Part shown: one piece after another, positions 1-64,000 of the stretch
How positions within the stretch are numbered: position 1 is the stretch's first letter
Layout of the letters: every line of letters starts with the position of its first letter
DNA from: Ignavibacteria bacterium UBA2373
Lineage (GTDB): Bacteria; Bacteroidota; Ignavibacteria; Kapaibacteriales; UBA961
Assembly (NCBI GenBank): GCA_002344005.1
Contig: DDTD01000098.1
Coordinates: 18,432 to 82,431, forward strand
Length of the DNA: 64,000 nucleotides
Direction of reading: 5' to 3'
Notes under the pieces: generated by a model
What the model saw: the letters and a program-made list of their open reading frames with translations, nothing else
Database searches by the model: none
What the model was told of the DNA's origin: nothing
Position numbers and translations under genes: made by a program

Positions 1-594
1 TAATTTATTTATACCAAAAACACGCAAAAATTCATCCGTCGTAGAATACAATAATGGTTTACCGATTGTTTCTGCCCTACCTGAAATTGTGACAAGATTT
101 TTTTCCAATAATGCATTCACAACCTCACCGGAATTTACGCCGCGAATGGCATCAATTTCCGAACGTGTGGTGGGTTGTTTATAGGCAATAATCGCCAATG
201 TTTCCAAAGCTGCTTGCGATAAACGACGGCGTGATTTCGATTTTAATAATCGTTGTACATACTCGCCGTATTGAGGGGTGGTTGCAAATTGGAAACCGCC
301 GCCAACATTAACAATGCGGAAAGGTCGGGAAGAAAAATCCAAATCCAGATTTATCTCGCCAATCAACTCGTCAAAATATTCGGGCGTGAATGTCCCCCAC
401 AAATCTTCTTGCGGAGCCGGCTCTTCACCATTGTCCGCAACGGTTGTTTGTTGATTAAAATCTTCAAGAATAAGAAAACGGAATAAATCACGTACAGTTA
501 ATGGATCATCAGAAGCAAAAATAAGAGCTTCCAATGCTTTGCACTGTTTATTACGTTCAAGTGTTAGAAAATATGGGGTTTTTGTTGCTGCCAT
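1..594 (-). CDS. scpB: Segregation and condensation protein B (ScpB). Partial: the C-terminus runs off the window start.
   Basis: Reverse-strand ORF starting at ATG 594 translates to MAATKTPYFLTLERNKQCKALEALIFASDDPLTVRDL...LAIIAYKQPTTRSEIDAIRGVNSGEVVNALLEKNLV. This is the typical ScpB winged-helix pattern. No stop is reached before coordinate 1. Confidence 0.8.
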   Translation of the reverse strand, partial: MAATKTPYFLTLERNKQCKALEALIFASDDPLTVRDLFRFLILEDFNQQTTVADNGEEPAPQEDLWGTFTPEYFDELIGEINLDLDFSSRPFRIVNVGGGFQFATTPQYGEYVQRLLKSKSRRRLSQAALETLAIIAYKQPTTRSEIDAIRGVNSGEVVNALLEKNLVTISGRAETIGKPLLYSTTDEFLRVFGINKL

Positions 595-627
595 TGATAG
601 TGTTAATAGTTGAATAAATACAAAATA

Positions 628-1707
628 TTAATTTTTCTTGGAATAGGCAATACGAGGATCAACAATAGAATACAGTAAATCCGAAATTAAAATTCCAACA
701 AGAGTAAGAATTGCCGAAATGGTAAATACTGCCATAATCATAGGATAATCACGCGCTACTAATGCCTTAAAAGAAAGTTCACCCATTCCCGGGATACTAA
801 AAATAGTTTCAATAATAACCGAACCGCCAATTAAACCGGGTAAAATTCCCGCAAGCAATGTAATAATCGGGATAAGAGAATTGCGTAAAGCATGAACAAA
901 TATCACTTTTTTTTCACTTAGACCTTTTGCACGTGCTGTACGAATATAATCTTGTCTTACTGTTTCCAACATAGCCGAGCGCATTTGACGTGATATATAG
1001 GCAAAGCTGCCATACGTATAAATAATCATCGGTAATACTAAATGTGCAGCATAATCATTCATCTGACGAAAAAATGACCAATTCACCGAAAAATTAGGCG
1101 AGCGCAGTCCCCCCGACGGAAATATACTGATAAATTCATAATTACATAAAAATGTGATGGCAAGCGTACCTACCCAAAATGTCGGTAATGAATGAAGAGC
1201 AAATAAAAGGAATGTGGACAATTTATCGAGAAAACTGCCTTGATTCGTTGCCGAATATATCCCCAATGGAATAGCTATCACATAAGCAAGAAAAACGGCT
1301 GCTATATTCATGAATAATGTCACAGGCACACGCTCAATTAATTTTTCGAGTACAGGACGATTATCTTGGAAAGAATCACCAAAGTATGGAACTGATCGTG
1401 TTTTCAATGCCGACAGATTCACTTGACCATTGGCAAATGCCTCACGGAAATCAAGCATCATCATATCACCCATCCATATCACATATTGCTGCCATACCGG
1501 TTTATCCAAATTCCATTGCTTACGTACAAGTTCGATAATTTTAGCATTTATTCCCGTCGAACCACTCATATTACCGTCCGCACCGGCACCCACCTTCAAT
1601 GCAGCCGGATCACCCGGAGCTAAACGGCTTATACTGAACGAGATAAGCGTAATAATAAACAATGTTGGGATAAATAACAGTATCCGCTTTATGATGTACT
1701 CTACCAT
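628..1707 (-). CDS. ABC transporter permease, DppB/OppB/NikB-type (binding-protein-dependent inner membrane component)
   Basis: 359 aa. N-terminus MVEYIIKRILLFIPTLFIITLISFSISRLAPGDPA, multiple TM segments and EAA-like loop (ARAKGLSEKKVIFVHALRNSLIPIIT), typical of oligo/dipeptide permeases. Confidence 0.8.
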   Translation of the reverse strand: MVEYIIKRILLFIPTLFIITLISFSISRLAPGDPAALKVGAGADGNMSGSTGINAKIIELVRKQWNLDKPVWQQYVIWMGDMMMLDFREAFANGQVNLSALKTRSVPYFGDSFQDNRPVLEKLIERVPVTLFMNIAAVFLAYVIAIPLGIYSATNQGSFLDKLSTFLLFALHSLPTFWVGTLAITFLCNYEFISIFPSGGLRSPNFSVNWSFFRQMNDYAAHLVLPMIIYTYGSFAYISRQMRSAMLETVRQDYIRTARAKGLSEKKVIFVHALRNSLIPIITLLAGILPGLIGGSVIIETIFSIPGMGELSFKALVARDYPMIMAVFTISAILTLVGILISDLLYSIVDPRIAYSKKN

Positions 1708-1777
1708 ATCTTTCTTTCAAAATGATGCGCAAAGATACGAAAGCAGTAACCGTCCGAAAAATTGCCACGTCTATTTC

Positions 1778-4030
1778 TTAGGCAACATCAAAAAAACCGT
1801 GCCCCGAACCATACGATGCCAGAAATGCTGCACGCAGTTTCTGATGTTCCGGCTTACGTAAATGTGGATCTGCTTCTATCACGGCAAATGCCTCACGTCG
1901 CGCCATCGTTATTATATCTCCGTCGGACACCAAGTCAGTATAACGAAACTCCGGCATGCCACTTTGTCGGGTGCCTAATATGTCGCCCGGACCGCGCAAT
2001 GTCATATCCACTTCTGCTATCTTGAACCCATCATTTGTGTCCTCCATCGTTTTTAAACGCAGCACCGTTGCCCGCGCAGCCGACAGCTCTTCCGGCTTTT
2101 TGCCTATGTGATAACGGAAATGATCTTTCGTTGCCAAAAAACAATATGATTGCTCCGCACCACGCCCTACTCGCCCACGCAGTTGATGTAATTGAGCCAA
2201 GCCAAAACGTTCCGCATTTTCAATCAACATCACGGTGGCATTTGGCACATCTATCCCCACTTCTATCACCGTTGTTGCCACCAATATGTCATATTCACGC
2301 CTATAAAATGCTTTCATCACATCATCTTTCTCATACCACAGCATCTGACCATGAAGCAAGCCCACTCTAAGGTCGCCAAAAATTTCCGTTTGCAAATGCT
2401 CATAATGTTCAACTGCCGATTTCAGCTCCATCTTCTCGCTTTGTTCCACCAAAGGATACACGATATATGCCTGACGACCTTTCGCAACCTCCGCACGGAT
2501 AAAGTCAAAATATGTGCGCAATTCATTCTCAAAGATAATCTTCGTCCGTATAGGCTTACGGTTCTTAGGCAATTCATTGATAATTGAGACATCCAAATCA
2601 CCATAAAGTGTCATACTCAAAGTGCGCGGAATGGGCGTGGCAGACATCACCAATATATGCGGCACCAAACGCTCTTCTCCATGAGAATCCATCGCCATTG
2701 AACGCAGCTTTGCCCTTTGCATCACACCAAAACGATGCTGCTCATCAATCACGATAAGTCCAATTTTATGATACACTAAGTTTGACTCATTTTTAGATGT
2801 CATTCCCCCGAATAGAGCATGAGTCCCCACCACAATATGCGCCCTCCCCGAAGCGATTTCTTCTTGCACCGAAGCACGGACTTTCTTTTTCTGACCGCCC
2901 ACAAGCTGCACCACATTTACTCCCAGCCCCTCGAATAATGCTGAAATTCCCCGATAATGCTGCTCCGCCAATATCTCCGTTGGTGCCATAATCAATGTCT
3001 GAAAACCCGATTCCACCGCCATCAACATAGCAAATACCGACACGATGGTTTTCCCCGAACCGACATCGCCTTGCAATAAACGGTTCATCGGTTTGCCCGA
3101 ACGAAAATCATCGGCAATCTCATTGAGCACACGCTTTTGCGCCGAAGTCAACTCAAAAGGCAAACGATCGAGCAAAGTACGTGCTTTTGTGCTGCGCGGC
3201 TCTATCGTCACACCTTGCTCTTGCACACGATTACCCCGCCGACGCAATGCCAATATCATCTCGAAAAAAAACAGTTCCTCGAACTTCAACCGTCGTTTAG
3301 CCCAGCCGATTTCACGCAAATTTGTTGGTGCATGCAAAGCAGCAAATGCCCGCCCAAGCTCCGGCAAATCATATTGCCCCAGCATCGCCGCCGGAAAACA
3401 TTCCTCAATCTTGTCCCCATCATATTCCAAAGCCGTCAAAGCCAATCGCCGCAATAATGCCATCCAAATTCCCGCGCTCTTAAGCTCTTTAGTTATCGGA
3501 TATTGCGGCACTATTACTCCCTTAGCAAAAAGCTCCTCGTCCTCATCATTCACCCGCTCAATCGTCGGATGATGGAATTGCAATTTTCGAAATCGCTCCT
3601 CAAACTCGGGATTGCCCGACACTACATAGGTGCCATCTTGTTGCAACACTTTCTCATAATAGCCCACCTGCTGAAAAAACACAAGCTCAGCCGCCTGCGG
3701 CGAATCATCACGCACGGTGACTATGAGCATCTTACGACCGCCCGCAAATTCCTGACGACGAATGGCATGGACACGCACTATTACTGTGGCTTCTCGGCGA
3801 TATTGTACCTCCGACACTATATCATCAGACTTCAACTCCGAAAATAAAGTCTGCTTCCGGCAACGTTCCGCCAATGATGCAAGCGAAAAAATCGAACTTC
3901 TATCCAAATAGGCACGCGGCACATAACGCAGTAAATCCAATGTAGTGTGGATGCCGAGACCAATAAATGCCTCTGCCCGCTTCGGACCCACTCCCTTCAA
4001 AAACTGTATCGGCGTAAAAGTATTTTCCAC
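1778..4030 (-). CDS. recG: ATP-dependent DNA helicase RecG
   Basis: 750 aa. N-terminal wedge domain, helicase motifs (LLQGDVGSGKT Walker A, DEQHRFGV DEAH-box variant, C-terminal HQLRGRVGRG) and collinear RecG architecture. Confidence 0.9.
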   Translation of the reverse strand: MENTFTPIQFLKGVGPKRAEAFIGLGIHTTLDLLRYVPRAYLDRSSIFSLASLAERCRKQTLFSELKSDDIVSEVQYRREATVIVRVHAIRRQEFAGGRKMLIVTVRDDSPQAAELVFFQQVGYYEKVLQQDGTYVVSGNPEFEERFRKLQFHHPTIERVNDEDEELFAKGVIVPQYPITKELKSAGIWMALLRRLALTALEYDGDKIEECFPAAMLGQYDLPELGRAFAALHAPTNLREIGWAKRRLKFEELFFFEMILALRRRGNRVQEQGVTIEPRSTKARTLLDRLPFELTSAQKRVLNEIADDFRSGKPMNRLLQGDVGSGKTIVSVFAMLMAVESGFQTLIMAPTEILAEQHYRGISALFEGLGVNVVQLVGGQKKKVRASVQEEIASGRAHIVVGTHALFGGMTSKNESNLVYHKIGLIVIDEQHRFGVMQRAKLRSMAMDSHGEERLVPHILVMSATPIPRTLSMTLYGDLDVSIINELPKNRKPIRTKIIFENELRTYFDFIRAEVAKGRQAYIVYPLVEQSEKMELKSAVEHYEHLQTEIFGDLRVGLLHGQMLWYEKDDVMKAFYRREYDILVATTVIEVGIDVPNATVMLIENAERFGLAQLHQLRGRVGRGAEQSYCFLATKDHFRYHIGKKPEELSAARATVLRLKTMEDTNDGFKIAEVDMTLRGPGDILGTRQSGMPEFRYTDLVSDGDIITMARREAFAVIEADPHLRKPEHQKLRAAFLASYGSGHGFFDVA

Positions 4031-4232
4031 TGCATCTATCCTCTTGAAAAACCAATCCCTGCAAAATTACTGCAAATCTGTCGGCAAACTTACCAATCGC
4101 TCAATGAGAGCATAGCCATACATGGACCATAGCATATCAGCAATATATCACCAAGACCGCATATTGAGATAAAAGCATATCATCGCATTCTCCGCAAAGG
4201 CAGAATAGATAATGATAATCTACAATGTCAAA

Positions 4233-5144
4233 TCACACATAGATAAATTTATTTCTATCCAAGATATTTTCTTCATCAAGTCGGTATGCTGCAAGGTGTC
4301 CGCCTTTTGCTACGCTATAATCTAAGCAACAAATATTTTCTTTATATAATGATGGTTCGCCTTTGAGCCAATAATGTCCGAAGAAAACAAATTTGTCCTT
4401 GCTTTGATAATAATAATCTGATAATAATTCCGTACTCTCAATAGGATATTCCGGTAAATTTTCAAGTGGTTCAATACTTATTGATTTATATGTCATATCG
4501 GAAGGATTTTCCCACCATTTAATTCGTATTTCTGTTCTTCGTGTTCCGTCTTTATCCATAAAAAAAAGTCCCTCGGGCATTTTTATTTCTTTTCCTTTTA
4601 ATGTCAGTTCAACCGCTTCATGCAATGGAGTTTCTTTTTTTACTGATTGATAAATTAGTTCATCGGTTAATCGGTTATTTACCAATAATTGTCGCAAATA
4701 ATCAATACTTTTTTTGTCCCAACAGGCATGAACAGCTCTGAAAGTATCCGTTTCATAATAAAGCGGCAAAGTCTTGAACCAGTCCAGATAATCTTCATAC
4801 TCTTTTTGGAGGTTCTGAAATTGTTTTAAGGTTTCATAATGCTGAATAATATTTTTAATGAGATGCTTTCGTAAATGCCCTCCTTCGGTTTCTTGAAAAT
4901 GGAAACACAGCGCATTATATTCATGATTTCCCATTAAAGCAATGGCATTGTCACTGTCAACCATTGATTTCACTATTTCAAGGGTTTCCCTAATTTTCGG
5001 ACCCCTGTCAATATAATCCCCAACAAATAGAACTTTTCTGTCAGGATGGGCATATACTCCTTTATTTTTTGCATAACCCAACTTCAGCAATAATTGTTCA
5101 AGTTTGTCTGCATGTCCGTGAATATCTCCAATAAGATCTATCAT
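4233..5144 (-). CDS. Calcineurin-like metallophosphoesterase (PrpE/ApaH-like Ser/Thr phosphatase or diadenosine tetraphosphatase family)
   Basis: MIDLIGDIHGH...VLFVGDYIDRGP...GNHE metallophosphatase motifs. Start placed at internal ATG 5144 (MIDLIGDIHGH) because the motif GDxHG normally lies within ~10 aa of the N-terminus. The ORF track extends it to 5228. Confidence 0.7.
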   Translation of the reverse strand: MIDLIGDIHGHADKLEQLLLKLGYAKNKGVYAHPDRKVLFVGDYIDRGPKIRETLEIVKSMVDSDNAIALMGNHEYNALCFHFQETEGGHLRKHLIKNIIQHYETLKQFQNLQKEYEDYLDWFKTLPLYYETDTFRAVHACWDKKSIDYLRQLLVNNRLTDELIYQSVKKETPLHEAVELTLKGKEIKMPEGLFFMDKDGTRRTEIRIKWWENPSDMTYKSISIEPLENLPEYPIESTELLSDYYYQSKDKFVFFGHYWLKGEPSLYKENICCLDYSVAKGGHLAAYRLDEENILDRNKFIYV

Positions 5145-5327
5145 AGTGTATAAAGTATTATGTGAATTATAGCACAATCTGTACAGTAGGAAAGTAAACA
5201 ATGTATGCACATTGAACATTATATCCAACTATATCAGCAATGCCATGTATGTTCTCTAAACTACAAAATTTTTGGCTCTTGCAATATAATGAATGCAATG
5301 TCCATAATCATTCGTATTTTTTCCATA

Positions 5328-6323
5328 TTATTCATTATCATCAATATTAAAAGCGTTTAGAATTTCTGTCCATTTTTGTTGAAGAACAGTTTTATTGGGG
5401 AGTTTTGTTTCGTAATCGGCTATAAGTGTGGGCGAAAGGCTTCTGTTTAAGGCATATTCTACTACCGTGTCGTCTTTGCCTTTACAGAGCAAAATGCCTA
5501 TACTTGGGTTTTCGTATTCAGTTTTTACATCACGGTCGAGTGCTTCGAGGTAGAAATTGAGTTGCCCCAGATGTTCGGGCTTAAAGCGTTCTATTTTGAG
5601 TTCGATAGCCACCAAGCTGCGCAGTTTTCTGTGATAAAACACCAAATCAATGGCAAAATCTTGATTACCTACCTGCAAAGGATATTCTTCACCCATAAAT
5701 GCAAAATCGCGTCCAAATTCCAATAAAAAAGCCGTGATATTGTGGGAAATGGCTTTTTGTAAGTCTTTTTCAACATGTTGTTCGGGCAGATTCAAGAGTT
5801 CCAACACATACGTATCTTTAAAAACATTGGTAATGTCTTGCGGCAAAGTCTTATGCGCCTCGCTGAGTTGTGCATTCCCAAGCATTACTCGCTCATAATA
5901 TGAGGAATTGATTTGACGTTCAAGTTCTCTTTTGGATAGGCGTTCTTTGATGCTTAACCGCACATAAAACTCACGTTCTTGTGCTGTTTTACAAGAAGAA
6001 AAAATAATTGTGTGATGCGTCCAATCTAATTCTCTCACCAGTGGTGCGAGTTTTGGCTCATCTTTGTACGTTTCATAAAACTGCTTCATACGCCAGAGGT
6101 TTTGGGCAGAAAATCCCTTTATATTCGGTTCGGTTTTGGCAATAAATTCCGCCAGCTCTTTTACAACAGATTTTCCCCATGATTTTGCGCTTACTTGCAG
6201 ATGCAAATATTCACCAATATTCCAATAAAGCATTACCAATTCATGATTAACGGCTTGGTAAGCACGCTGTTTGGCTTCTGCAATCAGCTTTGTGATATAC
6301 GAAAATTGAGTTTGTAGTTCCAT
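5328..6323 (-). CDS. DUF1016 / YhcG-family PDDEXK nuclease-domain protein
   Basis: 331 aa. N-terminal YWNIGEYL-type helical region and C-terminal PD-(D/E)XK core (DLVFYHRKLRSLVAIELKIERFKPEHLGQLNFYL), characteristic of the YhcG/DUF1016 family. Confidence 0.7.
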   Translation of the reverse strand: MELQTQFSYITKLIAEAKQRAYQAVNHELVMLYWNIGEYLHLQVSAKSWGKSVVKELAEFIAKTEPNIKGFSAQNLWRMKQFYETYKDEPKLAPLVRELDWTHHTIIFSSCKTAQEREFYVRLSIKERLSKRELERQINSSYYERVMLGNAQLSEAHKTLPQDITNVFKDTYVLELLNLPEQHVEKDLQKAISHNITAFLLEFGRDFAFMGEEYPLQVGNQDFAIDLVFYHRKLRSLVAIELKIERFKPEHLGQLNFYLEALDRDVKTEYENPSIGILLCKGKDDTVVEYALNRSLSPTLIADYETKLPNKTVLQQKWTEILNAFNIDDNE

Positions 6324-6392
6324 GAGTCCTTTTTCATTTTAATTTTTTTTCGATACAATGTAATTATCGCTGCCGAGCTTGATTGTATGTTT

Positions 6393-6686
6393 TTATATCT
6401 GTGTGTCGGGAAGATTTTCGAGCTGTATGCCACAAGATAAAAAGCGTACATTGTGCGCAAGATTCATCAATTTCATGCTACCAACTCTATCATAATTTCT
6501 GACATCAGGAAAGTGATACTTGACTATTTCGGCTGGATAATGGCAAACATTTTTTTCTCTTTGGATAACTTTCTCAAAATTTTCACATTTTGCAGAACCT
6601 AACTTCAGCAATAATTGTTCAAGTTTGTCTGTATGTCCGTGAATGTCTCCAATAAGATCTATCATAGTGTATAAGTATATATCCAT
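6393..6686 (-). pseudogene. Truncated, decayed paralog of the upstream metallophosphoesterase (5' remnant only)
   Basis: Translation MDIYLYTMIDLIGDIHGHTDKLEQLLLKLGSAKCENFEKVIQREKNVCHYPAEIVKYHFPDVRNYDRVG matches the first ~30 codons of the 4233..5144 gene almost exactly. It then degenerates (GDYIDRGP becomes VRNYDRVG) and stops after 97 codons. DNA 6597..6745 duplicates 5083..5290. Confidence 0.55.
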
Positions 6687-6848
6687 CTGTATCAGCTATG
6701 TCATATATGTTCTCTAAACTACAAAAATTTAACTACATACTCTCACCCCTAATAATCGCTTTTGTCCGTGTTTCTATGGCTTGGAAAGCACAGAGAGCAA
6801 TGAAGATAGGGCGTTTCCTCGTAATTTGCACTTAGTTTTTCAACACAA

Positions 6849-9176
6849 ATGTTATCGAAGTTCATGGCTACAGCACAGCAAAAAGGAGGAAAGACCTCTT
6901 CGACGGGTCAGATATTGACATCCATACCAATGTGGGTGCTCGGTATAGTATTCATTGTGACAACATTGATTTTTTTCAGAGAGAATATCTTCGGGAAGGG
7001 TTATCTGTGGGATGATGTGGCGGAGTATATCTACCCGTTTACGACATATTCGGCACGACTTACCGCCGAAGGCCAGATACCGTTTTGGAATCCCTATACA
7101 TTTTCGGGTATGCCGTTCGCAGCGGATTTCCAGACACAGTATTGGTATCCGTTCCATACGATGGCATTTTTATTTTTGGATAATCAAGGTAATTTATCGC
7201 CAAAGTTCGTGGAAAGCATTGTGTTTTTGCATGTATTACTCGCGCAATGGACAATGTATATGCTGTGTCGTTATAAGGGCATCAGCGGCATGGGGTCGGT
7301 GTTGGCGGCAGTGGCATTCAGTTTTTCGGGATCGCTGGCAGTACGCACCATCCACCCTATGGTCGTCTATCACATGGCATGGTTCCCTTTGTTTTTGATG
7401 CTCATAGATAAAGCGGCTTTTCAAAAGAATATAAAGTCATTATTCGGTGCGGCTTTGGTGCTGGGGCTTATGCTCATCTCGGGTCACCCGCAAACGTCGG
7501 CTTTTTGTTTGATTTTTACGGTGATATATTTACTGTGGATGGGTATTGGCGCATTAAAAGCCAAGGAGTTGAGCGTTGCAGGATTTGGTACAGGGGCAGC
7601 AACAGCTATTGGGACTATAGTACTCGCGGCAATGATGGTCGCTATACAATTCCTTCCGGCAAAAGAACTTGCAGATTTGTCCGAACGGAGCGAAATCACC
7701 TATGAAAAAACAGCTGACGGCTCTTTGATGCCCTCACAGTTGTTAACAGCTATTGTTCCTAATCTCTATGGGAAATCGTTCCCCGGGAAATCCGATCCGC
7801 CGTATTATTTGCAAGATGCAGAAGGCAAACCGGCAGAAACCCATTACTATTGGGATACTTCTTTTTACTTCGGCAGCGTCACTCTCATTTTGGGTCTATT
7901 CGGTGTTTTGACTTTATGGAATACCCGTTTTGGTTCTTTTATTATAACGATGTGCGGCATTGCCTTTCTCTATGGCTTAGGTAAAAATGGCTTTTTGCAT
8001 CCCCTTTTGCAGGATATTCCCGTTCTTGGTTCCTTTCGTAATCCTGCCCGTATGATGTTTTATTGGAGTTTTGGTTTATCTATCATGGCGGGTTTTGGCT
8101 TTGATGCCTTGCGCAATGCGGATAAATCTGCTGTTATCAAACGTTTTTTGATACCTGCGGGTGTCATTTTAGCTATTGCCTTACTTGTGTCTATTGGGGC
8201 TTTGAATGGTATGCTTGGTACGCCGGAGAATGCAGTTGATGCGGTGAGCGGTTTCGGTATGCAGGCATTGGTGATGATTATTGCGGCATTTATTATTGGT
8301 CATATTGTTCATCGCGGATGGGTAAACCCCGTAGTGGGCGGAGCCATTGCGACGGTATTGATCTTTATTGATTTGACAATTTCATATTCGGGATTCAGTG
8401 CTTCGAAGGAAAATCCGGCACAGCAATTTGCGCTTGATGAGCAGACAAAACAATCGTTTGCAATTAAGCCACCGCAAGAAATTTTCCGGGTTTCGATGCG
8501 CAATAAATATGGCATGGCTATGAAAAGGAATCAGGGACCATTGGATAATATTATGTTATTCGAGGGCTATAACCCAATATTGCTCTCACGTCGCAGCCCC
8601 ATGGCACAAACATCAAAGGAAGCTGCCGATCTTTTGAATATTCGTTATGAACTCGTTATTGATTCGATGCGTGGTCAATTAGCATTTGCCGAAAGACCAA
8701 GTGTACTGCCCCGTGCACGTATGGTCTATGATGTGAAAATTGTTCCGACGGATAATGTGAAATCGGTAATGAAAGCCGGAGGCATAGACTATAAACATCA
8801 ATCGGTCATCGAAGAACAATTACCGGAAAAACTTTCGGGAAAATCTGCCGACAGCGTCAAACATAGCATTGTATGTACTTCTTATACGGACAATGAATTC
8901 AGCTATACCATTGAAACCGAGGAGCCGGGATTATTATCATTGAGTGAAATCTGGTATCCGGCATGGAAAGCAACCATAGATGGCAATGAAACTCCGATGT
9001 ATAGAACCAATTACAGCTTACGCGGAGTCTATGTGCCAAAGGGTAAACATACCATTACCATGAAATATGATTCGGCAAGCTTTGCCACAGGAAAAATGCT
9101 GACCATCATTGGACTTGTCCTTTGCGGCGGCGGTTTTGTCGTAACAATGGTAATGGATAAAAAAAAGAAATCATAA
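6849..9176 (+). CDS. YfhO-family polytopic membrane protein (putative glycosyl-transfer-associated membrane protein)
   Basis: 775 aa, more than 10 predicted TM helices. C-terminal region ...EIWYPAWKATIDGNETPMYRTNYSLRGVYVPKGKHTITMKY resembles the conserved YfhO C-terminus. The true start may be a downstream Met. Confidence 0.6.
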   Translation: MLSKFMATAQQKGGKTSSTGQILTSIPMWVLGIVFIVTTLIFFRENIFGKGYLWDDVAEYIYPFTTYSARLTAEGQIPFWNPYTFSGMPFAADFQTQYWYPFHTMAFLFLDNQGNLSPKFVESIVFLHVLLAQWTMYMLCRYKGISGMGSVLAAVAFSFSGSLAVRTIHPMVVYHMAWFPLFLMLIDKAAFQKNIKSLFGAALVLGLMLISGHPQTSAFCLIFTVIYLLWMGIGALKAKELSVAGFGTGAATAIGTIVLAAMMVAIQFLPAKELADLSERSEITYEKTADGSLMPSQLLTAIVPNLYGKSFPGKSDPPYYLQDAEGKPAETHYYWDTSFYFGSVTLILGLFGVLTLWNTRFGSFIITMCGIAFLYGLGKNGFLHPLLQDIPVLGSFRNPARMMFYWSFGLSIMAGFGFDALRNADKSAVIKRFLIPAGVILAIALLVSIGALNGMLGTPENAVDAVSGFGMQALVMIIAAFIIGHIVHRGWVNPVVGGAIATVLIFIDLTISYSGFSASKENPAQQFALDEQTKQSFAIKPPQEIFRVSMRNKYGMAMKRNQGPLDNIMLFEGYNPILLSRRSPMAQTSKEAADLLNIRYELVIDSMRGQLAFAERPSVLPRARMVYDVKIVPTDNVKSVMKAGGIDYKHQSVIEEQLPEKLSGKSADSVKHSIVCTSYTDNEFSYTIETEEPGLLSLSEIWYPAWKATIDGNETPMYRTNYSLRGVYVPKGKHTITMKYDSASFATGKMLTIIGLVLCGGGFVVTMVMDKKKKS

Positions 9177-9195
9177 ATGCAAAGGATAAAAATAG

Positions 9196-9951
9196 ATGAA
9201 AACACTCTACATAGCAGGTAATTGGAAAATGAATATGTCGCCCTCGCAGGCAGAAATATTTATGCAAGAATTAATCGCAACAATGCCCGCAGCTCATGAC
9301 CGATGTGAAGTTATTGTATGCCCTCCATATCTTGCATTAAGCACCGTTGCAAAACAAATCGAAAACACTCGCATCATGTTGGGTGCTCAAAATTGTCATG
9401 AACAAGAAAAAGGTGCTTATACGGGAGAAATTTCCGCTGCGATGTTGGCAGATATAGGAGTGAAATATTGTATAGTCGGACATTCGGAACGACGACGTGA
9501 TTTTCAGGAAACCGATACACACATTGCAAAAAAGATTATGGCACTGCTTGCAAAAAATATACGCCCTATTTGGTGTGTGGGAGAAACCCTTGAAGAAAGG
9601 CAAACGGGAATGACTTTTGAGCGCATCCGTTCCCAAGTAACGACAACATTGGATTGCTTAAAAGGACAGGATTGTTCTTCTCTGCTTATTGCCTATGAAC
9701 CAATTTGGGCAATAGGTACGGGACTTGCCGCCACGCCGGAGCAAGCCGAAGAAGTACATAGTCATATCCACCATACTATCGCATCATATTCCATAGATTT
9801 GCCTATACTTTATGGCGGCTCGGTCACGGCAGAAAATGCAGAATCACTTCTGAGTCGTGAAGCAATAAACGGCGCACTTATCGGTGGGGCTGCACTCTCA
9901 GCACAATCATTTAATACAATTATCAACACAGCCCATTCTCTCATCAATTAA
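9196..9951 (+). CDS. tpiA: Triosephosphate isomerase
   Basis: MKTLYIAGNWKMN..., IVGHSERR, AYEPIWAIGTG catalytic motifs. 251 aa. Confidence 0.95.
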   Translation: MKTLYIAGNWKMNMSPSQAEIFMQELIATMPAAHDRCEVIVCPPYLALSTVAKQIENTRIMLGAQNCHEQEKGAYTGEISAAMLADIGVKYCIVGHSERRRDFQETDTHIAKKIMALLAKNIRPIWCVGETLEERQTGMTFERIRSQVTTTLDCLKGQDCSSLLIAYEPIWAIGTGLAATPEQAEEVHSHIHHTIASYSIDLPILYGGSVTAENAESLLSREAINGALIGGAALSAQSFNTIINTAHSLIN

Positions 9952-9961
9952 TTGCCTTACC

Positions 9962-11035
9962 GTGTATTTATCTGTACCGAATATTATCTCTCTTACACGT
10001 GTTATTATGGCACCGGTTGTCTATATATTATTAACAGCCCAAGGAAGCCTAACCTCAAAAATAGCGGTAATCATATTTATTCTCGGTGCGCTGACCGATT
10101 ATTTTGACGGATGGATTGCACGTCGCTATAAACAACAAACAGAATTCGGGATATTTTTTGATCCTCTCGCAGATAAAATATTAACAGCATCGGCATTTTT
10201 TGCTTTTGTAACAATGGGAATATTACCGTTGTGGATGGTTCTTATTGTCATATTTCGTGATGTGTTTACCACATTTTTACGATTATTTGCCGATGAAATA
10301 CGATTATCCATAAAAACATCTCGTTCAGCAAAAGTAAAAACATTTATTCAAATGGTATTTATTATTTATTTGCTGATTTTATTATTTATTTCCACCACAG
10401 AAATATCAGCCCCCATTCGAGCCCAAGCAACACAATTGCTCTATGGCACTTATACCGATTGGGCAATGTCATTATTAACGGCATATACCGTATGGACTTC
10501 GATCGAATATATTTTTGCTAATCGGGAAGTCATTCGTCGTTTAATGACCAAAGAAGGTCATGATTATTCGGCAATACTATTGGGAAGTTTTTTTGGTATT
10601 GGTTTTTTGCCCAAAGCTCCGGGTACATTTGGTTCTTTAGCGGCTCTTTTATTAGTTTTATTTTCTCCACCGTGGTATGTCTATGCCATCAGTGCGTGTA
10701 TTGCAACTCTTATCGGTTTTTGGGCAATTCCATCAATGGAAAAGCGCATTGGCGATGATTCACCAAGTATTGTTATTGATGAAGTAGCGGGAATGTGGCT
10801 TACATTTGCTCTTCCTTCTGTCACGATAGGATGGGTATGGGCATTGGTGGGATTCGGACTATTTCGGCTTTTTGATATATGGAAACCCTACCCTATTCGT
10901 TTATTGAATGAACAAATGGGTGCAATATGGGTAATAGCAGATGATATTATTGCCGGATTATATGCAGGATTTTGTCTCTTTAGTCTCTATTGGACTTACA
11001 ATATTTTCTACCTTGTGTATCTTGGTATGAAATAA
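9962..11035 (+). CDS. Bifunctional CDP-alcohol phosphatidyltransferase (PgsA-like) / phosphatidylglycerophosphatase A (PgpA-like) fusion
   Basis: N-terminal half has PNIISLTRV...DYFDGWIARRYKQQTEFGIFFDPLADKIL (CDP-OH_P_transf motif D-G-x2-A-R-x8-G-x3-D-x3-D). C-terminal ~150 aa has LGSFFGIGFLPKAPGTFGSLAAL typical of PgpA. Start set at in-frame GTG 9962 to avoid overlap with tpiA. ATG 10007 is an alternative. Confidence 0.65.
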   Translation: MYLSVPNIISLTRVIMAPVVYILLTAQGSLTSKIAVIIFILGALTDYFDGWIARRYKQQTEFGIFFDPLADKILTASAFFAFVTMGILPLWMVLIVIFRDVFTTFLRLFADEIRLSIKTSRSAKVKTFIQMVFIIYLLILLFISTTEISAPIRAQATQLLYGTYTDWAMSLLTAYTVWTSIEYIFANREVIRRLMTKEGHDYSAILLGSFFGIGFLPKAPGTFGSLAALLLVLFSPPWYVYAISACIATLIGFWAIPSMEKRIGDDSPSIVIDEVAGMWLTFALPSVTIGWVWALVGFGLFRLFDIWKPYPIRLLNEQMGAIWVIADDIIAGLYAGFCLFSLYWTYNIFYLVYLGMK

Positions 11036-11074
11036 TCATTTTTTCTACTTTATGTCTCAACGGAAAATCCGATT

Positions 11075-13417
11075 ATGAAGACAGCACTATTTATCATAGT
11101 ATTGGTTATTGTTTCCTGCCAAGCACGGGGGCAAACTCAATGGCAAGCCAAAGTATTACCTCCGGATTACAAAGACTCCTATTGGTTAGATATATATTTT
11201 TTACCGAGCGACACTCTCTTGGGTTGGGCAGTTGGTGCAAAAAATTCTCCCCCTGTCGCTTCAAAAGATGGTGCTGTGGCTCGTACTACCGATGCCGGAA
11301 AAACATGGGAATGTGTGACAATTATCGGTTCACAGATGTTGGAAAGTGTTCACTTCCTTGATAAAGATGTGGGCTATGCTTCAGGCACCAAAGGGATATA
11401 TAAATCCATAAATGGTGGCATAAATTGGACGGAACTCACTTTACCGGACACACTTGGCGGCTGGGGTTGTCATTTTATTGACAGAGATAATGGTCTCTAT
11501 ATCGGTGGAGGTTGCGGTAATAATCGCAATAGCAATCCGCAGCGTTTTTACAGAACAAGCGATGGCGGCATTACATGGACACGAACAGTCTATAATGTAC
11601 CCGACAATGCATTAACTGACCCTTTACTTATTGAAAAAGACGGACTAGGTTATGCAAGCGGAAGTGGCTGGATATGGCGAACATTAGATGGCGGAAGAAC
11701 ATGGCGAGTGTGGATTTCCACCGGAAATATCAAAGGATGGCAAGAAGAAATTACGAATATTGGTGACAGTTTTTTAGTACCCACATCGGGACTTGATTGT
11801 AATAGCAATGAAAATTACGGCGATTTGCGTTTTACCACCGATGCCGGAAAATCATGGAATACTTTTGCGACAGGCTTTAATATGTTCGGCACATATTTAA
11901 CCTCTGCAATATCGGGATGGGGTGCAGGTACTGATTTTAAGGTCTATTACACGAATGATGCCGGAAATTCATGGATAAATTTAAACTGTGGCATACCGGA
12001 ATCAGATCAATTGGACGATATATTTTTTATTCATGATGATTGGGGCTGGGTTGTCGGAACAAATATCTATGAATACAGAACAGTACAACCGCGTCCAATA
12101 ACAATTTTGCTTAATCGGACAATGCCATTATGCCCGGGCGATACTATTGAGTTAACCGCAGACCAAGACTATGAGAATTATCGCTGGTCTAATGGCGCAA
12201 CAGGAAAAACACTACGAGTAACAAAAGCCGGGAAATATTCTGTGACAGGTAAGGATACTTGGTCTTGCCTTGATGTCACGGCAGATATAGAAGTACTGTT
12301 TTATCCCGTAAAAACTCCAACTATTCAATTATCGGGTTCGACAATTTTGTGTAATGAAGGTGATTCATTGGAATTATCTGCGCAACAATGGTCACAATAT
12401 CCAATCACATGGTCAAATGGCTCAAAAAATACTACCATCACAATTAGTGACAGCGGTGCATATTGGTTTAGCGGTATTGATGAAAATGGCTGCGCATTCA
12501 TAAGTGATACCATACAAATCACAAAAGCTGTCATTCAAAGACCTACTGTACGTTTGTCCGATAAACCACAATTTTGTATTGGCGACAGCATAACATTAAT
12601 GGGATCGGATGGTTTTACAGATTATATATGGAATAATGGATTACAATCGAAATCAATAATCGTCAAACAAAGTGGCATCTATTTTTTCAAAGCATTGGAT
12701 ATATATGGTTGCGAACGCATCAGTGACACCATCACTGTAACAGTATTACCTATAAAAAATAGTTTAGTATTTCTCAATACAGCATTACCCATACGTTTTG
12801 ACTCCATTAATGCACAAAAAATATATTGCAAAGAAATAATCATAAAAAACACAGGAATAGCGACAACAATTCTCTTCCCGTATTTTATCCGCAATACTGT
12901 TTTTTCTCTACCACCATCACAATTTCCATTACGGCTTGCCACAGGAGAAGAAAAATCGCTCACATTGTGTTTTGCGCCGGATACCATCGGATTTCATTGT
13001 GATACCTTAATTATTAATGATACATGCAAAAACCATAGATTACCCGTACAAAGTTCACTGCTTACTTTGGGTGATATAACCATAGACGGCGCATGTGATA
13101 TTCCACTTCGAGTACGCATGAAACGTTCCGGTTCGACATATTACATAGCACCACCCCATCCCAACCCTACCTCCGATGGTTTGCGGCTATTAGTTATCGG
13201 AAAAAGTGACTTTGAGTCTGTGCCATATATACGAATCATTGATAATCTGGGCAATGTCATAACCACAACTGATACCCCGAATCGGCTCCGGACAGCACAT
13301 AGCGAAACAGGTCAATATGAATGGCAAATCAGCACTCAAGGATGGATGCGAGGACATTACGCCGTAATTTTGCATATAGAAGACAGCGTTTTGTGTTATC
13401 CATTCACAGTATATTAG
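11075..13417 (+). CDS. Secreted BNR/Asp-box repeat protein with Ig-like Cys-repeats and probable T9SS C-terminal domain
   Basis: Signal peptide MKTALFIIVLVIVSCQA. Six S-x-D-x-G-x-T-W Asp-box repeats (TTDAGKTW, SINGGINW, TSDGGITW, TLDGGRTW, TTDAGKSW, TNDAGNSW). Three C..GDS..L...Y.W.NG Ig-like repeats. Ends in a beta-rich tail ...HYAVILHIEDSVLCYPFTVY. Confidence 0.6.
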   Translation: MKTALFIIVLVIVSCQARGQTQWQAKVLPPDYKDSYWLDIYFLPSDTLLGWAVGAKNSPPVASKDGAVARTTDAGKTWECVTIIGSQMLESVHFLDKDVGYASGTKGIYKSINGGINWTELTLPDTLGGWGCHFIDRDNGLYIGGGCGNNRNSNPQRFYRTSDGGITWTRTVYNVPDNALTDPLLIEKDGLGYASGSGWIWRTLDGGRTWRVWISTGNIKGWQEEITNIGDSFLVPTSGLDCNSNENYGDLRFTTDAGKSWNTFATGFNMFGTYLTSAISGWGAGTDFKVYYTNDAGNSWINLNCGIPESDQLDDIFFIHDDWGWVVGTNIYEYRTVQPRPITILLNRTMPLCPGDTIELTADQDYENYRWSNGATGKTLRVTKAGKYSVTGKDTWSCLDVTADIEVLFYPVKTPTIQLSGSTILCNEGDSLELSAQQWSQYPITWSNGSKNTTITISDSGAYWFSGIDENGCAFISDTIQITKAVIQRPTVRLSDKPQFCIGDSITLMGSDGFTDYIWNNGLQSKSIIVKQSGIYFFKALDIYGCERISDTITVTVLPIKNSLVFLNTALPIRFDSINAQKIYCKEIIIKNTGIATTILFPYFIRNTVFSLPPSQFPLRLATGEEKSLTLCFAPDTIGFHCDTLIINDTCKNHRLPVQSSLLTLGDITIDGACDIPLRVRMKRSGSTYYIAPPHPNPTSDGLRLLVIGKSDFESVPYIRIIDNLGNVITTTDTPNRLRTAHSETGQYEWQISTQGWMRGHYAVILHIEDSVLCYPFTVY

Positions 13418-13430
13418 ACGGTAAAAAACA

Positions 13431-13943
13431 ATGTGGACAATATCTAATGGTTTGAGTTTCATACGTTTACTTATGTCATTGCCATTAGCGTATTTTCTCT
13501 GGACCTATGACACAGCCGGAGTGATTGTGATGGGTGTTGCCGCATATATTTCCGATATTTTGGACGGTTGCCTTGCCCGAAGACTCAATCAGATTTCAGA
13601 ATGGGGTAAAATTATTGACCCTATAGCAGATAAAGTTTTTGTGGGAACAGCAGTGATCGTTATGATAATGCAGCAACGCATTCCTCTATGGTTTGTGGCA
13701 ATCGTACTCGGCAGAGATTTACTCATAGTCACAGCCGGAGCATGGTACTCAAAAAAGCATAACTTTGTCCTGCCATCCGTCTTCGCCGGCAAAGCGGCAG
13801 TCGTAGCCATTGCATTTGCATTACTCATACATGTCATAGGCGTGCCGACGATAGAGCCATACACACTGTGGTGGGCTTGTTTGCTGATGGCTTTTTCATT
13901 GTATGTCTATGGACATCGTTTATACAAACATATTTCTCAATAA
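13431..13943 (+). CDS. CDP-alcohol phosphatidyltransferase family protein
   Basis: 170 aa membrane protein with DILDGCLARRLNQISEWGKIIDPIADKV motif. Confidence 0.7.
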   Translation: MWTISNGLSFIRLLMSLPLAYFLWTYDTAGVIVMGVAAYISDILDGCLARRLNQISEWGKIIDPIADKVFVGTAVIVMIMQQRIPLWFVAIVLGRDLLIVTAGAWYSKKHNFVLPSVFAGKAAVVAIAFALLIHVIGVPTIEPYTLWWACLLMAFSLYVYGHRLYKHISQ

Positions 13944-13956
13944 CATTAGTATTTTC

Positions 13957-14955
13957 ATGGGTTTTTTTGACAAAATTAAGGCGAAAGTCACATCAGTTTT
14001 TGAAGCGGTCGGATTTGATAAATTAGTGTCGGGTTTAGAAAAAACGCGCGCAGCTTTTGTGAACCGTTTGCAAAAAGTATTAGGCGGCGGCAGAAAAATT
14101 GACGCACAATTATTAGATGAAGTCGAGGAAATACTCATTACATCAGATATAGGCGTAACCACATCTGCAAAAATTATTGAGAATGTCAAAGCCACTGTAA
14201 AAAAAGAGCGTTTTGAGAATGCAGAGCAAATCTATGATTTAATAAAACAGGAAATTCTCGCAATTTTTGCCAAAGCACAACAACAATGGACTCCTTTGGA
14301 TTATAATTTGACAGGAAAATCAAAGCCATATTCTATGCTTATTGTTGGCGTTAATGGTGTGGGTAAAACAACGACAATCGGTAAATTATCGAATAATTTC
14401 AAAAATCATGGAAAAAAGGTTATCATTGGTGCAGCCGATACCTTTCGTGCAGCCGCCAATGAACAATTGGAAGTTTGGGCAGAGCGAGCAGGCGTGGACA
14501 TAGTTTCCCAACATCAGGGAGCTGACCCTGCTGCGGTTGCTTTCGATACTATGAATGCCGCACTTGCACGAGATACCGATGTAGTGATTATTGATACAGC
14601 AGGCAGATTACACAATAAAACACATCTTATGACCGAACTGGAAAAGATAGGTCGTGTCATGAAAAAGAACAGAGCCGATGCGCCCAATGAAGTATTGCTT
14701 GTGTTGGACGCAACCACAGGACAAAATGCCTTGCAGCAAGCAAGGGAATTTACAAAAGTGGCACCGCTCACCGGCTTAATTCTTACGAAATTAGACGGCA
14801 CGGCAAAAGGTGGCATCGTCATAGCCATCACAGATGAATTGCAACTTCCGGTACGATTTATCGGCGTTGGTGAAAAAATTGATGATCTTCAGCTATTTGA
14901 TCCTGTCGCTTATGTCGAGGCATTATTTGAACAACCGGAAAAGGCAGACAGCTAA
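13957..14955 (+). CDS. ftsY: Signal recognition particle receptor FtsY
   Basis: NG domain with GVNGVGKTTTIGKL (G1), DTAGR (G3), TKLDGTAKGG (G4). Start placed at ATG 13957 (MGFFDKIKAKV), which removes the overlap with the upstream gene. Confidence 0.9.
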   Translation: MGFFDKIKAKVTSVFEAVGFDKLVSGLEKTRAAFVNRLQKVLGGGRKIDAQLLDEVEEILITSDIGVTTSAKIIENVKATVKKERFENAEQIYDLIKQEILAIFAKAQQQWTPLDYNLTGKSKPYSMLIVGVNGVGKTTTIGKLSNNFKNHGKKVIIGAADTFRAAANEQLEVWAERAGVDIVSQHQGADPAAVAFDTMNAALARDTDVVIIDTAGRLHNKTHLMTELEKIGRVMKKNRADAPNEVLLVLDATTGQNALQQAREFTKVAPLTGLILTKLDGTAKGGIVIAITDELQLPVRFIGVGEKIDDLQLFDPVAYVEALFEQPEKADS

Positions 14956-15053
14956 TTATGTCCGATAATATCATTTTATTATGATAATTATCATTTTTGC
15001 CATGAGTGCTGCACTCTATTTTTGCACAAAAATTCATTATTCATTACTTTATT

Positions 15054-15449
15054 ATGCCAATTATTACATCTCTCGATCCAAGAATTACACGACTTGGAAT
15101 ACCGGAACACTTTGACACACCTCCATCCGCAAAAGAAGAGTTGGATCAATTTCAAACATTTGAAGTATTTTGCAGGGAAAAAACCGGTGCTCATCATGTG
15201 CATGTGGGTTCTGTGCATGCTCCTTCACCGGAGATTGCTTTAAGTTTTGCAAAAGAACAATATGGCAGACGAGGCAAAGTACTCAATATGTGGGTTGTAA
15301 AAACTGCCGATGTCTATGTCATGGATGAACAAGATGCTGATATGTTCGAAACCGCAGGCGAAAAAGGATACCGCGACGTTGTGGACTATGCAAGAGTACG
15401 TGACCGCATTGATGCTTTTAAACAAAAACAACAAACTATACTTGAATAA
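15054..15449 (+). CDS. paaB: 1,2-phenylacetyl-CoA epoxidase subunit B-like protein (PaaB family)
   Basis: FEVFCREKTGAHHVHVGSVHAPSPEIALSFAKEQYGRRGKVLNMWVVKTADV closely parallels E. coli PaaB (YEVFVRGK...HRHVGSLHAPD...AL..AR..YTRR...IWVV). Confidence 0.7.
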   Translation: MPIITSLDPRITRLGIPEHFDTPPSAKEELDQFQTFEVFCREKTGAHHVHVGSVHAPSPEIALSFAKEQYGRRGKVLNMWVVKTADVYVMDEQDADMFETAGEKGYRDVVDYARVRDRIDAFKQKQQTILE

Positions 15450-15467
15450 TAACTTCTTCAAATACCT

Positions 15468-16217
15468 ATGGCAATCCAAAATTTACTTTTAAGAATGGCT
15501 GATGATGCCCTCATTATTGGTCACAGAAATTCAGAATGGACAGGTCTTGGTCCAATATTAGAGGAAGATATTGCATTTTCTTCAATAGCACAAGATAAAA
15601 TAGGACATTCACTTGCTTTATTCACCATGTTGCAAGAATTTACGGGACTTACTCCCGAGCAAGCGGCTTTTTCACGTAATGCACAAGATTATACAAATTG
15701 CCAATTAGTCGAATATCCTATTGGTGGTTATGATTTCAGTTTAATGCGTCATTTTCTTTTTGATACAGCAGAATTATTGCGCTATCAATTATTGCGTGAC
15801 AGTTCTTTTGAGCCATTAGCAAAATTGGCAAAAAAAGTTGTCGGCGAAATTAAATATCATGTCTTCCATGCCAATACTTGGGTTGTGCAATTAAGTGCAC
15901 AGGGAACAGAAGAAAGCCATAGCATAATGCAGCAAGCTCTCAACACTTGCTATCCATTAGCTTTAGGAATATTTGAACCATCAAAAGTCGAACAAGAACT
16001 TGTTGATACAAATATATTCCTCGGCGAAAAACATCTTCAAAATTTATGGCAGGACTCTATAAAAGAAACATTACAAAAAGCAGGGTTAATACTTCCATCT
16101 TTAACAGATGAAACTGTGGGTTATGGCGGTCGTTACGGCTATCATACAGAATATTTACAACCCTTATTGGATGAAATGACCGAAGTGTATCGTTTGGATC
16201 CAACAGCTGAATGGTAA
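15468..16217 (+). CDS. paaC: 1,2-phenylacetyl-CoA epoxidase subunit C-like protein (PaaC family)
   Basis: LLRMADDALIIGHRNSEWTGLGPILEEDIAFSSIAQDKIGH matches the PaaC signature (L.RIAD..L.LG.R.SEW.G..P.LE.D.A..NIA.D..G). 249 aa. Confidence 0.7.
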   Translation: MAIQNLLLRMADDALIIGHRNSEWTGLGPILEEDIAFSSIAQDKIGHSLALFTMLQEFTGLTPEQAAFSRNAQDYTNCQLVEYPIGGYDFSLMRHFLFDTAELLRYQLLRDSSFEPLAKLAKKVVGEIKYHVFHANTWVVQLSAQGTEESHSIMQQALNTCYPLALGIFEPSKVEQELVDTNIFLGEKHLQNLWQDSIKETLQKAGLILPSLTDETVGYGGRYGYHTEYLQPLLDEMTEVYRLDPTAEW

Positions 16218-16243
16218 TAAAGAATTAAAAAATGTCGCTATTC

Positions 16244-16275
16244 AAAAAAGGAGTCAAAATTGGCTCCTTTTTATC
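16244..16275. terminator. Putative bidirectional rho-independent terminator between paaC (+) and the histidine kinase (-)
   Basis: AAAAGGAG-tcaaaattgg-CTCCTTTT stem-loop, with an A-run on one side and a T-run on the other. Confidence 0.45.
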
Positions 16276-17365
16276 GTTTCAATGTAAAAGAAATTGTTGT
16301 GCCTTTGCCAATATCGCTTTCAGCGGAAAATTGTGATTGATGTGCTTCTAAAATATGCTTTACTATCGCTAATCCCAAACCAGTCCCGCCTACTGCTCGC
16401 GAACGGTCTTTATCAACACGATAGAACCGCTCGAAAATGCGAGGCAAATGTTCTTGCGGAATACCTATGCCGGTATCACTTACTTTAATGAGAACCTCTT
16501 TTTCACGGACAATGGTAGAAATTTTTACTTCTCCCCCATCAATATTATATTTAATTGCATTTTGCACCAAATTCGTAATAACTTGCATAATACGTTCTTT
16601 ATCACCAAATACTGTTATCATTGCGCTTGGCTCCACATCACACAGAATCGTTACTTGTCTTTGTTCTGCCTCAAATTCCAAAGCTTGTACCGTTTCTTTG
16701 ATGATTTCATTAAGATAAAAATAACGAAAACTAAGTCGCATTTCACCGGATTCAATCTTAGATATATTGATGAGGTCACCCAATAAAATATTTAAACGCT
16801 CCGCATTAGTATATGCCCTTTGTGTAAATTGACGTGCAACATTCGGATCATCCAGCGCCCCATCCAACAAAGTTTCCAAATAGCCCTGTATAGAAAAAAT
16901 GGGCGTGCGTAATTCATGGGAAACATTACCAAGAAATTCCGAACGAACTCTTTCTAAACGTTTGGTTTCCGCTACGTCTTTCAATGCTTTATCTGCAAGT
17001 ATTGCAACAGCTTCCGCAGCACGACGCACATCAATCGGAACAGAACTGTCCTCTCGAATTGGTGACACAAATGCGGCACCACCATTGACGGCACTTGCTA
17101 CAGAAGCAATTGATTTTAATGGAACAGAAATTTTTTTTCTGAACAACCATGCTGCAACAATCCCTAATAAAAATGAGATAAGCAAGAGTGTCATGATTAC
17201 GACACTGTTGATAATGAAACCCGATACTTCAAGAGTATCAAACATTCGCATTGTCACAAACGTCACTATGCCCGTCGCAGTGCAAGCGCCAAACACAAGT
17301 ATATGTGTCCACTGATAAGTTTTCATTTGTCTAATATAATGAACAAAATGGTTGCGAATATGCAC
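16271..17365 (-). CDS. Membrane-bound sensor histidine kinase (HisKA + HATPase_c)
   Basis: Two N-terminal TM helices, H-box EFLGNVSHELRTPIFSIQGY, N/G boxes (NLVQNAIKY, DTGIGI, GGTGLGLAIV). No cognate response regulator in the window. Confidence 0.8.
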   Translation of the reverse strand: MHIRNHFVHYIRQMKTYQWTHILVFGACTATGIVTFVTMRMFDTLEVSGFIINSVVIMTLLLISFLLGIVAAWLFRKKISVPLKSIASVASAVNGGAAFVSPIREDSSVPIDVRRAAEAVAILADKALKDVAETKRLERVRSEFLGNVSHELRTPIFSIQGYLETLLDGALDDPNVARQFTQRAYTNAERLNILLGDLINISKIESGEMRLSFRYFYLNEIIKETVQALEFEAEQRQVTILCDVEPSAMITVFGDKERIMQVITNLVQNAIKYNIDGGEVKISTIVREKEVLIKVSDTGIGIPQEHLPRIFERFYRVDKDRSRAVGGTGLGLAIVKHILEAHQSQFSAESDIGKGTTISFTLKR

Positions 17366-17550
17366 ATTTTTTTTGAAATACTACTATTGCCATTTCATTA
17401 CATCATACAATAGTCACATGGATTCTATTATGTGCAGCATGAAAGATAGACTATATGGTAATGATGGAAAAATGATATGTATTCGATAAACTGTGGAAAG
17501 TAACAACAATCAATATTTGTAACAGTTATTCAACTTTATAATAAAAGGCT

Positions 17551-18231
17551 ATGTCACTACGACAAACTATATACTTAGGAATAACTGCGCTCATGATTAT
17601 GATAAGTATTCGCATATTTATCATCGAAATTTTCGTTGTTCCAACTGATTCAATGTCACCAACAATACAACAAGGCGAAAAAGTGATTGTAAACAAAATG
17701 GGATTTTTTATTGGAATACCGGCGAGAATTCCGTTTATAGGCAGAATAATCTCTCCTGTCCGTTTTTCAATTTTTGCGCCACAAAAAAAAGATATTGTTG
17801 TATTTTTTCGTAATAGTCAAAATAATGATGTGCTTTATGTCAAAAGGATGTATGCCACACCTCACGACACATTACAATTCAATGATTCATTGCTATGGAT
17901 ACAATCATCAAGGGATTCTATCTCCTATACAAAAACACAACATTTTTGGATGAGTCAGCTACAATCATCTCTCATAATACCTGCCAAAGGTGATACACTT
18001 CGTATCAATAGTTCTACCATTGAACTATATAAATATGCCATTGAACAAGAAGGAACTAAAATCACCATTCTGAACAATATTGTCTATTTTAATGGTAAGC
18101 CTCAAAATTATTATATTGTTCGCAATAATTATTACTTTCTTATCGGTGACAATGCTGCTCACAGTTACGATTCGCGTTCTTATGGGCTTATACCCGAAAA
18201 CACCATTTATGGGAAGCCACTGTTCTATTAA
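17551..18231 (+). CDS. lepB: Signal peptidase I
   Basis: N-terminal TM anchor, catalytic Ser region VVPTDSMSPTIQQGEKVIV, C-terminal box GDNAAHSYDSRSYGLIPENTIYGKPLF. Confidence 0.8.
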   Translation: MSLRQTIYLGITALMIMISIRIFIIEIFVVPTDSMSPTIQQGEKVIVNKMGFFIGIPARIPFIGRIISPVRFSIFAPQKKDIVVFFRNSQNNDVLYVKRMYATPHDTLQFNDSLLWIQSSRDSISYTKTQHFWMSQLQSSLIIPAKGDTLRINSSTIELYKYAIEQEGTKITILNNIVYFNGKPQNYYIVRNNYYFLIGDNAAHSYDSRSYGLIPENTIYGKPLFY

Positions 18232-18241
18232 TTTTATTCTA

Positions 18242-20257
18242 TTATAAATTTGGTGAATAGAGTACTCTCAGCACAAATTCACGTGTTGGACCGGGCACGG
18301 CGGGAACCAACTGACTTAAATCATTCGCATCGGAGATATATGGTTGTGGATAGAATATCTTTTCATTTGTCAAATTATGACAAGAAAGTGACACGGATAA
18401 ATTGTTGACAGGTAAATCCCATTGTAATGCTAACGTGGAAAGAAAATAAGCAGGAAATTCTTGTACTGAATTTTGCAAAGTATTATCTTTAATACCGGAA
18501 AATCCATAATACGATGATGAATATTGTAATGATGGTGTAATTGTCAGTGTTTGCATTATTGAGTATGATAAAAGACACGCTATTTTATGAGAAGGGAAAG
18601 CAAGATGCTGTGATTGTGGAATAAATGATGGTTGATATTCAATTTCCCTATTTTGAAAAGAATGGTAATATGAATAATTCAACCAACCATTAATATGTGA
18701 GCGTTTAAAACGTATTTCCGTTTCAACCCCATATGTCCCGGAACGATTACCATTCACATATTCCCCAACAATGGACGTATTACGAAATACAATGGGATTA
18801 TCAAGCACATGCATAAAGCCATTGGCAGTCCACATAAGTGAATTTGACAAACGAACTCCGGTTTCTATTTCATAAGATGATGAATATTCAGGTTTTATAG
18901 ATGTATTGGCTGCCGTTATATTCATAATAGTCGGTGCACGGAAAGCTCTGCTTGCAAGTGCTTTCACGTGATAATCACCCCAAACTTTTGTCGCTGCAAA
19001 TCGCGGTACAAATGCTGAACCAAATGCACTATTATGCTCCAAACGAAATCCAAATGCCAAATTCACAAATTTTGTAGTCCACTCACCCATTGCATATCCG
19101 GCAATATTCACATAATCAACAGTGGGTGTGGCTTTTCTGTCTGCATCAAACCAGTAAGCACTATCATTGGATGTTGAAAGACCTCGATCAATCCAAGATT
19201 CTAAACCGGTGGAAACAAGAAAATTATCCACAACAGGAATTACGGCTGGTAAAGACACTGTAAATCGCTGCACTTCATACGAAAAATAACTGTCATTTTC
19301 CTTAGCTGTATTATCTATTGTTTCCCAAGGAAACTGTCTTTGAAAAATAATTCTCGGCGTGAATGTAAATGCATCGGTTTGTAGTGTAAAATCAGCATGA
19401 GCATTGAATAAAGAAAAATTGGTCATCATTGATACCCCGTTTATTGGGCTTGCGATACCAAATTTTTCAGACATTATTCCGAAAGAAAAATTGTTGTGTA
19501 CTGCCTGCATGTATAATGAATATGATGAGAATTTTTGTTGTTCCTTCGACGAATACAATTGTCGTTCTAAAAGAGTATCATTATATGCATGGGCATACAA
19601 TTCATAATCGGATTGTACACCATGCCTTAGATTTCCATTCATATACACATCAAAACCCAAAACATTAGTATTAAGATTGCCGGAAACAGTTCGACGAAAT
19701 CCTCCTTCGGACATAATACCGGTTTTTGCTGAAATAGAAGCAGATTCTTTTTTTCTACGTGTAATAATATTAATTACTCCCAAACCGGCAAAACCACCAT
19801 ATTGCACCGATCCCGGACCTCGAATAATTTCAATTCTTTCTATATTATCAACTTCTATACGATTACCAATTACGGGATTGCCATATAAAATATCATTGAT
19901 TGGATTACCATCAATTTGAACAAGTATTTTTCCTTCATGCGCCCAATTTCCTCTTAAGCCGATACCAAGCGCATTCTGTACATCAAGGCCTAAATGGAAA
20001 CCGGGAATTAAACGTAAAATGTCTGTGACATCTCTTGCACCCGACTGAAGTATTTCTTCCCTTGTAATAAGACTAACAATACTTGGAGATTCTTCGATAG
20101 ATGTAAATGTAAGACTGGCTATACGTATGTCTGTTTCTAATAATTCCTCCAAAGACATAGACTCAATAGAACGATCTTCTGTCTGCGAATAACACAAGAG
20201 AGGAAGGGCAAAAAACAAAAAACAATATGTCATGACAGATTTCGGTACTATGCTCAT
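18242..20257 (-). CDS. TonB-dependent outer-membrane receptor
   Basis: Signal peptide, plug domain (DTDIRIASLTFT... IEIIRGPGSVQYG), long beta-barrel region. 671 aa. Confidence 0.75.
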   Translation of the reverse strand: MSIVPKSVMTYCFLFFALPLLCYSQTEDRSIESMSLEELLETDIRIASLTFTSIEESPSIVSLITREEILQSGARDVTDILRLIPGFHLGLDVQNALGIGLRGNWAHEGKILVQIDGNPINDILYGNPVIGNRIEVDNIERIEIIRGPGSVQYGGFAGLGVINIITRRKKESASISAKTGIMSEGGFRRTVSGNLNTNVLGFDVYMNGNLRHGVQSDYELYAHAYNDTLLERQLYSSKEQQKFSSYSLYMQAVHNNFSFGIMSEKFGIASPINGVSMMTNFSLFNAHADFTLQTDAFTFTPRIIFQRQFPWETIDNTAKENDSYFSYEVQRFTVSLPAVIPVVDNFLVSTGLESWIDRGLSTSNDSAYWFDADRKATPTVDYVNIAGYAMGEWTTKFVNLAFGFRLEHNSAFGSAFVPRFAATKVWGDYHVKALASRAFRAPTIMNITAANTSIKPEYSSSYEIETGVRLSNSLMWTANGFMHVLDNPIVFRNTSIVGEYVNGNRSGTYGVETEIRFKRSHINGWLNYSYYHSFQNREIEYQPSFIPQSQHLAFPSHKIACLLSYSIMQTLTITPSLQYSSSYYGFSGIKDNTLQNSVQEFPAYFLSTLALQWDLPVNNLSVSLSCHNLTNEKIFYPQPYISDANDLSQLVPAVPGPTREFVLRVLYSPNL

Positions 20258-20261
20258 AGAT

Positions 20262-20789
20262 CTATTCTCCTACAATCGTTGCAAGTTTTAAAACTTCTGA
20301 AGATACTTCATGATTTTGTGATTTCAACACTGTCATATTTATAATAATCTTAGGTTTATTATTTTCAGAATAAATACTTATTGCAGCAAGATTTTCTTGA
20401 ACATCATCAGGTGTAGAAGAGACACACAGAACCCCTTTGGCATTACATTGTGATACTATAGATTTGGAAGATTTACCAACATACAAAACATTACACTTTG
20501 TTTGACTAAGTATCTTTTCACTTTTCAGTTCTATTGCACTGATACCTAGATTGCTAAAACCCCGTATTACCTCATCATTTTCAGAATTTGCTTCATCGGA
20601 AAGCACAGCTAAAATAACTCCATCTTTTACCAATACTTTACAATATGAAAATATTTTTTTGAATATAACAACTTGTATTTTAACAGGCGTAGGTTTTAAA
20701 TTTTCATAATGGAGAATAAAGCCGGAAGAAATTATCGCTACGGTAATAATAAAAATTAAAGAGCAATATGTGCGATGAAGAATATTCAT
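20262..20789 (-). CDS. DUF4154 / YfiR-like periplasmic protein
   Basis: 175 aa with N-terminal TM/signal segment. Composition and size match YfiR-like proteins that are typically encoded between a sensor kinase and an outer-membrane component. A 4-bp gap to the TBDR and a 4-bp gap to the hybrid HK imply one operon. Confidence 0.5.
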   Translation of the reverse strand: MNILHRTYCSLIFIITVAIISSGFILHYENLKPTPVKIQVVIFKKIFSYCKVLVKDGVILAVLSDEANSENDEVIRGFSNLGISAIELKSEKILSQTKCNVLYVGKSSKSIVSQCNAKGVLCVSSTPDDVQENLAAISIYSENNKPKIIINMTVLKSQNHEVSSEVLKLATIVGE

Positions 20790-20793
20790 ACGA

Positions 20794-23130
20794 TTACTTT
20801 GTTATGAAATATTCTTCTAACAATTTTGAAAAATACTTGTAATCATATAGTTCCGCTGCTTTTTCTAGTATATGTGTCACTTTAGTTAACCAAGGATTAT
20901 CAGTAGGTTGTGAATGTAATATATGTAGCATTTCTTCAAAGTCTTGTAATTCTATCGCTGCAAACAGTGCATTACTTTGTTCACTTGGTAAAGTTAAGAG
21001 TGCGGCGACTGTTGATTGAATTGTCAATTCTTTATCTTCGTCAAGAATTATATTCATTATGGTATGACTATTATCACCTTCCACTATACCATCTTCAGCA
21101 TCAACATGAACAAACTGAGAGATAGTAGCATGAATTTGTTCAATAGTAAAAGGTTTAGATACTACATCATTAAATCCTATTTCAAGTAACGATTCTTTAC
21201 TGCTTGTCATGACATCCGCTGTGACTGCTATAATAGGAAGTGTTTGGTTATTCATTGTATTTCGAATTATATCAACGGCTTCTTTACCATCCATAATAGG
21301 CATCATTAAATCCATAAACACAATAGTCGGATTGAGCGATTCAATCATCTCAATAGCTTGTTTACCATTTTCTGCTTCATGGCATTCGAAGTCAATGGAT
21401 TCCAAGATAACAGAAAGCAAGACTCGATTAGTCAATACATCATCAACGATTAATGCTACTAAATTTTGCCCTTTGGTTGCTTGAATCCTGTGACTATCAT
21501 CTTTATGAGGTATCACATCGTGCGAAAAGTCGGGTGAAACCAATGTCAGCTCAAAATAAAATTCAGTTCCTTTATCGAGTTCACTTTTTATCTGAATTTT
21601 TCCACCCATCTTTTCTATAATTTTAGAAGAAATAGCAAGACCAAGTCCAGTACCTTCGCTGTAACGACTTGATTGTTGCATAAACGGTTTGAATATCCTT
21701 TCAATTTGGGATGAGTCAATACCGCACCCGGTGTCAATCACACGAAACAGTAAAGTATATGTACCCTCTTCCGGTGATGTATCGGTGACTTCTACTAAAA
21801 GTTTTATGCTACCTTTTTCAGTAAATTTTATTGCGTTGCCAATAAGATTAATTAATACCTGACGAAGGCGACGAGCATCGGCAATAATACTGATCGGACA
21901 AAAAGGATCAACATTAATAATGAAAAGTAAATCCTTTTCGGCAGCTTTTACAGAAAATATGGAACGAACACTTTCTACAATATCAGCCAAAAGTGATTGT
22001 TCGGGGTATAAATCTAATTGCCCAGCTTCAATTTTGGAAATATCAAGAATATCATTAATCAGGTCAAGCAGATGCGACCCACTCCTATACATCATATCAA
22101 GATAATGCTTATTTCTTGCAGTGACATCCTCGTCTTCACGAAGTATTTGAGCAAAACCAATAATTGAGTTTAATGGGGTGCGTAATTCATGAGACATTGA
22201 TGCAAGAAATGCAGATTTTGTTCTATTGGATTCTTCGGCTTTATTGCGAGCAACTATTAAATTTTCCTCTGTTAATTTACGCACTTCAACTTCATTCATC
22301 AATGCCGCAGTGCGTTCTTCGACTATTTTCTCTAAATTACTGTTGGTATAGGAAATATCATTATATAAACGGACAACTGAATCCACCATCGTATTAAAAG
22401 CAATAGCTAAATGGCTGATTTCATCATTGCCTTTTGTCGGTGCTCTTTCCGTCAAAGCACCTTGGGTAATAGACTCTGCAGCAATAACCAATGATTTAAT
22501 CCTCTGCATAATCGGACGAAACAGGAGAATAACAGCAACTATACTAAATATAAATGACCCCAATACAAAAAGTGCTATTGTGGCGCGGAATTGTTCAATT
22601 TCTTTTTGTACACTGCGTAAGGATACTTCTATGAGTAAAAATCCTATATTCTCATTATTGTTGCGGATGGCTTTTTTAAGTATAACGCTTGAGTCAATAA
22701 TACTGTATTCATCTTTTAGATGCGGCATTGCAGTTAATCCCGCCGCATACCGCCCTTTTTGAGTTTCATACATAACTTTATTTGCTGCATCAAACACAGC
22801 GATATATCGAACTTCATCATATTCACGTATATCTTGTACAACTTTCTCTACAATCTCAATATCTTCAAAAAAAACGGCTGAAGACAAACTTGATGCGCTT
22901 ATACTGCCAATCCCCTTTGTATGCTTAATCATCTCATCGGTCATTTTTTGTTCAGCAACAAGAGGAACAACAATGTACACAAAAACGCTTATGACAAAAA
23001 TAACACCTGTAACGCCAATAAGAGGTTTAGCTTGAAGCGATTTTCGAAATGGAATAGTATTAGGCATCTGAGGCATATTGTTATTCAATGATAATGAATT
23101 GTGAGGATTTGGTTTGTTCTGTACTAGCAA
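20794..23130 (-). CDS. Hybrid sensor histidine kinase / response regulator (TM-HAMP-HisKA-HATPase-REC-HPt-like)
   Basis: H-box LASMSHELRTPLNSIIGFAQIL, ATPase G-boxes (DTGCGI, GTGLGLAISSKI), receiver domain LVALIVDDVLTNRVLL...VFMDLMMPIMDG, C-terminal helical HPt-like tail. 778 aa. Confidence 0.85.
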   Translation of the reverse strand: MLVQNKPNPHNSLSLNNNMPQMPNTIPFRKSLQAKPLIGVTGVIFVISVFVYIVVPLVAEQKMTDEMIKHTKGIGSISASSLSSAVFFEDIEIVEKVVQDIREYDEVRYIAVFDAANKVMYETQKGRYAAGLTAMPHLKDEYSIIDSSVILKKAIRNNNENIGFLLIEVSLRSVQKEIEQFRATIALFVLGSFIFSIVAVILLFRPIMQRIKSLVIAAESITQGALTERAPTKGNDEISHLAIAFNTMVDSVVRLYNDISYTNSNLEKIVEERTAALMNEVEVRKLTEENLIVARNKAEESNRTKSAFLASMSHELRTPLNSIIGFAQILREDEDVTARNKHYLDMMYRSGSHLLDLINDILDISKIEAGQLDLYPEQSLLADIVESVRSIFSVKAAEKDLLFIINVDPFCPISIIADARRLRQVLINLIGNAIKFTEKGSIKLLVEVTDTSPEEGTYTLLFRVIDTGCGIDSSQIERIFKPFMQQSSRYSEGTGLGLAISSKIIEKMGGKIQIKSELDKGTEFYFELTLVSPDFSHDVIPHKDDSHRIQATKGQNLVALIVDDVLTNRVLLSVILESIDFECHEAENGKQAIEMIESLNPTIVFMDLMMPIMDGKEAVDIIRNTMNNQTLPIIAVTADVMTSSKESLLEIGFNDVVSKPFTIEQIHATISQFVHVDAEDGIVEGDNSHTIMNIILDEDKELTIQSTVAALLTLPSEQSNALFAAIELQDFEEMLHILHSQPTDNPWLTKVTHILEKAAELYDYKYFSKLLEEYFITK

Positions 23131-23341
23131 ACATTGCCGATACTGATTGATGAAACCGATTCTGCCACCGCCTCAAAGTTGGTCAATCCTTGAAACGTAT
23201 TTGTATAAATCTAACTTCTCCCCTTGATTCATCATAGTTCCTGAAAATTTTCTTAGTTTGCATGAGAGTGAATATACAATACCGTACATTTACTTTTGCA
23301 AAAATGTAAAATTCTTTTCAAATATAGAATGAACAAACATC

Positions 23342-23713
23342 ATGAATGAGTTTCAACAACAAGTGTGGGATGCCGCACAAGGTCAATTGGATGCCTACAA
23401 TGCGCGCAGTATTGACGATTTTGTGAAATGGTACACCCAAGACATAGAGTTAATCACATTAGAAGACAATAATGTTTTTTGCCGTGGCATAGAAGAATTG
23501 CGACAGCGCTATGCGCCCATGTTTGAGAAAAACACTTCTCTGCATTGCTCATTACTCAACAGAGTAGTATGCGGAAAATTTTGTTTTGATGAAGAATCCG
23601 TAACAGGCATTGTACCCGACACGATTGTTCATGCTGTTGCAATATATGAAGTTAATGATGGTTTGATTCGTAAGGCTTGGTTTGTACGCAATACAATACC
23701 AACCTCCGTATGA
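23342..23713 (+). CDS. NTF2-like / SnoaL-like small protein
   Basis: 123 aa. Pattern DAYNARSIDDFVKWYTQDIELI...V.G...VHAVAIYEVNDGLIRKAWFV fits the NTF2-fold (SnoaL_2/DUF4440-like) topology. Weak assignment. Confidence 0.4.
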   Translation: MNEFQQQVWDAAQGQLDAYNARSIDDFVKWYTQDIELITLEDNNVFCRGIEELRQRYAPMFEKNTSLHCSLLNRVVCGKFCFDEESVTGIVPDTIVHAVAIYEVNDGLIRKAWFVRNTIPTSV

Positions 23714-23814
23714 CAAAACATCTTGCTGTATTTGAAAAAAATCAGTATTTTGGGTTAAATTTCTTTTCTAAAGCATTCATAAATCTTTTATTCTATTACT
23801 TTGTGAGGTTGAGT

Positions 23815-24948
23815 ATGAAAAAATTGCTGCTCTTTTTAGTGTGTTGTTATGCTACTTCTGCCGTGTATGCCCAAAAACTTGAATTAGGTGGGACAGTGTC
23901 TCTTTTAACAAAAGAAAACTTTGAGGCATATTCCAAACCGCTTTTCACGAGCATGGGGCAAAGTTTCAATTCCAATTTGTGGACTACCGCCATTCATGAA
24001 GACAGATTTAAAATCGGGCTGGACTTCTCCTTTATGGCTATGCTTATACCCGAAAGCCAGAAAAATTACACTGCTGCTTTACCAAGCCATTTTTCAAATC
24101 CGCAAATTGCACGAACCGCCTATAATAAGAACGGCGTGGAAACTGTTCAGCCATCAACCGTCGAACAGCCCACATTTTATGGCTCGACACCAACAACGGT
24201 CTATTCGATTCCGCAAGATCAAAATGGGAATTACACGTATCAATCTATCGGTGGCAATGCGGAGTTTCCAAGCGGTAATGGCTTGAATGCTGTTCTCGGT
24301 ATTCCCGCAGTGCAAATCATGATGGATCTTCCTTCTCGCACTCATGTTCGTTTGCGCGTCGTGCCTGTCCCCTCCATTGATGATGACATGAGTGTTTTTT
24401 ATGGCATGATTAGCGTGGGTCATCAATTCAATCAATACATTGACCCGCTTAAAGATTCAACTCTCGGTATTTCTTTTAATGCCGCATATTCACTCTTCTC
24501 CATCACCAATGTGATTGATGCTAATGCTTTGGCTATCGGAATTAATGCCAGCAAAAAATTAAATGAATATTTCACGGTCTTCGGAGGAATACAATATGAA
24601 GACTTCAGCGGTACATTTACTTATACCCGCAAAGATGTAACACCCAATGAAGCATCCTCTAATACACCGTATGATGAAGTACGAGAAAATATGTACACCA
24701 TTCCCGGCACTAATACAGTAAATGTTGATAGGGATGGGCGTTATATTCCATTTAATGCCGTTGGTACACCTGCTAATTTACTCAGTGCATTAACACGCAA
24801 ACCCGTAGTAGCCGACATCAGCACTTTTTCTAATGTCCGCATAGTTGCAGGCGGCGAAGTCAATTTAAAAGCTTTGCAGCTCCATGCACAAGTCGCTTAT
24901 TTGTCACAATTCATGTTCTCAGGCGGTTTTTCCGTTTGGTTTAATTAA
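23815..24948 (+). CDS. Hypothetical outer-membrane beta-barrel protein
   Basis: Signal peptide MKKLLLFLVCCYATSAVYAQ. Alternating hydrophobic beta-strand pattern throughout. C-terminal aromatic residue pattern ...GGFSVWFN. Start moved to ATG 23815. Confidence 0.35.
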   Translation: MKKLLLFLVCCYATSAVYAQKLELGGTVSLLTKENFEAYSKPLFTSMGQSFNSNLWTTAIHEDRFKIGLDFSFMAMLIPESQKNYTAALPSHFSNPQIARTAYNKNGVETVQPSTVEQPTFYGSTPTTVYSIPQDQNGNYTYQSIGGNAEFPSGNGLNAVLGIPAVQIMMDLPSRTHVRLRVVPVPSIDDDMSVFYGMISVGHQFNQYIDPLKDSTLGISFNAAYSLFSITNVIDANALAIGINASKKLNEYFTVFGGIQYEDFSGTFTYTRKDVTPNEASSNTPYDEVRENMYTIPGTNTVNVDRDGRYIPFNAVGTPANLLSALTRKPVVADISTFSNVRIVAGGEVNLKALQLHAQVAYLSQFMFSGGFSVWFN

Positions 24949-24986
24949 GATTTTAACTTTTTTCACTTTTTTTAGGAGAACTTATT

Positions 24987-25574
24987 ATGAAAGTTCGTCT
25001 TTTTTCCCTCCTCGCAGCATTGTGCTTTTTAGCATTTACATCAGGTTGCGATACTATCAGTAATATCACTGATATAAAATTACCTCTTACTTTCAGCGGT
25101 AATCCGAAAGTTACCAATGAAAGAGCCGACCAAGAAAGTTGGGACGGTATTGACTTAGATACCATTAGCGGTTACAAAGAAAACAAAGATAAAATTGATG
25201 AAAATGGATCCGAAATTCAAACCATGAGCGTTAGTATTACAAATTTTGATTCAGATGATGTTGCTATTCGCGATTGTGTCTTCGAAAATGTTACATTCTG
25301 GCTAAAATACGATTCTCAATATGGCGATCAGACCTTATATCCTTTAGGCACATATACGAATGTAAAAGCGGAGGATTATTTCAAAACTCCACGTACAGTT
25401 ACTGTGGACAAAGAAAAAGTTAATGCTGCACTCAAATTTATTAAAACAAGACCCAAATTTGGTATTTATCAGCAATATGGTAAAGTCAAAAACTTTCCGG
25501 ATAATAATCAACCCGTTTTCAGAGATTTAACGACAAATGTGCAAGTGACTATCTTAGTCAAAGGCGATTTATAA
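24987..25574 (+). CDS. Hypothetical lipoprotein
   Basis: Lipobox MKVRLFSLLAALCFLAFTSGC. 195 aa. No recognisable domain. Confidence 0.4.
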   Translation: MKVRLFSLLAALCFLAFTSGCDTISNITDIKLPLTFSGNPKVTNERADQESWDGIDLDTISGYKENKDKIDENGSEIQTMSVSITNFDSDDVAIRDCVFENVTFWLKYDSQYGDQTLYPLGTYTNVKAEDYFKTPRTVTVDKEKVNAALKFIKTRPKFGIYQQYGKVKNFPDNNQPVFRDLTTNVQVTILVKGDL

Positions 25575-25641
25575 TTCTTAATTATCACACTTATTGCAAA
25601 AGCGGAGAATACTTTTTATTCTTCGCTTTTTTTTTACTTCC

Positions 25642-26265
25642 ATGAATAATAATAATGCACTCGCGCTATTCCCTTTTTTAGCGCAAACTAATTTCGCAAT
25701 CCATACCATGAAAGCAGGCACCACCGTTTTTCGTGAAGGTGAACAATGCGGTTTATTAGGATTTATTATCGAAGGCACGGTCAGAGTCTATAAACATAAT
25801 GAATCCGGAAGAGAAATCACACTCTATCGCATTACCGCCGGCGAAAGCTGCATTTTATCAATTGCCTGCATCATGTCCTCACCACACCATAAAGCATCAG
25901 CAATAATCGAAGAACACACAACCTTAGCTATTGTCCAAGCCCATGACATACGCCATCTGCTCTCACAATCCGCTCAAGCAAGGGACTTTATCTTCGCACT
26001 CTTAGCACATCGCTTAGCAGATGTCGTCACCCTTATTGATGAAATCGTCTTCAGCAAAATGGACAAACGATTAGCCCACTTCTTGCTCAATAATACATCC
26101 GCACACAATACCATTCATGCAACCCATGAACATATTGCCATAGAATTAGGAACAGCAAGAGAAGTCATAAGCCGTTTGCTCAAAGATTTTGAATCAAAAG
26201 GATATATTGCTCTCAATCGAGGAAGTATCACCATCATCAAAGACACACAATTGCTTATGTATTGA
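25642..26265 (+). CDS. Crp/Fnr-family transcriptional regulator
   Basis: cNMP-binding beta-roll (TVFREGEQCGLLGFIIEGTVRVYK...GESC) followed by HTH (IAIELGTAREVISRLLKDFESKGYIALNRG). Confidence 0.8.
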   Translation: MNNNNALALFPFLAQTNFAIHTMKAGTTVFREGEQCGLLGFIIEGTVRVYKHNESGREITLYRITAGESCILSIACIMSSPHHKASAIIEEHTTLAIVQAHDIRHLLSQSAQARDFIFALLAHRLADVVTLIDEIVFSKMDKRLAHFLLNNTSAHNTIHATHEHIAIELGTAREVISRLLKDFESKGYIALNRGSITIIKDTQLLMY

Positions 26266-26266
26266 T

Positions 26267-26300
26267 GCAAAAAAAAAGGCGAAGTATCAGTCCTTCGCCC
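26267..26300. terminator. Putative terminator between the Crp-family gene (+) and the DUF2892 gene (-)
   Basis: A-run followed by GGCGAAG-tatcagtc-CTTCGCC hairpin. Reads as a canonical terminator on the minus strand. Confidence 0.5.
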
Positions 26301-26314
26301 CCATTTCTCTGCTC

Positions 26315-26506
26315 TTATTTCTCCGCTACCTTGCAGCTCGATAAACCAAAAGGCACATAAGCCGGACACCAGCCAATCGTTGCCGTCAATAATGGCACAA
26401 TACCTATTGCGCCCCACCATGACTCATACATATAACCCACGCCAATTACCCCAAGACCAGCAACAATGCGCAATGCACGGTCTAAACTGCCAACATTCCG
26501 TTTCAT
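26315..26506 (-). CDS. DUF2892 (YgaP-like) small membrane protein
   Basis: MKRNVGSLDRALRIVAGLGVIGVGYMYESWWGAIGIVPLLTATIGWCPAY matches the DUF2892 signature (DR.LR...G..L.....GW.G..P..TA..G.CP.Y). Convergent with the Crp regulator. Confidence 0.55.
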   Translation of the reverse strand: MKRNVGSLDRALRIVAGLGVIGVGYMYESWWGAIGIVPLLTATIGWCPAYVPFGLSSCKVAEK

Positions 26507-26729
26507 AACTCTTTCTCCTATGATTAACATTAAAGTAATAGTGACATCACAAAAATACTTATTCCTTTCACTCTAAAATGTGATTATGTCACATTACACC
26601 CATATCGCCGCATCAACCGTCATCATTACCATACTTTTCTCGGCATTTTACCGCACTTTATCTTACTTTTGCATTATCAATCGGGCACTTTCGCCCCTAT
26701 ACTTTATCAATCACACTCTACAAGATAGA

Positions 26730-27506
26730 ATGAATATCTTCGCATATATCGGCTCAAAAGTACTTAATTTTCTCGCAGAATTCGGGCAAATCGCCTCCGT
26801 ACTCTTCAGTGTCATTCGCTATATACCCCGCATAGCAAAAGATCGCCGATTAGTCACCGAACAAATGCGCATCGTCGGTGCAGAGTCGCTACCACTTGTC
26901 ATTCTTATCGGATCTTTCACGGGAGCAATTGCAGCCCTTCAAGCAACAGACCTCTTCACCAAATTCAACCTTATAGCCATTGCACGACCCTTCATCGGCG
27001 GATCAATAGCAACTGCTGTCTTCTCTGAACTTACGCCCGTACTCACTGCACTTGTCATAGCAGGTCGCGTAGGAGGTGCTATCGCCGCACAAATAGGAAC
27101 AATGGCAGTCTCAGAACAAATTGATGCCTTAGAAATGATGGCAATTGACAAACACAGATACCTTTCTATGCCCCGAGTGGTGGCTGCTCTTACCATGATG
27201 CCCATACTTGCCGTCTTCTCCAATATAGTAGCTCTCGCAGGAGCATTCTTCCTCACCAACTTACTCTTCGGATTCACCGCAGAAGTCTTTTTTGACTCCG
27301 TAGTTCGATTTTTCAGCATCGGAGAAATTGCTTTGAGCTTAACCAAAAGCATGATATTTGGTGGAGTCACAGCACTTATTGGATGTCATGTAGGCATCAG
27401 AACAACAGGCGGCGCAGAAGGCGTGGGCAATAGCACCGTCCGAGCATTCACACTCTCTGCCTCATCAATACTCATACTCGATGCACTCTTCGGATACGTA
27501 GCATAA
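26730..27506 (+). CDS. mlaE: MlaE-family ABC transporter permease (phospholipid/organic-solvent-resistance type)
   Basis: LVTEQMRIVGAESLPLVILIGSFTGAIAALQATDLF...GRVGGAIAAQIGTMAVSEQIDALEMMAI is the conserved MlaE/YrbE core. Start moved to ATG 26730. No MlaF or MlaD partner is adjacent. Confidence 0.7.
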   Translation: MNIFAYIGSKVLNFLAEFGQIASVLFSVIRYIPRIAKDRRLVTEQMRIVGAESLPLVILIGSFTGAIAALQATDLFTKFNLIAIARPFIGGSIATAVFSELTPVLTALVIAGRVGGAIAAQIGTMAVSEQIDALEMMAIDKHRYLSMPRVVAALTMMPILAVFSNIVALAGAFFLTNLLFGFTAEVFFDSVVRFFSIGEIALSLTKSMIFGGVTALIGCHVGIRTTGGAEGVGNSTVRAFTLSASSILILDALFGYVA

Positions 27507-27538
27507 TAATATTCAATCATTATCCACAACATAATACC

Positions 27539-28228
27539 ATGTGCGGCAGATTCACTTTCTACATAACAAACCAAGAATTACAGCAATGGTATCAACTGCT
27601 CAATAATCCGACCATTGACGAACGCTACAACATAGCACCGCTCCAAACAATACCCGTCATCACGCAACAACAAGCCATTCGCCAGCTCCAAATGATGCGA
27701 TGGGGACTCATTCCCGCATGGGCTAAAGATGAATCCATAGCCAATAACCTCATCAATGCACGCGCAGAAACCATCGCCGAAAAACCAAGCTTTCGACAAT
27801 CTCTCAAAAAACGCCGTTGCATCATCCCCATTTCCGGTTTCTATGAATGGAAAAAAAATGGAAAACTAAAACAACCAATGTATATAGCCAATCCTCAACA
27901 ACAACATCTGCCACTTGCCGGACTATGGGATCAATGGACTAATCACAATGGATTGCTCATCAAAACATGCACACTTATCACCGTGCCGCCCAATGAACAA
28001 ATGAATCCAATCCACAATCGTATGCCTGCCATTTTGTCCAAAGATCATATCAATGTATGGCTCGATGAAAATGCAGACATTCAGCATGTGCTCCAACTGC
28101 TCCAACCCTATCCCAACCCATTACACATCTATCCCGTCAGCACCCAAGTCAATTCAGCCGCATTCGATTCACCCGAACTTATCGAACCCGCCGATTCATC
28201 CAATGAACCATTAGAACTCTTCGACTAA
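27539..28228 (+). CDS. SOS-response-associated peptidase (SRAP/YedK, abasic-site DNA-protein crosslink factor)
   Basis: Invariant N-terminal MCGRF with Cys2 nucleophile, RYNIAP, MRWGLIP and PISGFYEW motifs. Confidence 0.85.
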   Translation: MCGRFTFYITNQELQQWYQLLNNPTIDERYNIAPLQTIPVITQQQAIRQLQMMRWGLIPAWAKDESIANNLINARAETIAEKPSFRQSLKKRRCIIPISGFYEWKKNGKLKQPMYIANPQQQHLPLAGLWDQWTNHNGLLIKTCTLITVPPNEQMNPIHNRMPAILSKDHINVWLDENADIQHVLQLLQPYPNPLHIYPVSTQVNSAAFDSPELIEPADSSNEPLELFD

Positions 28229-28330
28229 AATCACCCTCAAATATATCATAAGCCCAATCCAAAACCAATGACCATACCATCCACAATAGACAATAAATCA
28301 ATAGAACAAAAAAAATATAATGACAAAAAA

Positions 28331-28463
28331 ATCCCGCAGGGATGACACGTTTATAGAATTCATATTTCGTGAAAATTCATCCACCCCGTCCTGCGGACAA
28401 GCCTCAATGAGGGGAATTTGAAATACATTAGCGTGAATCTCGCAGCGATGACATGATATTAGA
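28331..28463. repeat. Intergenic hairpin-repeat cluster (copy A: X-Y-X' modules)
   Basis: Module X atcccgcagggatgacacgtttatagaa (28331..28358, palindrome ATCCC-gca-GGGAT). Module Y ttcatccaccccgtcctgcggacaagcctcaatgagggga (28372..28415, palindromes GTCC-tgc-GGAC and CCTC-aat-GAGG). Degenerate X' atctcgcagcgatgacatgatattagaa (28437..28463). Confidence 0.6.
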
Positions 28464-28516
28464 AGTAATGCCATATTTTTGAATCAACGTTTTTGTACTT
28501 TGTGAATCGAATCTCC

Positions 28517-30106
28517 ATGAAAATCACACTCATCCTTTCCTTTGTGCTTTGCTGTGTCATTGCAACAGCGCAAGAACCCGTTCAACTTGAAGTTTGGACA
28601 ACCGTTAAAAGCTATGGCTTTGACCTTATTGAAAACCCTTTTGGTGTAGGTAGTCGTATGGCTTATGTACCTAATTTCAGAAACAAAGAAATTCCGCATG
28701 GCTTTGTTATTTCTTATAGAGAACCCAATACAGATATTCAAGGTTTTAATAAGACTTATACATGGGCATTCACAAAACCAAACGACACGATAAACAGATT
28801 TAGTTGGCCACGCAATTTTTTCCCTTATGCTACTCCCGATATGAACGGTGACAGCCAAAGAGATTTTATGAATGGTACAGGTGTTTTTTATCTTGGAACT
28901 GATAAAGATGAACCGGATACTTTACAAAAATTTCAAATTCAAGCAGGTGGTGTAGGATATGCAAAAATGAATAATGATAATTGTGACGATTTGTATTATT
29001 ATGGTACTTCGCCCGCGATTGTGAACTTTGTTTTTGGTAATAGCCAAGCTGGTACTTATCAAACTGCGAGTGTCATAAGTACATATCTACAAAAAGACTC
29101 TCAATTAGAAGAAGAAATGAAAGCCGTCTATAAAAACAAGCAAGGTCAATGGCGACTTTTGACACAAAGTAAGGGGTGGACTGATGGTCTTTATGAAAGA
29201 ATTTATCAATCAAAAAAATCAGCATTGCGATTATATGCTCTTGAATTTACTGTTATCAATACCGATAGCACTATTGTGACGGCAACACAAATAGATGAAT
29301 ATAAAGACCCAAAATGGTTAGAATTTGAAGAAGACTATAATAGTAAAGACCCAAGTATTTGGTCACCATTTAATTCGTCAAAATTATTATATCAGAGTGA
29401 GCATTATCCAAAAACACTCTATTATGCTTCGATGAATACCATGCCCGACAAAGATAAAAAATATGATTCGTATGCAACATTTTTTGATCTTACCAATGAT
29501 AAAATTGTTCCATCGAATGCTGTCGTTAATGTTGCTGCACCCGAATGTAAAATTCTTAAGCATAGCATTGATGGTGATAATCGTGAAGATATGTATGTAA
29601 AATCAGGTCCATTTATCTATTTTTATTCTGTAGATGCCACAGGTATTATAAAAAACACATTACGCTTTACTTTACCGGAAGATAGATACAAAAGTGGATT
29701 AAATACACTGCAATCTATTGCCGACATTAATAATGACGGATTAGATGATATCGCTCTCATGAGTTCAGACAATACTGTTGGAAATTATTTTGCGATTGTG
29801 CTTGGTAAAAACATACTAACGCATACTATAGAAGAATCTGATCAATATTTTTCAATTGGTTCCCCGTACCCTTTGCCCAATAGTTCACAATTAACAATAC
29901 CTTTACGTAGTGAAAAAAACGGATTGTATTCCTTAACCTTGTTTTCCGTTCAAGGTTCTGCATATCCATTATTTGTAAATAAAGAAATGAACGAGGGAAA
30001 AATGGATTTTATGATGGATATTTCTCTCTATAGTTCCGGTAATTATATTCTTCGATTCTCCGATGGCAAAACTTCGGTAGAAAATAATATTATCATTACG
30101 CATTAA
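28517..30106 (+). CDS. Hypothetical secreted protein with T9SS C-terminal sorting domain
   Basis: Signal peptide MKITLILSFVLCCVIATAQ. C-terminal ~80 aa beta-sandwich tail (SLTLFSVQGSAYPLF...GNYILRFSDGKTSVENNIIITH) typical of Por_Secre_tail. Flanked on both sides by the hairpin-repeat family (see findings). Confidence 0.5.
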   Translation: MKITLILSFVLCCVIATAQEPVQLEVWTTVKSYGFDLIENPFGVGSRMAYVPNFRNKEIPHGFVISYREPNTDIQGFNKTYTWAFTKPNDTINRFSWPRNFFPYATPDMNGDSQRDFMNGTGVFYLGTDKDEPDTLQKFQIQAGGVGYAKMNNDNCDDLYYYGTSPAIVNFVFGNSQAGTYQTASVISTYLQKDSQLEEEMKAVYKNKQGQWRLLTQSKGWTDGLYERIYQSKKSALRLYALEFTVINTDSTIVTATQIDEYKDPKWLEFEEDYNSKDPSIWSPFNSSKLLYQSEHYPKTLYYASMNTMPDKDKKYDSYATFFDLTNDKIVPSNAVVNVAAPECKILKHSIDGDNREDMYVKSGPFIYFYSVDATGIIKNTLRFTLPEDRYKSGLNTLQSIADINNDGLDDIALMSSDNTVGNYFAIVLGKNILTHTIEESDQYFSIGSPYPLPNSSQLTIPLRSEKNGLYSLTLFSVQGSAYPLFVNKEMNEGKMDFMMDISLYSSGNYILRFSDGKTSVENNIIITH

Positions 30107-30230
30107 GAGAGGAATATACAATGAAAAATCTACTTTTGAACAAAGCAATACATCTATTCTTCATTGTGGCTCCTTCTCTTTCGACAAGCTCAATAAACCG
30201 ATAATTCCAAAGGGATGATATAATAATAGA

Positions 30231-30368
30231 AAAAATTCATCCACCCCGTCCTGCGGACAAGCCTCAATGAGAGGAAGATTCGAAATTCAATCCCACAGGG
30301 ATTACATGTTTATAGAAAAACATCCAGCCCGTCGGACTGTGTCCGCCACCCATCAAGATGTGAAGATT
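30231..30368. repeat. Intergenic hairpin-repeat cluster (copy B: Y-X-Y' modules)
   Basis: Y (30231..30277) differs at 1 of 44 positions from the Y of copy A. X atcccacagggattacatgtttatagaaa (30290..30318). Diverged Y' catccagcccgtcggactgtgtccgccacccatcaagatg (30321..30360, palindrome CGGAC-tgt-GTCCG). Confidence 0.6.
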
Positions 30369-30436
30369 TGGGCGATGAAATGAACACAATTGTTGATAGT
30401 TGTCACTGCTGTGGTTGATGAACAGTACTTTGCCTA

Positions 30437-33400
30437 TCAATGCAGAAATGGTAACATTACCGAATATGTGCCGGCATTGAAATGCAGATAATAAAGTCCA
30501 TGCGGGAGTGTTTGTTGGGTGTAATTGAGTGTATGTTCGCCTTTGGGAACCATGTCTTGGAGCAAGGTTGCGACTTTTTCTCCCATTGCATTATAGAGTG
30601 TGATGGCGGTTGATGATGCGAAGCCGAGCGAGTAACGCACTATGATATTGCCTGCTGTTTGGTCAATGGTTGCGGAGTATTTGGTGTCGCTGGTGCTGAT
30701 GAGCCGCCCTTGAGCAAAGCACGATGTGACGCTGACTGTGGCTTGTGCGGGTTGGATAATAAAGCAATTGCCTGTGATGCCATTGATAAAGATATGGTAT
30801 TGGAGTGAATCGGCTAAGAATACGGTGAATGGTATATGGACTATGGTGCCATTGTTGCGAAGTTCTGTTCCATTGAGATCAAGGTGTATATATTGATTTT
30901 GTCCTTGGTTTTGTATTGTTTCTTGTATGTTCCAATCGGCATTTATTGCGCCTGTTGTGATTGGTTGAGAGCTTCGTGCCATCATTCTTGCGGGATAATG
31001 GATTGTAAGTCGTAGTGAATCGGCTTGGATATGATTCCAATCATCCGCGAGAGCATTGATGGTGAGTGTGATGGGTTTGCCGGGTTCAATGGCGGCTGTG
31101 TCATTGGCGGTTAATTGCATGGTTGTCGGTTGATGATTGCCAAAGATATGGTAATGGAGTTCTTCGCCTGTGCTGAAACGGAAGATATAGTCGGCAGAAT
31201 GGTTGCCGAATGTTGTGGGCGCGTATGTGATGGCGAATTGTTTGGCTTCATCGGCAGCGAATTGCACGGGAAAATTTGCCGGATTGATTGAGAATGCATC
31301 GCTATTGGTTGATGGCATTGTCACAGTAAGTGTGACGGGTTTGTTTTTGTGTGGGTTGGTGATGGTGATCATGCGTGCTATGCTTTTACACGCTGTTGTT
31401 GTTCCCATGTCAATAGTCATTGTTTGGGTGCATGATTTGACGGTAATGCTGAGTGAGTCTGTGGCTGTGCAACCATATTCATTTGTTGCTATGCAGTAAT
31501 ATGTTGTTGTTTGTGAAGGGCTTGCAAGTGGCGAAGGACAATCATAACAAGAAAGGGAGCCGTCTTTGGGAAACCAATCATAGCGTGGCGATGGCGAACA
31601 GTTGAGCATAATCTGTTGTCCTTGGCAGAGTATTGTGTCATTGCCGATTGCGATAGTATGGTCAGATAGCTGTATTGTGACGGAGTCCGTTTTTTTGCAA
31701 TAATCGTCGTTTATTTCTACATAATAGGTTGTTGTTTGTGTTGGTTTGACGAGAGTTTCGGAGCAATCACTGCATTGTATATCTGATGCTCCATACCAAC
31801 GATAGCGTTTTCCTCCACTTGCTGTGAGAGTGGAGCTTTGTCCTTGACAAATAGTGTGTGATGGCGTTATGGTGGTATTCATGGATGTGAGAGTGATTGT
31901 CACGGAATCTATGGCGAAGCATTGCGCGGATTGATTGCCTTGCACATAATATGTGGTTGTTGTTTTGGGTTTGGCTATGGGATTGGGGCATTGAGTGCAT
32001 GAGAGTCCTTCGGCAGGATACCAGAAATAGGATTGAGTGCCGACAGCGGAGAGTTGGACGGAATCTTGTGCGCAGAGAGTGACATCATCGGAGGCGGTGA
32101 TGGTGAAGTTTTTGACGGTGACAGTAACGGAATCTTCGGCGGAACAATCGGGCGTTTGATAAATTCTGACATAGTATGTTGTTGTTTCCGTTGGTTTGAC
32201 GATGGTAGTGCGGCAATCGTCGCAAATCAGTGTCGGATGTTTTCGCCATTGGTATCGTATTCCTTTGCTTGCCGTAAGAGCGATTGCCTCTCCTTTGCAT
32301 ACTGCTGTGTCTGCCCCTGCATCGGCTTTTACGCCATCTACTGAGATGGTGATGGAATCATAAGCGATGCACGTTTGATCATAAGCGGTGACATAATATG
32401 TTGTTTTTTGTGTTGGGGTGGCAAGTGGTGTGGGGCAATCCGAACAAGAGAGCGTGGGGTCGGGTCGCCATTGGAAGGTTTTTCCTCCTATGGGTTGCAA
32501 ACGAACGGACATACCTGAACATACGGTTGTGTCATTACCCAATTCAGTGACCAATGCCTTGGTGTCCACTATGACGGTGTCGTCACGGTAGCATCCTTCT
32601 TTTGTTTGGATGTGAACATAGTATATGGTCTTTTTGAGCGGTGAAGCAATGGGATTAGGACAATCGGTGCATGATAAAGTAGGGTCTTTTCGCCATGTAT
32701 AAATATCGCCTCCTGTGGCATTGAGTTCCACATTGGAACCCGGGCATATACTTCTGTCGGGTCCGGCAGTTGCTTGCAATAGAGTAATGTCCACCGTGAC
32801 GGAATCGAGTCTGAGGCAGCCATTGACATCATATATTTTGACATAGATTTTGGTCTTTTTGCGAGGCGCAACCGTTGGATTGGGACAATGGTTGCATGAC
32901 AGCGAGGGGTCTCCATACCATTCATATCTATGAGCATCGGAAGCATAGAGTTGGGCTTTTGCTCCAAGGCATACTGCTGTGTCATTGCATACTTTACCAC
33001 CTTGGAAAAAAGTCCTGTTCACCCAAACGGTATCGAAAATAGGGCAATCGAAGACATCTTTTGATTCGACGATATAGCGTGTTGATTTTCTGGGATTGGC
33101 ATTGACAGAAGCGCATGTTGGGCAATCGAGTGTGTTGCTCGGAGTCCATTTATATGTTCCATTGCCTCCGGTAACAGTAAGGGGAGCCGTTAAACCAAAA
33201 CAAAGTGTTGTATCGCCTTTTGCAGTGAGTGACGGAAAAGGAGGTTTAGTATCCGGTATGGGCTGAATGCCACCCCAAAACATATAGGAATCCAAATAAC
33301 CATAGCCGCTGACAAAACAGCCGAAGCTTTCGGAAGCAGTAAGGAGATTAGTTCCGTCATTTACTTTGATATGGGCATATATATATTCCAAACAGTTTTT

Positions 33401-34732
33401 ACCTGCGGCTGAAGAGGCGAAATTTTTGAATTGGGTTTCGGGCGGTATTCTTTTTCCATTCAATAAGAGAGAGTTTTTTGCTCTATTGGCAATAATGACG
33501 GTGAGAAAATTTGACAGATAGACTTTGCTGTTTGGATTGTCTTTTGTGCCTACAAAGAGCGGATTGGCAACAAGGTATTCTTTGCGGTATTGTCGGGATG
33601 GCGGCACAATCATAAAAGCCGGATCGCCATCTCTGGGCGGAGCAGCCGACACAGCCGTGCCTTTCATATATCCCACAAGTATCGGAGCCGAAGCAAATAT
33701 GCGCATAGGACCTACTGCTTTGATGGTATAGACCTCTGAACGCGACAGCACCTTAGTAAGCGCACCATTAATTATTATTTCGGTATTGTCAAATTGGCTG
33801 ATGATACGCACACGGTCATTGGGGACGGAGGTGATGGAAGAAATGTCAATCGGAGCAACAAAGAATTCATTGCCCCAAAGCTCGAGAGGCGGCATTTGCT
33901 CAAAAAGATGATCGCGTGATGTGGGTAATGTATCCGGCACGGGCGAACGTTGATGTCCGGCAAATACAGCAATGGGTTTATCTGCTTTGACAATAGTGTT
34001 TGTGATATCGGGCGATAAAGCAGAAAGGGTAATTAATGCTTGCAGTAAGCATGATTCGCCTTTTTGTAAGGTGACGGTAAACGATTGAGTATTGCGCCCG
34101 ACAAGCGACACCGAGGATTGGACATCCACTTTTGTATTATCTTCGGTAGCAAGGATAATTGCTTGCGAAGCCGTAGAGCGATCATCTAATAGTGATGGTT
34201 CCAAAATGTTTTTGAATCCATCGGAATTGTAAGCCATGATTTTATATTCTTTGCCTAATGCCTCAATAGGGTAGATAAGAGCGGCATCGCTGGTTAAATC
34301 GGCTTGGTTCAAAGCATTGACTGATATGGGTTCAGGAGAGGCAATAGAAAAATAAGGCAGACCTATTGTACCATTGTCACCATTCTTCATTCTCCCATTG
34401 GTAATTGACATACCCAATGGTTCATACTCTTGCCAACGGAAAGCAAGTGCTCCAAATCCATTCGCATCCAAAGTGACTGTTTTTGTGGCATTAGCCCCCA
34501 TGCGGCTTTGAGCATTCACAGTAACAACAAAATCTTTTTTTCCTGTGAAAAACAAACGCAATGAATCACGCGAAAAAATCGTGTCATGCACATTGGGCAT
34601 AAAAGCCACGAAAAATTGTGTTCCATGAGATATAGGGATAGCTTGCGCAGAAACCAATCCCCGAGAACAAAGTATGACTATCAGAATGAGAAGTGATGTG
34701 AAGCAATTCCCTTTTGAAACAATGGAAGACAT
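30437..34732 (-). CDS. Giant (1431 aa) T9SS-secreted adhesin-like protein with eight tandem ~75-aa Cys-containing Ig-like repeats
   Basis: Signal peptide. Central array of repeats of the form Y.W.PDPTLSC.DCP.P.A.P...TTYYV......C...DSVTV.V (8 copies, aa ~535-1130). C-terminal T9SS tail ...AITLYNAMGEKVATLLQDMVPKGEHTLNY...GLYYLHFNAGTYSVMLPFLH. Confidence 0.6.
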   Translation of the reverse strand: MSSIVSKGNCFTSLLILIVILCSRGLVSAQAIPISHGTQFFVAFMPNVHDTIFSRDSLRLFFTGKKDFVVTVNAQSRMGANATKTVTLDANGFGALAFRWQEYEPLGMSITNGRMKNGDNGTIGLPYFSIASPEPISVNALNQADLTSDAALIYPIEALGKEYKIMAYNSDGFKNILEPSLLDDRSTASQAIILATEDNTKVDVQSSVSLVGRNTQSFTVTLQKGESCLLQALITLSALSPDITNTIVKADKPIAVFAGHQRSPVPDTLPTSRDHLFEQMPPLELWGNEFFVAPIDISSITSVPNDRVRIISQFDNTEIIINGALTKVLSRSEVYTIKAVGPMRIFASAPILVGYMKGTAVSAAPPRDGDPAFMIVPPSRQYRKEYLVANPLFVGTKDNPNSKVYLSNFLTVIIANRAKNSLLLNGKRIPPETQFKNFASSAAGKNCLEYIYAHIKVNDGTNLLTASESFGCFVSGYGYLDSYMFWGGIQPIPDTKPPFPSLTAKGDTTLCFGLTAPLTVTGGNGTYKWTPSNTLDCPTCASVNANPRKSTRYIVESKDVFDCPIFDTVWVNRTFFQGGKVCNDTAVCLGAKAQLYASDAHRYEWYGDPSLSCNHCPNPTVAPRKKTKIYVKIYDVNGCLRLDSVTVDITLLQATAGPDRSICPGSNVELNATGGDIYTWRKDPTLSCTDCPNPIASPLKKTIYYVHIQTKEGCYRDDTVIVDTKALVTELGNDTTVCSGMSVRLQPIGGKTFQWRPDPTLSCSDCPTPLATPTQKTTYYVTAYDQTCIAYDSITISVDGVKADAGADTAVCKGEAIALTASKGIRYQWRKHPTLICDDCRTTIVKPTETTTYYVRIYQTPDCSAEDSVTVTVKNFTITASDDVTLCAQDSVQLSAVGTQSYFWYPAEGLSCTQCPNPIAKPKTTTTYYVQGNQSAQCFAIDSVTITLTSMNTTITPSHTICQGQSSTLTASGGKRYRWYGASDIQCSDCSETLVKPTQTTTYYVEINDDYCKKTDSVTIQLSDHTIAIGNDTILCQGQQIMLNCSPSPRYDWFPKDGSLSCYDCPSPLASPSQTTTYYCIATNEYGCTATDSLSITVKSCTQTMTIDMGTTTACKSIARMITITNPHKNKPVTLTVTMPSTNSDAFSINPANFPVQFAADEAKQFAITYAPTTFGNHSADYIFRFSTGEELHYHIFGNHQPTTMQLTANDTAAIEPGKPITLTINALADDWNHIQADSLRLTIHYPARMMARSSQPITTGAINADWNIQETIQNQGQNQYIHLDLNGTELRNNGTIVHIPFTVFLADSLQYHIFINGITGNCFIIQPAQATVSVTSCFAQGRLISTSDTKYSATIDQTAGNIIVRYSLGFASSTAITLYNAMGEKVATLLQDMVPKGEHTLNYTQQTLPHGLYYLHFNAGTYSVMLPFLH

Positions 34733-34832
34733 AGTGCCTCCGTATGTATGTGGTAATTCTTATCATTTCACGAATTTACGAAATAAACCGACAGCACGCG
34801 TCATCGCATTGGATTGAAATGAAAAAAACTAT

Positions 34833-36068
34833 TTATCTGACTATGGTCAAAGCCTGACACTGTGTCTGATGATTATATTGCATTACAGCGTAATATATCC
34901 CATTCGATAGAAATGATATATCCATTGACGGTTCAGATAATGGAGCGGATACTATAATTTCACCACATTGAGAATAAAGAGTTATTCGCTTGGGAAATTC
35001 CCCCGATTCCGACGCAGAAAGAAATAATGTTGTCGCATGAGAATTGATCAATAAACCAAAAGGAGCGGATATATTTTGTTCAGCAATGGCTGTTGTTTTC
35101 GATTCAGTAAACCATGACTTTGCACTTGGATTTGCCATAAATGAATTAAAGAGTAATGCTCCCATTTTTCTTTCGCCGGCAACCGTTAAATGCAAACCGT
35201 CGGGTCCAATATCGGTTTGGCAATCAAGAGAAAAACCGTCCTTTCTCGGTTGTTCGCCATTTGTCCATAAATAACTTCCCCATGTTGCAAGCGGAATAAC
35301 GGCATCCTTTCCTGCATAGGAATAATCGCCTTTATTGGTCATAACACTATCAAGTAAAAATCGAATAGCCCAGCCATTATAATAATCACGAGGGAACATT
35401 AATCCTTTGCCGACACTCTGATTATCGCCTACCCATCCGGCATAGCCGCGAGCGGAAAGATAACATAATTTTAATTGGGGAAATTCTTTATGCAATGTTG
35501 CCAATAATTGCTGATATTCTTTTGCTAATGACAGTGGTGCGCGAGGAAAAACTGTGTCGGCTTGTTGCGTATTATCTGTCTCAATCCATGCAATTTGTAC
35601 TTGATTAACCGAATAATTACTGTCTTCAATAATCTTTTTTGCTTGTTTCCAATAATTATCTGTTTGCTGATTCATTTTCTGAATTCCCTGACCACCGATA
35701 CATGTATTAATCAATGCCAATGAAGAATTTTTATCGGGGTATGATGCATAATTACGAATAAACTCATCAAATTCGGTACGGGGATTTGATGCACCAACAC
35801 CTATCATCACTATTTTTCCATTATTGTCCGGTAATCCATTTGCATTGAGTCGCTGAAGTGATTGCACAGCATTCTCCACTGCCTTTGTATGGTCAATCGG
35901 TGGAATATTACTTCCATTGCCATATAATCCGCCGGGAAAGCCCCGAAATATCAGCCCTTCCATATCACTAAGCGGTATATAATCAGGACGCGCGACAGAG
36001 CAATCTTTTTGTGCATAAAGTGAAGACATTACGCACATCCACACACAGAACATAATAATCACTTTCAT
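34833..36068 (-). CDS. Hypothetical secreted protein with T9SS C-terminal sorting domain
   Basis: Signal peptide MKVIIMFCVWMCVMSSLYAQ. C-terminal ...ITLYSQCGEIIVSAPLSEPSMDISFLSNGIYYAVMQYNHQTQCQALTIVR resembles a T9SS CTD. The catalytic or structural domain was not recognised. Start moved to ATG 36068. Confidence 0.45.
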   Translation of the reverse strand: MKVIIMFCVWMCVMSSLYAQKDCSVARPDYIPLSDMEGLIFRGFPGGLYGNGSNIPPIDHTKAVENAVQSLQRLNANGLPDNNGKIVMIGVGASNPRTEFDEFIRNYASYPDKNSSLALINTCIGGQGIQKMNQQTDNYWKQAKKIIEDSNYSVNQVQIAWIETDNTQQADTVFPRAPLSLAKEYQQLLATLHKEFPQLKLCYLSARGYAGWVGDNQSVGKGLMFPRDYYNGWAIRFLLDSVMTNKGDYSYAGKDAVIPLATWGSYLWTNGEQPRKDGFSLDCQTDIGPDGLHLTVAGERKMGALLFNSFMANPSAKSWFTESKTTAIAEQNISAPFGLLINSHATTLFLSASESGEFPKRITLYSQCGEIIVSAPLSEPSMDISFLSNGIYYAVMQYNHQTQCQALTIVR

Positions 36069-36321
36069 AGGACACCTCAAATATAAAAAAACACACTTGG
36101 AGAACTGCAAGAGTAAACCATCTATTTTTACATTTGTTACATACCCTTTGACTTCATCCCGGCAATAGAGCCAATACATTGTCTGCATAGTTATACTTGA
36201 TGCCTTCTATGATGTTCGTCATTTTTTCTTTGCTGCACTTTAGGCATTTTTGCACTATATTTGTTGCAATACAAAATCGGTCTTATACTTTGACACCATT
36301 AACTTTTGCGAAGGAAATACT

Positions 36322-36735
36322 ATGTTGGTACAGTACACCATAGACAAAAAAAGTCTTATCATGCTGTTAAAATCTCTCAACTTGCTTGAGCAAGAAGATG
36401 AATTACTCTATGTGAACAATGTTGAGTTACGCTCACCTAATGATACCAATGTCAGCATACTCGTGGATAGAGTAAAAAACAAAACCCATATTGGGCGGAA
36501 ACTTTCCGATATGACCGAAAAAGAACTCGAAACCGAGCTGATGAACCTCTTAGCTCTTGAGAAATTTCTCAACAATGAATTTAATCAGCTCAAACAGCAA
36601 TTAACCGAAATGATGCGGGAACTTCAATCAAGAGCTGTCAATACTTCGGTAACAGAAGACGGCATTCCTTTGGATGTGGAAAACCGTCTTAATCAAACAC
36701 TTGAGGATTTATTGGGCAATAAACCCAATCAATAA
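36322..36735 (+). CDS. Hypothetical coiled-coil protein
   Basis: 137 aa from ATG 36322. Heptad-rich C-terminal half (EKELETELMNLLALEKFLNNEFNQLKQQLTEMMRELQ). No recognisable domain. Confidence 0.3.
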   Translation: MLVQYTIDKKSLIMLLKSLNLLEQEDELLYVNNVELRSPNDTNVSILVDRVKNKTHIGRKLSDMTEKELETELMNLLALEKFLNNEFNQLKQQLTEMMRELQSRAVNTSVTEDGIPLDVENRLNQTLEDLLGNKPNQ

Positions 36736-38168
36736 GCAATGCACACATTCTTGGCTTCGGTGAAGAAGCGCAATGCCTCATTGCCACCTTCTCTGCCGAC
36801 GCCCGATTGTTTCACACCACCGAATGGAGTGCGCAAATCGCGGTTTAACCAACAATTCACCCACACTATACCGGATTCCATCTGCGCAGCCACTCGATGA
36901 GCTTTCCGAACATTCTCTGTCCAGATAACCGAAGCCAAACCATATTTCGTACTATTTGCCATTGCAATCACTTCTTCCTCACTGTCAAAAGGAATAAGCG
37001 TCACCACAGGACCAAATATTTCCTCTTGATTGGTGCGGCATGATGCGGACAAACCTTCTATCACCGTCGGCTCAATAAACCATCCTTGCTCACATCGCCC
37101 TTCCACTATCACGCCTTTGCCGCCGCATACTACATTGCCGCCTTCTTCTTTCGCCAATTCTATATACGAAAGTACCTTATCATAATGTACTTTGGCAACG
37201 ATTGCTCCTTGGCGGGTTTTCGGTTCTAAAGGATCGCCCACAGTAAATTTCTTCACTTCATCAAGAAAACGCTCTTTGAACCGGTCATAGATTGAACGCT
37301 CCACAAAAAGACGTGACCCACACAAACAAATCTCACCTTGATTAGTAAATGCAGCCCTTGCCGATTGCACCGCCGCCTCTTCAAGCGCACAATCTGCAAA
37401 CACAATATTGGGGTTTTTACCGCCAAGCTCCAACGATAATTTCTTGAATTGCGGGGCTGCTTCGCGGGCTATCGTTGCTCCCGTTGCCGTACCGCCCGTA
37501 AATGAAATTGCCTTCACCAATGGATGGGACACAATAGCTGCGCCCACTTTATTACCCAAACCATGAACTATATTCAACACACCCGCTGGTAAGCCGGCTT
37601 CATTGCATATATCACCCAACATAGATGCTGTCATCGGTGTTAACTCACTCGGTTTGGCAACAACACAATTTCCTGCTGCTATCGCCGGAGCTATTTTCCA
37701 ACTAAACAAATACAATGGTAAATTCCAAGGAGAAATACAACCCACAATGCCAATCGGGGAACGAAGAGTATAATTAATTGATGTGTTTTGGGAATGGGAT
37801 GCCCCCGAAAAATGAACTATCTCCGTAGCAAAAAAACGGAAATTATGCACCGCGCGGGCAATATCCATATTCTTCGACAACCACAGCGGTTTACCTTGGT
37901 CAATCGTTTCTGCCAAAGCAAACTCCTCTGCCTTTTTTTCAATGCCATCCGCTATACGCAACATAATAGCACAACGCTCCTCAACACTTGTTTGTGCCCA
38001 TTGAACGCTTACCTGCTTCGCCGACTCCACAGCCAATGCCACATCACGCTCATCGCTATCTGCCACCAAAGAATATACTTTACCCGTTGCCGGCTCATAA
38101 TTATCTAACCATGTCCCACCTTGCGCCGGAACATACTCACCGCCAATAAAATTCAATATCTGCTTCAT
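36729..38168 (-). CDS. NAD(P)-dependent aldehyde dehydrogenase (ALDH superfamily; candidate 2-aminomuconate-semialdehyde dehydrogenase)
   Basis: 479 aa with ALDH Glu and Cys active-site regions (LELGGKNP, FTNQGEICLCGSRLFV) and the GxxxxG NAD site. The specific substrate cannot be called from sequence. The AMSDH suggestion comes from the nearby ACMSD gene. Confidence 0.8.
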   Translation of the reverse strand: MKQILNFIGGEYVPAQGGTWLDNYEPATGKVYSLVADSDERDVALAVESAKQVSVQWAQTSVEERCAIMLRIADGIEKKAEEFALAETIDQGKPLWLSKNMDIARAVHNFRFFATEIVHFSGASHSQNTSINYTLRSPIGIVGCISPWNLPLYLFSWKIAPAIAAGNCVVAKPSELTPMTASMLGDICNEAGLPAGVLNIVHGLGNKVGAAIVSHPLVKAISFTGGTATGATIAREAAPQFKKLSLELGGKNPNIVFADCALEEAAVQSARAAFTNQGEICLCGSRLFVERSIYDRFKERFLDEVKKFTVGDPLEPKTRQGAIVAKVHYDKVLSYIELAKEEGGNVVCGGKGVIVEGRCEQGWFIEPTVIEGLSASCRTNQEEIFGPVVTLIPFDSEEEVIAMANSTKYGLASVIWTENVRKAHRVAAQMESGIVWVNCWLNRDLRTPFGGVKQSGVGREGGNEALRFFTEAKNVCIAY

Positions 38169-38319
38169 AAATCACTCCTTTTACATTCTCAATATCTACT
38201 TGTCGTCGGCAAAACTATGGCAATTCTCTCTAATATCTTTCACTCCATCGCTCATACCATACACTTTCTTACCGTAGTTTTGCACTTGTTTTTATTCACT
38301 CATCAAAGGCACATAACAC

Positions 38320-39519
38320 ATGTACGGAGCAATGCAACAATTCCTTGCACAAGAGCTGCAATCCATCACAGATAATGGTCTATACAAAAAAGAACGCATC
38401 ATCACTTCCCCACAAGGAGCCGAAATCACGGTGGAAGGAAGCCAACAAACCCTTCTCAATTTCTGCGCTAATAATTACTTAGGGCTTTCATCACATCCCA
38501 AAGTCATCGAAGCAGCAAAACAAACCCTCGATTCACATGGCTATGGGATGTCAAGCGTCCGATTTATTTGCGGCACACAAGACATTCACAAAAAGCTCGA
38601 ACACACCATAGCTAACTTCTGTGGAACTGACGACACCATACTCTATGCCGCATGCTTCGATGCAAATGGCGGAGTCTTTGAACCATTGCTCAATGAACTC
38701 GACGCCATCATCTCCGACGAGCTTAACCATGCATCCATCATTGACGGCATTCGATTATGCAAAGCAAAACGCTATCGTTACAAATCGTGCAATCTTGAAG
38801 ACCTCGAAACACAATTGCAACAAGCCGATGCCGACGGAGCAAGATTCAAACTCATAGCTACCGACGCAGTATTCTCTATGGACGGAACCATAGCACCGCT
38901 CGACAAAATTTGCGACCTTGCCGACAAATACCAAGCTCTGGTCATGGTGGACGAATGTCATTCCATGGGATTCATGGGCAAACACGGCAAAGGAGTCATC
39001 GAACATTGCAATGTCATTGGAAGAGTGGACATCATCACCGGAACTCTCGGCAAAGCACTTGGCGGTGGCATTGGCGGATTCACCACAGGAAGAAAAGAAA
39101 TCATCGAATTGCTGCGCCAACGCTCAAGACCCTATCTCTTCAGCAACTCACTCCCCCCCTCCGTTGTCGGTGCATCGCAAGCAATCTTTGAAATACTCGA
39201 AGAAACAACAGAACTACGCGACACACTCGAAGAAAACACGCTCTATTTCCGCCAACAAATGACAAAACTCGGCTTCGACATCAAACCCGGCGTCCATCCC
39301 ATAACACCCATCATGCTCTACGATGCCGTCTTAGCACAACAATTCGCCGAACAATTGCTCCACGAAGGCATCTATGTCATCGGATTCTTTTATCCCGTCG
39401 TCGCAAAAGGACAAGCACGCATCAGAGTGCAAATCTCAGCAGCACACACCAAAGACCATATAGACAAAGCTCTCGCAGCTTTTGAAAAAATTGGCAAAAA
39501 ACTCGGTGTCATTCAATAA
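38320..39519 (+). CDS. kbl: Glycine C-acetyltransferase (2-amino-3-ketobutyrate CoA ligase)
   Basis: PLP-dependent alpha-oxoamine synthase fold with Kbl-specific stretch MSSVRFICGTQDIHKKLE and lysine region FSMDGT...TLGKALGG. Confidence 0.85.
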   Translation: MYGAMQQFLAQELQSITDNGLYKKERIITSPQGAEITVEGSQQTLLNFCANNYLGLSSHPKVIEAAKQTLDSHGYGMSSVRFICGTQDIHKKLEHTIANFCGTDDTILYAACFDANGGVFEPLLNELDAIISDELNHASIIDGIRLCKAKRYRYKSCNLEDLETQLQQADADGARFKLIATDAVFSMDGTIAPLDKICDLADKYQALVMVDECHSMGFMGKHGKGVIEHCNVIGRVDIITGTLGKALGGGIGGFTTGRKEIIELLRQRSRPYLFSNSLPPSVVGASQAIFEILEETTELRDTLEENTLYFRQQMTKLGFDIKPGVHPITPIMLYDAVLAQQFAEQLLHEGIYVIGFFYPVVAKGQARIRVQISAAHTKDHIDKALAAFEKIGKKLGVIQ

Positions 39520-39529
39520 AAACAAAAAA

Positions 39530-39560
39530 GGGCAGCTCTTGCGAACTGCCCTAAATTTTA
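39530..39560. terminator. Rho-independent terminator after kbl, shared with the convergent TPR gene
   Basis: GGGCAG-ctcttgcgaa-CTGCCC hairpin followed by taaatttta. Preceded by an A-rich run for the opposite strand. Confidence 0.6.
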
Positions 39561-39581
39561 TCCTTAACATTATGAAAATTA

Positions 39582-40601
39582 TTATCTGCACGCTTCCTTA
39601 ATTAACGCCGCTGCTTCTTTATGACCTAACTCCTTTGCTTTTTGTAAATCTGCACAAGCTAATGTTTCTTTCCCATCTTGTCCATATAGCAGTGCTCGAT
39701 TAAAGTATGCCTTGGAATCTTGCGGATTAAGTTCGATTGCTTTGCTATAATCCGCAATGGCACCATTGCTATCTCTTAAATCTTTTTTTACTATACCACG
39801 ATTATAATATGCCTTGGCATATTGAGGATTAAATTCTATCGCTTTTGTCCAATCTGCAATGGCTCCATTTTTATCACCTAAACTATATTTAGCAACACCA
39901 CGATTAAAATATGAGTCCGCAAACTGAGGATTAAATTCTATGGCTTTCGTATAATCGGCTATCGCGGCATTTTTGTCGCCCAAATCATCTTTAGCTACAC
40001 CACGATTATAATATGCAATGGCATCTCGAGGATTAAGTTCTATTGCTTTAGTATAATCGAAAATTGCGCCTTCTTTATCGCCTAAATCATCTTTAGCTAC
40101 ACCACGATTATAATATGCCTTAGTATCTTGAGGATTAAGTTCTATCGCCTTCGTATAATCTGCAATTGCACCCTTCTTATTTCCTAAAGCTGATTTAGCA
40201 TTGCCACGATTATAATATGCCTCAGCATATTGAGGATTAAGTTCTATCGCCTTTGTCCAATCTGCAATAGCTCCATATTTATCACCTAAAGCGGATTTAG
40301 CAAGACCACGATTAGAATATGCCTCAGCAAGTTGTGGATTAAGCTCAATCGCCTTCGTATAATCAGTTATGGCGCCATTTTTATCATCTAAATCTGATTT
40401 AGCAGTCCCACGATTATTATATGCAGCAGCATATTGAGGATTAAGTTCTATCGCTTTGCTAAAATCGTCAAGGGCTTCTTTAAGCAAACCTTTCTGGACT
40501 TTTGCAAGACCTGCTGTAAAATAACTTTCGGCGGTTTGGGCTGTGGCGCTCATCACCGCGGCAATACACACGACAAAAAAAACGATTACTCTCTTTTTCA
40601 T
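39582..40601 (-). CDS. Secreted tetratricopeptide-repeat protein (9 consecutive TPRs)
   Basis: Signal peptide MKKRVIVFFVVCIAAVMSATAQ then repeated AxxYxNRGxAKxxLGDxxGAIxDYTKAIELNPQ units. Confidence 0.8.
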   Translation of the reverse strand: MKKRVIVFFVVCIAAVMSATAQTAESYFTAGLAKVQKGLLKEALDDFSKAIELNPQYAAAYNNRGTAKSDLDDKNGAITDYTKAIELNPQLAEAYSNRGLAKSALGDKYGAIADWTKAIELNPQYAEAYYNRGNAKSALGNKKGAIADYTKAIELNPQDTKAYYNRGVAKDDLGDKEGAIFDYTKAIELNPRDAIAYYNRGVAKDDLGDKNAAIADYTKAIEFNPQFADSYFNRGVAKYSLGDKNGAIADWTKAIEFNPQYAKAYYNRGIVKKDLRDSNGAIADYSKAIELNPQDSKAYFNRALLYGQDGKETLACADLQKAKELGHKEAAALIKEACR

Positions 40602-40665
40602 GAGGGCTTTTTGATTAATGGGTATTTAATATTTCTTCAAAAATATGAAATCTGTGATTCAATCA

Positions 40666-41589
40666 CTATTTCTTGCAGTTTTCTTCTATCATTACTTCCG
40701 CTTCTTTATGACCTAATTCACTTGCTTTTTGCAAATCAGCACAAGCTAATGTTTCCTTCCCTTCTTGTCCATATACGATAGCTCGATTATAATATGCCTC
40801 CGCGAATTGAGGATTAAATTCTATTGCCTTTGTAAAATCGAAAATGGCTCCTTTAGTATCACCTAATCTCGATTTAGCATATCCACGATTTAAATATGAC
40901 GATGCATCTTGGGGATTAAGTTCTATCGCTTTTGTGTAATCTGCAATGGCACCTTCTTTATCGCCTAAATTATTTTTAGCATATCCACGATTAGTATATG
41001 CCTCGGCAAATTGAGGATTAAGTTCTATCGCTTTAGTATAATCAGCAATAGCAGCATAGTTATCTCCTAAAGAGAACTTAGCAACACCACGATGAGTATA
41101 TACATCGGCAAGTTGAGGATTAAGTTCTATTGCTTTTGTATAATCAGCAATGGCTCCTTTAGTATCACCTAATTCTGATTTAACAATTCCACGAACAGCA
41201 TATACATCGGCACTTTGAGGATTAAGTTCTATTACTTTCGTAAAATCGTCTATTGCACTGTATTTATCTCCTAAAGAGAACTTAGCAAGACCACGATTAG
41301 TATATGCCTCGGCTAGTTGAGGATTAAGTTCTATTGCTTTGTTACAATCGGTAATAGCTCCATAGTTATCACCTAAAACATTCTTAGCATTGCCACGATT
41401 AGTATATGATGCCACGGCAGATTTAGGGTTAAGTTCTATTACTTTGGTAAAATCGGCAAGGGCTTCTTTATATAATCCTTTCTCGGCTTTTTCAAGACCT
41501 GCTGCAAAATAACTTTCGGCGGTTTGGGCTGTGGAGGTCATCACCGCGGCAATGAACACGACAAAAAAAACGATTACTATCTTCTTCAT
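40666..41589 (-). CDS. Secreted tetratricopeptide-repeat protein, tandem paralog of 39582..40601
   Basis: Same signal peptide (MKKIVIVFFVVFIAAVMTSTAQ) and TPR unit. Upstream region is also duplicated (40602..40680 resembles 41590..41660). Start moved to ATG 41589. Confidence 0.8.
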   Translation of the reverse strand: MKKIVIVFFVVFIAAVMTSTAQTAESYFAAGLEKAEKGLYKEALADFTKVIELNPKSAVASYTNRGNAKNVLGDNYGAITDCNKAIELNPQLAEAYTNRGLAKFSLGDKYSAIDDFTKVIELNPQSADVYAVRGIVKSELGDTKGAIADYTKAIELNPQLADVYTHRGVAKFSLGDNYAAIADYTKAIELNPQFAEAYTNRGYAKNNLGDKEGAIADYTKAIELNPQDASSYLNRGYAKSRLGDTKGAIFDFTKAIEFNPQFAEAYYNRAIVYGQEGKETLACADLQKASELGHKEAEVMIEENCKK

Positions 41590-41694
41590 AAAGACTTTTT
41601 GATTAATGGATACATAATATTTCTTCAAAAATAAGGAATCTGCCGTATTGCTGTTGGGATTTACCATCACGGCAGAGCTGTCAATGATTATGCG

Positions 41695-41745
41695 AAAAGG
41701 CGTCCACCCCGTCAGAATGCGTCTGCCACCACTCAAGAGCTGACA
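41695..41745. repeat. Third, diverged copy of the Y module
   Basis: cgtccaccccgtcagaatgcgtctgccaccactcaagagctgacat aligns with Y' at 30321..30360 (ccaNcccgtc...gtcNgccacc...tcaaga). Contains palindrome CAGA-atgcg-TCTG. Lies 45 bp upstream of the type ISP fragment. Confidence 0.45.
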
Positions 41746-41788
41746 TTACCCGAAGAATTTTGAGGATACCTTTGCACCGATAGATATA

Positions 41789-42235
41789 TTGGACTATATT
41801 TATGCAGTGTTACATTGTCTTACATACAGAGAGTTCTTGAAAATTGATTTTCCGAGAGTGCCATATCCGAAAGACAAAGCCACATTTGCGAAATTGGTAA
41901 AACTTGGCGGTCAAATCAGAGAAATCCATTTATTGGAAAGTGCTGTAGTAGAAAATTATATAACGCAATATCCGATAGACGGTAATAATATGGTGGGGAA
42001 AGTGAAATATCACGATGGCAAAGTATATATAAATGAAAGCCAATATTTTGACAATGTTCCGCTTATTGCTTGGGAATTTTATATAGGCGGCTATCAACCT
42101 GCGCAAAAATGGCTAAAAGACCGGAAAGACCGCACACTTGATTTTGACGATATTCTCCATTATCAAAAAATTATAGTTGCTTTGTCAGAAACCGACCGTT
42201 TGATGAAAGAAATAGACCGTATAGAGATAGAGTGA
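41789..42235 (+). pseudogene. Orphan C-terminal fragment of a type ISP restriction-modification enzyme / N6-adenine methyltransferase (C-terminal specificity-domain remnant)
   Basis: YIYAVLHCLTYREFLKIDFPRVPYPKDKATFAKLVKLGGQIREIHLLE resembles the conserved C-terminal domain of LlaGI/LlaBIII-type type ISP enzymes (YIYAVLHSP.YR.KY...LK.DFPRIP). Only ~148 codons are present, with no upstream helicase or methylase portion. Confidence 0.45.
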
Positions 42236-42338
42236 TGCACAGCCACCCTTCCCCATCGCTGACGGCGAAAAAAGCGTGGCTATCCCCTCACTTTGGCATG
42301 AAGTGTTTAATTTTGCAAAGATATTCAAGGAGACGACA

Positions 42339-43421
42339 ATGCTGAAAATAGATGTTCATGCGCATATCTTACCCCAAACATGGGATTCGCTCAAAGATAA
42401 ATATGGCTATGGCGGTTTTATCCAATTGCATCATCATCAGAAAGGGCGTGCGAAGATGATGCGCGATGATGGGACTTTTTTCCGTGAAATCGAGGAAAAT
42501 TGCTGGAATCCGACGGCAATATTGCATGATATGGATGCCCATAATGTGGATGTGATGGTGCTTTGTACCGTGCCCGTTTTGTTCAAATATTGGGCAAAGC
42601 CGGAACATACACTCGATTGGCATATCTTTTTGAATAATCATTTGGCGGAGGTGCAAAACTCCCATCCGCAACGCTTGGTGGGTTTGGGCACTATCCCCAT
42701 GCAAGACACAGATTTGGCAATCAAGGAATTGGAACGCTGCGTGAAGGATTGCGGTTTCCCCGGCATTCAAATCGGCTCTAATATCAATGGCAAAAATCTT
42801 GACCATCCCGACTTTTCCCCCATTTATCAGGCAGCGCAAGACCTCGGCGCATGTATTATGGTGCATCCTTGGGAAATGGCGGGAGCCAATCGTATGAAAC
42901 CCTATTTTATGGAATGGCTTGTGGGTATGCCCGCAGAGACCACTTTGTCCATTTGCTCGATGATATTTGGCGGCGTATTCGATCGCTTTCCTCGTTTGCG
43001 TGTATTATTTGCTCATGCGGGAGGTTCTTTTCCGTTTACTGTCGGACGCATCTCACATGGCTGGCATGCTCGCCCCGATTTGTGCGATATCCATCGCATC
43101 AATGATCCGCGCAGCTATGTGGACAAATTTTGGGTTGATGGCATCACCCATGATGATGATGCTTTGCGCTTTTTGTTGCAAGTAATGCCCTCACATAAAA
43201 TTGCCTATGGCACGGATTATCCTTTCCCTCTCGGCGATTTGGAGCATGGTAAGTTCATCGAACAAATGAGCGATTTGGATATTCTCACCAAAGAAGACCT
43301 TTTCCATCGCAGCGCACTGGGTTTTTTGGGATTGCCGGAACAACGCTTTCAACGTCGAAAAGCACAATCAGAGCAAGAAATTATTGCTGCACAGATTATG
43401 AGAACCTCGTCATTGAATTAA
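42339..43421 (+). CDS. 2-amino-3-carboxymuconate-6-semialdehyde decarboxylase (ACMSD; amidohydrolase_2 family)
   Basis: MLKIDVHAHILPQTWDSLKDKYGYGGFIQLHHHQKGRAKMMRDDGTFFREIEENCWNPTAILHDMDAHNVDVMVLCTVPVLFKYWAKPEHTLDW is nearly collinear with animal and bacterial ACMSD (MKIDIHSHILPKEWPDLKKRFGYGGWVQL...CWDP...VPVMFSYWAKPEDTL). Metal ligands His-x-His, His and Asp are conserved. Confidence 0.8.
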   Translation: MLKIDVHAHILPQTWDSLKDKYGYGGFIQLHHHQKGRAKMMRDDGTFFREIEENCWNPTAILHDMDAHNVDVMVLCTVPVLFKYWAKPEHTLDWHIFLNNHLAEVQNSHPQRLVGLGTIPMQDTDLAIKELERCVKDCGFPGIQIGSNINGKNLDHPDFSPIYQAAQDLGACIMVHPWEMAGANRMKPYFMEWLVGMPAETTLSICSMIFGGVFDRFPRLRVLFAHAGGSFPFTVGRISHGWHARPDLCDIHRINDPRSYVDKFWVDGITHDDDALRFLLQVMPSHKIAYGTDYPFPLGDLEHGKFIEQMSDLDILTKEDLFHRSALGFLGLPEQRFQRRKAQSEQEIIAAQIMRTSSLN

Positions 43422-43479
43422 TCGAATAATTCTTAATACGCTTTTTTACTATTTACCCATTCCTTCGAGATGGTAGTGC

Positions 43480-44151
43480 ATGAATGATTTTGCCGATAAT
43501 GAAAAAGAACTGATACTCTATTTGCAAAAAGGCGAATCAGCAGCATTGGAATATATTTATGACCATTATAGTGCTGCCCTTTATGGCATCATTGTAAAAA
43601 TTCTCAAAGGAAATAAAATTATTTCCGAAGATGTACTGCAAGAAACATTCATAAAAATTTGGACAAATAGAATCAAATACGATAGCTCAAAAGCTACGCT
43701 GTTTACGTGGATGCTGAATATTGCAAGAAATACTGCCATAGATACATTACGAAGTTCGGATTTTAATAGTCATTCAGTGAACCGTGTTTCCATAGATTCC
43801 GTACATATTGATGAGGAATTACATTCACCATCACCACAGTATGCTGAGGATATTATTCTAAAAGAGATATTGAATCAATTACCGCCGGAGCAAATACAAA
43901 TCATAGAACTTATGTATTATCAAGGATATACACAGACAGAAATAGCGACGCAGTATTCTATTCCGCTTGGCACGGTAAAATCACGTGCTCGATTGGCAAT
44001 TGAAACTCTAAGGAAAATACTTATCCATGACAGTAACATACTTTCCGGAACGTCTCCGCAATCATTTGCAGCGAAACAAACTCTCACTGCAATTATTGCA
44101 GTATTAACATCAGAAATAGTTGATATACCCACCTTGCAATCCACTCTTTAA
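43480..44151 (+). CDS. ECF-subfamily RNA polymerase sigma-70 factor
   Basis: Region 2 (YDHYSAALYGIIVKIL...ETFIKIW) and region 4 HTH (YYQGYTQTEIATQYSIPLGTVKSRARLAIETLRK). Confidence 0.8.
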   Translation: MNDFADNEKELILYLQKGESAALEYIYDHYSAALYGIIVKILKGNKIISEDVLQETFIKIWTNRIKYDSSKATLFTWMLNIARNTAIDTLRSSDFNSHSVNRVSIDSVHIDEELHSPSPQYAEDIILKEILNQLPPEQIQIIELMYYQGYTQTEIATQYSIPLGTVKSRARLAIETLRKILIHDSNILSGTSPQSFAAKQTLTAIIAVLTSEIVDIPTLQSTL

Positions 44152-44205
44152 ACAATAGTGGTATGCAAAGGTGTTCTCTTTCATAGAAAACATAATGACA
44201 TAACT

Positions 44206-45012
44206 ATGAATAGTACAATACATCCGGAAAATGAAGAACATAATCTCGAAGATGCTGCTGTCTATGCGCTTGGCGGAGCAGACATTGGCACGGAACAAGA
44301 GCAAATAAAAAAACATATCTCAGATGCCGAAGCTGTACTCGAAGCATTAGCGTCTGCACATGCTGTCAATCCTTCTCCATCATTAAGACCCCGATTACTT
44401 AATAAAATAATCGGCGGGAAACATTCATTTTCACAGATAATAACATTACAATCAAAAATAAAAAAATATCAACGTTACTCTATTGCCGCAAGTGTCATGT
44501 TCGCAATAACCGCTTCCGCAACACTCTATTACAAACAGTTGCATGATAATTCTAATGCAGCATTACACCTTGTCAAAGAAGAATTAGAAAAAACGAAAGA
44601 ATCGAGCTATGTGCTTGCAACAAAAGCCGATGTTTTAGACCAACGCATCCAATTAGTCACAAATCCTGATATTGTGGAAATATCTATGAAATCACCGAAG
44701 ACAGTGATAAGCCAACCATTACTTCGTACGTCAGTCTATTGGGATACAAAAGAAAATGCAGTGTTTTTGGAAGTCCAATCATTACCGGAAAACAATGATT
44801 CTACGGATTATCAACTGTGGGCAATTTCAGAAGGCAAGCCAAAAGATTTGGGGGTATTTCATTTCAAAAAATCACCATTTATTTTCAAAATGAAAAATAC
44901 CGATTCGGCAGATGCTTTTGCAATTACACTTGAAGAAAAAGGCGGAAAACCTTCGCCAACATTAGAAAATTTAACGGTACTCGGTACAGTATCATCACAA
45001 AATGGTGAATAA
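44206..45012 (+). CDS. Anti-sigma factor (RskA-like; N-terminal anti-sigma domain, single TM, periplasmic domain)
   Basis: Immediately downstream of the ECF sigma gene. AAVYALGGADIGTEQEQIKKHIS anti-sigma N-domain, TM segment YSIAASVMFAITASATLYY, C-terminal RskA-like domain (WAISEGKPKDLGVFHF...FAITLEEKGG). Confidence 0.6.
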   Translation: MNSTIHPENEEHNLEDAAVYALGGADIGTEQEQIKKHISDAEAVLEALASAHAVNPSPSLRPRLLNKIIGGKHSFSQIITLQSKIKKYQRYSIAASVMFAITASATLYYKQLHDNSNAALHLVKEELEKTKESSYVLATKADVLDQRIQLVTNPDIVEISMKSPKTVISQPLLRTSVYWDTKENAVFLEVQSLPENNDSTDYQLWAISEGKPKDLGVFHFKKSPFIFKMKNTDSADAFAITLEEKGGKPSPTLENLTVLGTVSSQNGE

Positions 45013-45016
45013 TCAT

Positions 45017-45055
45017 AAAAAAAAAGCCCTTGTTACAATGTTCCAAGGGCTTCAC
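45017..45055. terminator. Terminator between the anti-sigma gene (+) and the trHb-like lipoprotein gene (-)
   Basis: A9 run then GCCCTTG-ttacaatgttc-CAAGGGC hairpin. On the minus strand the hairpin is followed by U9. Confidence 0.6.
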
Positions 45056-45078
45056 ATTTACCTATTGATCTATCAAAT

Positions 45079-45660
45079 TTATTGCTGAACAATATCCGCT
45101 TTAGTGGTATTGAGCAAGGCAACTAAATCATTAACTAACTGAGCATTATTAGCGGCAGTCACGCCATTTTTTGCCAATCCTACTCCGATATTACCAACAA
45201 AGGCATCAAAATCCGCTGCTGTAATTTTCATTGGAATACGTGAATTTTTAGCAGGATCATGTGCTGCTTTCATATCCAAACCTGAATATGTGTATGTTTT
45301 TGACCCTGTAGCCAAACACATAAAATCAGTAAAATTTTTACTTAATCTACTTAAACCGGTAGTATTTCCCGCGCCTAATTCAGCAAAAAGAACAGGAAAA
45401 TATTTTGCCATTTTGGGATCTGCTGCAATAACAAGAATAGAGCTATCCACAACGCTTCGAAGCGTTAATCGCCCTTTTTCAATCATTGTTGCCGGATTTG
45501 ACGGATCGGACACCATAGTAATTCCCCCCACTCTGTCATAGAGTGATGGTGTGGGTGTCGGTGCAGGGGTTGAAGTCTCTTCAGAACACGAAGCAAAAAG
45601 GACTAACCCGATTATACAAGATGCAGCACTCAAGTGTGCACGTTTTAACGAAAATTGCAT
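45079..45660 (-). CDS. Exported lipoprotein with truncated-haemoglobin (group 1 trHb)-like globin domain
   Basis: Lipobox MQFSLKRAHLSAASCIIGLVLFASC. Then SLYDRVGG...F...A.G.KTYTYSGLDMKAAH...ITAADFDAFVGNIGVGLAKNGV, matching trHbN landmarks (LY[DE][RK][IL]GG; F..A.GGP..Y.G..M...H; F......L.GV). A ~25-aa insertion follows the GG motif. Start moved to ATG 45660. Confidence 0.45.
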   Translation of the reverse strand: MQFSLKRAHLSAASCIIGLVLFASCSEETSTPAPTPTPSLYDRVGGITMVSDPSNPATMIEKGRLTLRSVVDSSILVIAADPKMAKYFPVLFAELGAGNTTGLSRLSKNFTDFMCLATGSKTYTYSGLDMKAAHDPAKNSRIPMKITAADFDAFVGNIGVGLAKNGVTAANNAQLVNDLVALLNTTKADIVQQ

Positions 45661-45724
45661 CGCAATACTCCTAAAAAATTGAAAATAAACTATTAGTACA
45701 GATACTGAACTTTGATATTTGTCG

Positions 45725-46240
45725 CTATTGAAATACTCCATGAATGGTAGCCGATACCTTCCGATAAAAAGAAAGCTGGTCGGCATTTACCGGACAACTG
45801 CCTGCTGTTGTGGGTTGAACTATATATCTTTGAGCATACGTACTTTGAGAATAAAGCCCTGAGTTTTTAACCAAACGATAAACACATTCACTTACCCCCT
45901 CATCACTGCTCATATATTGATGCAATAAGTTTTCTCTCTTTCGATCATAGACATACACCAAAATATTATCGCGTGTGTTCATATATACTGCAATAATGCC
46001 GGGTAAATTTTTTACAAAGGACTGAATGGCTTGTTGTTCTTGTGCTGTAAGATTTCCGTTGAAATCAATCCTTGCTAACTGATGTGTTGTATTGACCGAT
46101 GTCTCATCAGGCAAAGTCACAAAGTAAATATGAACGCACAGTGTGATACATAATCCCAAGACAATGGTCGAAAGTGCAATAATGTAATGTTTCGCCTTAA
46201 TCTTGGGTGCCGCTTTTGGGTGTTGTTGCAAAGATTCCAT
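45725..46240 (-). CDS. Hypothetical membrane-anchored protein
   Basis: 171 aa with a single N-terminal TM helix (YIIALSTIVLGLCITLCVHIYFV). No recognisable domain. Confidence 0.3.
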   Translation of the reverse strand: MESLQQHPKAAPKIKAKHYIIALSTIVLGLCITLCVHIYFVTLPDETSVNTTHQLARIDFNGNLTAQEQQAIQSFVKNLPGIIAVYMNTRDNILVYVYDRKRENLLHQYMSSDEGVSECVYRLVKNSGLYSQSTYAQRYIVQPTTAGSCPVNADQLSFYRKVSATIHGVFQ

Positions 46241-46600
46241 AGTTCTTATAGACTTGTGAATGAAATGTGTTCAATGCCTATACATACGCATGATGCTCAT
46301 AATCAGATCAGTAAAGAATGTATGTTTCCATTCTTAGCATACAATTTTTACATTTTTGACTACCAAACATCAAGTGAGGGAACGAAGAAAAGGCGGATTT
46401 TTCTTATTCGAGAACAAGGTATATGGCCTACCGGAAAGACAGAACTCTTGTAGGACTAAACAAAACATGGCGACACATCCTGCAAAAAAAGTGCACTTTC
46501 CCCATGTATTATCAAAACATTATATTAGACACACACACTTAATATTGGCATAACGCTAAGGTAATAATAGCTCGGTAATTTTGCGACCAAGTTCAAACTA

Positions 46601-49507
46601 ATGAAAGCTGCAAAATTGAAAATCCTTCTTACTCTTTGTTTCGGCATTGCTTTATGTGTTACCACCTCAATAACAGCCCAAGAAAATTCCGCTACTGTAC
46701 AAGGTAAAGTAACCGACGGCTCTACGGGTGATATTATGCGTAGTGTCACCGTTGAATTATTAACCAAAGAAAAACAAAGTACCAAAAAAGGTGCCTATTC
46801 GGATGTAACCGGAAAATACACAATAAAGAAAGTACAGCAAGGCGTATATTCTTTACGCTTCCGTTATGTGGGCTTTGAAAGCAAACTTATAGAAAATGTT
46901 GAAGTAGCTGCGGGCAAAACTGTGACAGTAAATGTGACATTATCGCCCGAAACAAAAAAATCTACCGAAGTAGTTGTCACTGCACGTGCCAATAAAGAAT
47001 CAAAAGAAGCAATTTTAGCACAAAGAAAAAATTCTGCCCAAGTAAGCGATGGCGTGAGCAAAGAAGAAATATCGCGTCTTCCCGATGCCGATGCAGGTCA
47101 AGCACTTAAGCGAGTTTCCGGTGTGACATTAGTGGGCGATAAATTTATTTATGTGCGTGGTTCAAGCGACCGTTACAGCAATACGACATTAAATGGCTCA
47201 ACCCTGACTTCGACCGAACCGGACAAACGTTCTTTCGATTTTGGTATGTTCCCGTCGGAATTTTTACAACAAGCGAATATTACCAAGTCATTTACGCCCG
47301 ATTTACCCGGTAATTTTGCCGGCGGCTTAGTGCAATTACAAACTATAGATTTTCCCGATGGATTTTCCGTAAAAGCATCGCTTTCCACATCGGGAAATAA
47401 TAATACACAAATAGGCGATAATATATTCAGCTCCTATCAAGGCGGCTCAGATGATTGGTTAGCACGCGATGATGGCACGAGATCAATGTCCTCAGCCACT
47501 CCCGGCAGCCGTGAAGATATCAATCGTTTATTATTGAATGCTCGTCGGCAAGATGCGCAAGGAGATTCTGCGCGCACTACCTTACAAAATTTTGCACGCG
47601 GATTTAATCAGAATGTCTGGACAAATAATAATTTTTCGGCTAATCCCAATACATCATTTGCGCTTTCATTTAGTAATTTATATGATGTTTTCGACAATGA
47701 TTTAGGTGTGATTGCATCGGTTAATTATGGTAATTCTTATGCCATTAATTCAATTGTACGCAGCCCCATTCTTGCCGACAAAGAATATCGTCAAGAAAAT
47801 GCGGGTTCTGTGTCCACACGTTCCGTGAATTATGGCGGTATGGCAAATATTGCCTATAAATTAGGAGGTCACAGCTCACTCAGTTTTAAAAATGTGTTTA
47901 ATCGTTCCGCCGATGATGAAACCACACTTTTGCAGGGCAGAGATATTCCGCAAGGTATTGATATTCGCCCATCGAGCTGGCAATTTGTGCAAAAAGAATT
48001 ATTTTCCACACAAGTCAATGGCGAACATACTGTACCGTTTGATAGTACGGCAATTATCTCCTCATTGCTTTTTGATTGGCGATTAGGATATTCACAATCC
48101 CTGCGCGATGAGCCGGATTTCCGTCGTTTGCGTTATTCGCGCCAATCGGTTGATTCGACATTACCGTTTACTGCCGATATACAACCCACACCGCAAGGTG
48201 ATGGCACGCTCGCCGGACGTTTTTATTCTTCATTAAATGATTTTGCCAGAAATGCTGCATTTAATATCGCATTACCTGTGTATCGTGATATGAAATTTAA
48301 AACTGGTTTTCTCACAGAAAATAAAAATCGTTATTTTTCTGCACGCTCATTTACAATTAATCAACCGACAAGCGGTGCTGATGTTGATATAGATTTTTCT
48401 GATACACCGGACAGTTTATTCCGAGCAGAAAATTTCCGTCAGGGTGGTTTGGGAATGTCCGAAGACTCTAAGCGCAGCGATTCTTATATTGCAGGTGAAG
48501 AATTATATGCCGGATATTTTATGATTGATGCACCTTTTTCTGTTGCGGGCGAGCAATTTCGGATTATCGGCGGCGCAAGAGTAGAAGATGCCGTTCAATC
48601 ACTTAATTCATTCGACACAGAAGGAAACCCCATCAATATTACATATGCAACAACAGATTGGCTGCCATCTTTTAATCTTATTTACAAAGCAACGGATGCG
48701 ATGAATTTACGTATGTCGGCAACACGCACATTAACCCGCCCTAATTTACGAGAATTTGCACCTTTTGCATTTTATGATTTCCAATCATTATTCGTTGTAC
48801 GCGGCAATCCGAATTTAGAGCGCACCTTAATTTCCAATTATGATATACGCTATGAATATTTCCCTCAGCCGGGCGAAGTCTTTTCTGTCAGTGTATTTTA
48901 TAAAAACTTTATTAATCCCATCGAAGAAACTATTGATCAAGTATCAAGTGAATATATACGCACATTTTCCAATGGACAAAGTGTTGATTCAACAGGTAAA
49001 AAAATAGCTGATGGCAATGCTTTTAATTATGGAGTTGAATTTGAAGCACGCAAATCCCTTGCATTTTTAGGTGATTATTTTCGCAATTTCGGCATTAATG
49101 CCAATGTATCTCTAATTCAATCAGAAATTACGGTATTGCAAGGCAGAACCGAAGATAAACGCAGTATATGGGGACAATCTCCGTATTCATTAAATATCGG
49201 ATTATTTTTTACGGAACCCGACTTAGGCACATCCGTCAATATTGGCTATAATCGCTATGGTCGCCGTATTGTTCAAGTTGGCTTGCGCGGTGCATTTGCA
49301 TTCGACGATCCTCATGTGTATGAGCAACCGCGAGATGTTATTGATATTTCCATTATTCAGCCATTATTAGACAATGCCTTTGAAGTTAAATTAGTTGCGC
49401 GCGACATTCTTAATCAAGAATTATTATGGCAACAAGGCGGCAAAACCATTGCTTCTAATTTGCGCGGCACAACTTTCAGTATAGGCATGAGCTACCGTTT
49501 TCGTTAA
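46601..49507 (+). CDS. TonB-dependent receptor with N-terminal carboxypeptidase-regulatory-like domain
   Basis: Signal peptide. CarbopepD_reg-like beta-sandwich (ATVQGKVTDGSTGDIMRSVTVELL...GKYTIKKVQQGVYSLRFRYVGFES). Plug (DAGQALKRVSGVTLVGDKFIYVRGS). 22-strand barrel ending ...TTFSIGMSYRFR. 968 aa. Confidence 0.8.
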   Translation: MKAAKLKILLTLCFGIALCVTTSITAQENSATVQGKVTDGSTGDIMRSVTVELLTKEKQSTKKGAYSDVTGKYTIKKVQQGVYSLRFRYVGFESKLIENVEVAAGKTVTVNVTLSPETKKSTEVVVTARANKESKEAILAQRKNSAQVSDGVSKEEISRLPDADAGQALKRVSGVTLVGDKFIYVRGSSDRYSNTTLNGSTLTSTEPDKRSFDFGMFPSEFLQQANITKSFTPDLPGNFAGGLVQLQTIDFPDGFSVKASLSTSGNNNTQIGDNIFSSYQGGSDDWLARDDGTRSMSSATPGSREDINRLLLNARRQDAQGDSARTTLQNFARGFNQNVWTNNNFSANPNTSFALSFSNLYDVFDNDLGVIASVNYGNSYAINSIVRSPILADKEYRQENAGSVSTRSVNYGGMANIAYKLGGHSSLSFKNVFNRSADDETTLLQGRDIPQGIDIRPSSWQFVQKELFSTQVNGEHTVPFDSTAIISSLLFDWRLGYSQSLRDEPDFRRLRYSRQSVDSTLPFTADIQPTPQGDGTLAGRFYSSLNDFARNAAFNIALPVYRDMKFKTGFLTENKNRYFSARSFTINQPTSGADVDIDFSDTPDSLFRAENFRQGGLGMSEDSKRSDSYIAGEELYAGYFMIDAPFSVAGEQFRIIGGARVEDAVQSLNSFDTEGNPINITYATTDWLPSFNLIYKATDAMNLRMSATRTLTRPNLREFAPFAFYDFQSLFVVRGNPNLERTLISNYDIRYEYFPQPGEVFSVSVFYKNFINPIEETIDQVSSEYIRTFSNGQSVDSTGKKIADGNAFNYGVEFEARKSLAFLGDYFRNFGINANVSLIQSEITVLQGRTEDKRSIWGQSPYSLNIGLFFTEPDLGTSVNIGYNRYGRRIVQVGLRGAFAFDDPHVYEQPRDVIDISIIQPLLDNAFEVKLVARDILNQELLWQQGGKTIASNLRGTTFSIGMSYRFR

Positions 49508-49563
49508 GTAACTGTAAAAAAAACATATCTATTATTTATACACAATATCTCTAAGGAAATTGT

Positions 49564-52500
49564 ATGAAATTATTTACTGCCGTGACAACCGCATTGCTGT
49601 TCTGGGGAGCAATGTCGAGTGTTCAGTCACAAACTGTGCAGCTTTTATCACCGGGTGGTTCACCCAATGAGAGTTATCGTGCAGGTAATTCCGTTGATTT
49701 GGTGTATCAAACATCACCCTCCACAGTGACACCTCGCCCGCGCTATCGCTTTGAATTCAGCACATCTCCGAACGGACCTTGGACTTCAATCTCAGGTGCA
49801 ACCAATGTGGTGGACAGTAATGCAAGCGGCACTGTTCGCGCAGGTCGTTTTATTGGTGCTTTTCGCATTCCGGCAACGCCAACAAATACGGGTTATGTTC
49901 GCCAAGTATTATTAAGCGATCCGTCAAAAACAAGTATCAGTCCTTTTCCCTTTAAAATCGAACAACCGCAAACAACACGCATAGACGAATTTTTACAAGG
50001 TGCTGTCGGTGCGGGCGAAACACGTACATTGACACGCGATAAAGTCTATGGAATTAAAGGATATTTCCACGTTGATAATGGCGGTACTTTAGTTATTGAA
50101 CCGGGAACTATTGTCGTTGGCGATCAAGTGGGTGTTAATAGTGCACTTGTCATCAATCGTGGCGGTAAAATTATAGCCGATGGCAGAGCCGATGCACCTA
50201 TTGTTCTTACAAGCAGTGCGCCTCCGGGCTTACGTGCTCCGGGTGATTGGGGTGGATTACTCATTTTCGGTAAAGCAGTTATTAATAATCCGGGCGGTGA
50301 AGCAGCTATGGAAGGCGGTGTTGCCGATCCGAATAATAAATCACGTTGGTATTATGGCGGTAATGATGATAATGATAATAGCGGAATATTGCGCTATGTG
50401 CGTATTGAATTCGGCGGTATTGCTTTGCAACCGAATCAAGAATTAAACGGACTTACATTAGGTGCTGTGGGACGTGGTACTATTATGGAAAAAGTACAGG
50501 TCAGCTATGCTAATGATGATGCTTATGAATGGTTCGGCGGCACGGTTAATGGCAAATATCTTATCTCAACTTCCTGCCTTGATGATGATTTTGATGCGGA
50601 TAATGGTTGGAGCGGCAAAGTACAATATGCCGTAGCTCAACGTTCAACCAATCGCGCCGACCAATCCACAAGTCAAGCATTTGAAACCGATAATGATGCA
50701 AGCGGCTCATTCCGAATTCCACGCACATCGGGTATATTTTCTAATGTGACAGTTATCGGTCCATTACAAGATGTTTCCGCCACACCGAATCCTCGATTCG
50801 GTGCAGCGGCGCAAATCCGACGCGCTTCTCTCTTATCCATCTATAATTCAATATTTCTCGGCTGGCCCCGCGGTATCGAAATTGCGCAAACGCCAACGAT
50901 GAATGCTGCATATAATGATACAGTTCAAGTGCGTAATTGTGCATGGTATGGCATAAAAACATCATGGCTTAATCTTGCGGGCGGTACTCCCCCATCGGGA
51001 ATGACAACATCGTGGATAAGCACAGGACGCTTCAATAATGTGAATGATGCATCGAATAATCCGTCTGCGGCATTACTCGAAAATCCTTTTTCGGATATAG
51101 CATTCAGTGCCGTTCCATTAGCAGGTTCTCCTGTATTGTCAGGTGCTTCCTTTGTTCGTGACGGTGTTCCGGCAATTGATGATTCATTTTTTGATAAAGT
51201 TTCTTTCCGTGGTGCATTCGGTAGTGATATGCGCTGGGATTATGGATGGGCAAATTATGATCCTGTCAATGCTGCCTATATCGCAGGCGCACCAACAGTT
51301 GCCGGAGCTTCATTACGTTTGACGGCACCTTCAACTGGACGCGTTTATGTGGCAGGTACAACAGCAACTATCGAATGGGACACCACCGGTACACGTGGTT
51401 TACGCTATAAATTCCAAACCGCTACTTCTATAGACGGTCCTTGGACAGATATTCAAGGTGCGGAGAGTATCACCGATGAAGGCAGTACACGCGGTCGCAT
51501 CGTCAATGGATATAAAGTGCCGTCCACACCATCAACCAATGCATATATTCGCATGGTTGCATTACGCAATGATGGTAGTATCAATACAGATGCATCCAGT
51601 ATTCTTGGACCTTTAACTATTGTTTCTTATACACTTACCTCACCCAAAGGCGGCGAAGTTTATCGTGCGGGATCACGTCAATTATTAGCATGGAAACAAG
51701 AACCACAAGGCGAATTAATCGGCACAGTCAAATTACGCTTCGAGTATGCAACATCTAATTCGGGACCTTGGACACCAATTCCGGGTGCAGAAATGGTCGA
51801 AGACAATGATGATAAAGTATTACAAGGCGGCTTAGTATTACCTCTTACCCAAACTGAAACTGCTTTTGTCAGAATGACCGTGCTTAATGAAGATGGCAGC
51901 CCTACAAGTATAAGTTCTACGAATGCACAGCCCTTCAAAGTTATCGGTATTCGCTTACTTTCTCCGGCAAGTGCTGCATCGCTCAAAGGCGGCAGCAAAG
52001 TGGACATTATGTGGGATACCACAGCAACAGCAGGATCACGCTTCCGTTTCCAATATCGCTTGAATGATACCGAACAATGGAATGATATCCAAGGGGCAAC
52101 GAATGTCTTAGACGCAGGTGCAAATCGTGGTAAAATTGTAGGCGGTTTTACCGTGCCAAATGTAGCCACAACAAACGGTTATGTTCGCATGACAGCACTT
52201 GCTGAAAATGGCAATCCTATTGAGGCTCTTTCCTCACAAAATGAACAACCATTTACTATTACAGTTGATAAACCCGTTGATGGCATCGTACGCATTATCA
52301 CTCCGGGTGCAGCAGCGGGCGAACGCTATCGTCCGGGACGCTCTTTAGATATTACCTATGATACAGTAGGTGGTTACCGTCGTCGCTATCGTTTTGAGTA
52401 TGGCACATCCGCCAATGGTCCTTGGACTGTCATTAAAGGTCTTGAAAATATTATTGACAGTAATAGAAGCAGCACACTTCGTCGCGGACGTATTACCGGA

Positions 52501-54219
52501 GGTTTCCTCGTGCCTGACCAGCTAACAAAAACAGCATATTTACGCATGGTATTATTATCGGATGAATCCAAAGTTGATATTACCGATAATCCTATCGAAA
52601 TATTCCGCCCGACAGCAAGTAAAGTGGATTCCGTTTTAAGCGGTTCTATCAATAAACGTGTATTTCTCTCTAACACTAAAATATATGGTTTACGCGGTTA
52701 TGTACACGTTGACAATGGCGGTGTTTTAGTCATTCAACCGGGTACAATAATTCTTGGTGATTCAGTAGGAAAAAATTGCGCACTTGTTGTGAATCGCGGT
52801 GGTAAAATTATCGCAAAAGGTACAGCAAAATTACCGATAGTATTTTCAAGTCTTGCAGCTCCGGGACAACGAGAATCCGGTGATTGGGGTGGATTACTAA
52901 TTTTCGGTAAAGCAGTTATTAATAATCCGGGCGGCGAAGCAGCTATGGAAGGTGGCGTTGCCGATCCGAATAATAAATCACGCTGGTATTATGGCGGTAA
53001 TGATGACAATGACAGCAGCGGTATTCTTGAATATGTCCGTATTGAATTTGCAGGACTTGCATTACAACCCAATCAAGAATTAAATGGCTTAACGATGGGT
53101 GGTGTTGGTCGCAAAACAGTAATGAATAATATTCAAATCAGCTATGCCAATGATGATTCATTCGAATGGTTCGGCGGTACCGTTAATGCAAAAAATATTA
53201 TTTCTATCGGTGCATTAGATGATGATTTTGATGGTGATAATGGCTGGAGTGGAAAAGTACAATTCGCTATAGCACAACGTCACCCTAACAGAGCAGATCA
53301 ATCCACAAGTCAGGCAATGGAAATGGATAATGATGCGAGCGGCTCAACACGCAAACCACTCACCTCCCCTATTTTTTCCAATATGACTGTAATCGGTCCT
53401 ATCAATGATACTTCCAAAGTGCCGAATCCTCGTTATGGTGCTGCCATACAAATACGTCGCAATGCCAGAACATCTGTTTTCAATTCAGCAATTCTCGGCT
53501 GGGGACGCGGAATGGAAATTGCACAAACTACAACGATGAATGCCGCAAAAAATGATTCCTTACAATTCCGCAATAATGCAATGTTCGGTATTCGTTCTAC
53601 TCTCTTAAATTTGGCAGGTGGCACTCCGCCGACAGGCATGACAACAGAATGGATTAATACTCCTGCATTTAATAATACAATGGATAAATCATCACCTCAA
53701 AAAGCAGGTTTACAAAATCCTTTCGAGATTGTTGAATTTAATCCTGCTGCAATGGAAAGTTCACCATTACTTAGCGGAGCAAATTTCACAAATAGTGGTA
53801 TTATTGCAATTGATGATGCCTATTTTGAAAAAGTACAATTCCGCGGTGCAATGGGATTACAACGCTGGGATGCAGAATGGACAGAATATGATCCTATTAA
53901 TGCTGAATATAAAGCACAACAAGCTCCGGTTTCTGTGAATGAAAACAGCATAAATACTTCTGATATTGTGGCATCGGTTTATCCGAATCCCACTCATGAT
54001 AAATGTATTGTGAAATATCAAACACGCAAAGACGGAATGGTAAAAGCACAATTTGTCAATGCTATGGGCGACATTGTTTCTACATTCTTTGCCGAGCAAC
54101 AACAAGCGGGATTTTATCAATTCAATATTAATGTTCAGGATATGCCAACCGGATTATATTTTGTTCGTATTGAGTCTGATAATAACACAATGACTATACC
54201 TGTATCAGTGTATAAATAA
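49564..54219 (+). CDS. Giant (1551 aa) T9SS-secreted protein with an internal ~870-aa duplication (two beta-helix-like modules plus multiple Ig/Fn3-like modules)
   Basis: Signal peptide. Two copies of the segment beginning HVDNGGTLVIEPGTIVVGD...GDWGGLLIFGKAVINNPGGEAAMEGGVADPNNKSRWYYGGNDDND (aa ~170-540 and ~1045-1420). Repeated ~100-aa modules SP..G..YRAG...D..Y.T...NGPWT.I.GA.N..D. C-terminal T9SS tail ...GLYFVRIESDNNTMTIPVSVYK. Confidence 0.6.
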   Translation: MKLFTAVTTALLFWGAMSSVQSQTVQLLSPGGSPNESYRAGNSVDLVYQTSPSTVTPRPRYRFEFSTSPNGPWTSISGATNVVDSNASGTVRAGRFIGAFRIPATPTNTGYVRQVLLSDPSKTSISPFPFKIEQPQTTRIDEFLQGAVGAGETRTLTRDKVYGIKGYFHVDNGGTLVIEPGTIVVGDQVGVNSALVINRGGKIIADGRADAPIVLTSSAPPGLRAPGDWGGLLIFGKAVINNPGGEAAMEGGVADPNNKSRWYYGGNDDNDNSGILRYVRIEFGGIALQPNQELNGLTLGAVGRGTIMEKVQVSYANDDAYEWFGGTVNGKYLISTSCLDDDFDADNGWSGKVQYAVAQRSTNRADQSTSQAFETDNDASGSFRIPRTSGIFSNVTVIGPLQDVSATPNPRFGAAAQIRRASLLSIYNSIFLGWPRGIEIAQTPTMNAAYNDTVQVRNCAWYGIKTSWLNLAGGTPPSGMTTSWISTGRFNNVNDASNNPSAALLENPFSDIAFSAVPLAGSPVLSGASFVRDGVPAIDDSFFDKVSFRGAFGSDMRWDYGWANYDPVNAAYIAGAPTVAGASLRLTAPSTGRVYVAGTTATIEWDTTGTRGLRYKFQTATSIDGPWTDIQGAESITDEGSTRGRIVNGYKVPSTPSTNAYIRMVALRNDGSINTDASSILGPLTIVSYTLTSPKGGEVYRAGSRQLLAWKQEPQGELIGTVKLRFEYATSNSGPWTPIPGAEMVEDNDDKVLQGGLVLPLTQTETAFVRMTVLNEDGSPTSISSTNAQPFKVIGIRLLSPASAASLKGGSKVDIMWDTTATAGSRFRFQYRLNDTEQWNDIQGATNVLDAGANRGKIVGGFTVPNVATTNGYVRMTALAENGNPIEALSSQNEQPFTITVDKPVDGIVRIITPGAAAGERYRPGRSLDITYDTVGGYRRRYRFEYGTSANGPWTVIKGLENIIDSNRSSTLRRGRITGGFLVPDQLTKTAYLRMVLLSDESKVDITDNPIEIFRPTASKVDSVLSGSINKRVFLSNTKIYGLRGYVHVDNGGVLVIQPGTIILGDSVGKNCALVVNRGGKIIAKGTAKLPIVFSSLAAPGQRESGDWGGLLIFGKAVINNPGGEAAMEGGVADPNNKSRWYYGGNDDNDSSGILEYVRIEFAGLALQPNQELNGLTMGGVGRKTVMNNIQISYANDDSFEWFGGTVNAKNIISIGALDDDFDGDNGWSGKVQFAIAQRHPNRADQSTSQAMEMDNDASGSTRKPLTSPIFSNMTVIGPINDTSKVPNPRYGAAIQIRRNARTSVFNSAILGWGRGMEIAQTTTMNAAKNDSLQFRNNAMFGIRSTLLNLAGGTPPTGMTTEWINTPAFNNTMDKSSPQKAGLQNPFEIVEFNPAAMESSPLLSGANFTNSGIIAIDDAYFEKVQFRGAMGLQRWDAEWTEYDPINAEYKAQQAPVSVNENSINTSDIVASVYPNPTHDKCIVKYQTRKDGMVKAQFVNAMGDIVSTFFAEQQQAGFYQFNINVQDMPTGLYFVRIESDNNTMTIPVSVYK

Positions 54220-54248
54220 TTCCTTTTCCTCCTACCCCACACGGAAAA

Positions 54249-54287
54249 GCGGGCGTATTTCTTCGGAAATGCGCCCATTTTTTTTTT
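54249..54287 (+). terminator. Rho-independent terminator after the 1551-aa T9SS gene
   Basis: GCGGGCG-tatttcttcggaaat-GCGCCC hairpin followed by T10. Confidence 0.7.
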
Positions 54288-54420
54288 GCAAAACAGCGCT
54301 ATTTGGATTCATTCTGAATAGTTACAATTTAATAATGAATCAATAATATATCCATAAAATTCCGGTAATCTCCAAACGGTAATTTTGTGAATATTATTAA
54401 CATCTTTATTTAGAGGAAAA

Positions 54421-56283
54421 ATGAAAAAATCTCTACTCGTCGGATTATTATCCGTTTCGTTAATTTCGCAAGCAGCAGGCGCAGAATTTCCTACAAAAGT
54501 TCAGCCGAAATCAATGATTCCTTATATAACACATAGCGTTGTTGTGCCACCATCACCATTAAAATATCAAGTGTTGTTTATTGGTGGTGTGCATGATGTA
54601 CAAACTACACCCACATACGGTAAACCCGCAGGCGCAACCAAAGCCAAACAATGGCATGACTTTATCGGCTTTACAAAAGCTGATGCAACAAAAGGCGAAA
54701 CAGGACTTGGTTGGATTTCTGTGAATCATGAAATGGTTCAAGCCAATGATAATATCGGTGATGGCGGCGGAATGACCGTGTTCAAAGTTGCAAAAAGCGG
54801 TGACTCAATTATTGTTGTTGATCAAACACTTTCTGATGGTCGTACAGGAAAATATTTTAATGTTGATTTTGTGAATACAGTTGGCGAAACAGGTATGAAT
54901 TGCGGTGGTATTCAAAGCCCTGATGGTCGTATCTGGACAGCAGAAGAATGGTTCCGCAGTGCAAATAATGATGGCACAGGCGATGATATTTTCCAAAAAG
55001 GCACAGGTGTGCGTGATACGTCTGATTTTACGATTGGCACGACAACTCCCAATGGTTTCCCGGGATATAATGGCACAAAAATCAAAAAATACCAAAATTT
55101 TAACTGGATGGTAGAAATTGACCCTCGCACTGCCAAAGCAGTTCGCAAACAATATAATTGGGGTCGTCAAGGATTTGAAGGCGGCGCGGTATTGCCTGAT
55201 AATAAAACAGTTATTCTCGGTGAAGATGGTGATGCAGGAGCTTCATTATTAACAAAATTTGTTGCCGATACACCGGGTGATTTTACAAAAGGAAAAACAT
55301 ATATATTCAAACAAAAAGATAATTCATTCCAAGGCGATTGGATTGAAGTACCACAGGACATCAATACGATGCTCGATATTCATACATGGGCTAAACAAAA
55401 TAATGCTACCGGCTTTACACGTATAGAATGGGTTACATTTGACAAAAAAACTAATACTATTTATATGACCGAAACAGGTTCCGATGCACCGGGTTCGGCA
55501 ATCAAGAAAAATATGGCAGCAGGTTTCGGTATCCCAAAACATTACAAAGACATGGCAACAGCTTCAAAAACAACTGTTGACAGCAGCACATTCAATGATT
55601 ATTATGGCAGAGTATTGTCATTAGATTTAACAACAAATGAAGTTAAATCATACATTGAAGGCGGTCCAAAATTGGACGAAAAAAAGGCTTATACAGAATA
55701 TCCTGATAAACATTTAACTAACCCTGACGGATTAACTATTTTAGAAGTAAAAAACAAAAGATACCTAATTATCTGCGAAGATCTTAACGGTACATCATTT
55801 GGACGTGTTCCTTTCGGCATGAGCAATCGCAGTTGTGAAATTTATGCTCTTGATTTGGATGCTGAACCGAAAATCGAAAATCTTACTCGTTTAGCAATCG
55901 TACCCTATGGTGCAGAGGTTACCGGTGCATGCGCAATTGATAATGGCAATACATTATTATTCAATTCTCAGCACCCAAGTTCATACAATCAATACCCTTA
56001 TAACAATTCTTTGACTGTGGCAATCTCCGGTTTCGATAAATTAGTAACGGGTATTAAAGAATTAGATGGTACTTCTTCCATTAAAGGAATAAAAGTCTAT
56101 CCTAATCCGGCATCACGCGAATTACGTTTCGATAATACCATGGACGCTGCTTTGTATAATAATGAAGGCAGTAGAGTACGTGTTGTCCGTAATGCTAATA
56201 CTATGGACATTTCCGATCTTAATGCAGGTGTCTATTTCTTAATGAACAATGACGGCGATACACAAAAAGTAATTATTGAATAA
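54421..56283 (+). CDS. PhoX-like (DUF839) beta-propeller phosphatase-family protein with T9SS C-terminal domain
   Basis: Signal peptide. GWISVNHEM, LTNPDGLTIL and TLLFNSQHPS resemble conserved PhoX segments (NPDN..., LFVNIQHPGE). C-terminal ...GIKVYPNPASRELRF...GVYFLMNNDGDTQKVIIE is a T9SS CTD. Confidence 0.5.
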   Translation: MKKSLLVGLLSVSLISQAAGAEFPTKVQPKSMIPYITHSVVVPPSPLKYQVLFIGGVHDVQTTPTYGKPAGATKAKQWHDFIGFTKADATKGETGLGWISVNHEMVQANDNIGDGGGMTVFKVAKSGDSIIVVDQTLSDGRTGKYFNVDFVNTVGETGMNCGGIQSPDGRIWTAEEWFRSANNDGTGDDIFQKGTGVRDTSDFTIGTTTPNGFPGYNGTKIKKYQNFNWMVEIDPRTAKAVRKQYNWGRQGFEGGAVLPDNKTVILGEDGDAGASLLTKFVADTPGDFTKGKTYIFKQKDNSFQGDWIEVPQDINTMLDIHTWAKQNNATGFTRIEWVTFDKKTNTIYMTETGSDAPGSAIKKNMAAGFGIPKHYKDMATASKTTVDSSTFNDYYGRVLSLDLTTNEVKSYIEGGPKLDEKKAYTEYPDKHLTNPDGLTILEVKNKRYLIICEDLNGTSFGRVPFGMSNRSCEIYALDLDAEPKIENLTRLAIVPYGAEVTGACAIDNGNTLLFNSQHPSSYNQYPYNNSLTVAISGFDKLVTGIKELDGTSSIKGIKVYPNPASRELRFDNTMDAALYNNEGSRVRVVRNANTMDISDLNAGVYFLMNNDGDTQKVIIE

Positions 56284-56303
56284 ATAACACTAATATTCGT
56301 AAA

Positions 56304-56338
56304 AACCGGTGATGTACGTGCATCATCGGTTTTTTTTT
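56304..56338 (+). terminator. Rho-independent terminator after the PhoX-like gene
   Basis: AACCGGTGATG-tacgtg-CATCATCGGTT hairpin followed by T8. Confidence 0.7.
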
Positions 56339-56351
56339 ATATGAGAGACCT

Positions 56352-58265
56352 ATGAAAAAAATTAGTATAATCGGTATTTTTCTTCTTTTTGGATTTACCG
56401 TCATCACCCCTACGTCACAGTTTACCATGACTTCATCGCATGTCTTGAGAAATTCGCTATCTATTGTAGAATCTTCTCTACAAAGACTCAAAGATATTGT
56501 CAAGACTCAAAAAGAAGACAGCATAAAAGCGTTATATCATATCAGCAGAAACAATTACAAACAGTGTGAATTTATCATTGAATATTATGATGGGGGTTTA
56601 GTATCATCAATAATCAATGCCGCTCCCCTTCCAAAATTAAATCCATCATCGGCACAAACTGACATATTGGAACCTCATGGTTTTCAGGTATTGGATGAAA
56701 TAATATACGCAGACGATCAATCACTTGAACAACGTTCCGATGCCATCATCAAAGAAATTGATTATATACTCCATTCTCTTCATGATTTTTCGCTGCTTGC
56801 ACAAGGCATACATATAGAAAAACGCCATCTATTAGAGTCAATACAATTAGGACTATTAAGGGTTGTTTCATTAGGTATTACGGGTTTTGATACACCGGGA
56901 TCGGATAATGCCATTGGGGAAACATCATTTGTACTTCAGTCTATGGCACAGTATATATCTCTACTCCAACCACTTTCTACTCAAGAAAAAAAATCACTGC
57001 AACAGACCTTAACGCTCTGCAAACAAGCATCACAATATTGTAAAAAAAATAAGAATTTCGATACGTTCGACAGGGCATCTTTTATTCGTGAATACGCGGA
57101 ACCATTATTTAAAAAAATTCAAGCTCTCTACACTGATTTTTCTATTGAATATTATGATGAAACAACAACAAGACCATCGTCAATTAATTTTCGCAGCCCA
57201 TCACTTTTTTCCACGACACTTTTTTCTGCTTCATACTATACCCGACAAATGCCGCAAGATATAAATGATACACGAAAATACTTAGGTAAACTCTTATTTT
57301 TTGATCCCATACTTTCACGAAACAGTGAACGCTCATGTGCTTCATGTCATCAACCGGAAAAAGCATTTACGGATGGTTTACCAACAAGTATGGCATTCAA
57401 TAAACAAGGTAATATCTTACGCAATGCCCCTACGCTAATCAATGCAATCTATGCCGGTCGCTTATTTTATGACTTACGTGCCCATTCATTTGAAGATCAA
57501 GTGCAACATGTGGTGACTGATGACAATGAGTTTCATTCAGATTTTTCAACCATTATTTCTAAGATGGAATCTTCGACAGAATACCGAGAATTATTTTCAA
57601 AAGCATTTCCCGACATAAAACATAATAATATTTCGCCATACACAATAAGCGCAGCTTTGGGTGCATATCAAATGACTCTTGTGTCGTTCAACTCAGATTT
57701 TGACAAATATATCCGTTCTGAAAAAAAATCAGTCTCTCGGGAAGTAAAAAACGGCTTTAATCTTTTTATGGGAAAAGCAGCTTGTGGTACATGTCATTTT
57801 GCTCCAACATTTGCAGGCTTGGTACCGCCTCGGTTTACTGAGAGTGAGTCTGAAATATTAGGTATTCTTCAGCAATTTGACACTCTCTCACCTAAACTTG
57901 ACACAGATGCAGGCAGATATGCGGGTCATGCCAAAGACCAAGTTGCACTGTACAAAAGATCATTCAAAACAATGACTGTACGTAACAGTGGATTAACCGC
58001 ACCATATTTTCATAATGGGAAATTTAAGACTCTTGAGCAAGTTCTCGAATTTTATGACCACGGAGGTGGAGCAGGATTAGGGTTAGATGTCCCCTATCAA
58101 ACGCTGCCCTCCGACAAACTTCATTTAACGAAAAATGAAAAACGTGATATTATTGCATTTCTTCACTCATTAACGGATACAACAGGTTTGACAAATAAAC
58201 CGAGTAAACTTCCTGCCATAGAATCGCAGAAAGCATCAGGCAGAACTATTGGTGGTTTGTATTAA
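56352..58265 (+). CDS. Di-haem cytochrome-c peroxidase-family protein with ~300-aa N-terminal helical extension
   Basis: Two CxxCH haem sites (CASCHQPEKAFTDG and CGTCHFAPTFAG) and YFHNGKFKTLEQVLEFYDHGGG typical of bacterial CCP/MauG-family. N-terminal 300 aa are helical, contain an H-x-x-x-x-x-E stretch (EPHGFQVLDEI) and are not part of canonical CCPs. Confidence 0.7.
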   Translation: MKKISIIGIFLLFGFTVITPTSQFTMTSSHVLRNSLSIVESSLQRLKDIVKTQKEDSIKALYHISRNNYKQCEFIIEYYDGGLVSSIINAAPLPKLNPSSAQTDILEPHGFQVLDEIIYADDQSLEQRSDAIIKEIDYILHSLHDFSLLAQGIHIEKRHLLESIQLGLLRVVSLGITGFDTPGSDNAIGETSFVLQSMAQYISLLQPLSTQEKKSLQQTLTLCKQASQYCKKNKNFDTFDRASFIREYAEPLFKKIQALYTDFSIEYYDETTTRPSSINFRSPSLFSTTLFSASYYTRQMPQDINDTRKYLGKLLFFDPILSRNSERSCASCHQPEKAFTDGLPTSMAFNKQGNILRNAPTLINAIYAGRLFYDLRAHSFEDQVQHVVTDDNEFHSDFSTIISKMESSTEYRELFSKAFPDIKHNNISPYTISAALGAYQMTLVSFNSDFDKYIRSEKKSVSREVKNGFNLFMGKAACGTCHFAPTFAGLVPPRFTESESEILGILQQFDTLSPKLDTDAGRYAGHAKDQVALYKRSFKTMTVRNSGLTAPYFHNGKFKTLEQVLEFYDHGGGAGLGLDVPYQTLPSDKLHLTKNEKRDIIAFLHSLTDTTGLTNKPSKLPAIESQKASGRTIGGLY

Positions 58266-58629
58266 ATGATTGAACTATCCATTCTTTTTTGTATTCCACC
58301 ATTTTTTGAATAAGGTCATAAGGCATCGGTTTATTCAAGGGAAATTGCACCGAGCCCTTACCTTGTTTATAGAGTGATAATTCTTCTGCAAAATATTCAT
58401 GAGCTGAAGGTGTGGCATAAAGACCGATATGTGTTTTAAATGCAGCAAAATATAGTAATGGTTTACCCCGATACGTATAAGCCGGCATCGAATATGCAAT
58501 GCTTTCTTTCGCATCGGGTACAGCCATCAAAACAATACTTCGGATATTTAGTAAATATTGTTGGATTATTTCCGAATACTGTGATATATATTCAGCGACA
58601 TTCTCTGCTTTTTTATTTGTTTTTTTCAT
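58246..58629 (-). CDS. DUF1801 (YdhG-like) protein
   Basis: 127 aa. AENVAEYISQYSEIIQQYLLNIRSIVLMAVPDAKESIAYSMPAYTYRGKPLLYFAAFKTHIGLY matches the YdhG/DUF1801 pattern. Confidence 0.6.
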   Translation of the reverse strand: MKKTNKKAENVAEYISQYSEIIQQYLLNIRSIVLMAVPDAKESIAYSMPAYTYRGKPLLYFAAFKTHIGLYATPSAHEYFAEELSLYKQGKGSVQFPLNKPMPYDLIQKMVEYKKEWIVQSFNTNHQ

Positions 58630-58654
58630 AGAATTATTGCTTTATTCTCTATAA

Positions 58655-59536
58655 TTATTTTGCGCATAATTCACTATATGCTTTTCTCATACCTTCATAT
58701 AAAGGCAACATCATACGAACAAAAGATGACCTGTCCTGCGAAGCAGCAATAGAGCGTTCATGTGAACCCTCATGCGTGAAAATGTCTAAGGGTGCATTAT
58801 CATTTTCCATTGTCTCAACAATGCATTGTGCAATCTCATCAGCAGATTTCATTTTAGCCAAAGGTGCCAAAGCTATCCCCTTTTCTCGGGCAATTGTGCG
58901 TGAATATGCAATTCCTTTTGCAAACAGATTACCAATGGGCATAGTTTCTGTGACATCAGCCCATTCAGTAAGCACACCATCAGGGCATATAACATGCGTC
59001 CTAACATTTGTACCCGCCAATTCAGCTGCTAATCCGGCATGAAATCCAACAGCGGCATGCTTTGCAGCAACATAGGCACTATTGTAAGGAAATCCCATCG
59101 TTCCCGCAACACTCGACACCGTAATGATGACACCCGAATTTCTTGCTTTCATCGTAGGCAAAACTTCTCGAACGGCATACCACAAAGAATAGACATTCAA
59201 AGAAAACATAGAATGAAGATGCTCATCGGTTGTATCCTCTACCGCACCCGTATAGCCACGTCCGGCATTATTTATGAGGACATCAACTTCACCAAGTTCT
59301 GATTTTACTTGAGTTAATGCATCTATAACAGATTCCTTTTTCGTGACATCACACTCTATCGGTAATAATTGAGCACCTGTATTTTCAAGTGATGCCACAA
59401 TGGATTGCAAACGATCATATCGGCGGGCTAATAAAGCAATCTTTGATTTTTTTTCGGCACATAGTCGCACCAATGATTCACCAATCCCGGAAGATGCGCC
59501 GGTAATGACTATAACAGTATTTTCAGTAATCAGCAT
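58655..59536 (-). CDS. Short-chain dehydrogenase/reductase (classical SDR)
   Basis: TGASSGIG Rossmann motif, NNAG, catalytic YxxxK (YVAAKHAA). Start moved to ATG 59536 (MLITENTVIVITGASSGIG). The longer ORF-track N-terminus has no homology signal. Confidence 0.8.
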   Translation of the reverse strand: MLITENTVIVITGASSGIGESLVRLCAEKKSKIALLARRYDRLQSIVASLENTGAQLLPIECDVTKKESVIDALTQVKSELGEVDVLINNAGRGYTGAVEDTTDEHLHSMFSLNVYSLWYAVREVLPTMKARNSGVIITVSSVAGTMGFPYNSAYVAAKHAAVGFHAGLAAELAGTNVRTHVICPDGVLTEWADVTETMPIGNLFAKGIAYSRTIAREKGIALAPLAKMKSADEIAQCIVETMENDNAPLDIFTHEGSHERSIAASQDRSSFVRMMLPLYEGMRKAYSELCAK

Positions 59537-59653
59537 ACAATTCTCTTTTTTGAAACAAAATGATGAAGCAAACTTAGAAAACTTCTTGAACATACATACT
59601 AATCTTTTGTCGAATAATGACACAAACGTATCTTTGCACAATGTACGAAGGAG

Positions 59654-61195
59654 TTGATAATGACAACAGCACTTACTCAATCGGATTTTCTGGAAAAAAT
59701 GGTCGAATTTGGATTTTTCGACCGCATAGAAGGTACATTGCCGGATAACTTTACCTTGGTCTATGAGATTGCACGAATACTCGAAGATACCAATCACCGC
59801 ATTACCCGTACATTATCGCCAATTATATGGAACGACGGTGAGGGCACACCACCACCTCGAAGCCCCGAAAGTACTATTATACCCAATATCCCCGCTTCCG
59901 AAGAATATGAAGCCAACTTGATAGACTCCTATCGTGATATAGCCAGAATTTATCCTCATCAATTTCTTTTACCAGATACAGTTTTTTATCAAAAATTAGT
60001 GGAACGTTCTTTATGGATGCCCAAACCGCGAGTACCACGCAATTATCGTTATCAAAAAGATGCCAATACATTTGCGCCGGATAGCAGAAAACAAAAGATA
60101 TATATTTTGTTCGACACATCGCGTTCCATGCAAGAACATTTTCGCATTCATGTGGCTAAAGCATTAGTGTATTTTTTTCTCAAAAGAAATAAGCAAGAAC
60201 TTGGCACGATATTCTTCCGAACTTTCGATGCTGAAATTGGTGCATTACATAGTGCCAACAATGCAGCACAATTTGATGAATTAATGTCTTTTGCAATGCA
60301 TGTACGAGCTGTCGGTGCAGGAACGGCTCTTTCCAAAGCATTAGAAACTGCCATTATTGATATTCATCAAGTAGCAACATTGGCAGAAACAGAAATTCTC
60401 GTAATTACGGATGGTGCTGCGCATATTGATGCAGAAAAAATTGGCAATTTAATGGGAGAAAATATCATAGTAAATTGCGTTAAAATTGGTAACGCTACCA
60501 TTGAACCGGATCCACGCTTCATTGACACACTCATTAAAACAAGTTCCTCAGAACAAGCACAACAAATACGTAAAATTATCGAAAGAAAAAAAGATTTAGA
60601 AAAACAAGTATATACAGTAAGTGCCGAAAGTCGAAAAAATGCCATTCGTGGCGAAATTGCCCACTGCGATAAAATGATACAGCAACTGACAAGCCGTCTA
60701 AGTACAACGGTAACTGCAACGTATGGTAAAGAAATAGAACAACTTGCAAAAGTATTTATTCAAGTGCAAGATATTAACTCCGAAGAAATATTTGGTCATG
60801 ACGAAGAGCGTAAACAAACGCTGGAAGCTCTGGCTAAGGAAATGGTTGATACACTGCAAAATTCTCCCTCCGCCGAAGACTTAAAAAGAGCAGCCATAAT
60901 TTTCGATCACATAAAACTTTTTACAGAGCACAGTAATGATGCTGAAAATCAATCCCTTGATGCAATTAATAAAGAACTCAAATCTTATCTTGATCAATTA
61001 CTTGCCGAATCAACCCAAAGACAAATGGCAAATGTGGAATTTTCTGAAGATGATAAAATACAAATTTCCAAATTATTGCAATCACGACGCACTATTATGC
61101 AGAGAATATCTCTGATGAAATTGTTGCGTATTCTCTATAAAAAATTACGAAGAACATTTATTCGTTTCAGACAAAAACGACGTTATAAAGTCTAA
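59654..61195 (+). CDS. Cytoplasmic von Willebrand factor A (vWA) domain protein with C-terminal coiled coil
   Basis: MIDAS motif DTSRSM...GAGTALSKAL...ITDGAAH. No signal peptide. ~150-aa N-terminal region of unknown type. C-terminal 170 aa are Lys/Glu-rich coiled coil. Confidence 0.6.
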   Translation: MIMTTALTQSDFLEKMVEFGFFDRIEGTLPDNFTLVYEIARILEDTNHRITRTLSPIIWNDGEGTPPPRSPESTIIPNIPASEEYEANLIDSYRDIARIYPHQFLLPDTVFYQKLVERSLWMPKPRVPRNYRYQKDANTFAPDSRKQKIYILFDTSRSMQEHFRIHVAKALVYFFLKRNKQELGTIFFRTFDAEIGALHSANNAAQFDELMSFAMHVRAVGAGTALSKALETAIIDIHQVATLAETEILVITDGAAHIDAEKIGNLMGENIIVNCVKIGNATIEPDPRFIDTLIKTSSSEQAQQIRKIIERKKDLEKQVYTVSAESRKNAIRGEIAHCDKMIQQLTSRLSTTVTATYGKEIEQLAKVFIQVQDINSEEIFGHDEERKQTLEALAKEMVDTLQNSPSAEDLKRAAIIFDHIKLFTEHSNDAENQSLDAINKELKSYLDQLLAESTQRQMANVEFSEDDKIQISKLLQSRRTIMQRISLMKLLRILYKKLRRTFIRFRQKRRYKV

Positions 61196-61196
61196 A

Positions 61197-61228
61197 TAAA
61201 AAAATCACCCCATTTTCATGGGGTGATA
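61197..61228. terminator. Shared terminator between the convergent vWA (+) and VIT-vWA (-) genes
   Basis: A8 run, then TCACCCCA-ttttca-TGGGGTGA hairpin. Canonical on the minus strand. A-run and hairpin only on the plus strand. Confidence 0.6.
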
Positions 61229-61257
61229 CATACATGAATAAATAATGTGGTGATACT

Positions 61258-63309
61258 TTATCGGGCGGGTAAGAGAATAATTTTTCCTGTCAATGTTTCT
61301 GATTGGCATCGAATTCTGATGATATAGACACCGGCGGATAATCTAAGTCGCAAAGAATCCGGAAGTGCGATTGTCAAAATATTACCCTGCAATGAATACC
61401 ATCCGGATTCTAATGCAATACTTCTTCCATCAATGCTTTCCAAAATAACTTCCGTACATTCAGTGCCTTGCTCAATCTCATTGATTGTGATATATATATG
61501 CTCATTGCCTGACACAGGGTTGGGGAAAATACGCAATTTATCCGGCACAACTCGTTCCAATTCCGGAACCCAAGTAGTTGAATTGCCATCATCATCCTCT
61601 TCTTCTGGAGTAAGATCGGCAAATGATGTAAATTTTGTGACAATCCCATATCTGATTCCTAATGAAATTATTTCTTTTTTCCATTCATTCCATCGTGAAG
61701 ACCCCTGTGGTTCAGAATTCATCATGCGTAACAGTTCGTTTATTTTGTAAGTAGCCCATACTTTCGGTGTAAACTTATCAGTACTGCTGTCGGCAGATAA
61801 CACAAATGAATAAGTAAACTCAACAGGGTTATTTCTTCCTTCCGCTTTCAATGTTAATTGAATGGGACCCGGCTCAGAATAGATTCCTGTAATAATCATT
61901 TGTTCACCCATATATATATCTTGCATAATAAGCGGATAAACCTCTGTAATACCGGGTCTTGACCAGTGTAATGTCAGATTTTTATAAAGAGGATTTCTGA
62001 TTTTTGAATACAAACTGCCAATAGTACTTTCTGTTTCACTTGAATTTGTCACAAATTCAGCTAAGCCATTATTATTCATCGCAATGTCATTGAGTACTTT
62101 TTTATCAACATCAGAACCGACACCAAATACATATATGCGAGTATTTTTATTGTTCGCTGCTTTTACTGCATTTTGATTAACAGACGATTGGCCATCCGTA
62201 AGCAGTACGATGACATTTGCAGTTTCGTTACTCATATCTTGAATCAATCCCATGAGTACTGCATTTTGAATATCTGTTCCGCCTTCTGCATATAATTTGT
62301 CAATAAATGTTCGTGCATTATTTACATTATCCGGAGTTGCTTCCACTAAAGTACTGCTAAATTTTCTGGTACTGCTGTTAAACGCAATAATATTAAATAC
62401 ATCGTGATTGTTGAGTCTGTTTATGCAATAATGGACGGCCTTTTTTGCATTTTCCAATTTTTCACCCACCATACTTCCAGAAACATCAATAACAAAAGTG
62501 AACACTTTTTTAATCACATTGTTTTCATCTTCTTGAATTTTCGGCTCAATCATCAATGTCATATATCCCTGCTTTTCTTTCGAAGGCATATTACTATAAC
62601 ATACAACACCTAATTCATTTCGATCAAACCAACAATCCATGCGAATATTCTGATTCGGTATCAGCATCTTAGATGTAATTGTCACAACTGCACTGTTGCT
62701 ATCACGTATGATATCGGGTTGGTACTGCACACTTTGAATATCAAGTATTTTTCGAGAAGATGCAATTTCACATGTATAAGTACATTGAACTTCTTTTGGT
62801 TGAAACATCTGCAAAGAAAGTGGATATATTACTATGACCTTCCCTGCCGTATATTCAAGTAATTCTATATATGTTATTTCAACACGTATGCTATCTTTGA
62901 GGGAAACAGAGTCCTTAAAAGAAAACATAAATCCCGAATTAGCAAGATATTGCTTTAAAGGTGTCGGATAAGTTTGAGTGCCGCCGCTATTTGATACTCC
63001 GCCCTGCACAGTATCCATTGGGCTGCCTGTAATTGTTGCTTGGTAATTTTTACCCTTAATATTCCATTGCAGCTTTGTTACAACAGCTTTCGGATTGAGA
63101 GAAAAAGCATATTGAAACATACTTTTCTCATTCGTAGCAGCAAAAAATGTTTGAGTTGAAACAGTTTCTGCAACTTGATCTTTTATTGTTGTGTGGACAT
63201 TCACTTCTGTGGGTAATATGACCTCACTATTTTTTTTACTGATTAGGATACCCGTTGCTTGCATTGAGTACGAAAGCACAAACAAGGATATAAATATGAT
63301 AGTTTTCAT
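61258..63309 (-). CDS. Secreted VIT-like + vWA domain protein with T9SS C-terminal domain
   Basis: Signal peptide MKTIIFISLFVLSYSMQA. ~270-aa N-terminal beta-rich region in the position of a VIT domain. vWA MIDAS FTFVIDVSGSM...GGTDIQNA...LLTDGQ. C-terminal ...LRIFPNPVSGNEHIYITI...GVYIIRIRCQSETLTGKIILLPAR is a T9SS CTD. Confidence 0.6.
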   Translation of the reverse strand: MKTIIFISLFVLSYSMQATGILISKKNSEVILPTEVNVHTTIKDQVAETVSTQTFFAATNEKSMFQYAFSLNPKAVVTKLQWNIKGKNYQATITGSPMDTVQGGVSNSGGTQTYPTPLKQYLANSGFMFSFKDSVSLKDSIRVEITYIELLEYTAGKVIVIYPLSLQMFQPKEVQCTYTCEIASSRKILDIQSVQYQPDIIRDSNSAVVTITSKMLIPNQNIRMDCWFDRNELGVVCYSNMPSKEKQGYMTLMIEPKIQEDENNVIKKVFTFVIDVSGSMVGEKLENAKKAVHYCINRLNNHDVFNIIAFNSSTRKFSSTLVEATPDNVNNARTFIDKLYAEGGTDIQNAVLMGLIQDMSNETANVIVLLTDGQSSVNQNAVKAANNKNTRIYVFGVGSDVDKKVLNDIAMNNNGLAEFVTNSSETESTIGSLYSKIRNPLYKNLTLHWSRPGITEVYPLIMQDIYMGEQMIITGIYSEPGPIQLTLKAEGRNNPVEFTYSFVLSADSSTDKFTPKVWATYKINELLRMMNSEPQGSSRWNEWKKEIISLGIRYGIVTKFTSFADLTPEEEDDDGNSTTWVPELERVVPDKLRIFPNPVSGNEHIYITINEIEQGTECTEVILESIDGRSIALESGWYSLQGNILTIALPDSLRLRLSAGVYIIRIRCQSETLTGKIILLPAR

Positions 63310-63324
63310 GATGTTTATTGGATA

Positions 63325-64000
63325 TTAGTGAATAATATAAGGTACTGTAGAAAATTGTTGATTATTTACATTGATTCTTACAAAGTACATTCCGGCAGGG
63401 ATTTTATTGCCATTCATGTCAAATCCGTCCCATTGCAGTGTATGTTCTCCAAATGTATAATGATCTTGTGCAATAAGTGCGACTCTATTACCTAAAGCAT
63501 CAATGATTTCAACCAGAAGAGTAGCATTGTCTGTATGTATTGCAATTGAAAGTGACAGATTACCATCACCGGGATTTGGAGCAATAGTGTGCACCGTAAA
63601 CAATGAATTATTACGAATATTGTGATTTTCAGCAATATTGGTTGTATTATCATCGGGATCAGCATAAAGAGCTGTGTATTTCGTGAGTATATTAAACCTT
63701 GTACTCAAATCAATGATTGCATCAACGAGTTCTTTTTTCTCGCCAAATTTTTGTATTTGATTTAAGAGAAAATCAATTTTAGTTTTAGCCCAAATTCGTG
63801 ATACGGACTTATTACCTTGTTCGGTATGAAAAGATACTTTTTTCGAAAGTTGAAATTCCTCATTGCGTATTTTTCCTTTTAAAGTGACCGTATAATCACC
63901 GGGATCTTTAAATCTTCCAAGATGCGTGATTTGATTACCATAAAAGAGGTCAGGTAATTGTTGCGGATAGGTATCGTTAATTAATAAACCGCCATACTCA
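63325..64000 (-). CDS. C-terminal part of a larger T9SS cargo protein. Partial: the N-terminus lies beyond the window end.
   Basis: Reading frame is open from the window edge (no TTA/CTA/TCA triplets in frame over 63721..64000) down to the stop at 63325. The last ~90 aa (HTIAPNPGDGNLSLSIAIHTDNATLLVEIIDALGNRVALIA...GMYFVRINVNNQQFSTVPYIIH) form a T9SS CTD. The TTG at 63708 used by the ORF track is internal. Confidence 0.5.
   Translation of the reverse strand, partial: EYGGLLINDTYPQQLPDLFYGNQITHLGRFKDPGDYTVTLKGKIRNEEFQLSKKVSFHTEQGNKSVSRIWAKTKIDFLLNQIQKFGEKKELVDAIIDLSTRFNILTKYTALYADPDDNTTNIAENHNIRNNSLFTVHTIAPNPGDGNLSLSIAIHTDNATLLVEIIDALGNRVALIAQDHYTFGEHTLQWDGFDMNGNKIPAGMYFVRINVNNQQFSTVPYIIH

Follow-up and report, generated by a model that had tools for sequence, protein, structure and literature searches.

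A YhcG/DUF1016 nuclease gene between two copies of a phosphoesterase promoter and gene start: a probable insertion with long target duplication

Organisation of the locus

Analysis of the window, by which we mean the whole 64-kb stretch of DNA studied, confirmed the proposal of the initial annotation that a YhcG/DUF1016 nuclease gene is flanked on either side by a copy of the promoter and 5' end of a metallophosphoesterase gene (Table 1). The repeat first placed at 5083–5290 and 6597–6745 is the one described here, although its limits had been set 10–20 nt off. The block from 4040 to 6850, including the phosphoesterase gene, was AT-rich (GC 31–39% vs. 44–48% in the flanks), and could have come in already so arranged.

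Table 1. Positions, strands and characteristics of the features at the locus (numbering of the window).
Feature	Position	Strand	Remarks
recG helicase gene	1778–4030	minus	Pfam DEAD, Helicase_C, RecG_wedge, RecG_dom3_C; GC 48%; core flank next to the phosphoesterase gene
Metallophosphoesterase gene, PPP family (ApaH/PrpE/Pnkp-phosphatase-like)	4233–5144	minus	intact, 303 aa; Pfam Metallophos, E 2.6e-14
Repeat copy A	5067–5272	minus	continuous with the intact phosphoesterase gene
Copy A, codons 1–26	5067–5144	minus	
Copy A, 5' UTR	5145–5257	minus	
Copy A, promoter-like box	5258–5272	minus	AAAATTTTGTAGTTT (minus-strand reading)
Insert tail	5273–5327	minus	55 nt, YhcG stop codon to copy A; part of the inserted DNA
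YhcG/DUF1016 PD-(D/E)XK nuclease gene	5328–6323	minus	intact, 331 aa; PF17761, E 3e-43; PF06250, E 1.5e-55
Insert leader	6324–6587	minus	264 nt; no homologue detected; encodes the tail of ORF 6393–6686 beyond the phosphoesterase homology
Chimeric 97-codon ORF	6393–6686	minus	7 upstream codons, 26 phosphoesterase codons, 64 leader-encoded residues
Repeat copy B	6588–6730	minus	box at 6716–6730, UTR shortened by the 63-nt deletion, codons 1–26; upstream of YhcG
YfhO-family membrane protein gene, divergent	6849–9176	plus	Pfam YfhO; GC 44%; core flank next to copy B

The start codon of the phosphoesterase gene was assigned to ATG 5144–5142 and not to TTG 5228. Its NCBIfam matches, to Pnkp, PrpE and ApaH, were all below threshold. 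Orthologues showed 78–98% identity and were 303 aa long in every case, with pN/pS values of 0.13–0.30 for the window gene, and the 5' end was highly conserved at the nucleotide level across genera. Elsewhere the orthologues were single-copy, and 84%-identical ones were found in unrelated loci.

The assignment of the second gene to YhcG/DUF1016, with its catalytic residues, was borne out by both Pfam models and by a conserved D...ExK: DUF1016_N and YhcG_C scored 147.6 and 187.8 bits against gathering cut-offs of 32.8 and 32.5, and the HMMs of the PADLOC phage-defence candidate PDC-S02 matched with an E-value of 1e-126 (421 bits). The catalytic D...(D/E)xK motif was conserved; across 16 diverse homologues D226 and K243 were invariant, and E213 and E241 were present in at least 90%. 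Values of pN/pS between 0.08 and 0.22 against three strains indicate that yhcG is under purifying selection in the window species, and together with the catalytic residues they argue that the gene is functional there. The nuclease role is a prediction. No solved structure was related to YhcG by sequence, and the literature searched yielded no biochemical characterisation of YhcG/DUF1016 nuclease activity. A PDC-S02 representative has been cloned and tested against phages T4, T5 and T7 in E. coli B, and was not among the four candidates that gave protection (bioRxiv 10.1101/2024.09.26.614923). A two-gene module of YhcG and phosphoesterase was ruled out, since none of 80 YhcG loci had a phosphoesterase homologue nearby.

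The repeat copies aligned directly in two blocks, 5067–5153 with 6588–6674 (87 nt, 95% identity) and 5220–5272 with 6678–6730 (53 nt, 89% identity), between which positions 5154–5219 of copy A corresponded to just 3 nt in copy B, a net deletion of 63 nt. This pair was one of the few long repeats in the 64-kb window, and its sequence occurred nowhere else in it. The box at the upstream end of each copy is presumably a −7 box, matching five of the six specified positions of the Bacteroides consensus TAnnTTTG; this near-consensus Bacteroidetes element was present in all four copies examined, two each from the window and from the sister species L009, while a sigma-70 promoter scan was uninformative for the host phylum. 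In a four-way alignment of both copies from both genomes, homology between the copies ended at ...GGGTTATGCAAAA in the window and in L009 alike, and by this measure the DNA demonstrably duplicated is limited to 206 bp. At 206 and 143 bp, copies A and B both exceeded the 30-bp flanking-repeat threshold (criteria of Furuta et al., 2010). An earlier suggestion that the upstream copy could transcribe the nuclease gene agrees with their shared strand, with the conserved box and with the lack of any terminator-like site in 4000–7000, and copy B presumably drives yhcG.

The insert between the copies was 1315 bp long, well within 20 kb, and YhcG was its sole Pfam-recognisable gene. The insert was associated with neither a mobility gene nor terminal inverted repeats, nor with an attC-like site, and Pfam detected no methyltransferase gene among the flanking genes. 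As there was neither a Pfam transposase domain at the insert nor a pair of inverted repeats bracketing 5273–6587, the insert does not qualify as a transposon or insertion sequence. Searches of 95 loci and the window with blastn and tblastx returned no source for the leader or the tail, so that the limits of the insert are set only by the end of the repeat homology. Comparison with other YhcG loci gave no conserved element boundary beside yhcG, the tail resembled neither those loci nor the phosphoesterase profile, and no Rfam family was found in 4000–7000. A weak resemblance of the tail sequence ATGGAAAAAATACGA to an hsdS start, such as that repeated at locus L031, was discarded because the match was too short and of low complexity.

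The 97-codon ORF that had been taken for a decayed phosphoesterase does exist. From its internal Met, however, its product was identical to the phosphoesterase at 24 of 26 residues over exactly that length and matched nothing beyond (BLASTP), a pattern that is not one of decay. It belonged to no Pfam or NCBIfam family, and its called length varied, at 97 or 90 aa among conspecific contigs but 57 aa in the sister species; it is probably not a gene. A profile HMM of 120 orthologues detected no phosphoesterase remnant past residues 1–26(31) in the leader or tail of either the window or L009.

Related genomes and the source of the nuclease gene

The sister species L009, whose phosphoesterase was 94% identical, had the same order as the window (YfhO, copy B, leader, yhcG, copy A, phosphoesterase, RecG). 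Its copy B was full-length, its yhcG lacked 636 bp, and its A/B homology reached approximately 10 nt further upstream than in the window. The leaders of the two species were 83% identical, which makes the leader ancestral to both, and the shared order indicates that the arrangement is older than the species split, i.e., that the event was ancient rather than recent. Identity was higher between copies A and B within L009 (94.8%) than between the A copies of the two species (90.0%); four informative sites and one indel grouped the copies by genome, and one site grouped them by position. These sites, few as they are, point to gene conversion between copies A and B.

In strains L102 and L098, positions 6603–6715 were replaced by a 6.1-kb island encoding a RecQ/DpdF-like helicase and a 2OG oxygenase, by which most of copy B was lost directly behind the promoter box. 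Since yhcG was nevertheless intact and under selection in these strains, its expression would not depend strictly on the UTR and stub of copy B. With a second, defence-like island behind the same promoter box, the site behaves as a small hotspot. The repeat homology in these strain variants ended at the same junction after codon 26. A scan of metagenomes with YfhO gave conspecific contigs only, and no empty site among them. The nearest outgroup (72% YfhO identity) did not provide one either: synteny downstream of YfhO (TIM, PgpA, BNR) was kept, but a different gene lay upstream and no phosphoesterase was present there.

The three nearest non-conspecific homologues of the window YhcG (82–84% aa identity) were all encoded in hsdM–yhcG–hsdS operons with overlapping stop and start codons, and 8 of the 29 genome loci of its clade adjoined hsdM or hsdS. 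Nucleotide homology to the hsdM–yhcG–hsdS loci covered 6339/6327–5328 only, i.e., the ORF and at most 16 nt. Because its closest relatives all lie between hsdM and hsdS, the window copy most likely derived from such a type I restriction operon. These relationships indicate a foreign, horizontally acquired gene, in line with the mobile or defence context proposed for it earlier. DUF1016 and RhuM genes have been reported as enriched next to type I restriction–modification systems, and together with GIY-YIG genes they have been found as accessory genes embedded in the operons, although how they move was not described (Milman et al., 2023; PMC9881135). The window copy belongs to a clade in which its closest relatives lie between hsdM and hsdS, yet it is solitary, in a housekeeping neighbourhood and with no hsd gene detected beside it by Pfam. 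At an independent locus, L020, an HsdM C-terminal remnant was detected in the leader (E 3e-8), and the flanking repeats, of at least 204 bp, were copies of an epimerase gene 3' end; no such HsdM remnant was found in the window leader.

A survey across 80 genomes, searching up to 600 bp to either side for direct repeats of 35 bp or more, found them at 14 of 67 YhcG loci and at 3 of 215 neighbouring ORFs (Fisher p = 2e-7). Flanking duplications were thus approximately fifteen times commoner for the DUF1016/PDC-S02 family than for its neighbours, an enrichment that may mark recently inserted genes rather than YhcG itself, since the control genes were mostly old core genes. The repeats were specific to each locus. 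Often they were copies of the ends of adjacent genes. They included duplicates of the 3' ends of upstream genes at L020, L032, L034, L071 and L087, among which L020, L034 and L087 involved poorly conserved 3' ends and intergenic DNA, and, at L031, L042 and L072/76/80, duplicates of the 5' ends of downstream genes or of the DNA upstream of these. At L031 and L042 the repeat was the conserved hsdS 5' end, and at L042 a RhuM gene was framed likewise.

Origin of the arrangement

The explanation we favour, with somewhat better than even confidence, is that approximately 1.3 kb of foreign DNA with yhcG entered together with a target duplication of approximately 206 bp, an event of the type called 'insertion with long target duplication'. 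The piece (264-nt leader, yhcG ORF and 55-nt tail) would have entered the 5' end of the phosphoesterase gene in the common ancestor of the window species and its sister species, coupled to the direct duplication of the promoter-like box, the 5' UTR and codons 1–26. Because both the host gene's promoter and its start lie in the duplicated segment, downstream copy A would have kept the phosphoesterase whole and self-sufficient, while upstream copy B would have placed a promoter and a translated 26-codon stub, without a terminator, before the nuclease gene. Such insertions may survive because they are non-disruptive and supply expression signals. Mechanistically, the fragment could have been captured where the products of an unequal exchange between sister strands, or the ends of widely staggered breaks, were joined, either of them possibly provoked by nuclease-induced breakage, as proposed by Furuta et al. 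(2010). Subsequently, copies A and B would have exchanged sequence by gene conversion and copy B would have lost 63 bp in the window lineage; yhcG would have been maintained by purifying selection in the window species and have lost 636 bp in the sister species, and the helicase island would have taken the place of most of copy B in some strains. As no empty site was found, we infer that the ancestral locus held a single copy and that insertion and duplication took place together, in one step.

An unlikely alternative is a Campbell-type integration, in which a circle carrying yhcG and approximately 206 bp of phosphoesterase promoter and 5' end from a related donor entered by one homologous crossover. 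It predicts exactly the order repeat–insert–repeat, with the shared segment as the repeat, and the conservation of the phosphoesterase 5' end across genera makes a crossover between lineages feasible; the gene-conversion signal suggests that the copies still recombine. The same route via the conserved hsdS 5' end would also explain L031 and L042, including the similarly framed RhuM gene, but it leaves unexplained the repeats at L020, L034 and L087, which consist of intergenic DNA and poorly conserved 3' ends. The donor order that it requires, with yhcG directly upstream of the phosphoesterase, occurred at none of the 80 genome loci, and no circular form was seen, the 1.5-kb repeat-bounded contigs L007 and L008 being ordinary de Bruijn breaks at a 29-mer common to both repeat copies.

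We see only a slim chance that genes of the YhcG/DUF1016 family are selfish elements, each autonomous and consisting of a single gene. The nuclease itself would then introduce widely spaced nicks or breaks into a new target, its own gene, usually having escaped from a type I restriction operon, would be captured with a 40–400-bp duplication, and the repeats would allow amplification, excision and spread. If true, insertion with long target duplication, known for 25 years, would gain a defined catalyst, together with a model family that is abundant and tractable.

Capture by tandem gene duplication, the origin suggested in the initial annotation, appears very improbable. A whole-gene duplication, followed by decay of the upstream copy or by its replacement with yhcG past codon 26, is formally compatible with a promoter and 5' end upstream and an intact gene downstream, yet homology fell from 95% to nothing at a single point that was the same in two species and in the strain variants, and only 206 bp was demonstrably duplicated, so that the claim of one decayed duplicate was not supported. 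The sole hint of a remnant, a weak and non-significant LENLP match between the leader ORF and phosphoesterase residues 226–235 (E 0.16–0.17), was absent from L009, and in neither species did the profile HMM pick up a remnant within the leader or the tail. Neither was any trace of the phosphoesterase 3' end found between yhcG and copy A. No relative carried two full genes, an intact second phosphoesterase being the observation that would have spoken for an ancient duplication. Similar short flanking duplications at unrelated YhcG loci also argue against this origin, and the recurrent pattern in the family fits better than a chance capture.

Equally improbable is a two-step promoter capture, in which yhcG inserted upstream of the phosphoesterase promoter without duplication and a copy of the 206-bp segment with promoter and 5' end was placed ahead of it only later (e.g., through duplication of the whole unit and loss of one yhcG), to be retained because it turned the nuclease gene on: the conserved promoter-like box ahead of yhcG, and the duplicated upstream or start regions of downstream genes at L072/76/80 and L031, are compatible with selection for expression signals, but two or three precise rearrangements are needed instead of one, the duplicated 3' ends of upstream genes at L032, L034 and L071 supply no promoter, and yhcG is intact and selected in strains in which copy B is mostly gone.

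Comparison with known mobile elements

Insertion with long target duplication was reportedly described by Nobusato in 2000, and we know of no mechanism or catalyst for it that has emerged since 2010. In that year both were still lacking according to the account of Furuta, Abe and Kobayashi (2010, NAR 38:2428; PMC2853133), who cite Nobusato et al. (2000) for such insertions of restriction–modification genes. In the cases covered there, the repeats measured 46–423 bp and overlapped gene ends, and flanking repeats were significantly commoner than for average genes (PMC2853133). The window locus resembles them in being a few-kb segment with a restriction-type nuclease gene but neither transposase nor integrase, and in its long, variable, locus-specific direct repeats, which presumably correspond to the target and in many cases extend over the ends of adjacent genes. 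It differs in several respects. The published inserts contained both R and M genes and were checked against an empty site, whereas the window has a solitary accessory DUF1016 nuclease gene, of a kind that as a rule lies within type I operons, and no methyltransferase; the published hosts were mostly Proteobacteria, with a cyanobacterium and an actinobacterium, whereas the present host is an uncultured Bacteroidota/Ignavibacteria-like organism; and here the duplicated piece comprises a promoter and a 5' coding end. As the insert carries the nuclease gene alone, without a modification gene, we class it as working like these cases with a different cargo.

Under the favoured explanation, the locus would be a clean, dated example of long target duplication whose cargo is minimal, a single nuclease gene, and phylum and cargo would both be new for such insertions. 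It would also illustrate that such a duplication can take in a promoter together with the start of a gene, by which the host gene is spared and the newcomer is given expression signals. The repeat enrichment in the DUF1016/PDC-S02 family may offer a practical system for studying the movement of defence genes without transposases and the exit of accessory genes from restriction operons.

Other elements are similar in part. As with the attL/attR sites of integrase-borne islands, which restore the end of a target gene, the direct repeats are formed by one end of a host gene that stays intact. In contrast to such islands, the window insert encodes no integrase, what is repeated is a 5' end together with its promoter, and the variation of the repeats between loci indicates an element without a fixed attP. 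Free-standing homing endonuclease genes are comparable as single nuclease genes that spread horizontally and insert between host genes or at their margins. Homing entails no target duplication; no cognate cleavage site or allele without the gene was identified, and YhcG is not known to act site-specifically. An integron gene cassette is not supported for the window: no attC-like element was detected in it (no match at E ≤ 1e-3 with an nhmmer profile of the palindrome family from other YhcG and phosphoesterase loci) and its repeats are host promoter and coding sequence rather than a recombination site.

A likeness to integron attC cassettes was recognised in a more distant YhcG subclade (approximately 59% aa identity) and not in the window. 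Members of this subclade had the ends GTTAGC.../...GCTAAC followed by a 130–190-nt imperfect palindrome ending in AAAC-GTTA, and they occurred in arrays with toxin–antitoxin, ATPase and reverse-transcriptase genes. The same palindrome repeat family also preceded orthologues of the window phosphoesterase.

Structure of the yhcG locus and its upstream junction

The yhcG gene, encoding a DUF1016 PD-(D/E)XK nuclease, was framed by two direct repeats: copy A, joined to the intact metallophosphoesterase gene, and copy B, upstream of yhcG. The repeat comprised two blocks, 5067–5153 matching 6588–6674 (87 nt, 95%) and 5220–5272 matching 6678–6730 (53 nt, 89%), separated by 66 nt in copy A and 3 nt in copy B; it did not occur again within the 64-kb window. 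In gene sense, copy A consisted of a promoter-like box AAAATTTTGTAGTTT (5272–5258), a 113-nt leader and phosphoesterase codons 1–26. The initial annotation, which had described a duplicated promoter and 5' end around the nuclease gene, was therefore correct to within 10–20 nt.

Features of the yhcG locus
Feature	Positions	Strand
recG	1778–4030	minus
Metallophosphoesterase gene, 303 aa	4233–5144	minus
Copy A	5067–5272	
Tail, 55 nt	5273–5327	
yhcG	5328–6323	minus
Leader, 264 nt	6324–6587	
97-codon ORF	6393–6686	minus
Copy B	6588–6730	
yfhO, divergent, beyond the 97-codon ORF	6849–9176	plus

Its additional proposal that one duplicate had decayed was not borne out. Similarity of the 97-codon ORF to the phosphoesterase was confined to 26 residues, of which 24 were identical. 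A profile HMM built from 120 phosphoesterase orthologues, run on translations of copy B and the leader, matched residues 1–26(31) only, in the window and the sister species (L009) alike. When the four repeat copies, two per species, were aligned together, A/B homology stopped at one shared point, ...GGGTTATGCAAAA, which on this alignment is a recombination junction rather than the result of slow decay of a full-length paralogue. Tandem duplication of the whole phosphoesterase gene followed by decay of one copy is less likely, given this abrupt junction common to both species and the absence of any phosphoesterase remnant detectable by the HMM in the leader or tail.

The most economical history is a single event that both inserted a fragment and duplicated 206 bp of its target. 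Because the host gene's promoter and start would lie within the duplicated piece, the insertion could be tolerated, and copy B would supply yhcG with a putative promoter and a translated stub, with no terminator between. As candidate routes, the fragment may have been captured where sister strands joined unequally or where breaks were widely staggered, or a circle with the 206 bp in common may have integrated through a single crossover; a two-step promoter capture, which would need two or three exact rearrangements, is less likely. No empty site was found among the relatives and metagenome contigs examined.

Age, maintenance and strain variation

Conspecific contigs with the identical arrangement came from several metagenomes, and one MAG (GCA_002343245.1) had it too. 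The sister species (phosphoesterase 94% identical) had flanks, copy B, leader, yhcG, copy A and the phosphoesterase gene in the same order, so the event is older than the split of the two. Its copy B was full length, and its yhcG had lost 636 bp, equivalent to window 6013–5377; on the sequences compared, the 63-bp deletion in copy B is specific to the window's lineage. Four informative sites and an indel grouped the copies by genome and one site grouped them by position, and the identity of A and B within the sister species (94.8%) exceeded that of orthologous A copies between species (90.0%), indicating gene conversion between repeat copies, albeit from few sites.

The catalytic D-x(n)-E-x-K that the initial annotation had expected in the nuclease was present as D226 and E241-x-K243, conserved across the family. 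Between-strain pN/pS was 0.08–0.22 for yhcG and similar, 0.13–0.30, for the phosphoesterase gene. The low yhcG values and the conserved catalytic residues thus indicated that the nuclease gene was kept by selection in the window's species. In the same strain pairs, pS in yhcG (0.07–0.13) exceeded pS in the neighbouring phosphoesterase gene (0.02–0.06) by a factor of 2–6, possibly reflecting inter-strain allele exchange or a different mutational history.

Two conspecific strain contigs (L102 and L098, flanks ~97% identical) carried a 6.1-kb island in place of window 6603–6715 (L102:407–6538; L098:1–4199), encoding a 2OG-Fe(II) oxygenase, a 1511-aa RecQ/DpdF/PsyrT-like helicase and a 165-aa protein in the orientation of yhcG. 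It started directly past the copy B promoter box, and thus a second defence-like module landed behind the same promoter, the site behaving as a small hotspot. The island ended at GGGTTATGCAAAA, so that most of copy B was deleted but its final 13 nt survived, together with copy A, yhcG and the leader. Short-read assemblies break at the repeat, which in several samples left the yhcG unit on a contig of its own. A circular yhcG form, considered from two short Logan contigs (L007, 1550 nt; L008, 1456 nt), was rejected: L007 starts and finishes with one 29-mer common to copies A and B, and the contig ends are an assembly effect at this 29-mer.

Origin of yhcG and cassette-like relatives

The YhcG protein matched PADLOC candidate PDC-S02 (E 1e-126), a representative of which was not among the candidates protecting E. 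coli from T4, T5 and T7 (bioRxiv 10.1101/2024.09.26.614923). Homologues of 60–84% identity were scattered across Bacteroidota and several other phyla. Going by the taxon names of homologues, the host would be an uncultured Bacteroidota/Ignavibacteria-like bacterium. The three nearest non-conspecific ones (82–84%) all lay between hsdM and hsdS with overlapping stop/start codons, and hsdM or hsdS adjoined YhcG in 8 of 29 genome loci of this clade. Nucleotide homology between the window and the hsdM-yhcG-hsdS loci was limited to the ORF plus no more than 16 nt upstream of it. Given this setting and the confinement of homology to the ORF, the window gene, now solitary, most likely descends from a gene embedded in an R-M system. 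Similarity searches of the compared loci detected no source for the leader and tail. DUF1016 and RhuM have been reported as enriched beside such R-M systems, with no mobility mechanism described there (PMC9881135).

The 4040–6850 block (phosphoesterase gene, yhcG, leader, both copies) had 31–39% GC vs. 44–48% in the flanks (yfhO 44%, recG 48%), and GC3 of the phosphoesterase gene was 27%. In an outgroup contig (L109, 72% YfhO), a 2-hydroxyacid dehydrogenase gene lay upstream of yfhO instead. This makes the interval a variable islet, situated where synteny breaks, and all of it may be foreign DNA.

A YhcG subclade at ~59% amino acid identity to the window (L050, L054, L058, L060, L061, L065, L069, L074, L075, L077–L079, L082–L085, L090, L091, L094, L095) formed a sharply bounded ~1.1-kb unit, 80–97% identical in nucleotides across distant taxa, with inverted ends GTTAGCAGTAATGGC / GCCACTACTGCTAAC and its own candidate -7 box TAAATTTG. 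A 130–190-nt imperfect palindrome ending AAAC-GTTA was present in six examined loci (L050, L054, L078, L082, L085, L095), and in L075, L078 and L090 the flanking repeats ended in a GTT-type core at the left boundary (GTTA; GTT in L090). This unit resembles an integron-type cassette that carries an attC site. The same attC-like repeat family (L107:189–318, 776–828; L106:4907–4973, 7370–7487) also lay directly upstream of phosphoesterase orthologues (84% amino acid identity), and after a bacteriorhodopsin gene; the phosphoesterase gene thus seems to move as a cassette elsewhere in the Bacteroidota. Among phosphoesterase loci, shared upstream homology ended ~38 nt ahead of the ATG.

Flanking repeats across the YhcG family and elsewhere in the window

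Upstream and downstream DNA of each YhcG gene was compared in 80 genome loci, searching the 600 bp to either side of the gene for direct repeats 35 bp or longer (E <= 1e-6). Such repeats flanked 14 of 67 testable YhcG genes vs. 3 of 215 neighbouring ORFs of 200–500 aa (Fisher p = 2e-7), a control set not matched for gene age; two of the three flanked controls sat in the same repeat arrays. Some of the 14 loci are orthologous sites, leaving approximately 10 independent events; further flanked cases were lost at contig ends. The repeats were locus-specific, corresponding to the 3' end of the upstream gene (L020, L032, L034, L071, L087), to the hsdS 5' end duplicated ahead of yhcG (L031, L042), or to the stretch immediately upstream of the downstream gene (L072, L076, L080). 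L020 is an independent close parallel to the window locus: the repeats bracketing its unit, 204 bp long or more, derive from the 3' end of an epimerase gene, and its leader still codes for an HsdM C-terminus (E 3e-8).

Arrays of three similar repeats set apart single accessory genes: YhcG, an AAA_14/DUF4143 ATPase and a reverse transcriptase (L068:5725–10998); YhcG and a UPF0175/DUF3368 pair (L065:1–4170); and RhuM and YhcG, each preceded by an hsdS 5'-end copy (L042:52–2332).

Insertion with long target duplication was described for type I–IV R-M genes by Furuta, Abe and Kobayashi, extending Nobusato et al. 2000 (PMC2853133). There, repeats of 46–423 bp, often overlapping gene ends and without mobility genes, were commoner around R-M genes than around average genes; the mechanism was left unexplained, with double-strand breakage suggested, and a life cycle of invasion, amplification via the repeats and release was proposed (PMC2853133). 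The window locus agrees with their structural criteria in repeat length, lack of mobility genes and insert size, but does not carry the combination of R and M genes that they require.

Elsewhere in the window, a 45-nt direct repeat (98% identical; 28372–28416 and 30232–30276) surrounded a single 537-aa ORF (28493–30106) with a hydrophobic, signal-peptide-like N-terminus; the pair may be a duplication framing another gene or a repeated intergenic element. Further repeats were a 102-nt unit occurring in tandem 13 or more times over two blocks (39585–41481), a 225-nt periodic repeat present five times (31494–32440) inside a 1431-aa ORF (30437–34732), and two tandem paralogous segments, 2637 nt apart and 73–77% identical (50040–53855).

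Follow-up and report, generated by a model that had tools for sequence, protein, structure and literature searches.

Arrays of two short hairpin repeats around a T9SS cargo gene in a Kapabacterium: a cross-phylum repeat family and its physical link to DUF559 genes

In Ignavibacteria bacterium UBA2373, a gene for a T9SS cargo protein is bracketed by near-identical short repeats, which raises the question of whether these repeats are recombination sites that moved the gene, hairpins with a role in RNA, or copies of a selfish element. We analyzed the 64,000-nt stretch of contig DDTD01000098.1 containing this locus (the window), its related loci, and repeat copies in other genomes. The repeats are of two types, X and Y, and the features of the window are the following.

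28330..28358, plus strand: X1, hairpin ATCCC-GCA-GGGAT followed by GACACGTTTATAGAA; TGTC-headed when read on the minus strand
28372..28422, plus strand: Y1, a derived member of the cross-phylum Y family, with TCCACCCCGTC, hairpin GTCC-TGC-GGAC and AAGCCTCAATGAGGGGAAT
28436..28464, plus strand: X', 79% identical to X1, just 5' of the cargo promoter region
28517..30106, plus strand: T9SS cargo gene (529 amino acids, Por_Secre_tail), the bracketed context and not a repeat
30175..30206, plus strand: possible decayed 3' half of a Y, GACAAGCTCAATAAACCGATAATT, recognized by reading and with low confidence
30203..30231, plus strand: X'', 72% identical to X1, stem ATTCC/GGGAT with a T.G pair
30232..30276, plus strand: Y2, identical to Y1 at 44 of 45 positions
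30289..30317, plus strand: X2, 90% identical to X1
30319..30370, plus strand: Y', the window copy nearest to the canonical element, with CGTC, CGGAC-TGT-GTCCG and GCCACC; second hairpin decayed
41699..41750, plus strand: Y'', a solo decayed copy between the start of a TPR gene and a truncated Type ISP fragment
41750..42232, plus strand: Type ISP restriction-modification gene fragment, covering only positions 184-342 of the Type_ISP_C profile

An earlier note on this DNA had described two near-identical Y copies, and these were confirmed as 45-nt units at 28372-28416 and 30232-30276; a 36-nt Y core has two exact matches in the window, where shuffled sequences lead one to expect 0. The degenerate X pattern that it gave matched at 28331-28358 and 30290-30317 (0 expected), and the palindromes ATCCC/GGGAT, GTCC/GGAC, CCTC/GAGG and CGGAC/GTCCG are present as described. 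The diverged Y-like units placed at 30320-30370 and 41695-41745 were upheld both by the 11-mer TCCASCCCGTC, found only at the four Y sites of the window, and by an independent covariance model (see below). Other statements held in part. The modules do form mosaic arrays, but their order had to be corrected to X1-Y1-X' upstream and (possible half Y)-X''-Y2-X2-Y' downstream, a more regular alternation in which the spacing is 86-106 nt. Stops in all frames are found in the downstream array (6 of 6 frames) but not in the upstream array (5 of 6), and a single Y leaves 4 of 6 frames open. Several short local hairpins exist as proposed, but folding of the whole arrays is unexceptional (DNA z -0.65 to -1.75). 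All Y copies of the window are intergenic; convergent genes enclose the downstream array, and a SRAP gene precedes the upstream one.

As one option, the earlier note had further named recombination sites through which the 1.8-kb cassette 28517-30106 was mobilised or duplicated; the Ys would then be attC-like or similar sites at which the cargo gene moved as a unit. The position of one gene between near-identical direct Y copies fits this idea, as does a 63%-identical cargo homologue which, in an unrelated context, keeps X' and the promoter (95%) and the downstream array (85%). However, the genome contains a second, paralogous cargo locus (locus B, miaA-cargoB-msrB), and its homology with the window locus (locus A) extends only from 28435, where X' forms the left end of the common segment, to 30181, within the possible half-Y. 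Both ends lie inside the two flanking Y copies, which speaks against mobilisation by these copies. Two loci considered as instances of the cassette in new contexts (L125 and L133) were rejected: mismatch mapping identified them as reciprocal chimeras of the A and B paralogues, with joints in the promoter/5' region common to both. Because they are chimeric, being either true recombinants or assembly artefacts, they do not count as evidence for Y-mediated mobility. Moreover, Y is found beside many gene types in many unrelated contexts. Integron attC sites carry R''/L''...L'/R' boxes (GTTRRRY) at the cassette end, with intI and attI nearby; the modules, when read through, showed no GTTRRRY core, and no integrase was detected among seven neighbouring genes scanned with Pfam. 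Altogether, it is most improbable that the Y copies moved the cargo gene.

To describe the repeats beyond the window, we searched for further Y copies. A first genome-wide pattern (TCCASCCCGTC N13-19 TCAAKRG) was overly degenerate, and the 120 loci among the matches listed were mostly chance, with approximately 22 useful. Canonical copies were found with a pattern derived from the window Ys, which imposes conservation at 18 positions. At least 26 distinct canonical copies were obtained, from Kapabacteria, CPR, Thermotogaceae, termite Bacillota, Nitrospirota and others, and the family is also present in Francisella; the Thermotogaceae and termite Bacillota hosts are MAGs. The Y element (approximately 50 nt) changes very little between phyla, the window Ys being partly decayed members; it consists of a TCCACCC-CGTC head, a 4-5-bp hairpin and GCCA-CCCCTCAAGAGGGG-AAT. 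The first hairpin varies in sequence while its pairing is kept, and the second, small hairpin (CCCCTCAAGAGGGG-AAT) is invariant, although it is broken in Y' and Y''. In an alignment fitted to the model, 4 of 5 pairs of helix 1 change on both sides (101 cells versus 34 when shuffled) and 94% are paired. RNAalifold run on the raw MAFFT alignment had missed helix 1 because hairpins of unequal length were misaligned; the structure was supplied to the model and the sequences were realigned. The covariance model (R1), built from canonical copies outside the window, matched the window at 30319-30370 (36 bits, E 1.8e-9), 41699-41750 (28.1 bits), 28376-28422 (24.8 bits, E 5e-6) and 30236-30291 (17.2 bits), and at nothing else below E=0.5. 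Related loci totalling 273 kb contained 70 matches to the model and a wider set contained 87, and intermediate forms at related loci tie Y1 to the canonical element.

The X-Y arrays, which the earlier note had called REP/BIME-like and non-coding, are indeed multi-copy and recur at many loci in related Kapabacteria (27 distinct X copies, periods of 86-186 nt), including two on contigs of similar coverage from a sample that contains the UBA2373 strain (L159 and L160). X, the 29-nt hairpin module alternating with Y in these arrays, is lineage-specific. A derivation of X from a truncated inverted Y was entertained, but the two resemble each other too weakly for such a claim. Y copies have mixed orientations relative to neighbouring genes, and in two CPR genomes they lie in frame inside purD (GARS_C domain), which suggests that Y is a DNA-level element. 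At ORFs, Y-derived peptides such as PLLRGG, SPLEGW, HPSRGE and TPQEGN were observed. The window has no match in Rfam 15 at gathering score, and permissive searches returned nothing relevant at E<10 for 28200-30450 or at E<0.1 for eight loci with canonical copies, in line with the earlier view that no known Bacteroidota repeat family matches. In plasmids and phages, blastn with the Y consensus retrieved nothing beyond partial matches at chance level, a 19-mer of Y is present in one viral contig, and full-text literature searches with the literal sequences retrieved only unrelated primers. The Y family fits no described family; it resembles the CGTC-tagged REPs and BoxC.

Searches around the family copies revealed a recurrent neighbour. 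A DUF559 gene lies between a minus-strand and a plus-strand Y at L170, L155, L069, L156, L171, L185 and, in F. tularensis, L181. L170 belongs to a relative of UBA2373 (approximately 89% ANI), and there the gene is flanked by inverted Ys; in CPR genomes the flanking Ys are direct. When the L170 DUF559 protein was compared by tblastn with 173 loci, six matched, all with an adjacent Y. From the protein side, Y-encoded peptides were found at ORF ends in 61 of the 116 closest DUF559 homologues that were scorable. The flanked gene corresponds to Pfam DUF559 (PF04480; nearest PDB entry 3hrl), a small, Vsr-like PD-(D/E)XK nuclease. A Caulobacter DUF559 protein is an active DNA-damaging endonuclease (PMC12907096), and the homing endonuclease I-Bth0305I belongs to the same clade (PMC3424549). 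By tblastn, neither a DUF559 gene nor a remnant was detected in the 64-kb window, so its Y copies are non-autonomous. In E. coli, ycjD is the only close DUF559 gene, and TMECO, a BoxC-type motif, lies approximately 170 nt downstream of it. Our literature search found no report of a link between DUF559 and Y. These observations make DUF559 a candidate for the enzyme that may spread such repeats.

In the approximately 89% ANI relative, both arrays are retained in place, with one additional X-halfY unit upstream of the cargo gene. At the site homologous to Y'', this relative has an extra 2.7-kb segment containing DUF559, and Y'' is 92-93% identical to the Ys beside that DUF559 unit. The 2.7-kb difference also includes a gene that is unrelated, and matches of 78-92% are the basis for calling the two sites orthologous. 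In the window, the truncation point of the Type ISP fragment is the exact end of Y''. The earlier note had allowed that the repeats might be debris of a local duplication; since X-Y arrays occur at many loci and their edges fall at indels and at a truncated gene, they are not local debris. No occupied-versus-empty pair with clean ends was found that would define the ends of a mobile unit or a target site.

Among the closest known systems are the CGTC-tagged REPs, which include Neisseria dRS3 and Rickettsia RPE-4/RPE-6 (Di Nocera, De Gregorio & Rocco 2013; PMC3733652). As in these repeats, a small palindrome in Y is immediately preceded by an unpaired CGTC and followed by a CCA tail. All 26 canonical copies, whose retrieval required it, and the four Ys of the window carry this CGTC. 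The tail, which the pattern did not impose, is found as (G)CCA behind the hairpin in 90% or more of the canonical copies; in the window, Y' and Y'' have GCCA, and other bases stand in its place in Y1 and Y2. When the opposite strand is read, many copies of X show TGTC-ATCCC...GGGAT, others varying in the head (TGTA, TATC...). Further likenesses are the occurrence in several phyla, including Thermotogae, Chlorobi/Bacteroidetes and Francisella, the opposed pairs, the intragenic in-frame copies and the absence of an associated transposase (none was seen next to the repeats). In contrast, stems are of 4-5 bp instead of 8-9 and loops mostly of 3 nt instead of 4-5, the stem of CGTC REPs begins with A-T pairs while here an initial AT is seen in X alone, the invariant flanks of Y (TCCACCC... 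and ...CCCCTCAAGAGGGGAAT) are long and do not belong to the described families, and the DUF559 link is unreported for CGTC REPs. As in REP/BIME and REPIN/RAYT (REPtron) systems, the repeats are short intergenic hairpins in mosaic arrays of alternating module types, a small nuclease-type gene lies between inverted copies, and non-autonomous solo or paired copies are far commoner; the regular spacing and clustering of more than one type of hairpin unit is BIME-like. However, the flanked gene encodes DUF559 and not an HUH Y1 transposase, the head is CGTC with no GTAG, and Y is conserved in sequence across phyla instead of being specific to a species. Translation through in-frame copies in a conserved gene (purD) recalls the Rickettsia palindromic elements, from which Y differs in sequence family, host range and the intergenic position of all window copies. 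Like MITEs, the copies are small, non-autonomous and numerous and may stem from a gene-bearing unit with inverted copies at its ends; unlike MITEs, they form tandem arrays. In the window copies, whose ends may not be fully delimited, neither terminal inverted repeats within a single unit nor a target-site duplication were seen.

Two further explanations were weighed against this picture. If the arrays acted in RNA, as bidirectional terminators or 3'-end stabilisers of the kind proposed for REPs, or as small RNAs, their conservation would reflect a host function and not mobility. Their positions between convergent genes and after the SRAP gene agree with this, as do four terminator-like sites on X1(-), X2(+), Y'(-) and Y2(-) (1.6 expected) and the location of family copies mostly between tandem or convergent genes and seldom between divergent ones. 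In addition, both intergenic regions are more than 95% identical to the relative, against 88.8% in the flanking 10 kb, which could point to a host-level function instead of selfish spread. However, a consistent strand orientation relative to genes, which would point to an RNA role, was not found among the family copies, which occur in both orientations (7 of 7 antisense in a termite Bacillota MAG); copies inside purD, the empty Rfam result, the unremarkable folding scores and the broken second hairpin of Y' and Y'' also argue against it, and we regard this explanation as unlikely. In the other explanation, Y would adopt a triplex or other non-B structure from its two CCACCCC blocks and GGGG, stall replication and create local instability, spreading by recombination alone, with DUF559 adjacency incidental. 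The block order of Y (C-run, hairpin, C-run, G-run) is BoxC-like, and the window element edges fall on breakpoints. The BoxC/PIT/TMECO intrastrand triplex motifs (Holder et al. 2015; PMC4666352) likewise combine C-run and G-run blocks, are intergenic, widespread, highly conserved across taxa and associated with rearranged loci, and they lack a known mobility gene. Nevertheless, Y has an extra covarying hairpin between two like-strand runs and its blocks are shorter (only 4-7 nt, against the defining 6-15-nt stems), and the TMECO pattern CCCTCNCCC-N3-6-GGGNGAGGG-N3-GGGNGAGGG (three blocks of at least 6-9 nt) has 0 matches in the window. Cross-phylum sequence identity and tight DUF559 linkage would also be left unexplained, and this explanation thus appears very unlikely.

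We therefore favor, with a probability of roughly 0.7, the reading that two kinds of short hairpin repeat cluster here in the manner of REP/BIME arrays, as non-autonomous copies of a selfish DNA element linked to DUF559. We infer that the DUF559 nuclease would nick or cut at or near Y, and that recombinational repair would copy Y to new sites, either alone or together with the gene, and would homogenise the copies. Unequal recombination between units would lead to gain or loss of X-Y units and to adjacent deletions. The window elements would then be intergenic passengers around the cargo gene that did not move it as a Y-bounded cassette, and they may have a secondary role as weak transcript-end hairpins between convergent genes.

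CGTC REPs and BoxC are abundant and linked to genome instability. To our knowledge, the activity that mobilises the orphan CGTC-type REPs and E. coli BoxC has not been found in approximately 30 years, and we know of an explained origin and spread of short palindromic repeats only for the GTAG REPs with their RAYT transposase. More tentatively, Y copies could represent the ends and abundant solo derivatives of an unrecognised, cross-phylum class of selfish unit with a DUF559 enzyme, found in Kapabacteria, CPR, Bacillota, Thermotogota and Francisella; in that case, the orphan CGTC-type REPs, and perhaps E. coli BoxC as well, might have their missing partner in DUF559. The tight physical link of Y to one small nuclease gene provides a concrete enzyme candidate that can be tested, since organisms that can be cultured carry homologues (F. 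tularensis, and YcjD in E. coli). For annotation, Y explains many short hypothetical ORFs, ORF extensions and MAG assembly breaks, and in the UBA2373 genome the repeats mark sites of gene-content difference between close relatives.

We found Y, the repeat of ~45-50 nt, at 28372-28416 (Y1) and 30232-30276 (Y2) with 1 mismatch between the copies, as the earlier note had claimed, and its 36-nt core had 2 exact matches in the window where 0 were expected by chance. The 29-nt hairpin module X matched its pattern at 28331-28358 and 30290-30317, and weaker copies were detected at 28436-28464 (X') and 30203-30231 (X''). The presence of further Y-like units, including one at a third site, was also borne out: the 11-mer TCCASCCCGTC occurred in the 64 kb only at 28380, 30240, 30323 and 41703, which are four Y-type sites. 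The genes around the two arrays are laid out as follows:

27539-28228, plus strand, SRAP gene
28517-30106, plus strand, T9SS cargo gene
30437-34732, minus strand, gene for a T9SS adhesin of 1431 aa

This order places the upstream array between tandem genes and the downstream array between convergent genes. The statement that the modules have stop codons in all frames was right only in part, and the description of the arrays as hairpin-rich has to be corrected, since they showed no folding advantage over shuffled controls (z -0.65 to -1.75). The window contains other repeats as well. A repeat present 5 times at ~225-nt spacing (31494-32440) within the 1431-aa adhesin gene probably represents Ig-like domain repeats, and a 102-nt tandem repeat present 13 times (39582-41589) corresponds to the 34-aa units encoded by two neighbouring TPR paralogues and consists of ordinary coding repeats. 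An internal duplication with 2637-nt spacing and 73-77% identity (50040-53855) lies within a 1551-aa ORF (49564-54219). Finally, stretches of 87 and 53 nt that are 89-95% identical and ~1.5 kb apart (5067-5272 and 6588-6730) are located at the ends of neighbouring minus-strand ORFs and may reflect recent local duplication or gene conversion.

A metagenome scan returned 25 relevant loci with the same alternation of X and Y as the window. These loci contained 27 distinct X copies (consensus AATCCC-nnn-GGGAT-gAyAyGtTtATAGAA), and composite tandem X-Y units reached 186 nt, as in L147, where they follow another T9SS cargo gene. R1, a covariance model of Y, gave 70 Y-family hits across 273 kb of X-Y loci. 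Two contigs from sample ERZ761607, in which the window strain is also present, had similar coverage and several arrays each (L159 and L160). Debris of a local duplication, the reading proposed for modules limited to three sites, does not account for this distribution because X and Y are not confined to three sites and were found at many other loci. The X-Y arrays are thus a real interspersed family in this lineage. Arrays were also seen directly 3' of genes for T9SS-sorted proteins (L147:9121-11100, L170:46-2650, L185:8776-10040, and L140:8001-10200 from Kapabacteria), a placement that could be due to chance, many such genes being present per genome, or to a preference for 3' ends.

The distribution of Y was analyzed by scanning a degenerate pattern over one genome per species, and the matches listed were mostly chance. 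Among them was a sharply defined element consisting of TTCCACCCCGTC, a short variable hairpin, and GCCACCCCTCAAGAGGGGAAT, which within the matches listed was present in Kapabacteria (L042, L062, and L065), 4 loci of a Thermotogaceae MAG, 5 loci of a Bacillota MAG from termite gut, several CPR/Patescibacteria, and one MAG each of Nitrospirota, Hyphomicrobiales and Desulfobulbaceae. The search itself did not ask for the GCCACC that precedes the imposed stretch or for the GGGAAT that follows it, yet both were at least 90% conserved. The R1 model, built from 26 distinct Y copies and run unfiltered over the window, detected exactly four Ys and nothing further below E=0.5. Y' (30319-30370) and Y'' (41699-41750), previously described as diverged units, are therefore real Y members by this model, and they are actually the ones that most resemble the canonical form. 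Y1 and Y2 represent a derived subtype, and the metagenome scan with the Y1/Y2 head recovered the intermediate forms CACCCCTCAAGAGGGG, CACCCCTCAATGAGGGG and AAGCCTCAATGAGGGG, in that order. When 87 R1 hits were realigned, helix 1 of Y covaried strongly (one pair was AU in 29, CG in 24, UA in 19, and GC in 2), helix 2 was invariant, and double-sided changes overall numbered 101 cells versus 34 in shuffles, with 94% paired, figures that come from an alignment fitted to the R1 model itself. Rfam holds no family for Y, plasmid and phage sequences gave no Y match, and no paper with the Y sequence was found in the full-text literature.

The earlier reading of the repeats as REP/BIME-like is supported by comparison with known families. 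In CGTC-tagged REPs, an unpaired head (CGTC or TGTC) is joined to a stem of 8-9 bp that begins with A-T pairs and closes on a loop of 4-5 nt, and a CCA tail follows; such REPs occur in Proteobacteria, Chlorobi, Bacteroidetes, Spirochaetes and Thermotogae, are sometimes intragenic, and lack a dedicated transposase (Di Nocera et al., PMC3733652). Like them, the first hairpin of Y reads CGTC-stem-loop-stem-(G)CCA, and the minus strand of X1 (28330-28358) reads TGTC-ATCCC-TGC-GGGAT. However, stems of the window type are 4-5 bp with loops of ~3 nt, and Y carries invariant flanks that are absent from those families. The BoxC/PIT/TMECO triplex motifs are widespread and conserved, lie at rearranged loci and have no mobility gene (Holder et al., PMC4666352); Y shares a similar order of C-run and G-run but fails the TMECO pattern. 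Because the CGTC/CCA features are shared while stems, loops and flanks differ and the TMECO pattern is not matched, we file the window repeats as REP/BIME-like, nearest to CGTC-tagged REPs and outside any described family.

Whether the Y copies had mobilised or duplicated the cargo cassette, as was suggested, depends on where the homology ends. The exact cargo protein is also encoded on contig L125, beside miaA. From 28467 up to 30255, where this contig stops, it matches the window at 100% identity; its five mismatches are all in X'. On contig L133, what follows the left side of the window locus is another 3' half, together with msrB. A MiaA look-up identified a second, paralogous locus, msrB-cargoB-miaA (locus B), in many assemblies, including a 1.6-Mb contig. 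ERZ761607 NODE_136 carries locus B, and NODE_497 of the same sample is 99.9% identical to the window across its cargo locus (locus A). L125 consists of B-left plus A and L133 of A-left plus B, and in two other locus B assemblies (L174 and L176) the shared segment opens with 164 nt that match the window at 99.4%. L125 and L133 thus join the two paralogues either through true recombination or as chimeras of assembly, and we rejected these A/B junctions as evidence on Y, about which they say nothing. Homology between the two loci extends only from 28435 to 30181, so the Ys are not the junctions and mobilisation of the cassette by Y is not supported. In the relative of ~89% ANI (WGS project VYMG01), both arrays are kept in place around the cargo gene, with one extra 77-nt X-plus-half-Y unit upstream; a 63%-identical cargo homologue in an unrelated context retains X' plus promoter at 95% and the array downstream at 85%. 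This indicates that the arrays travel with the conserved ends of the cargo gene family. The paralogues themselves (28435-30181 versus L174-L180) are nearly identical at their 5' ends (up to 99.4% over 164 nt), have diverged in the centre and share 84-92% identity at their 3' ends. Across species the ends are likewise conserved and the middle is variable, a pattern expected of a surface protein whose diversity comes from recombination.

Array edges showed signs of instability. The last base of Y'' is the start of a truncated Type ISP restriction-modification gene (41750-42232), of which only the 3' part, covering the last 159 of the 342 Type_ISP_C positions, is present and the upstream part is missing. 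L142 has an intact Type ISP homologue of 1079 aa close to a cargo homologue. The VYMG01 contig L170 carries 2.7 kb more than the window at the corresponding site upstream of the TPR gene: between a Y(-) and that gene it has a segment with a hypothetical gene, Y(-) copies, a DUF559 gene and two Y(+); the window has only the solo Y'' there. A tandem array of ~26-27-nt units (aactaaaaaatgtatgctaa...) is located upstream of the hypothetical gene inside this segment (L170:3000-3250). Y orientation relative to neighbouring genes was mixed overall (antisense in 7/7 in the Bacillota MAG), and contexts were mostly tandem or convergent. In two CPR genomes (L037:363-410 and L038:575-625), a canonical Y lies in frame within the GARS_C domain of purD, placing ...STPS(L/RK)RATPQEGN... 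ahead of the conserved motif VIFHAGTK; between the two genomes the hairpin varies in length by 3 nt, and the reading frame is therefore kept. Because there is no strand rule and the purD copies are in frame, we favour Y as a DNA-level element. Terminator-like sites fell on arrays 4 times versus 1.6 expected, and the hairpins may have a second role at transcript ends.

The DUF559 gene of L170 encodes 144 aa and is bordered by Y(-) copies on the left and two Y(+) on the right. When its protein was compared by tblastn with 173 collected loci, six hits were obtained, all beside Y elements, and Pfam confirmed DUF559 in the four of the six proteins tested. Among these loci, which had been reached by way of Y, the order Y(-), DUF559 gene, Y(+) was found in L155, L069, L156 and L170; in L169 the flanking Ys are direct, and in L171 the copy downstream of the gene is Y-like but decayed. 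Homologues were then gathered from the protein instead, and with R1 the Kapaibacterium contig L185 among them showed a Y(-) immediately upstream and a Y(+) downstream of its DUF559 gene. Moreover, 61 of the 116 closest scorable DUF559 homologues (at least 48% identity) had ORF extensions that translate Y, yielding PLLRGG and SPLEGW from Y(-) and HPSRGE, TPQEGN and PPLKRG from Y(+). In Francisella tularensis (L181), named among CGTC-REP carriers by Di Nocera et al. (PMC3733652), a Y(-) at 2907-2963 and a Y(+) at 3368-3418 flank the DUF559 gene (3001-3387). This Y-flanked gene has type I restriction-modification genes (N6_Mtase and Methylase_S) on one side and AAA_21/SMC_N ATPase genes on the other (L181:1-5500), a neighbourhood that looks like a defence island.

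In E. coli K-12, a partial, half BoxC-like element lies over the stop codon of the DUF559 gene ycjD (L187:11040-11420, fabI-ycjD intergenic, and L188), followed by a duplicated copy of the ycjD 3' end and a canonical BoxC/TMECO ~170 nt downstream. Of 5426 complete E. coli genomes, 3346 have the fabI-BoxC-ycjD-sapF arrangement and 38% lack the whole segment; UPEC 536, the one lacking genome examined, departs from K-12 ~40 nt from BoxC.

Y and DUF559 genes are associated, a link to repeats that was not found in the literature mentioning DUF559. The nearest solved structure to the DUF559 protein is 3hrl, an 'endonuclease-like protein'. The DUF559 clade takes in Vsr and the homing endonuclease I-Bth0305I (PMC3424549), and VsrA, a Caulobacter DUF559 protein, causes DNA damage in vivo (PMC12907096). 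The DUF559 nuclease may mobilise Y. The main interest lies beyond the window, in a hairpin element that crosses phyla and is tightly linked to genes for DUF559 nucleases, a link that offers a testable candidate for the spread of 'orphan' palindromic repeats.

Follow-up and report, generated by a model that had tools for sequence, protein, structure and literature searches.

The 15 kb between positions 43,480 and 58,265 of the window (the whole 64,000-nt stretch of DNA that was analysed) form a mosaic of gene groups of known kinds, in which a portable sigma factor cassette lies beside two phosphate-starvation-like gene pairs. The gene content, searched with Pfam and NCBIfam, and both terminators given in an earlier note on this DNA were confirmed, and the domain calls were correct; the genes number eight instead of nine (Table 1). 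That note had further proposed one functional neighbourhood and one regulon behind the sigma/anti-sigma pair. A common neighbourhood is plausible for the TonB-dependent receptor (TBDR), the giant 1551-aa protein and the PhoX-like and di-haem (CCP) genes, which recur together in about 10 of 80 loci and share a promoter motif, and does not extend to the sigma block. The regulon was not borne out, as comparison with a sister genome shows the sigma block to be an indel, and the only universal neighbour of the PhoX-like gene across the 80 loci is the di-haem gene. The combination was also said not to be a described system; for its parts, described counterparts are the phoX/MauG-like operon and the Pi-induced TBDT/pectate-lyase-like lipoprotein clusters of Flavobacterium, and the ElpS/BT4056-TBDT pairs.

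The explanation that we favour, and consider probable as a whole, comprises three independent modules: (1) a portable cassette of four genes, (2) a two-gene operon in which a non-SusC TonB-dependent transporter is paired with a beta-helix protein that is surface-bound or secreted and occurs here in a duplicated T9SS version, and (3) a two-gene cassette that encodes a PhoX-like metallophosphatase exported through Sec/T9SS and, behind it, a periplasmic di-haem enzyme of imelysin-like/MauG type. Most likely, modules 2 and 3 would be PhoB-type phosphate-starvation genes for the scavenging of organic phosphorus: phosphate would be set free by the secreted PhoX-like enzyme, a phosphorus-containing or related substrate would be bound and taken up by the TBDR with its partner, and the di-haem enzyme would act as a PhoX helper. 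The analysis shows the limits of the modules, their synteny, their domains and the common promoter motif; Pho regulation in this organism, the TBDR substrate and the helper role are inferred.

Table 1. Features of the 15-kb region, with positions in the window and the evidence used.
Feature	Position	Strand	Evidence
3.1-kb block: sigma, anti-sigma, lipoprotein and TM protein genes	43394..46482	.	in window, not in sister genome
ECF sigma factor, nearest SigK/PRK12519 type	43480..44151	+	Pfam Sigma70_r2, r4, ECF; NCBIfam
Membrane anti-sigma factor, RskA_C domain	44158..45012	+	Pfam PF10099, E=7.9e-15
Exported lipoprotein resembling truncated haemoglobin	45079..45660	-	lipobox LFASC read from sequence; family profile
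171-aa single-pass (single-TM) membrane protein, first gene of lipoprotein operon	45725..46240	-	conserved adjacency
ECF-type promoter candidate ATCT-N16-CGTA, ~45 nt upstream of 171-aa gene	46285..46308	-	motif conserved in relatives
TBDR promoter region: TAA(C/T) hexamers with 11-bp phasing, followed by GGTAAT-N8-GGTAATTTTG	46526..46583	+	motif and array search
TBDR, CarboxypepD_reg + Plug + barrel, TonB-Xanth-Caul-like	46601..49507	+	Pfam, NCBIfam
1551-aa T9SS cargo, two tandem [Ig-like + right-handed beta-helix] units	49564..54219	+	PF28492, Por_Secre_tail
Intrinsic terminator closing TBDR/giant operon	54251..54285	+	hairpin 54251-54276; 11-bp stem, 6 GC pairs, then T9
PhoX-like promoter region: five hexamers with 11-bp phasing, followed by GGTAAT-N8-GGTAATTTTG	54319..54387	+	motif and array search
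PhoX-family beta-propeller, putative Fe/Ca phosphatase; Sec signal peptide, T9SS CTD	54421..56283	+	Pfam PhoX PF05787, 82.8 bits
Hairpin and T-run between PhoX-like and di-haem genes	56301..56338	+	hairpin 56301-56334
Periplasmic fusion: imelysin/EfeO-M75-like domain (~25-290) and MauG/MbnH-type di-haem domain	56352..58265	+	profile, Foldseek

The PhoX-like gene and its di-haem neighbour

The PhoX-like profile matched the PhoX of P. fluorescens (3zwu/4amf) at E=1.8e-10 with common motifs, and more than 1100 homologues were found across Bacteroidota. Loci were anchored on the PhoX-like gene (80 loci from Kapabacteria, Ignavibacteria, Flavobacteriales, Cytophagales and Chitinophagales), and the PhoX-like and di-haem genes were adjacent and co-oriented in 76 of them, the other four being truncated contigs. 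This was the only conserved pair recovered by de novo clustering of the anchored loci, its adjacency was essentially invariant from either search direction, and it was embedded in unrelated contexts in L089, L103, L104 and L087, the last an 83%-identical relative.

Terminator-like hairpins do follow the giant and PhoX-like genes, as had been noted earlier, together with the view that the PhoX-like and CCP genes are separate transcription units. The latter is doubtful because the T-tract ends only 13 nt before the CCP start codon and the two genes are invariably adjacent. A comparable hairpin and T-run was present in 49 of 76 orthologous PhoX-like/di-haem intergenic regions (median length 81 nt), and the element is probably a partial terminator or attenuator within an operon. 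The hairpin is strong and could mean separate expression, which counts against our overall explanation.

The di-haem protein matched CCP_MauG in Pfam and NCBIfam and carries an N-terminal extension of about 300 aa. Two CxxCH motifs are present, and Tyr568, aligned to Met275 of bCCP and invariant in 35/35 sequences, is the predicted E-haem ligand. By the criterion of Tyr as E-haem ligand (PMC11892367) the domain is classed from its sequence as MauG-type. The N-terminal domain is imelysin/EfeO-like (profile against EfeM 7q1g, E=5e-6; Foldseek matches to Algp7, EfeM and EfeO, TM 0.69-0.75). The canonical His of its HxxE motif is lost and an invariant Gln112 is present; metal binding by this domain is therefore uncertain, another point against our overall explanation.

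The earlier likening of this protein to an MbnH-type di-haem peroxidase held up, MbnH (6e1c) being the top PDB match for the fusion overall. Two c-haems, the Tyr E-haem ligand, the lack of a distal His71 equivalent, conserved Ca-site residues and a position beside a candidate protein substrate are features shared with the MauG-preMADH and MbnH-MbnP systems. In contrast to these, the scores here lie under the NCBIfam cut-offs (185 vs 363 bits for MbnH, 169 vs 444 bits for MauG), Tyr takes the place of the inter-haem Trp in 31/35 di-haem fusion sequences, an imelysin-like domain is added, the neighbour is a PhoX-like propeller instead of MbnP or MADH, and the MbnT, MbnI and MbnR context of MbnH is missing. 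The predicted combination of an imelysin/M75-fold periplasmic domain with haem peroxidase activity is also reminiscent of EfeUOB/M, and several acidic residues align to EfeM motifs; here, however, both functions would reside in one chain, the haem domain is di-haem c-type and not DyP, the HxxE His is Gln, and there is no EfeU permease.

By analogy with these systems we hypothesize that the MauG-like enzyme is a peroxide-driven periplasmic helper that would activate the PhoX-like enzyme before its T9SS export, either by oxidising iron and supplying it for the Fe(III)/Ca cofactor (EfeO/EfeB-like logic) or by oxidative modification of a residue (MauG/MbnH-like logic). The fusion could instead share only its regulation with the PhoX-like gene and be a stand-alone periplasmic peroxidase for peroxide detoxification, or part of an EfeO/EfeB-like system of ferrous-iron oxidation and uptake. 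The EfeO/imelysin-like N-domain, the CCP fold with its conserved Ca-site residues and the terminator-like hairpin in front of the di-haem gene in most loci fit such a role, which we nevertheless consider unlikely: MauG-type enzymes with His/Tyr E-haem are poor peroxidases that use H2O2 as oxidant on protein substrates (PMC11892367), near-invariant adjacency is typical of enzyme/partner pairs and not of mere co-regulation, and clustering of the 80 loci revealed no conserved EfeU-like permease or other iron-uptake gene near the pair. The rival is also at odds with the finding that phoX_Fj alone was inactive in P. putida, for which a need for the MauG-like gene was suggested (PMC8812569).

Among the closest known counterparts, judged by gene description, is the phoX/MauG-like operon already noted in Flavobacterium (Lidbury et al., PMC8115612, PMC8812569), where a gene for a PhoX-like exoenzyme (PF05787) precedes one for a MauG-like di-haem protein (PF03150). 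Many Bacteroidota have this pair. In F. johnsoniae, Pi depletion strongly induced both PhoX_like Fjoh_2478 and MauG_like Fjoh_2477 (PMC8115612), and the helper role was proposed there. The window differs in being from Kapabacteria and in encoding a PhoX-like protein with a T9SS CTD, whereas Flavobacterium PhoX is said to be a lipoprotein; PMC8115612 and PMC8812569 do not mention an imelysin-like N-domain, His/Tyr ligation or a hairpin between the genes.

The receptor/beta-helix pair and the shared promoter motif

The 1551-aa protein consists of a signal peptide, an Ig domain, a beta-helix (136-574), four Ig domains, a second beta-helix (1017-1451) and a CTD (1472-1551). Its two units are a tandem duplication (residues 25-574 vs 909-1451, 62% identity), and members of its beta-helix family are usually single-module proteins of about 675 aa. 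The beta-helix modules proposed earlier were confirmed by the precomputed Pfam assignment (PF28492 Beta_helix_4), and the structure prediction suggested for the modules returned a beta-helix (AlphaFold module model, pLDDT 91). Matches of the module in the PDB were weak and pectate-lyase-like (E>=2.5e-3), and such weak fold matches were counted against our overall explanation.

The 56-nt gap between the TBDR and giant genes contains no terminator, and the matching type of TBDR lay directly upstream of Beta_helix_4 proteins in three of three independent loci (L090, L091, L092). The two genes thus form a second conserved pair, which resembles the ElpS-CC0171 (Caulobacter), BT4055/BT4056 (Bacteroides) and FI-FIII-Tbdt (Flavobacterium) pairs, in each of which a non-SusC TBDT adjoins an exoprotein of right-handed beta-helix/pectin-lyase fold (PMC2996285; bioRxiv 10.1101/2023.03.17.533168 for the ElpS/BT4056-TBDT pairs). 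Module 2 would be of the ElpS-CC0171, BT4055/BT4056 and Flavobacterium FI-Tbdt kind. Kinship of the module to ElpS, BT4056 and FI is suggested by its fold and gene order, and by its 39-40% identity to lipoproteins that Flavobacteriales encode in FII-like contexts. In contrast to those partners, likened by fold and gene order, the one here is not a lipoprotein but T9SS-sorted, consists of two modules in tandem and is encoded downstream of the TBDR. That it carries a T9SS CTD instead of a lipid anchor was likewise weighed against our explanation.

The phosphate theme comes in part from the literature and from relatives. The FI-FIII pectate-lyase-like lipoproteins encoded with Tbdt are Pi-induced and ElpS-related (PMC8115612, PMC8812569). 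The lipoprotein version occurs in related Flavobacteriales loci in the order PhoB-like regulator, beta-helix lipoprotein, TBDR and Na/Pi symporter with PhoU domain, followed, beyond intervening genes, by the PhoX-like and di-haem pair. By analogy, both pairs of the window resemble phosphate-starvation-induced gene kinds known in Flavobacterium.

Within the window the GGTAAT-N8-GGTAATTTTG dyad occurs twice only, in the TBDR and PhoX-like promoters, and the last part of the TBDR copy holds the Bacteroidota -7 box TAnnTTTG. When arrays of four phased units were ranked across the window, the TBDR promoter came first, tied with a coding-region site, and the PhoX-like promoter fifth; the scoring used a PWM trained on other taxa, and the hexamers of the window are degenerate, with TAAT commoner than TAAC. 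The degenerate hexamers and the tie for the top score are further points against our overall explanation. Regions upstream of PhoX-like orthologues (78 loci) contained Pho-box-like TAAC arrays with phasing at 11, 22 and 32 bp. As judged from sequence, what the TBDR and PhoX-like promoters have in common is this dyad together with Pho-box-like 11-bp phased repeats, and not an ECF motif.

Only about 10 of the 80 loci have a TBDR/beta-helix pair close to PhoX-like/CCP, in four differing arrangements, and the link between the pairs is therefore facultative, which also counts against our overall explanation. It could even be that they are unrelated neighbouring cassettes with no common regulation or function, as about 70 of the 80 loci have no TBDR/beta-helix pair within 10 kb of PhoX-like/CCP, L087 has PhoX-like/CCP in another context, and a strong terminator divides the pairs in the window. 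Such a coincidence seems improbable to us: distant lineages have the two pairs near each other in no fewer than four gene orders, where chance would give roughly one co-occurrence, the dyad is unique in the window to their promoters, both promoters rank among the top five phased arrays, and both pairs have homologues in the response of Flavobacterium to Pi depletion.

The sigma/anti-sigma cassette

The sister Kapaibacterium genome L088 is collinear with the window on both sides of the cassette (blastn: 98.7% identity over 42283-43393, 95.1% over 46483-64000, the gap between unmatched) and has 102 bp in place of window positions 43394-46482; the TBDR promoter region is kept there. The sigma/anti-sigma genes were not found with the other genes elsewhere either: homologues were lacking at the 80 PhoX-anchored loci, except for three generic sigma matches (28-31%), at the TBDR/beta-helix loci L090, L091 and L092, and at the PhoX-like/di-haem loci L103 and L104. 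The synteny across relatives that a co-regulated locus had been expected to show was thus missing for the sigma block, and the sigma/anti-sigma pair is not the head of the TBDR/giant/PhoX-like/CCP neighbourhood. The four-gene cassette is portable and recurs elsewhere without these genes; the sigma and anti-sigma genes adjoin the TM protein/lipoprotein pair in 4 of its 10 loci, and the anti-sigma gene is convergent with the lipoprotein operon in the relatives L094, L098, L099 and L101.

The 171-aa TM protein, for which no Pfam family was matched, is encoded directly upstream of a lipoprotein homologue in 10/10 metagenome loci. The sole ECF-like motif found is that of this divergent operon; at the same place in relatives A(T/A)CC-N15-16-CGTA was present at 9/10 loci, the window copy having one mismatch and equal spacing. 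The motif was not found upstream of the TBDR, PhoX-like or CCP genes, and the shared ECF promoter suggested for 46241..46600 and 54290..54420 did not appear as a GAAC/CGTC-type motif in either region. The ECF sigma factor is likely to act on the membrane/lipoprotein operon, and module 1 would combine both as convergent units.

A resemblance to FecIR-type surface signalling had been drawn earlier from the ECF sigma factor, membrane anti-sigma factor and TBDR in one neighbourhood; it fails on the TBDR, which has no STN signalling domain by Pfam, on the anti-sigma factor, which is RskA-type without a FecR domain, and on the dispensability of the sigma block in the sister genome. A single surface-signalling regulon of all eight genes, in which a ligand-sensing TBDR would cause the anti-sigma factor to free the sigma factor for ECF promoters of the TBDR, giant, PhoX-like and CCP genes (in the FecIR/MbnIRT-PH manner), is in keeping with their physical adjacency, with the MbnH-like CCP and with the presence of ECF sigma/FecR-like pairs in the TBDT clusters by which F. 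johnsoniae responds to Pi (PMC8115612), but is largely refuted by the synteny, domain and promoter results above and is very improbable.

The cassette is closest to SigK-RskA (ECF19-like) in its sigma factor, its RskA_C anti-sigma factor and its likely target, an adjoining exported-protein operon. It differs in that all scores lie under equivalog cut-offs (including PRK12519 and SigK, the top NCBIfam matches of the sigma factor) and in that the TM protein and lipoprotein are unrelated to the mycobacterial mpt70/83 targets. The true start of the lipoprotein is probably MQFSL..., and its lipobox reads LFASC. Its earlier description as globin-like found marginal support: the only PDB matches of the family profile were group-1 truncated haemoglobins (best E=6e-4), and G45 and G46 (GG motif) and H134 are invariant in the family, with an invariant His aligned with the proximal His.

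Gene content and synteny of the locus

The gene content of the locus, which derives from a Candidatus Kapaibacterium MAG, was compiled from an ORF listing and from Pfam and NCBIfam scans and is collected in the table below. The earlier note had read nine genes between 43480 and 58265 as one envelope regulon behind a sigma/anti-sigma pair, similar to FecIR- and MbnIR-type systems. The gene types that it described were recovered, although their number was eight, and both terminator-like hairpins, after the 1551-aa T9SS protein gene (the giant) and after the PhoX-like gene, were present. Using Pfam, neither a FecR domain in the anti-sigma factor nor an STN domain in the TonB-dependent receptor (TBDR) was found; the anti-sigma factor is of the RskA type, so that the FecIR/MbnIR analogy breaks down at the features that define it.

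Genes and sequence elements of the locus (window coordinates)
Feature	Position	Strand	Basis or remark
ECF sigma factor	43480-44151	+	Pfam/NCBIfam
RskA_C anti-sigma factor	44158-45012	+	Pfam
Lipoprotein	45079-45660	-	Real start probably MQFSL..., lipobox LFASC
171-aa single-pass membrane protein	45725-46240	-	Precedes the lipoprotein gene
ECF-type motif ATCT-N16-CGTA	46285-46308	-
GGTAAT-N8-GGTAATTTTG	46560-46583	+	5' of the TBDR gene
CarboxypepD_reg/Plug/barrel TBDR	46601-49507	+	Pfam/NCBIfam
1551-aa T9SS cargo (giant)	49564-54219	+	Pfam/NCBIfam
GGTAAT-N8-GGTAATTTTG	54364-54387	+	5' of the PhoX-like gene
PhoX-family protein with T9SS C-terminal domain	54421-56283	+	Pfam
GC-rich hairpin and T-run	56301-56338
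Di-haem CCP_MauG protein with ~300-aa N-terminal extension	56352-58265	+	Pfam

For the synteny analysis, loci were selected from one genome per species with an alignment of PhoX-like homologues as anchor, and all window proteins were compared with the resulting 80 loci (flanks of at most 10 kb) using tblastn. In 76 of the 80 loci the di-haem gene, N-terminal domain included, followed the PhoX-like gene directly on its 3' side; the contigs of the other four end there. Apart from three generic sigma factor matches (28-31%), the sigma factor, anti-sigma factor, lipoprotein and membrane protein were absent from these PhoX-anchored loci, and de novo clustering of their ORFs revealed no gene other than the PhoX-like and di-haem genes that was conserved in more than 19 loci. 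The reverse test, starting from two distant di-haem homologues, recovered a PhoX gene immediately upstream and housekeeping genes around the pair. Two further relatives, 83% (L087) and 60% identical (L089), carry the PhoX-like/di-haem pair in entirely different contexts, without the TBDR or the giant.

The comparison with the sister species (GCA_046338975.1, locus L088) is decisive. This genome is collinear with the window, at 98.7% identity over 42283-43393 and 95.1% over 46483-64000, and has 102 bp in place of window positions 43394-46482. The 3.1 kb missing there comprises exactly the genes of the sigma factor, anti-sigma factor, lipoprotein and membrane protein, together with the intergenic region's distal part; the 118 bp just 5' of the TBDR gene, including the promoter motif, are kept. 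Inspection of the indel junctions showed no repeats or mobile-element signatures. Synteny speaks against a single unit: the sigma block is absent from a collinear sister genome, and only the PhoX-like/di-haem pair is conserved across the 80 loci. The locus is a portable ECF cassette juxtaposed with two gene pairs, each of a known kind. Taken together they do not make up a new system, contrary to what the earlier note had supposed; the observation made there was largely right and its interpretation largely wrong. Since the flagged sigma-controlled envelope system is made of known building blocks, it should be dropped as a candidate for a novel regulon.

The PhoX-like/di-haem gene pair

The PhoX-like protein scored 82.8 bits against the Pfam model PhoX (PF05787; threshold 24), and the profile of its family matched P. 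fluorescens PhoX (3zwu/4amf) with an E-value of 1.8e-10, sharing the VEIDP, PDGLG, GxEVTG and QHP motifs. The alignment to PhoX in the PDB covered only the C-terminal two thirds of this putative phosphatase. Its invariant N160-C161-G-G presumably provides a candidate Cys ligand. The N-terminus (MKKSLLVGLLSVSLISQAAGA) lacks a twin-arginine motif, and the export signals present are a Sec-type signal peptide and a T9SS sorting domain; the characterised proteobacterial PhoX enzymes are Tat substrates. The Flavobacterium PhoX homologue retains nine of the ten cofactor-ligand residues (PMC8115612).

A spacer of 81 nt (median) separates the PhoX-like and di-haem genes, and in 49 of 76 orthologous loci a strong hairpin with a T-run behind it lies within this spacer; the GC-rich hairpin and T-run of the window recur in this position without conservation of sequence. 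Because the T-run ends 13 nt before the start codon of the di-haem gene and because the adjacency of the two genes is invariant, we infer that the hairpin is more likely an internal operon attenuator than a boundary between unrelated genes; the earlier note had taken it as a sign of separate transcription units. It may set unequal expression of the two genes. In F. johnsoniae the PhoX_like gene Fjoh_2478 and the adjacent MauG_like gene Fjoh_2477 are both strongly induced on phosphate depletion (PMC8115612), and in all Flavobacterium genomes phoX forms an operon with a MauG-like gene (PMC8812569).

Lineage-specific third genes were observed directly 3' of the di-haem gene (loci L011-L034 and others). 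In 16 loci the product is an endonuclease/exonuclease/phosphatase-like protein bearing a T9SS-like tail, in 9 it is a ~440-aa protein that has a CxxCH-like motif and matches Cu2_monoox_C weakly, in 10 a hybrid histidine kinase and in 10 a cation-diffusion-facilitator-like protein.

The di-haem protein was analysed using a profile of 35 sequences and an AlphaFold model (pLDDT 79.5; mostly above 90 in the N-terminal domain). It matched Pfam CCP_MauG with an E-value of 2.3e-45, and its two CxxCH c-haem motifs (C329xxC332H333 and C478xxC481H482) are invariant in all 35 sequences. In Foldseek searches the C-terminal domain matched MbnH and bacterial cytochrome c peroxidases (bCCPs) with a TMt of about 0.7, MbnH (6e1c) being closest. 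The Ca-site residues of this domain are conserved, and an equivalent of the distal His71 is absent. A Trp between the haems is conserved in bCCPs, MauG and MbnH; at this position (residue 373) Tyr occurs in 31 of the 35 family members, Trp in three and Leu in one. Tyr568, likewise present in all 35 sequences, aligns with the E-haem ligand Met275 of P. nautica CCP (1nml) and with the Tyr of MbnH 'IDIYSEGG', so that on this alignment the predicted E-haem ligation is His/Tyr, as in MauG-type enzymes. His/Tyr instead of His/Met ligation of the E-haem is the discriminator of these enzymes, which oxidise a partner protein with H2O2 and do not serve peroxide detoxification (PMC11892367).

The protein is nevertheless neither MbnH nor MauG proper. 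Its scores of 185.2 bits against the NCBIfam model for MbnH (TIGR04039; cut-off 362.85) and 168.7 bits against that for MauG (TIGR03791; cut-off 443.85) are well under the cut-offs and place it in a distinct subfamily. The locus also differs from MbnIRT-PH loci: the neighbour of the di-haem gene is a PhoX propeller instead of MbnP, no conserved TonB-dependent transporter (TBDT) adjoins the di-haem gene, and the sigma/anti-sigma pair is RskA-type and dispensable.

The N-terminal domain (residues ~25-290), which the earlier note had singled out as unusual, resembles imelysin and EfeO-M75 proteins. Its profile matched EfeM (7q1g; E=5e-6), Foldseek returned Algp7, EfeM and EfeO at E-values of 1e-5 to 1e-4 (target-normalised TMt 0.55-0.75), and PF09375 was among the precomputed annotations of three di-haem homologues. 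The imelysin HxxE metal motif is lacking, its His position being occupied by the invariant Gln112 (G-[FL]-Q-x-x-[DE]-E). The di-haem protein is accordingly an imelysin-like domain fused to a MauG-type di-haem domain.

The TBDR/beta-helix pair, shared promoter motif and putative phosphate scavenging

The giant is a tandem fusion of two paralogous ~550-aa units arranged head-to-tail (residues 25-574 are 62% identical to 909-1451), each consisting of an Ig-like domain and a ~440-aa module, with extra Ig-like domains between them; it has the same length of 1551 aa in L088. Homologues number in the thousands, and the usual form of the family is a ~675-aa protein with one module and a T9SS tail. The module corresponds to Pfam PF28492 (Beta_helix_4) and was modelled as a right-handed beta-helix (pLDDT 91), which confirms the beta-helix-like modules noticed previously. 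No match to the giant was found in the PDB by sequence; by structure (Foldseek) pectate lyases, polygalacturonases and tailspikes ranked on top for the module, all of these matches being weak or generic.

In three of three independent loci a Beta_helix_4 protein was encoded directly after a CarboxypepD_reg-type TBDR, with no other neighbours in common, and the 56-nt gap between the TBDR and giant genes of the window contains no terminator; the TBDR and the beta-helix protein therefore form a second conserved two-gene unit. The beta-helix gene adjoins a non-SusC TBDT in the window, in the sister genome and in loci L090, L091, L092, L035-38, L049, L053 and L061. The TBDR start codon (ATG at window 46601) is ACG in L088 (2189-2197), where the gene is called five codons shorter (963 versus 968 aa).

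Similar pairs have been described. Caulobacter ElpS is a phosphate-starvation lipoprotein whose gene adjoins that of the TBDR CC0171 (PMC2996285); the homologous BT4055/BT4056 pair is conserved in 621 genera, and its beta-helix lipoprotein was proposed to be a transporter lid (Price et al., bioRxiv 10.1101/2023.03.17.533168). The Pi-induced Flavobacterium lipoproteins FI-FIII have weak similarity to pectate lyases and polygalacturonases, one of them lies beside a Tbdt, and all are ElpS-related (PMC8115612). The window module shares with ElpS/BT4056-type partners the conserved TBDT proximity and the pectin-lyase-like right-handed beta-helix; the giant differs from them in lacking a lipobox and has a signal-peptidase-I-type signal and a T9SS C-terminal domain. 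Lipoboxes are carried by the Flavobacteriales relatives of the module (39-40% identity), for which Pfam and NCBIfam gave no matches. The genes of these lipoproteins are flanked by that of a PhoB-like regulator on one side and that of a TonB-Xanth-Caul-type TBDR on the other; after the TBDR come a Na/Pi symporter with a PhoU domain and, at a distance of a few kb, the PhoX-like/di-haem pair. The fold, the gene order and the identity to the Flavobacteriales lipoproteins suggest indirectly that the window module may belong to the ElpS family.

The promoter regions of the two pairs share a motif. GGTAAT-N8-GGTAAT occurs twice in the 64-kb window when both strands are searched, 5' of the TBDR and of the PhoX-like gene, and both copies run into TAATTTTG, the Bacteroidota -7 promoter box. 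The longer form listed in the table is likewise present in exactly two copies. The exact 11-mer CGGTAATTTTG is also found within genes at 47308 (+) and 52826 (-), all four copies lying within 46.5-54.4 kb. Bacteroidota promoters have TAnnTTTG instead of a sigma-70-type box, and a scan for the latter was uninformative (62 sites in the window versus 54 expected).

In 78 orthologous upstream regions of PhoX-like genes (180 nt each, loci L010-L086), NTAAC/NTTAC cores were 2.7-fold enriched and phased at 11, 22 and 32 bp, with 27 core pairs at a distance of 11 bp versus 0.8 in controls. Repeats phased by 11 bp are the architecture of PhoB/PhoP boxes, and TAAC repeats with this period may represent the Pho boxes of Bacteroidota. 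Arrays with similar phasing can also be seen 5' of the beta-helix/TBDR operons of L036, L038, L049, L053, L061 and L090. A unit PWM was trained on the PhoX-like upstream regions, leaving out the close relatives of the window. When four-unit phased arrays were scored across the 64-kb window, the TBDR upstream region ranked first and the PhoX-like upstream region fifth, with a tie from a coding-region site at 6286 that looks like chance; a two-repeat Pho-box PWM, which placed the TBDR site ninth, was too weak to single out the window promoters and did less well than the four-unit score. Given the common motif and these ranks, the TBDR and PhoX-like units are plausibly co-regulated by one phosphate-responsive regulator, which would be co-regulation of another kind than the earlier note had proposed.

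Linkage of the two pairs is clearly facultative. In about 10 of the 80 loci a TBDR/beta-helix pair was located no more than 10 kb from the PhoX-like/di-haem pair, in at least four gene orders and in distant lineages, which exceeds the roughly one co-occurrence expected by chance.

The following model could account for the two pairs. Under phosphate limitation a PhoB-type regulator would activate the TBDR and PhoX-like promoters. The PhoX-like enzyme would be exported by Sec, fold in the periplasm, be secreted by the T9SS or attached to the surface and hydrolyse organophosphates, and the TBDR with its beta-helix partner would capture and import a phosphorus-containing substrate. The periplasmic imelysin/MauG-type enzyme would activate the PhoX-like protein there, because the Fe(III)/Ca cofactor of the latter, unlike that of Tat-exported PhoX, could not be put together beforehand in the cytoplasm; the enzyme could do so by oxidising and delivering iron, following the logic of EfeO/EfeB, or by oxidatively modifying a residue, following that of MauG/MbnH. 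We regard the overall picture of three modules and phosphate scavenging as fairly probable, and the helper role of the di-haem enzyme as nearly an even call.

A broader proposal, which we put forward tentatively and hold to be somewhat short of evens, is that the di-haem fusion serves throughout the Bacteroidota as a dedicated periplasmic maturase of Sec/T9SS-exported PhoX-like phosphatases. Using H2O2-derived high-valent haem, it would either assemble the Fe(III)-oxo/Ca cofactor extracytoplasmically or install a protein-derived modification. If true, it would constitute a third MauG-class enzyme/substrate system after MauG-MADH and MbnH-MbnP and would explain why such PhoX enzymes need no Tat export.

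The partnership of PhoX with a MauG-like protein, the most interesting element of the locus, has been noted before: phoX alone was inactive in P. putida, and it was suggested that Flavobacterium PhoX possibly needs its MauG-like neighbour (PMC8812569). What the present analysis adds to this idea is that the di-haem protein is a fusion, that the pairing is invariant across the phylum and that a Sec-versus-Tat rationale can be offered; also new here are the Tyr ligand, the hairpin between the two genes and the candidate Pho-box pattern. The phylum-wide pairing of PhoX-like exoenzymes with an imelysin-MauG-type protein makes the published maturation-factor idea directly testable, and it bears on organic-phosphorus mineralisation in the soils, waters and wastewater (EBPR) communities inhabited by Kapabacteria.

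The ECF sigma cassette and flanking genes

The sigma cassette is a separate module. A metagenome scan with the lipoprotein as query yielded ten relatives (L093-L102), in all of which the gene of the 171-aa membrane protein lay directly 5' of the lipoprotein gene. The sigma/anti-sigma pair was found beside this operon in convergent orientation in four relatives and was absent from two with full flanks; a TBDR, beta-helix, PhoX or CCP gene was near the lipoprotein gene in none of the ten. An ECF-type two-block motif, A(T/A)CC-N15-16-CGTA, preceded the membrane-protein gene by ~45 nt in nine of ten relatives, and its window version is given in the table. None of the TBDR, PhoX-like and di-haem genes is preceded by this motif. 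The pattern GAAC-N15-19-CGTC occurred in the window at chance level (4 matches versus 4.3 expected) and in neither of the two intergenic regions in which the earlier note had proposed to look for a common ECF promoter. Comparison of k-mers between the sigma upstream region and other promoters gave a single 9-mer, GATTATGAG, shared with the upstream region of the membrane-protein gene and not significant, and established no autoregulatory motif upstream of the sigma gene. The likely target of the sigma factor is the operon of the membrane protein and an exported truncated-haemoglobin-like lipoprotein.

Pfam and NCBIfam gave no match for the lipoprotein, Bac_globin included, or for the 171-aa protein. 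The globin-like character ascribed to the lipoprotein received marginal support from its family profile, for which all 14 PDB matches were group-1 truncated haemoglobins (trHbN) with a best E-value of only 6e-4. Within the family His134, which aligns with the proximal His, and G45/G46 (GG hinge) are invariant. ECF control of an exported trHb-like lipoprotein would be unusual, and this small portable cassette is one of the useful results that remain.

Further upstream, a 148-aa ORF at 41789-42235 (+) has a match (E=3.7e-42) confined to the final ~150 positions of the Type ISP restriction-enzyme C-terminal domain and probably represents the remnant of a gene. In L088 a gene for an N6_N4 methyltransferase precedes the same amidohydrolase gene. 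Downstream, from 59654 to 63309 and beyond, lie genes for a VWA_CoxE-like protein and two large VIT/VWA proteins with weak T9SS tails, which are syntenic in L088 and unrelated to the main finding.
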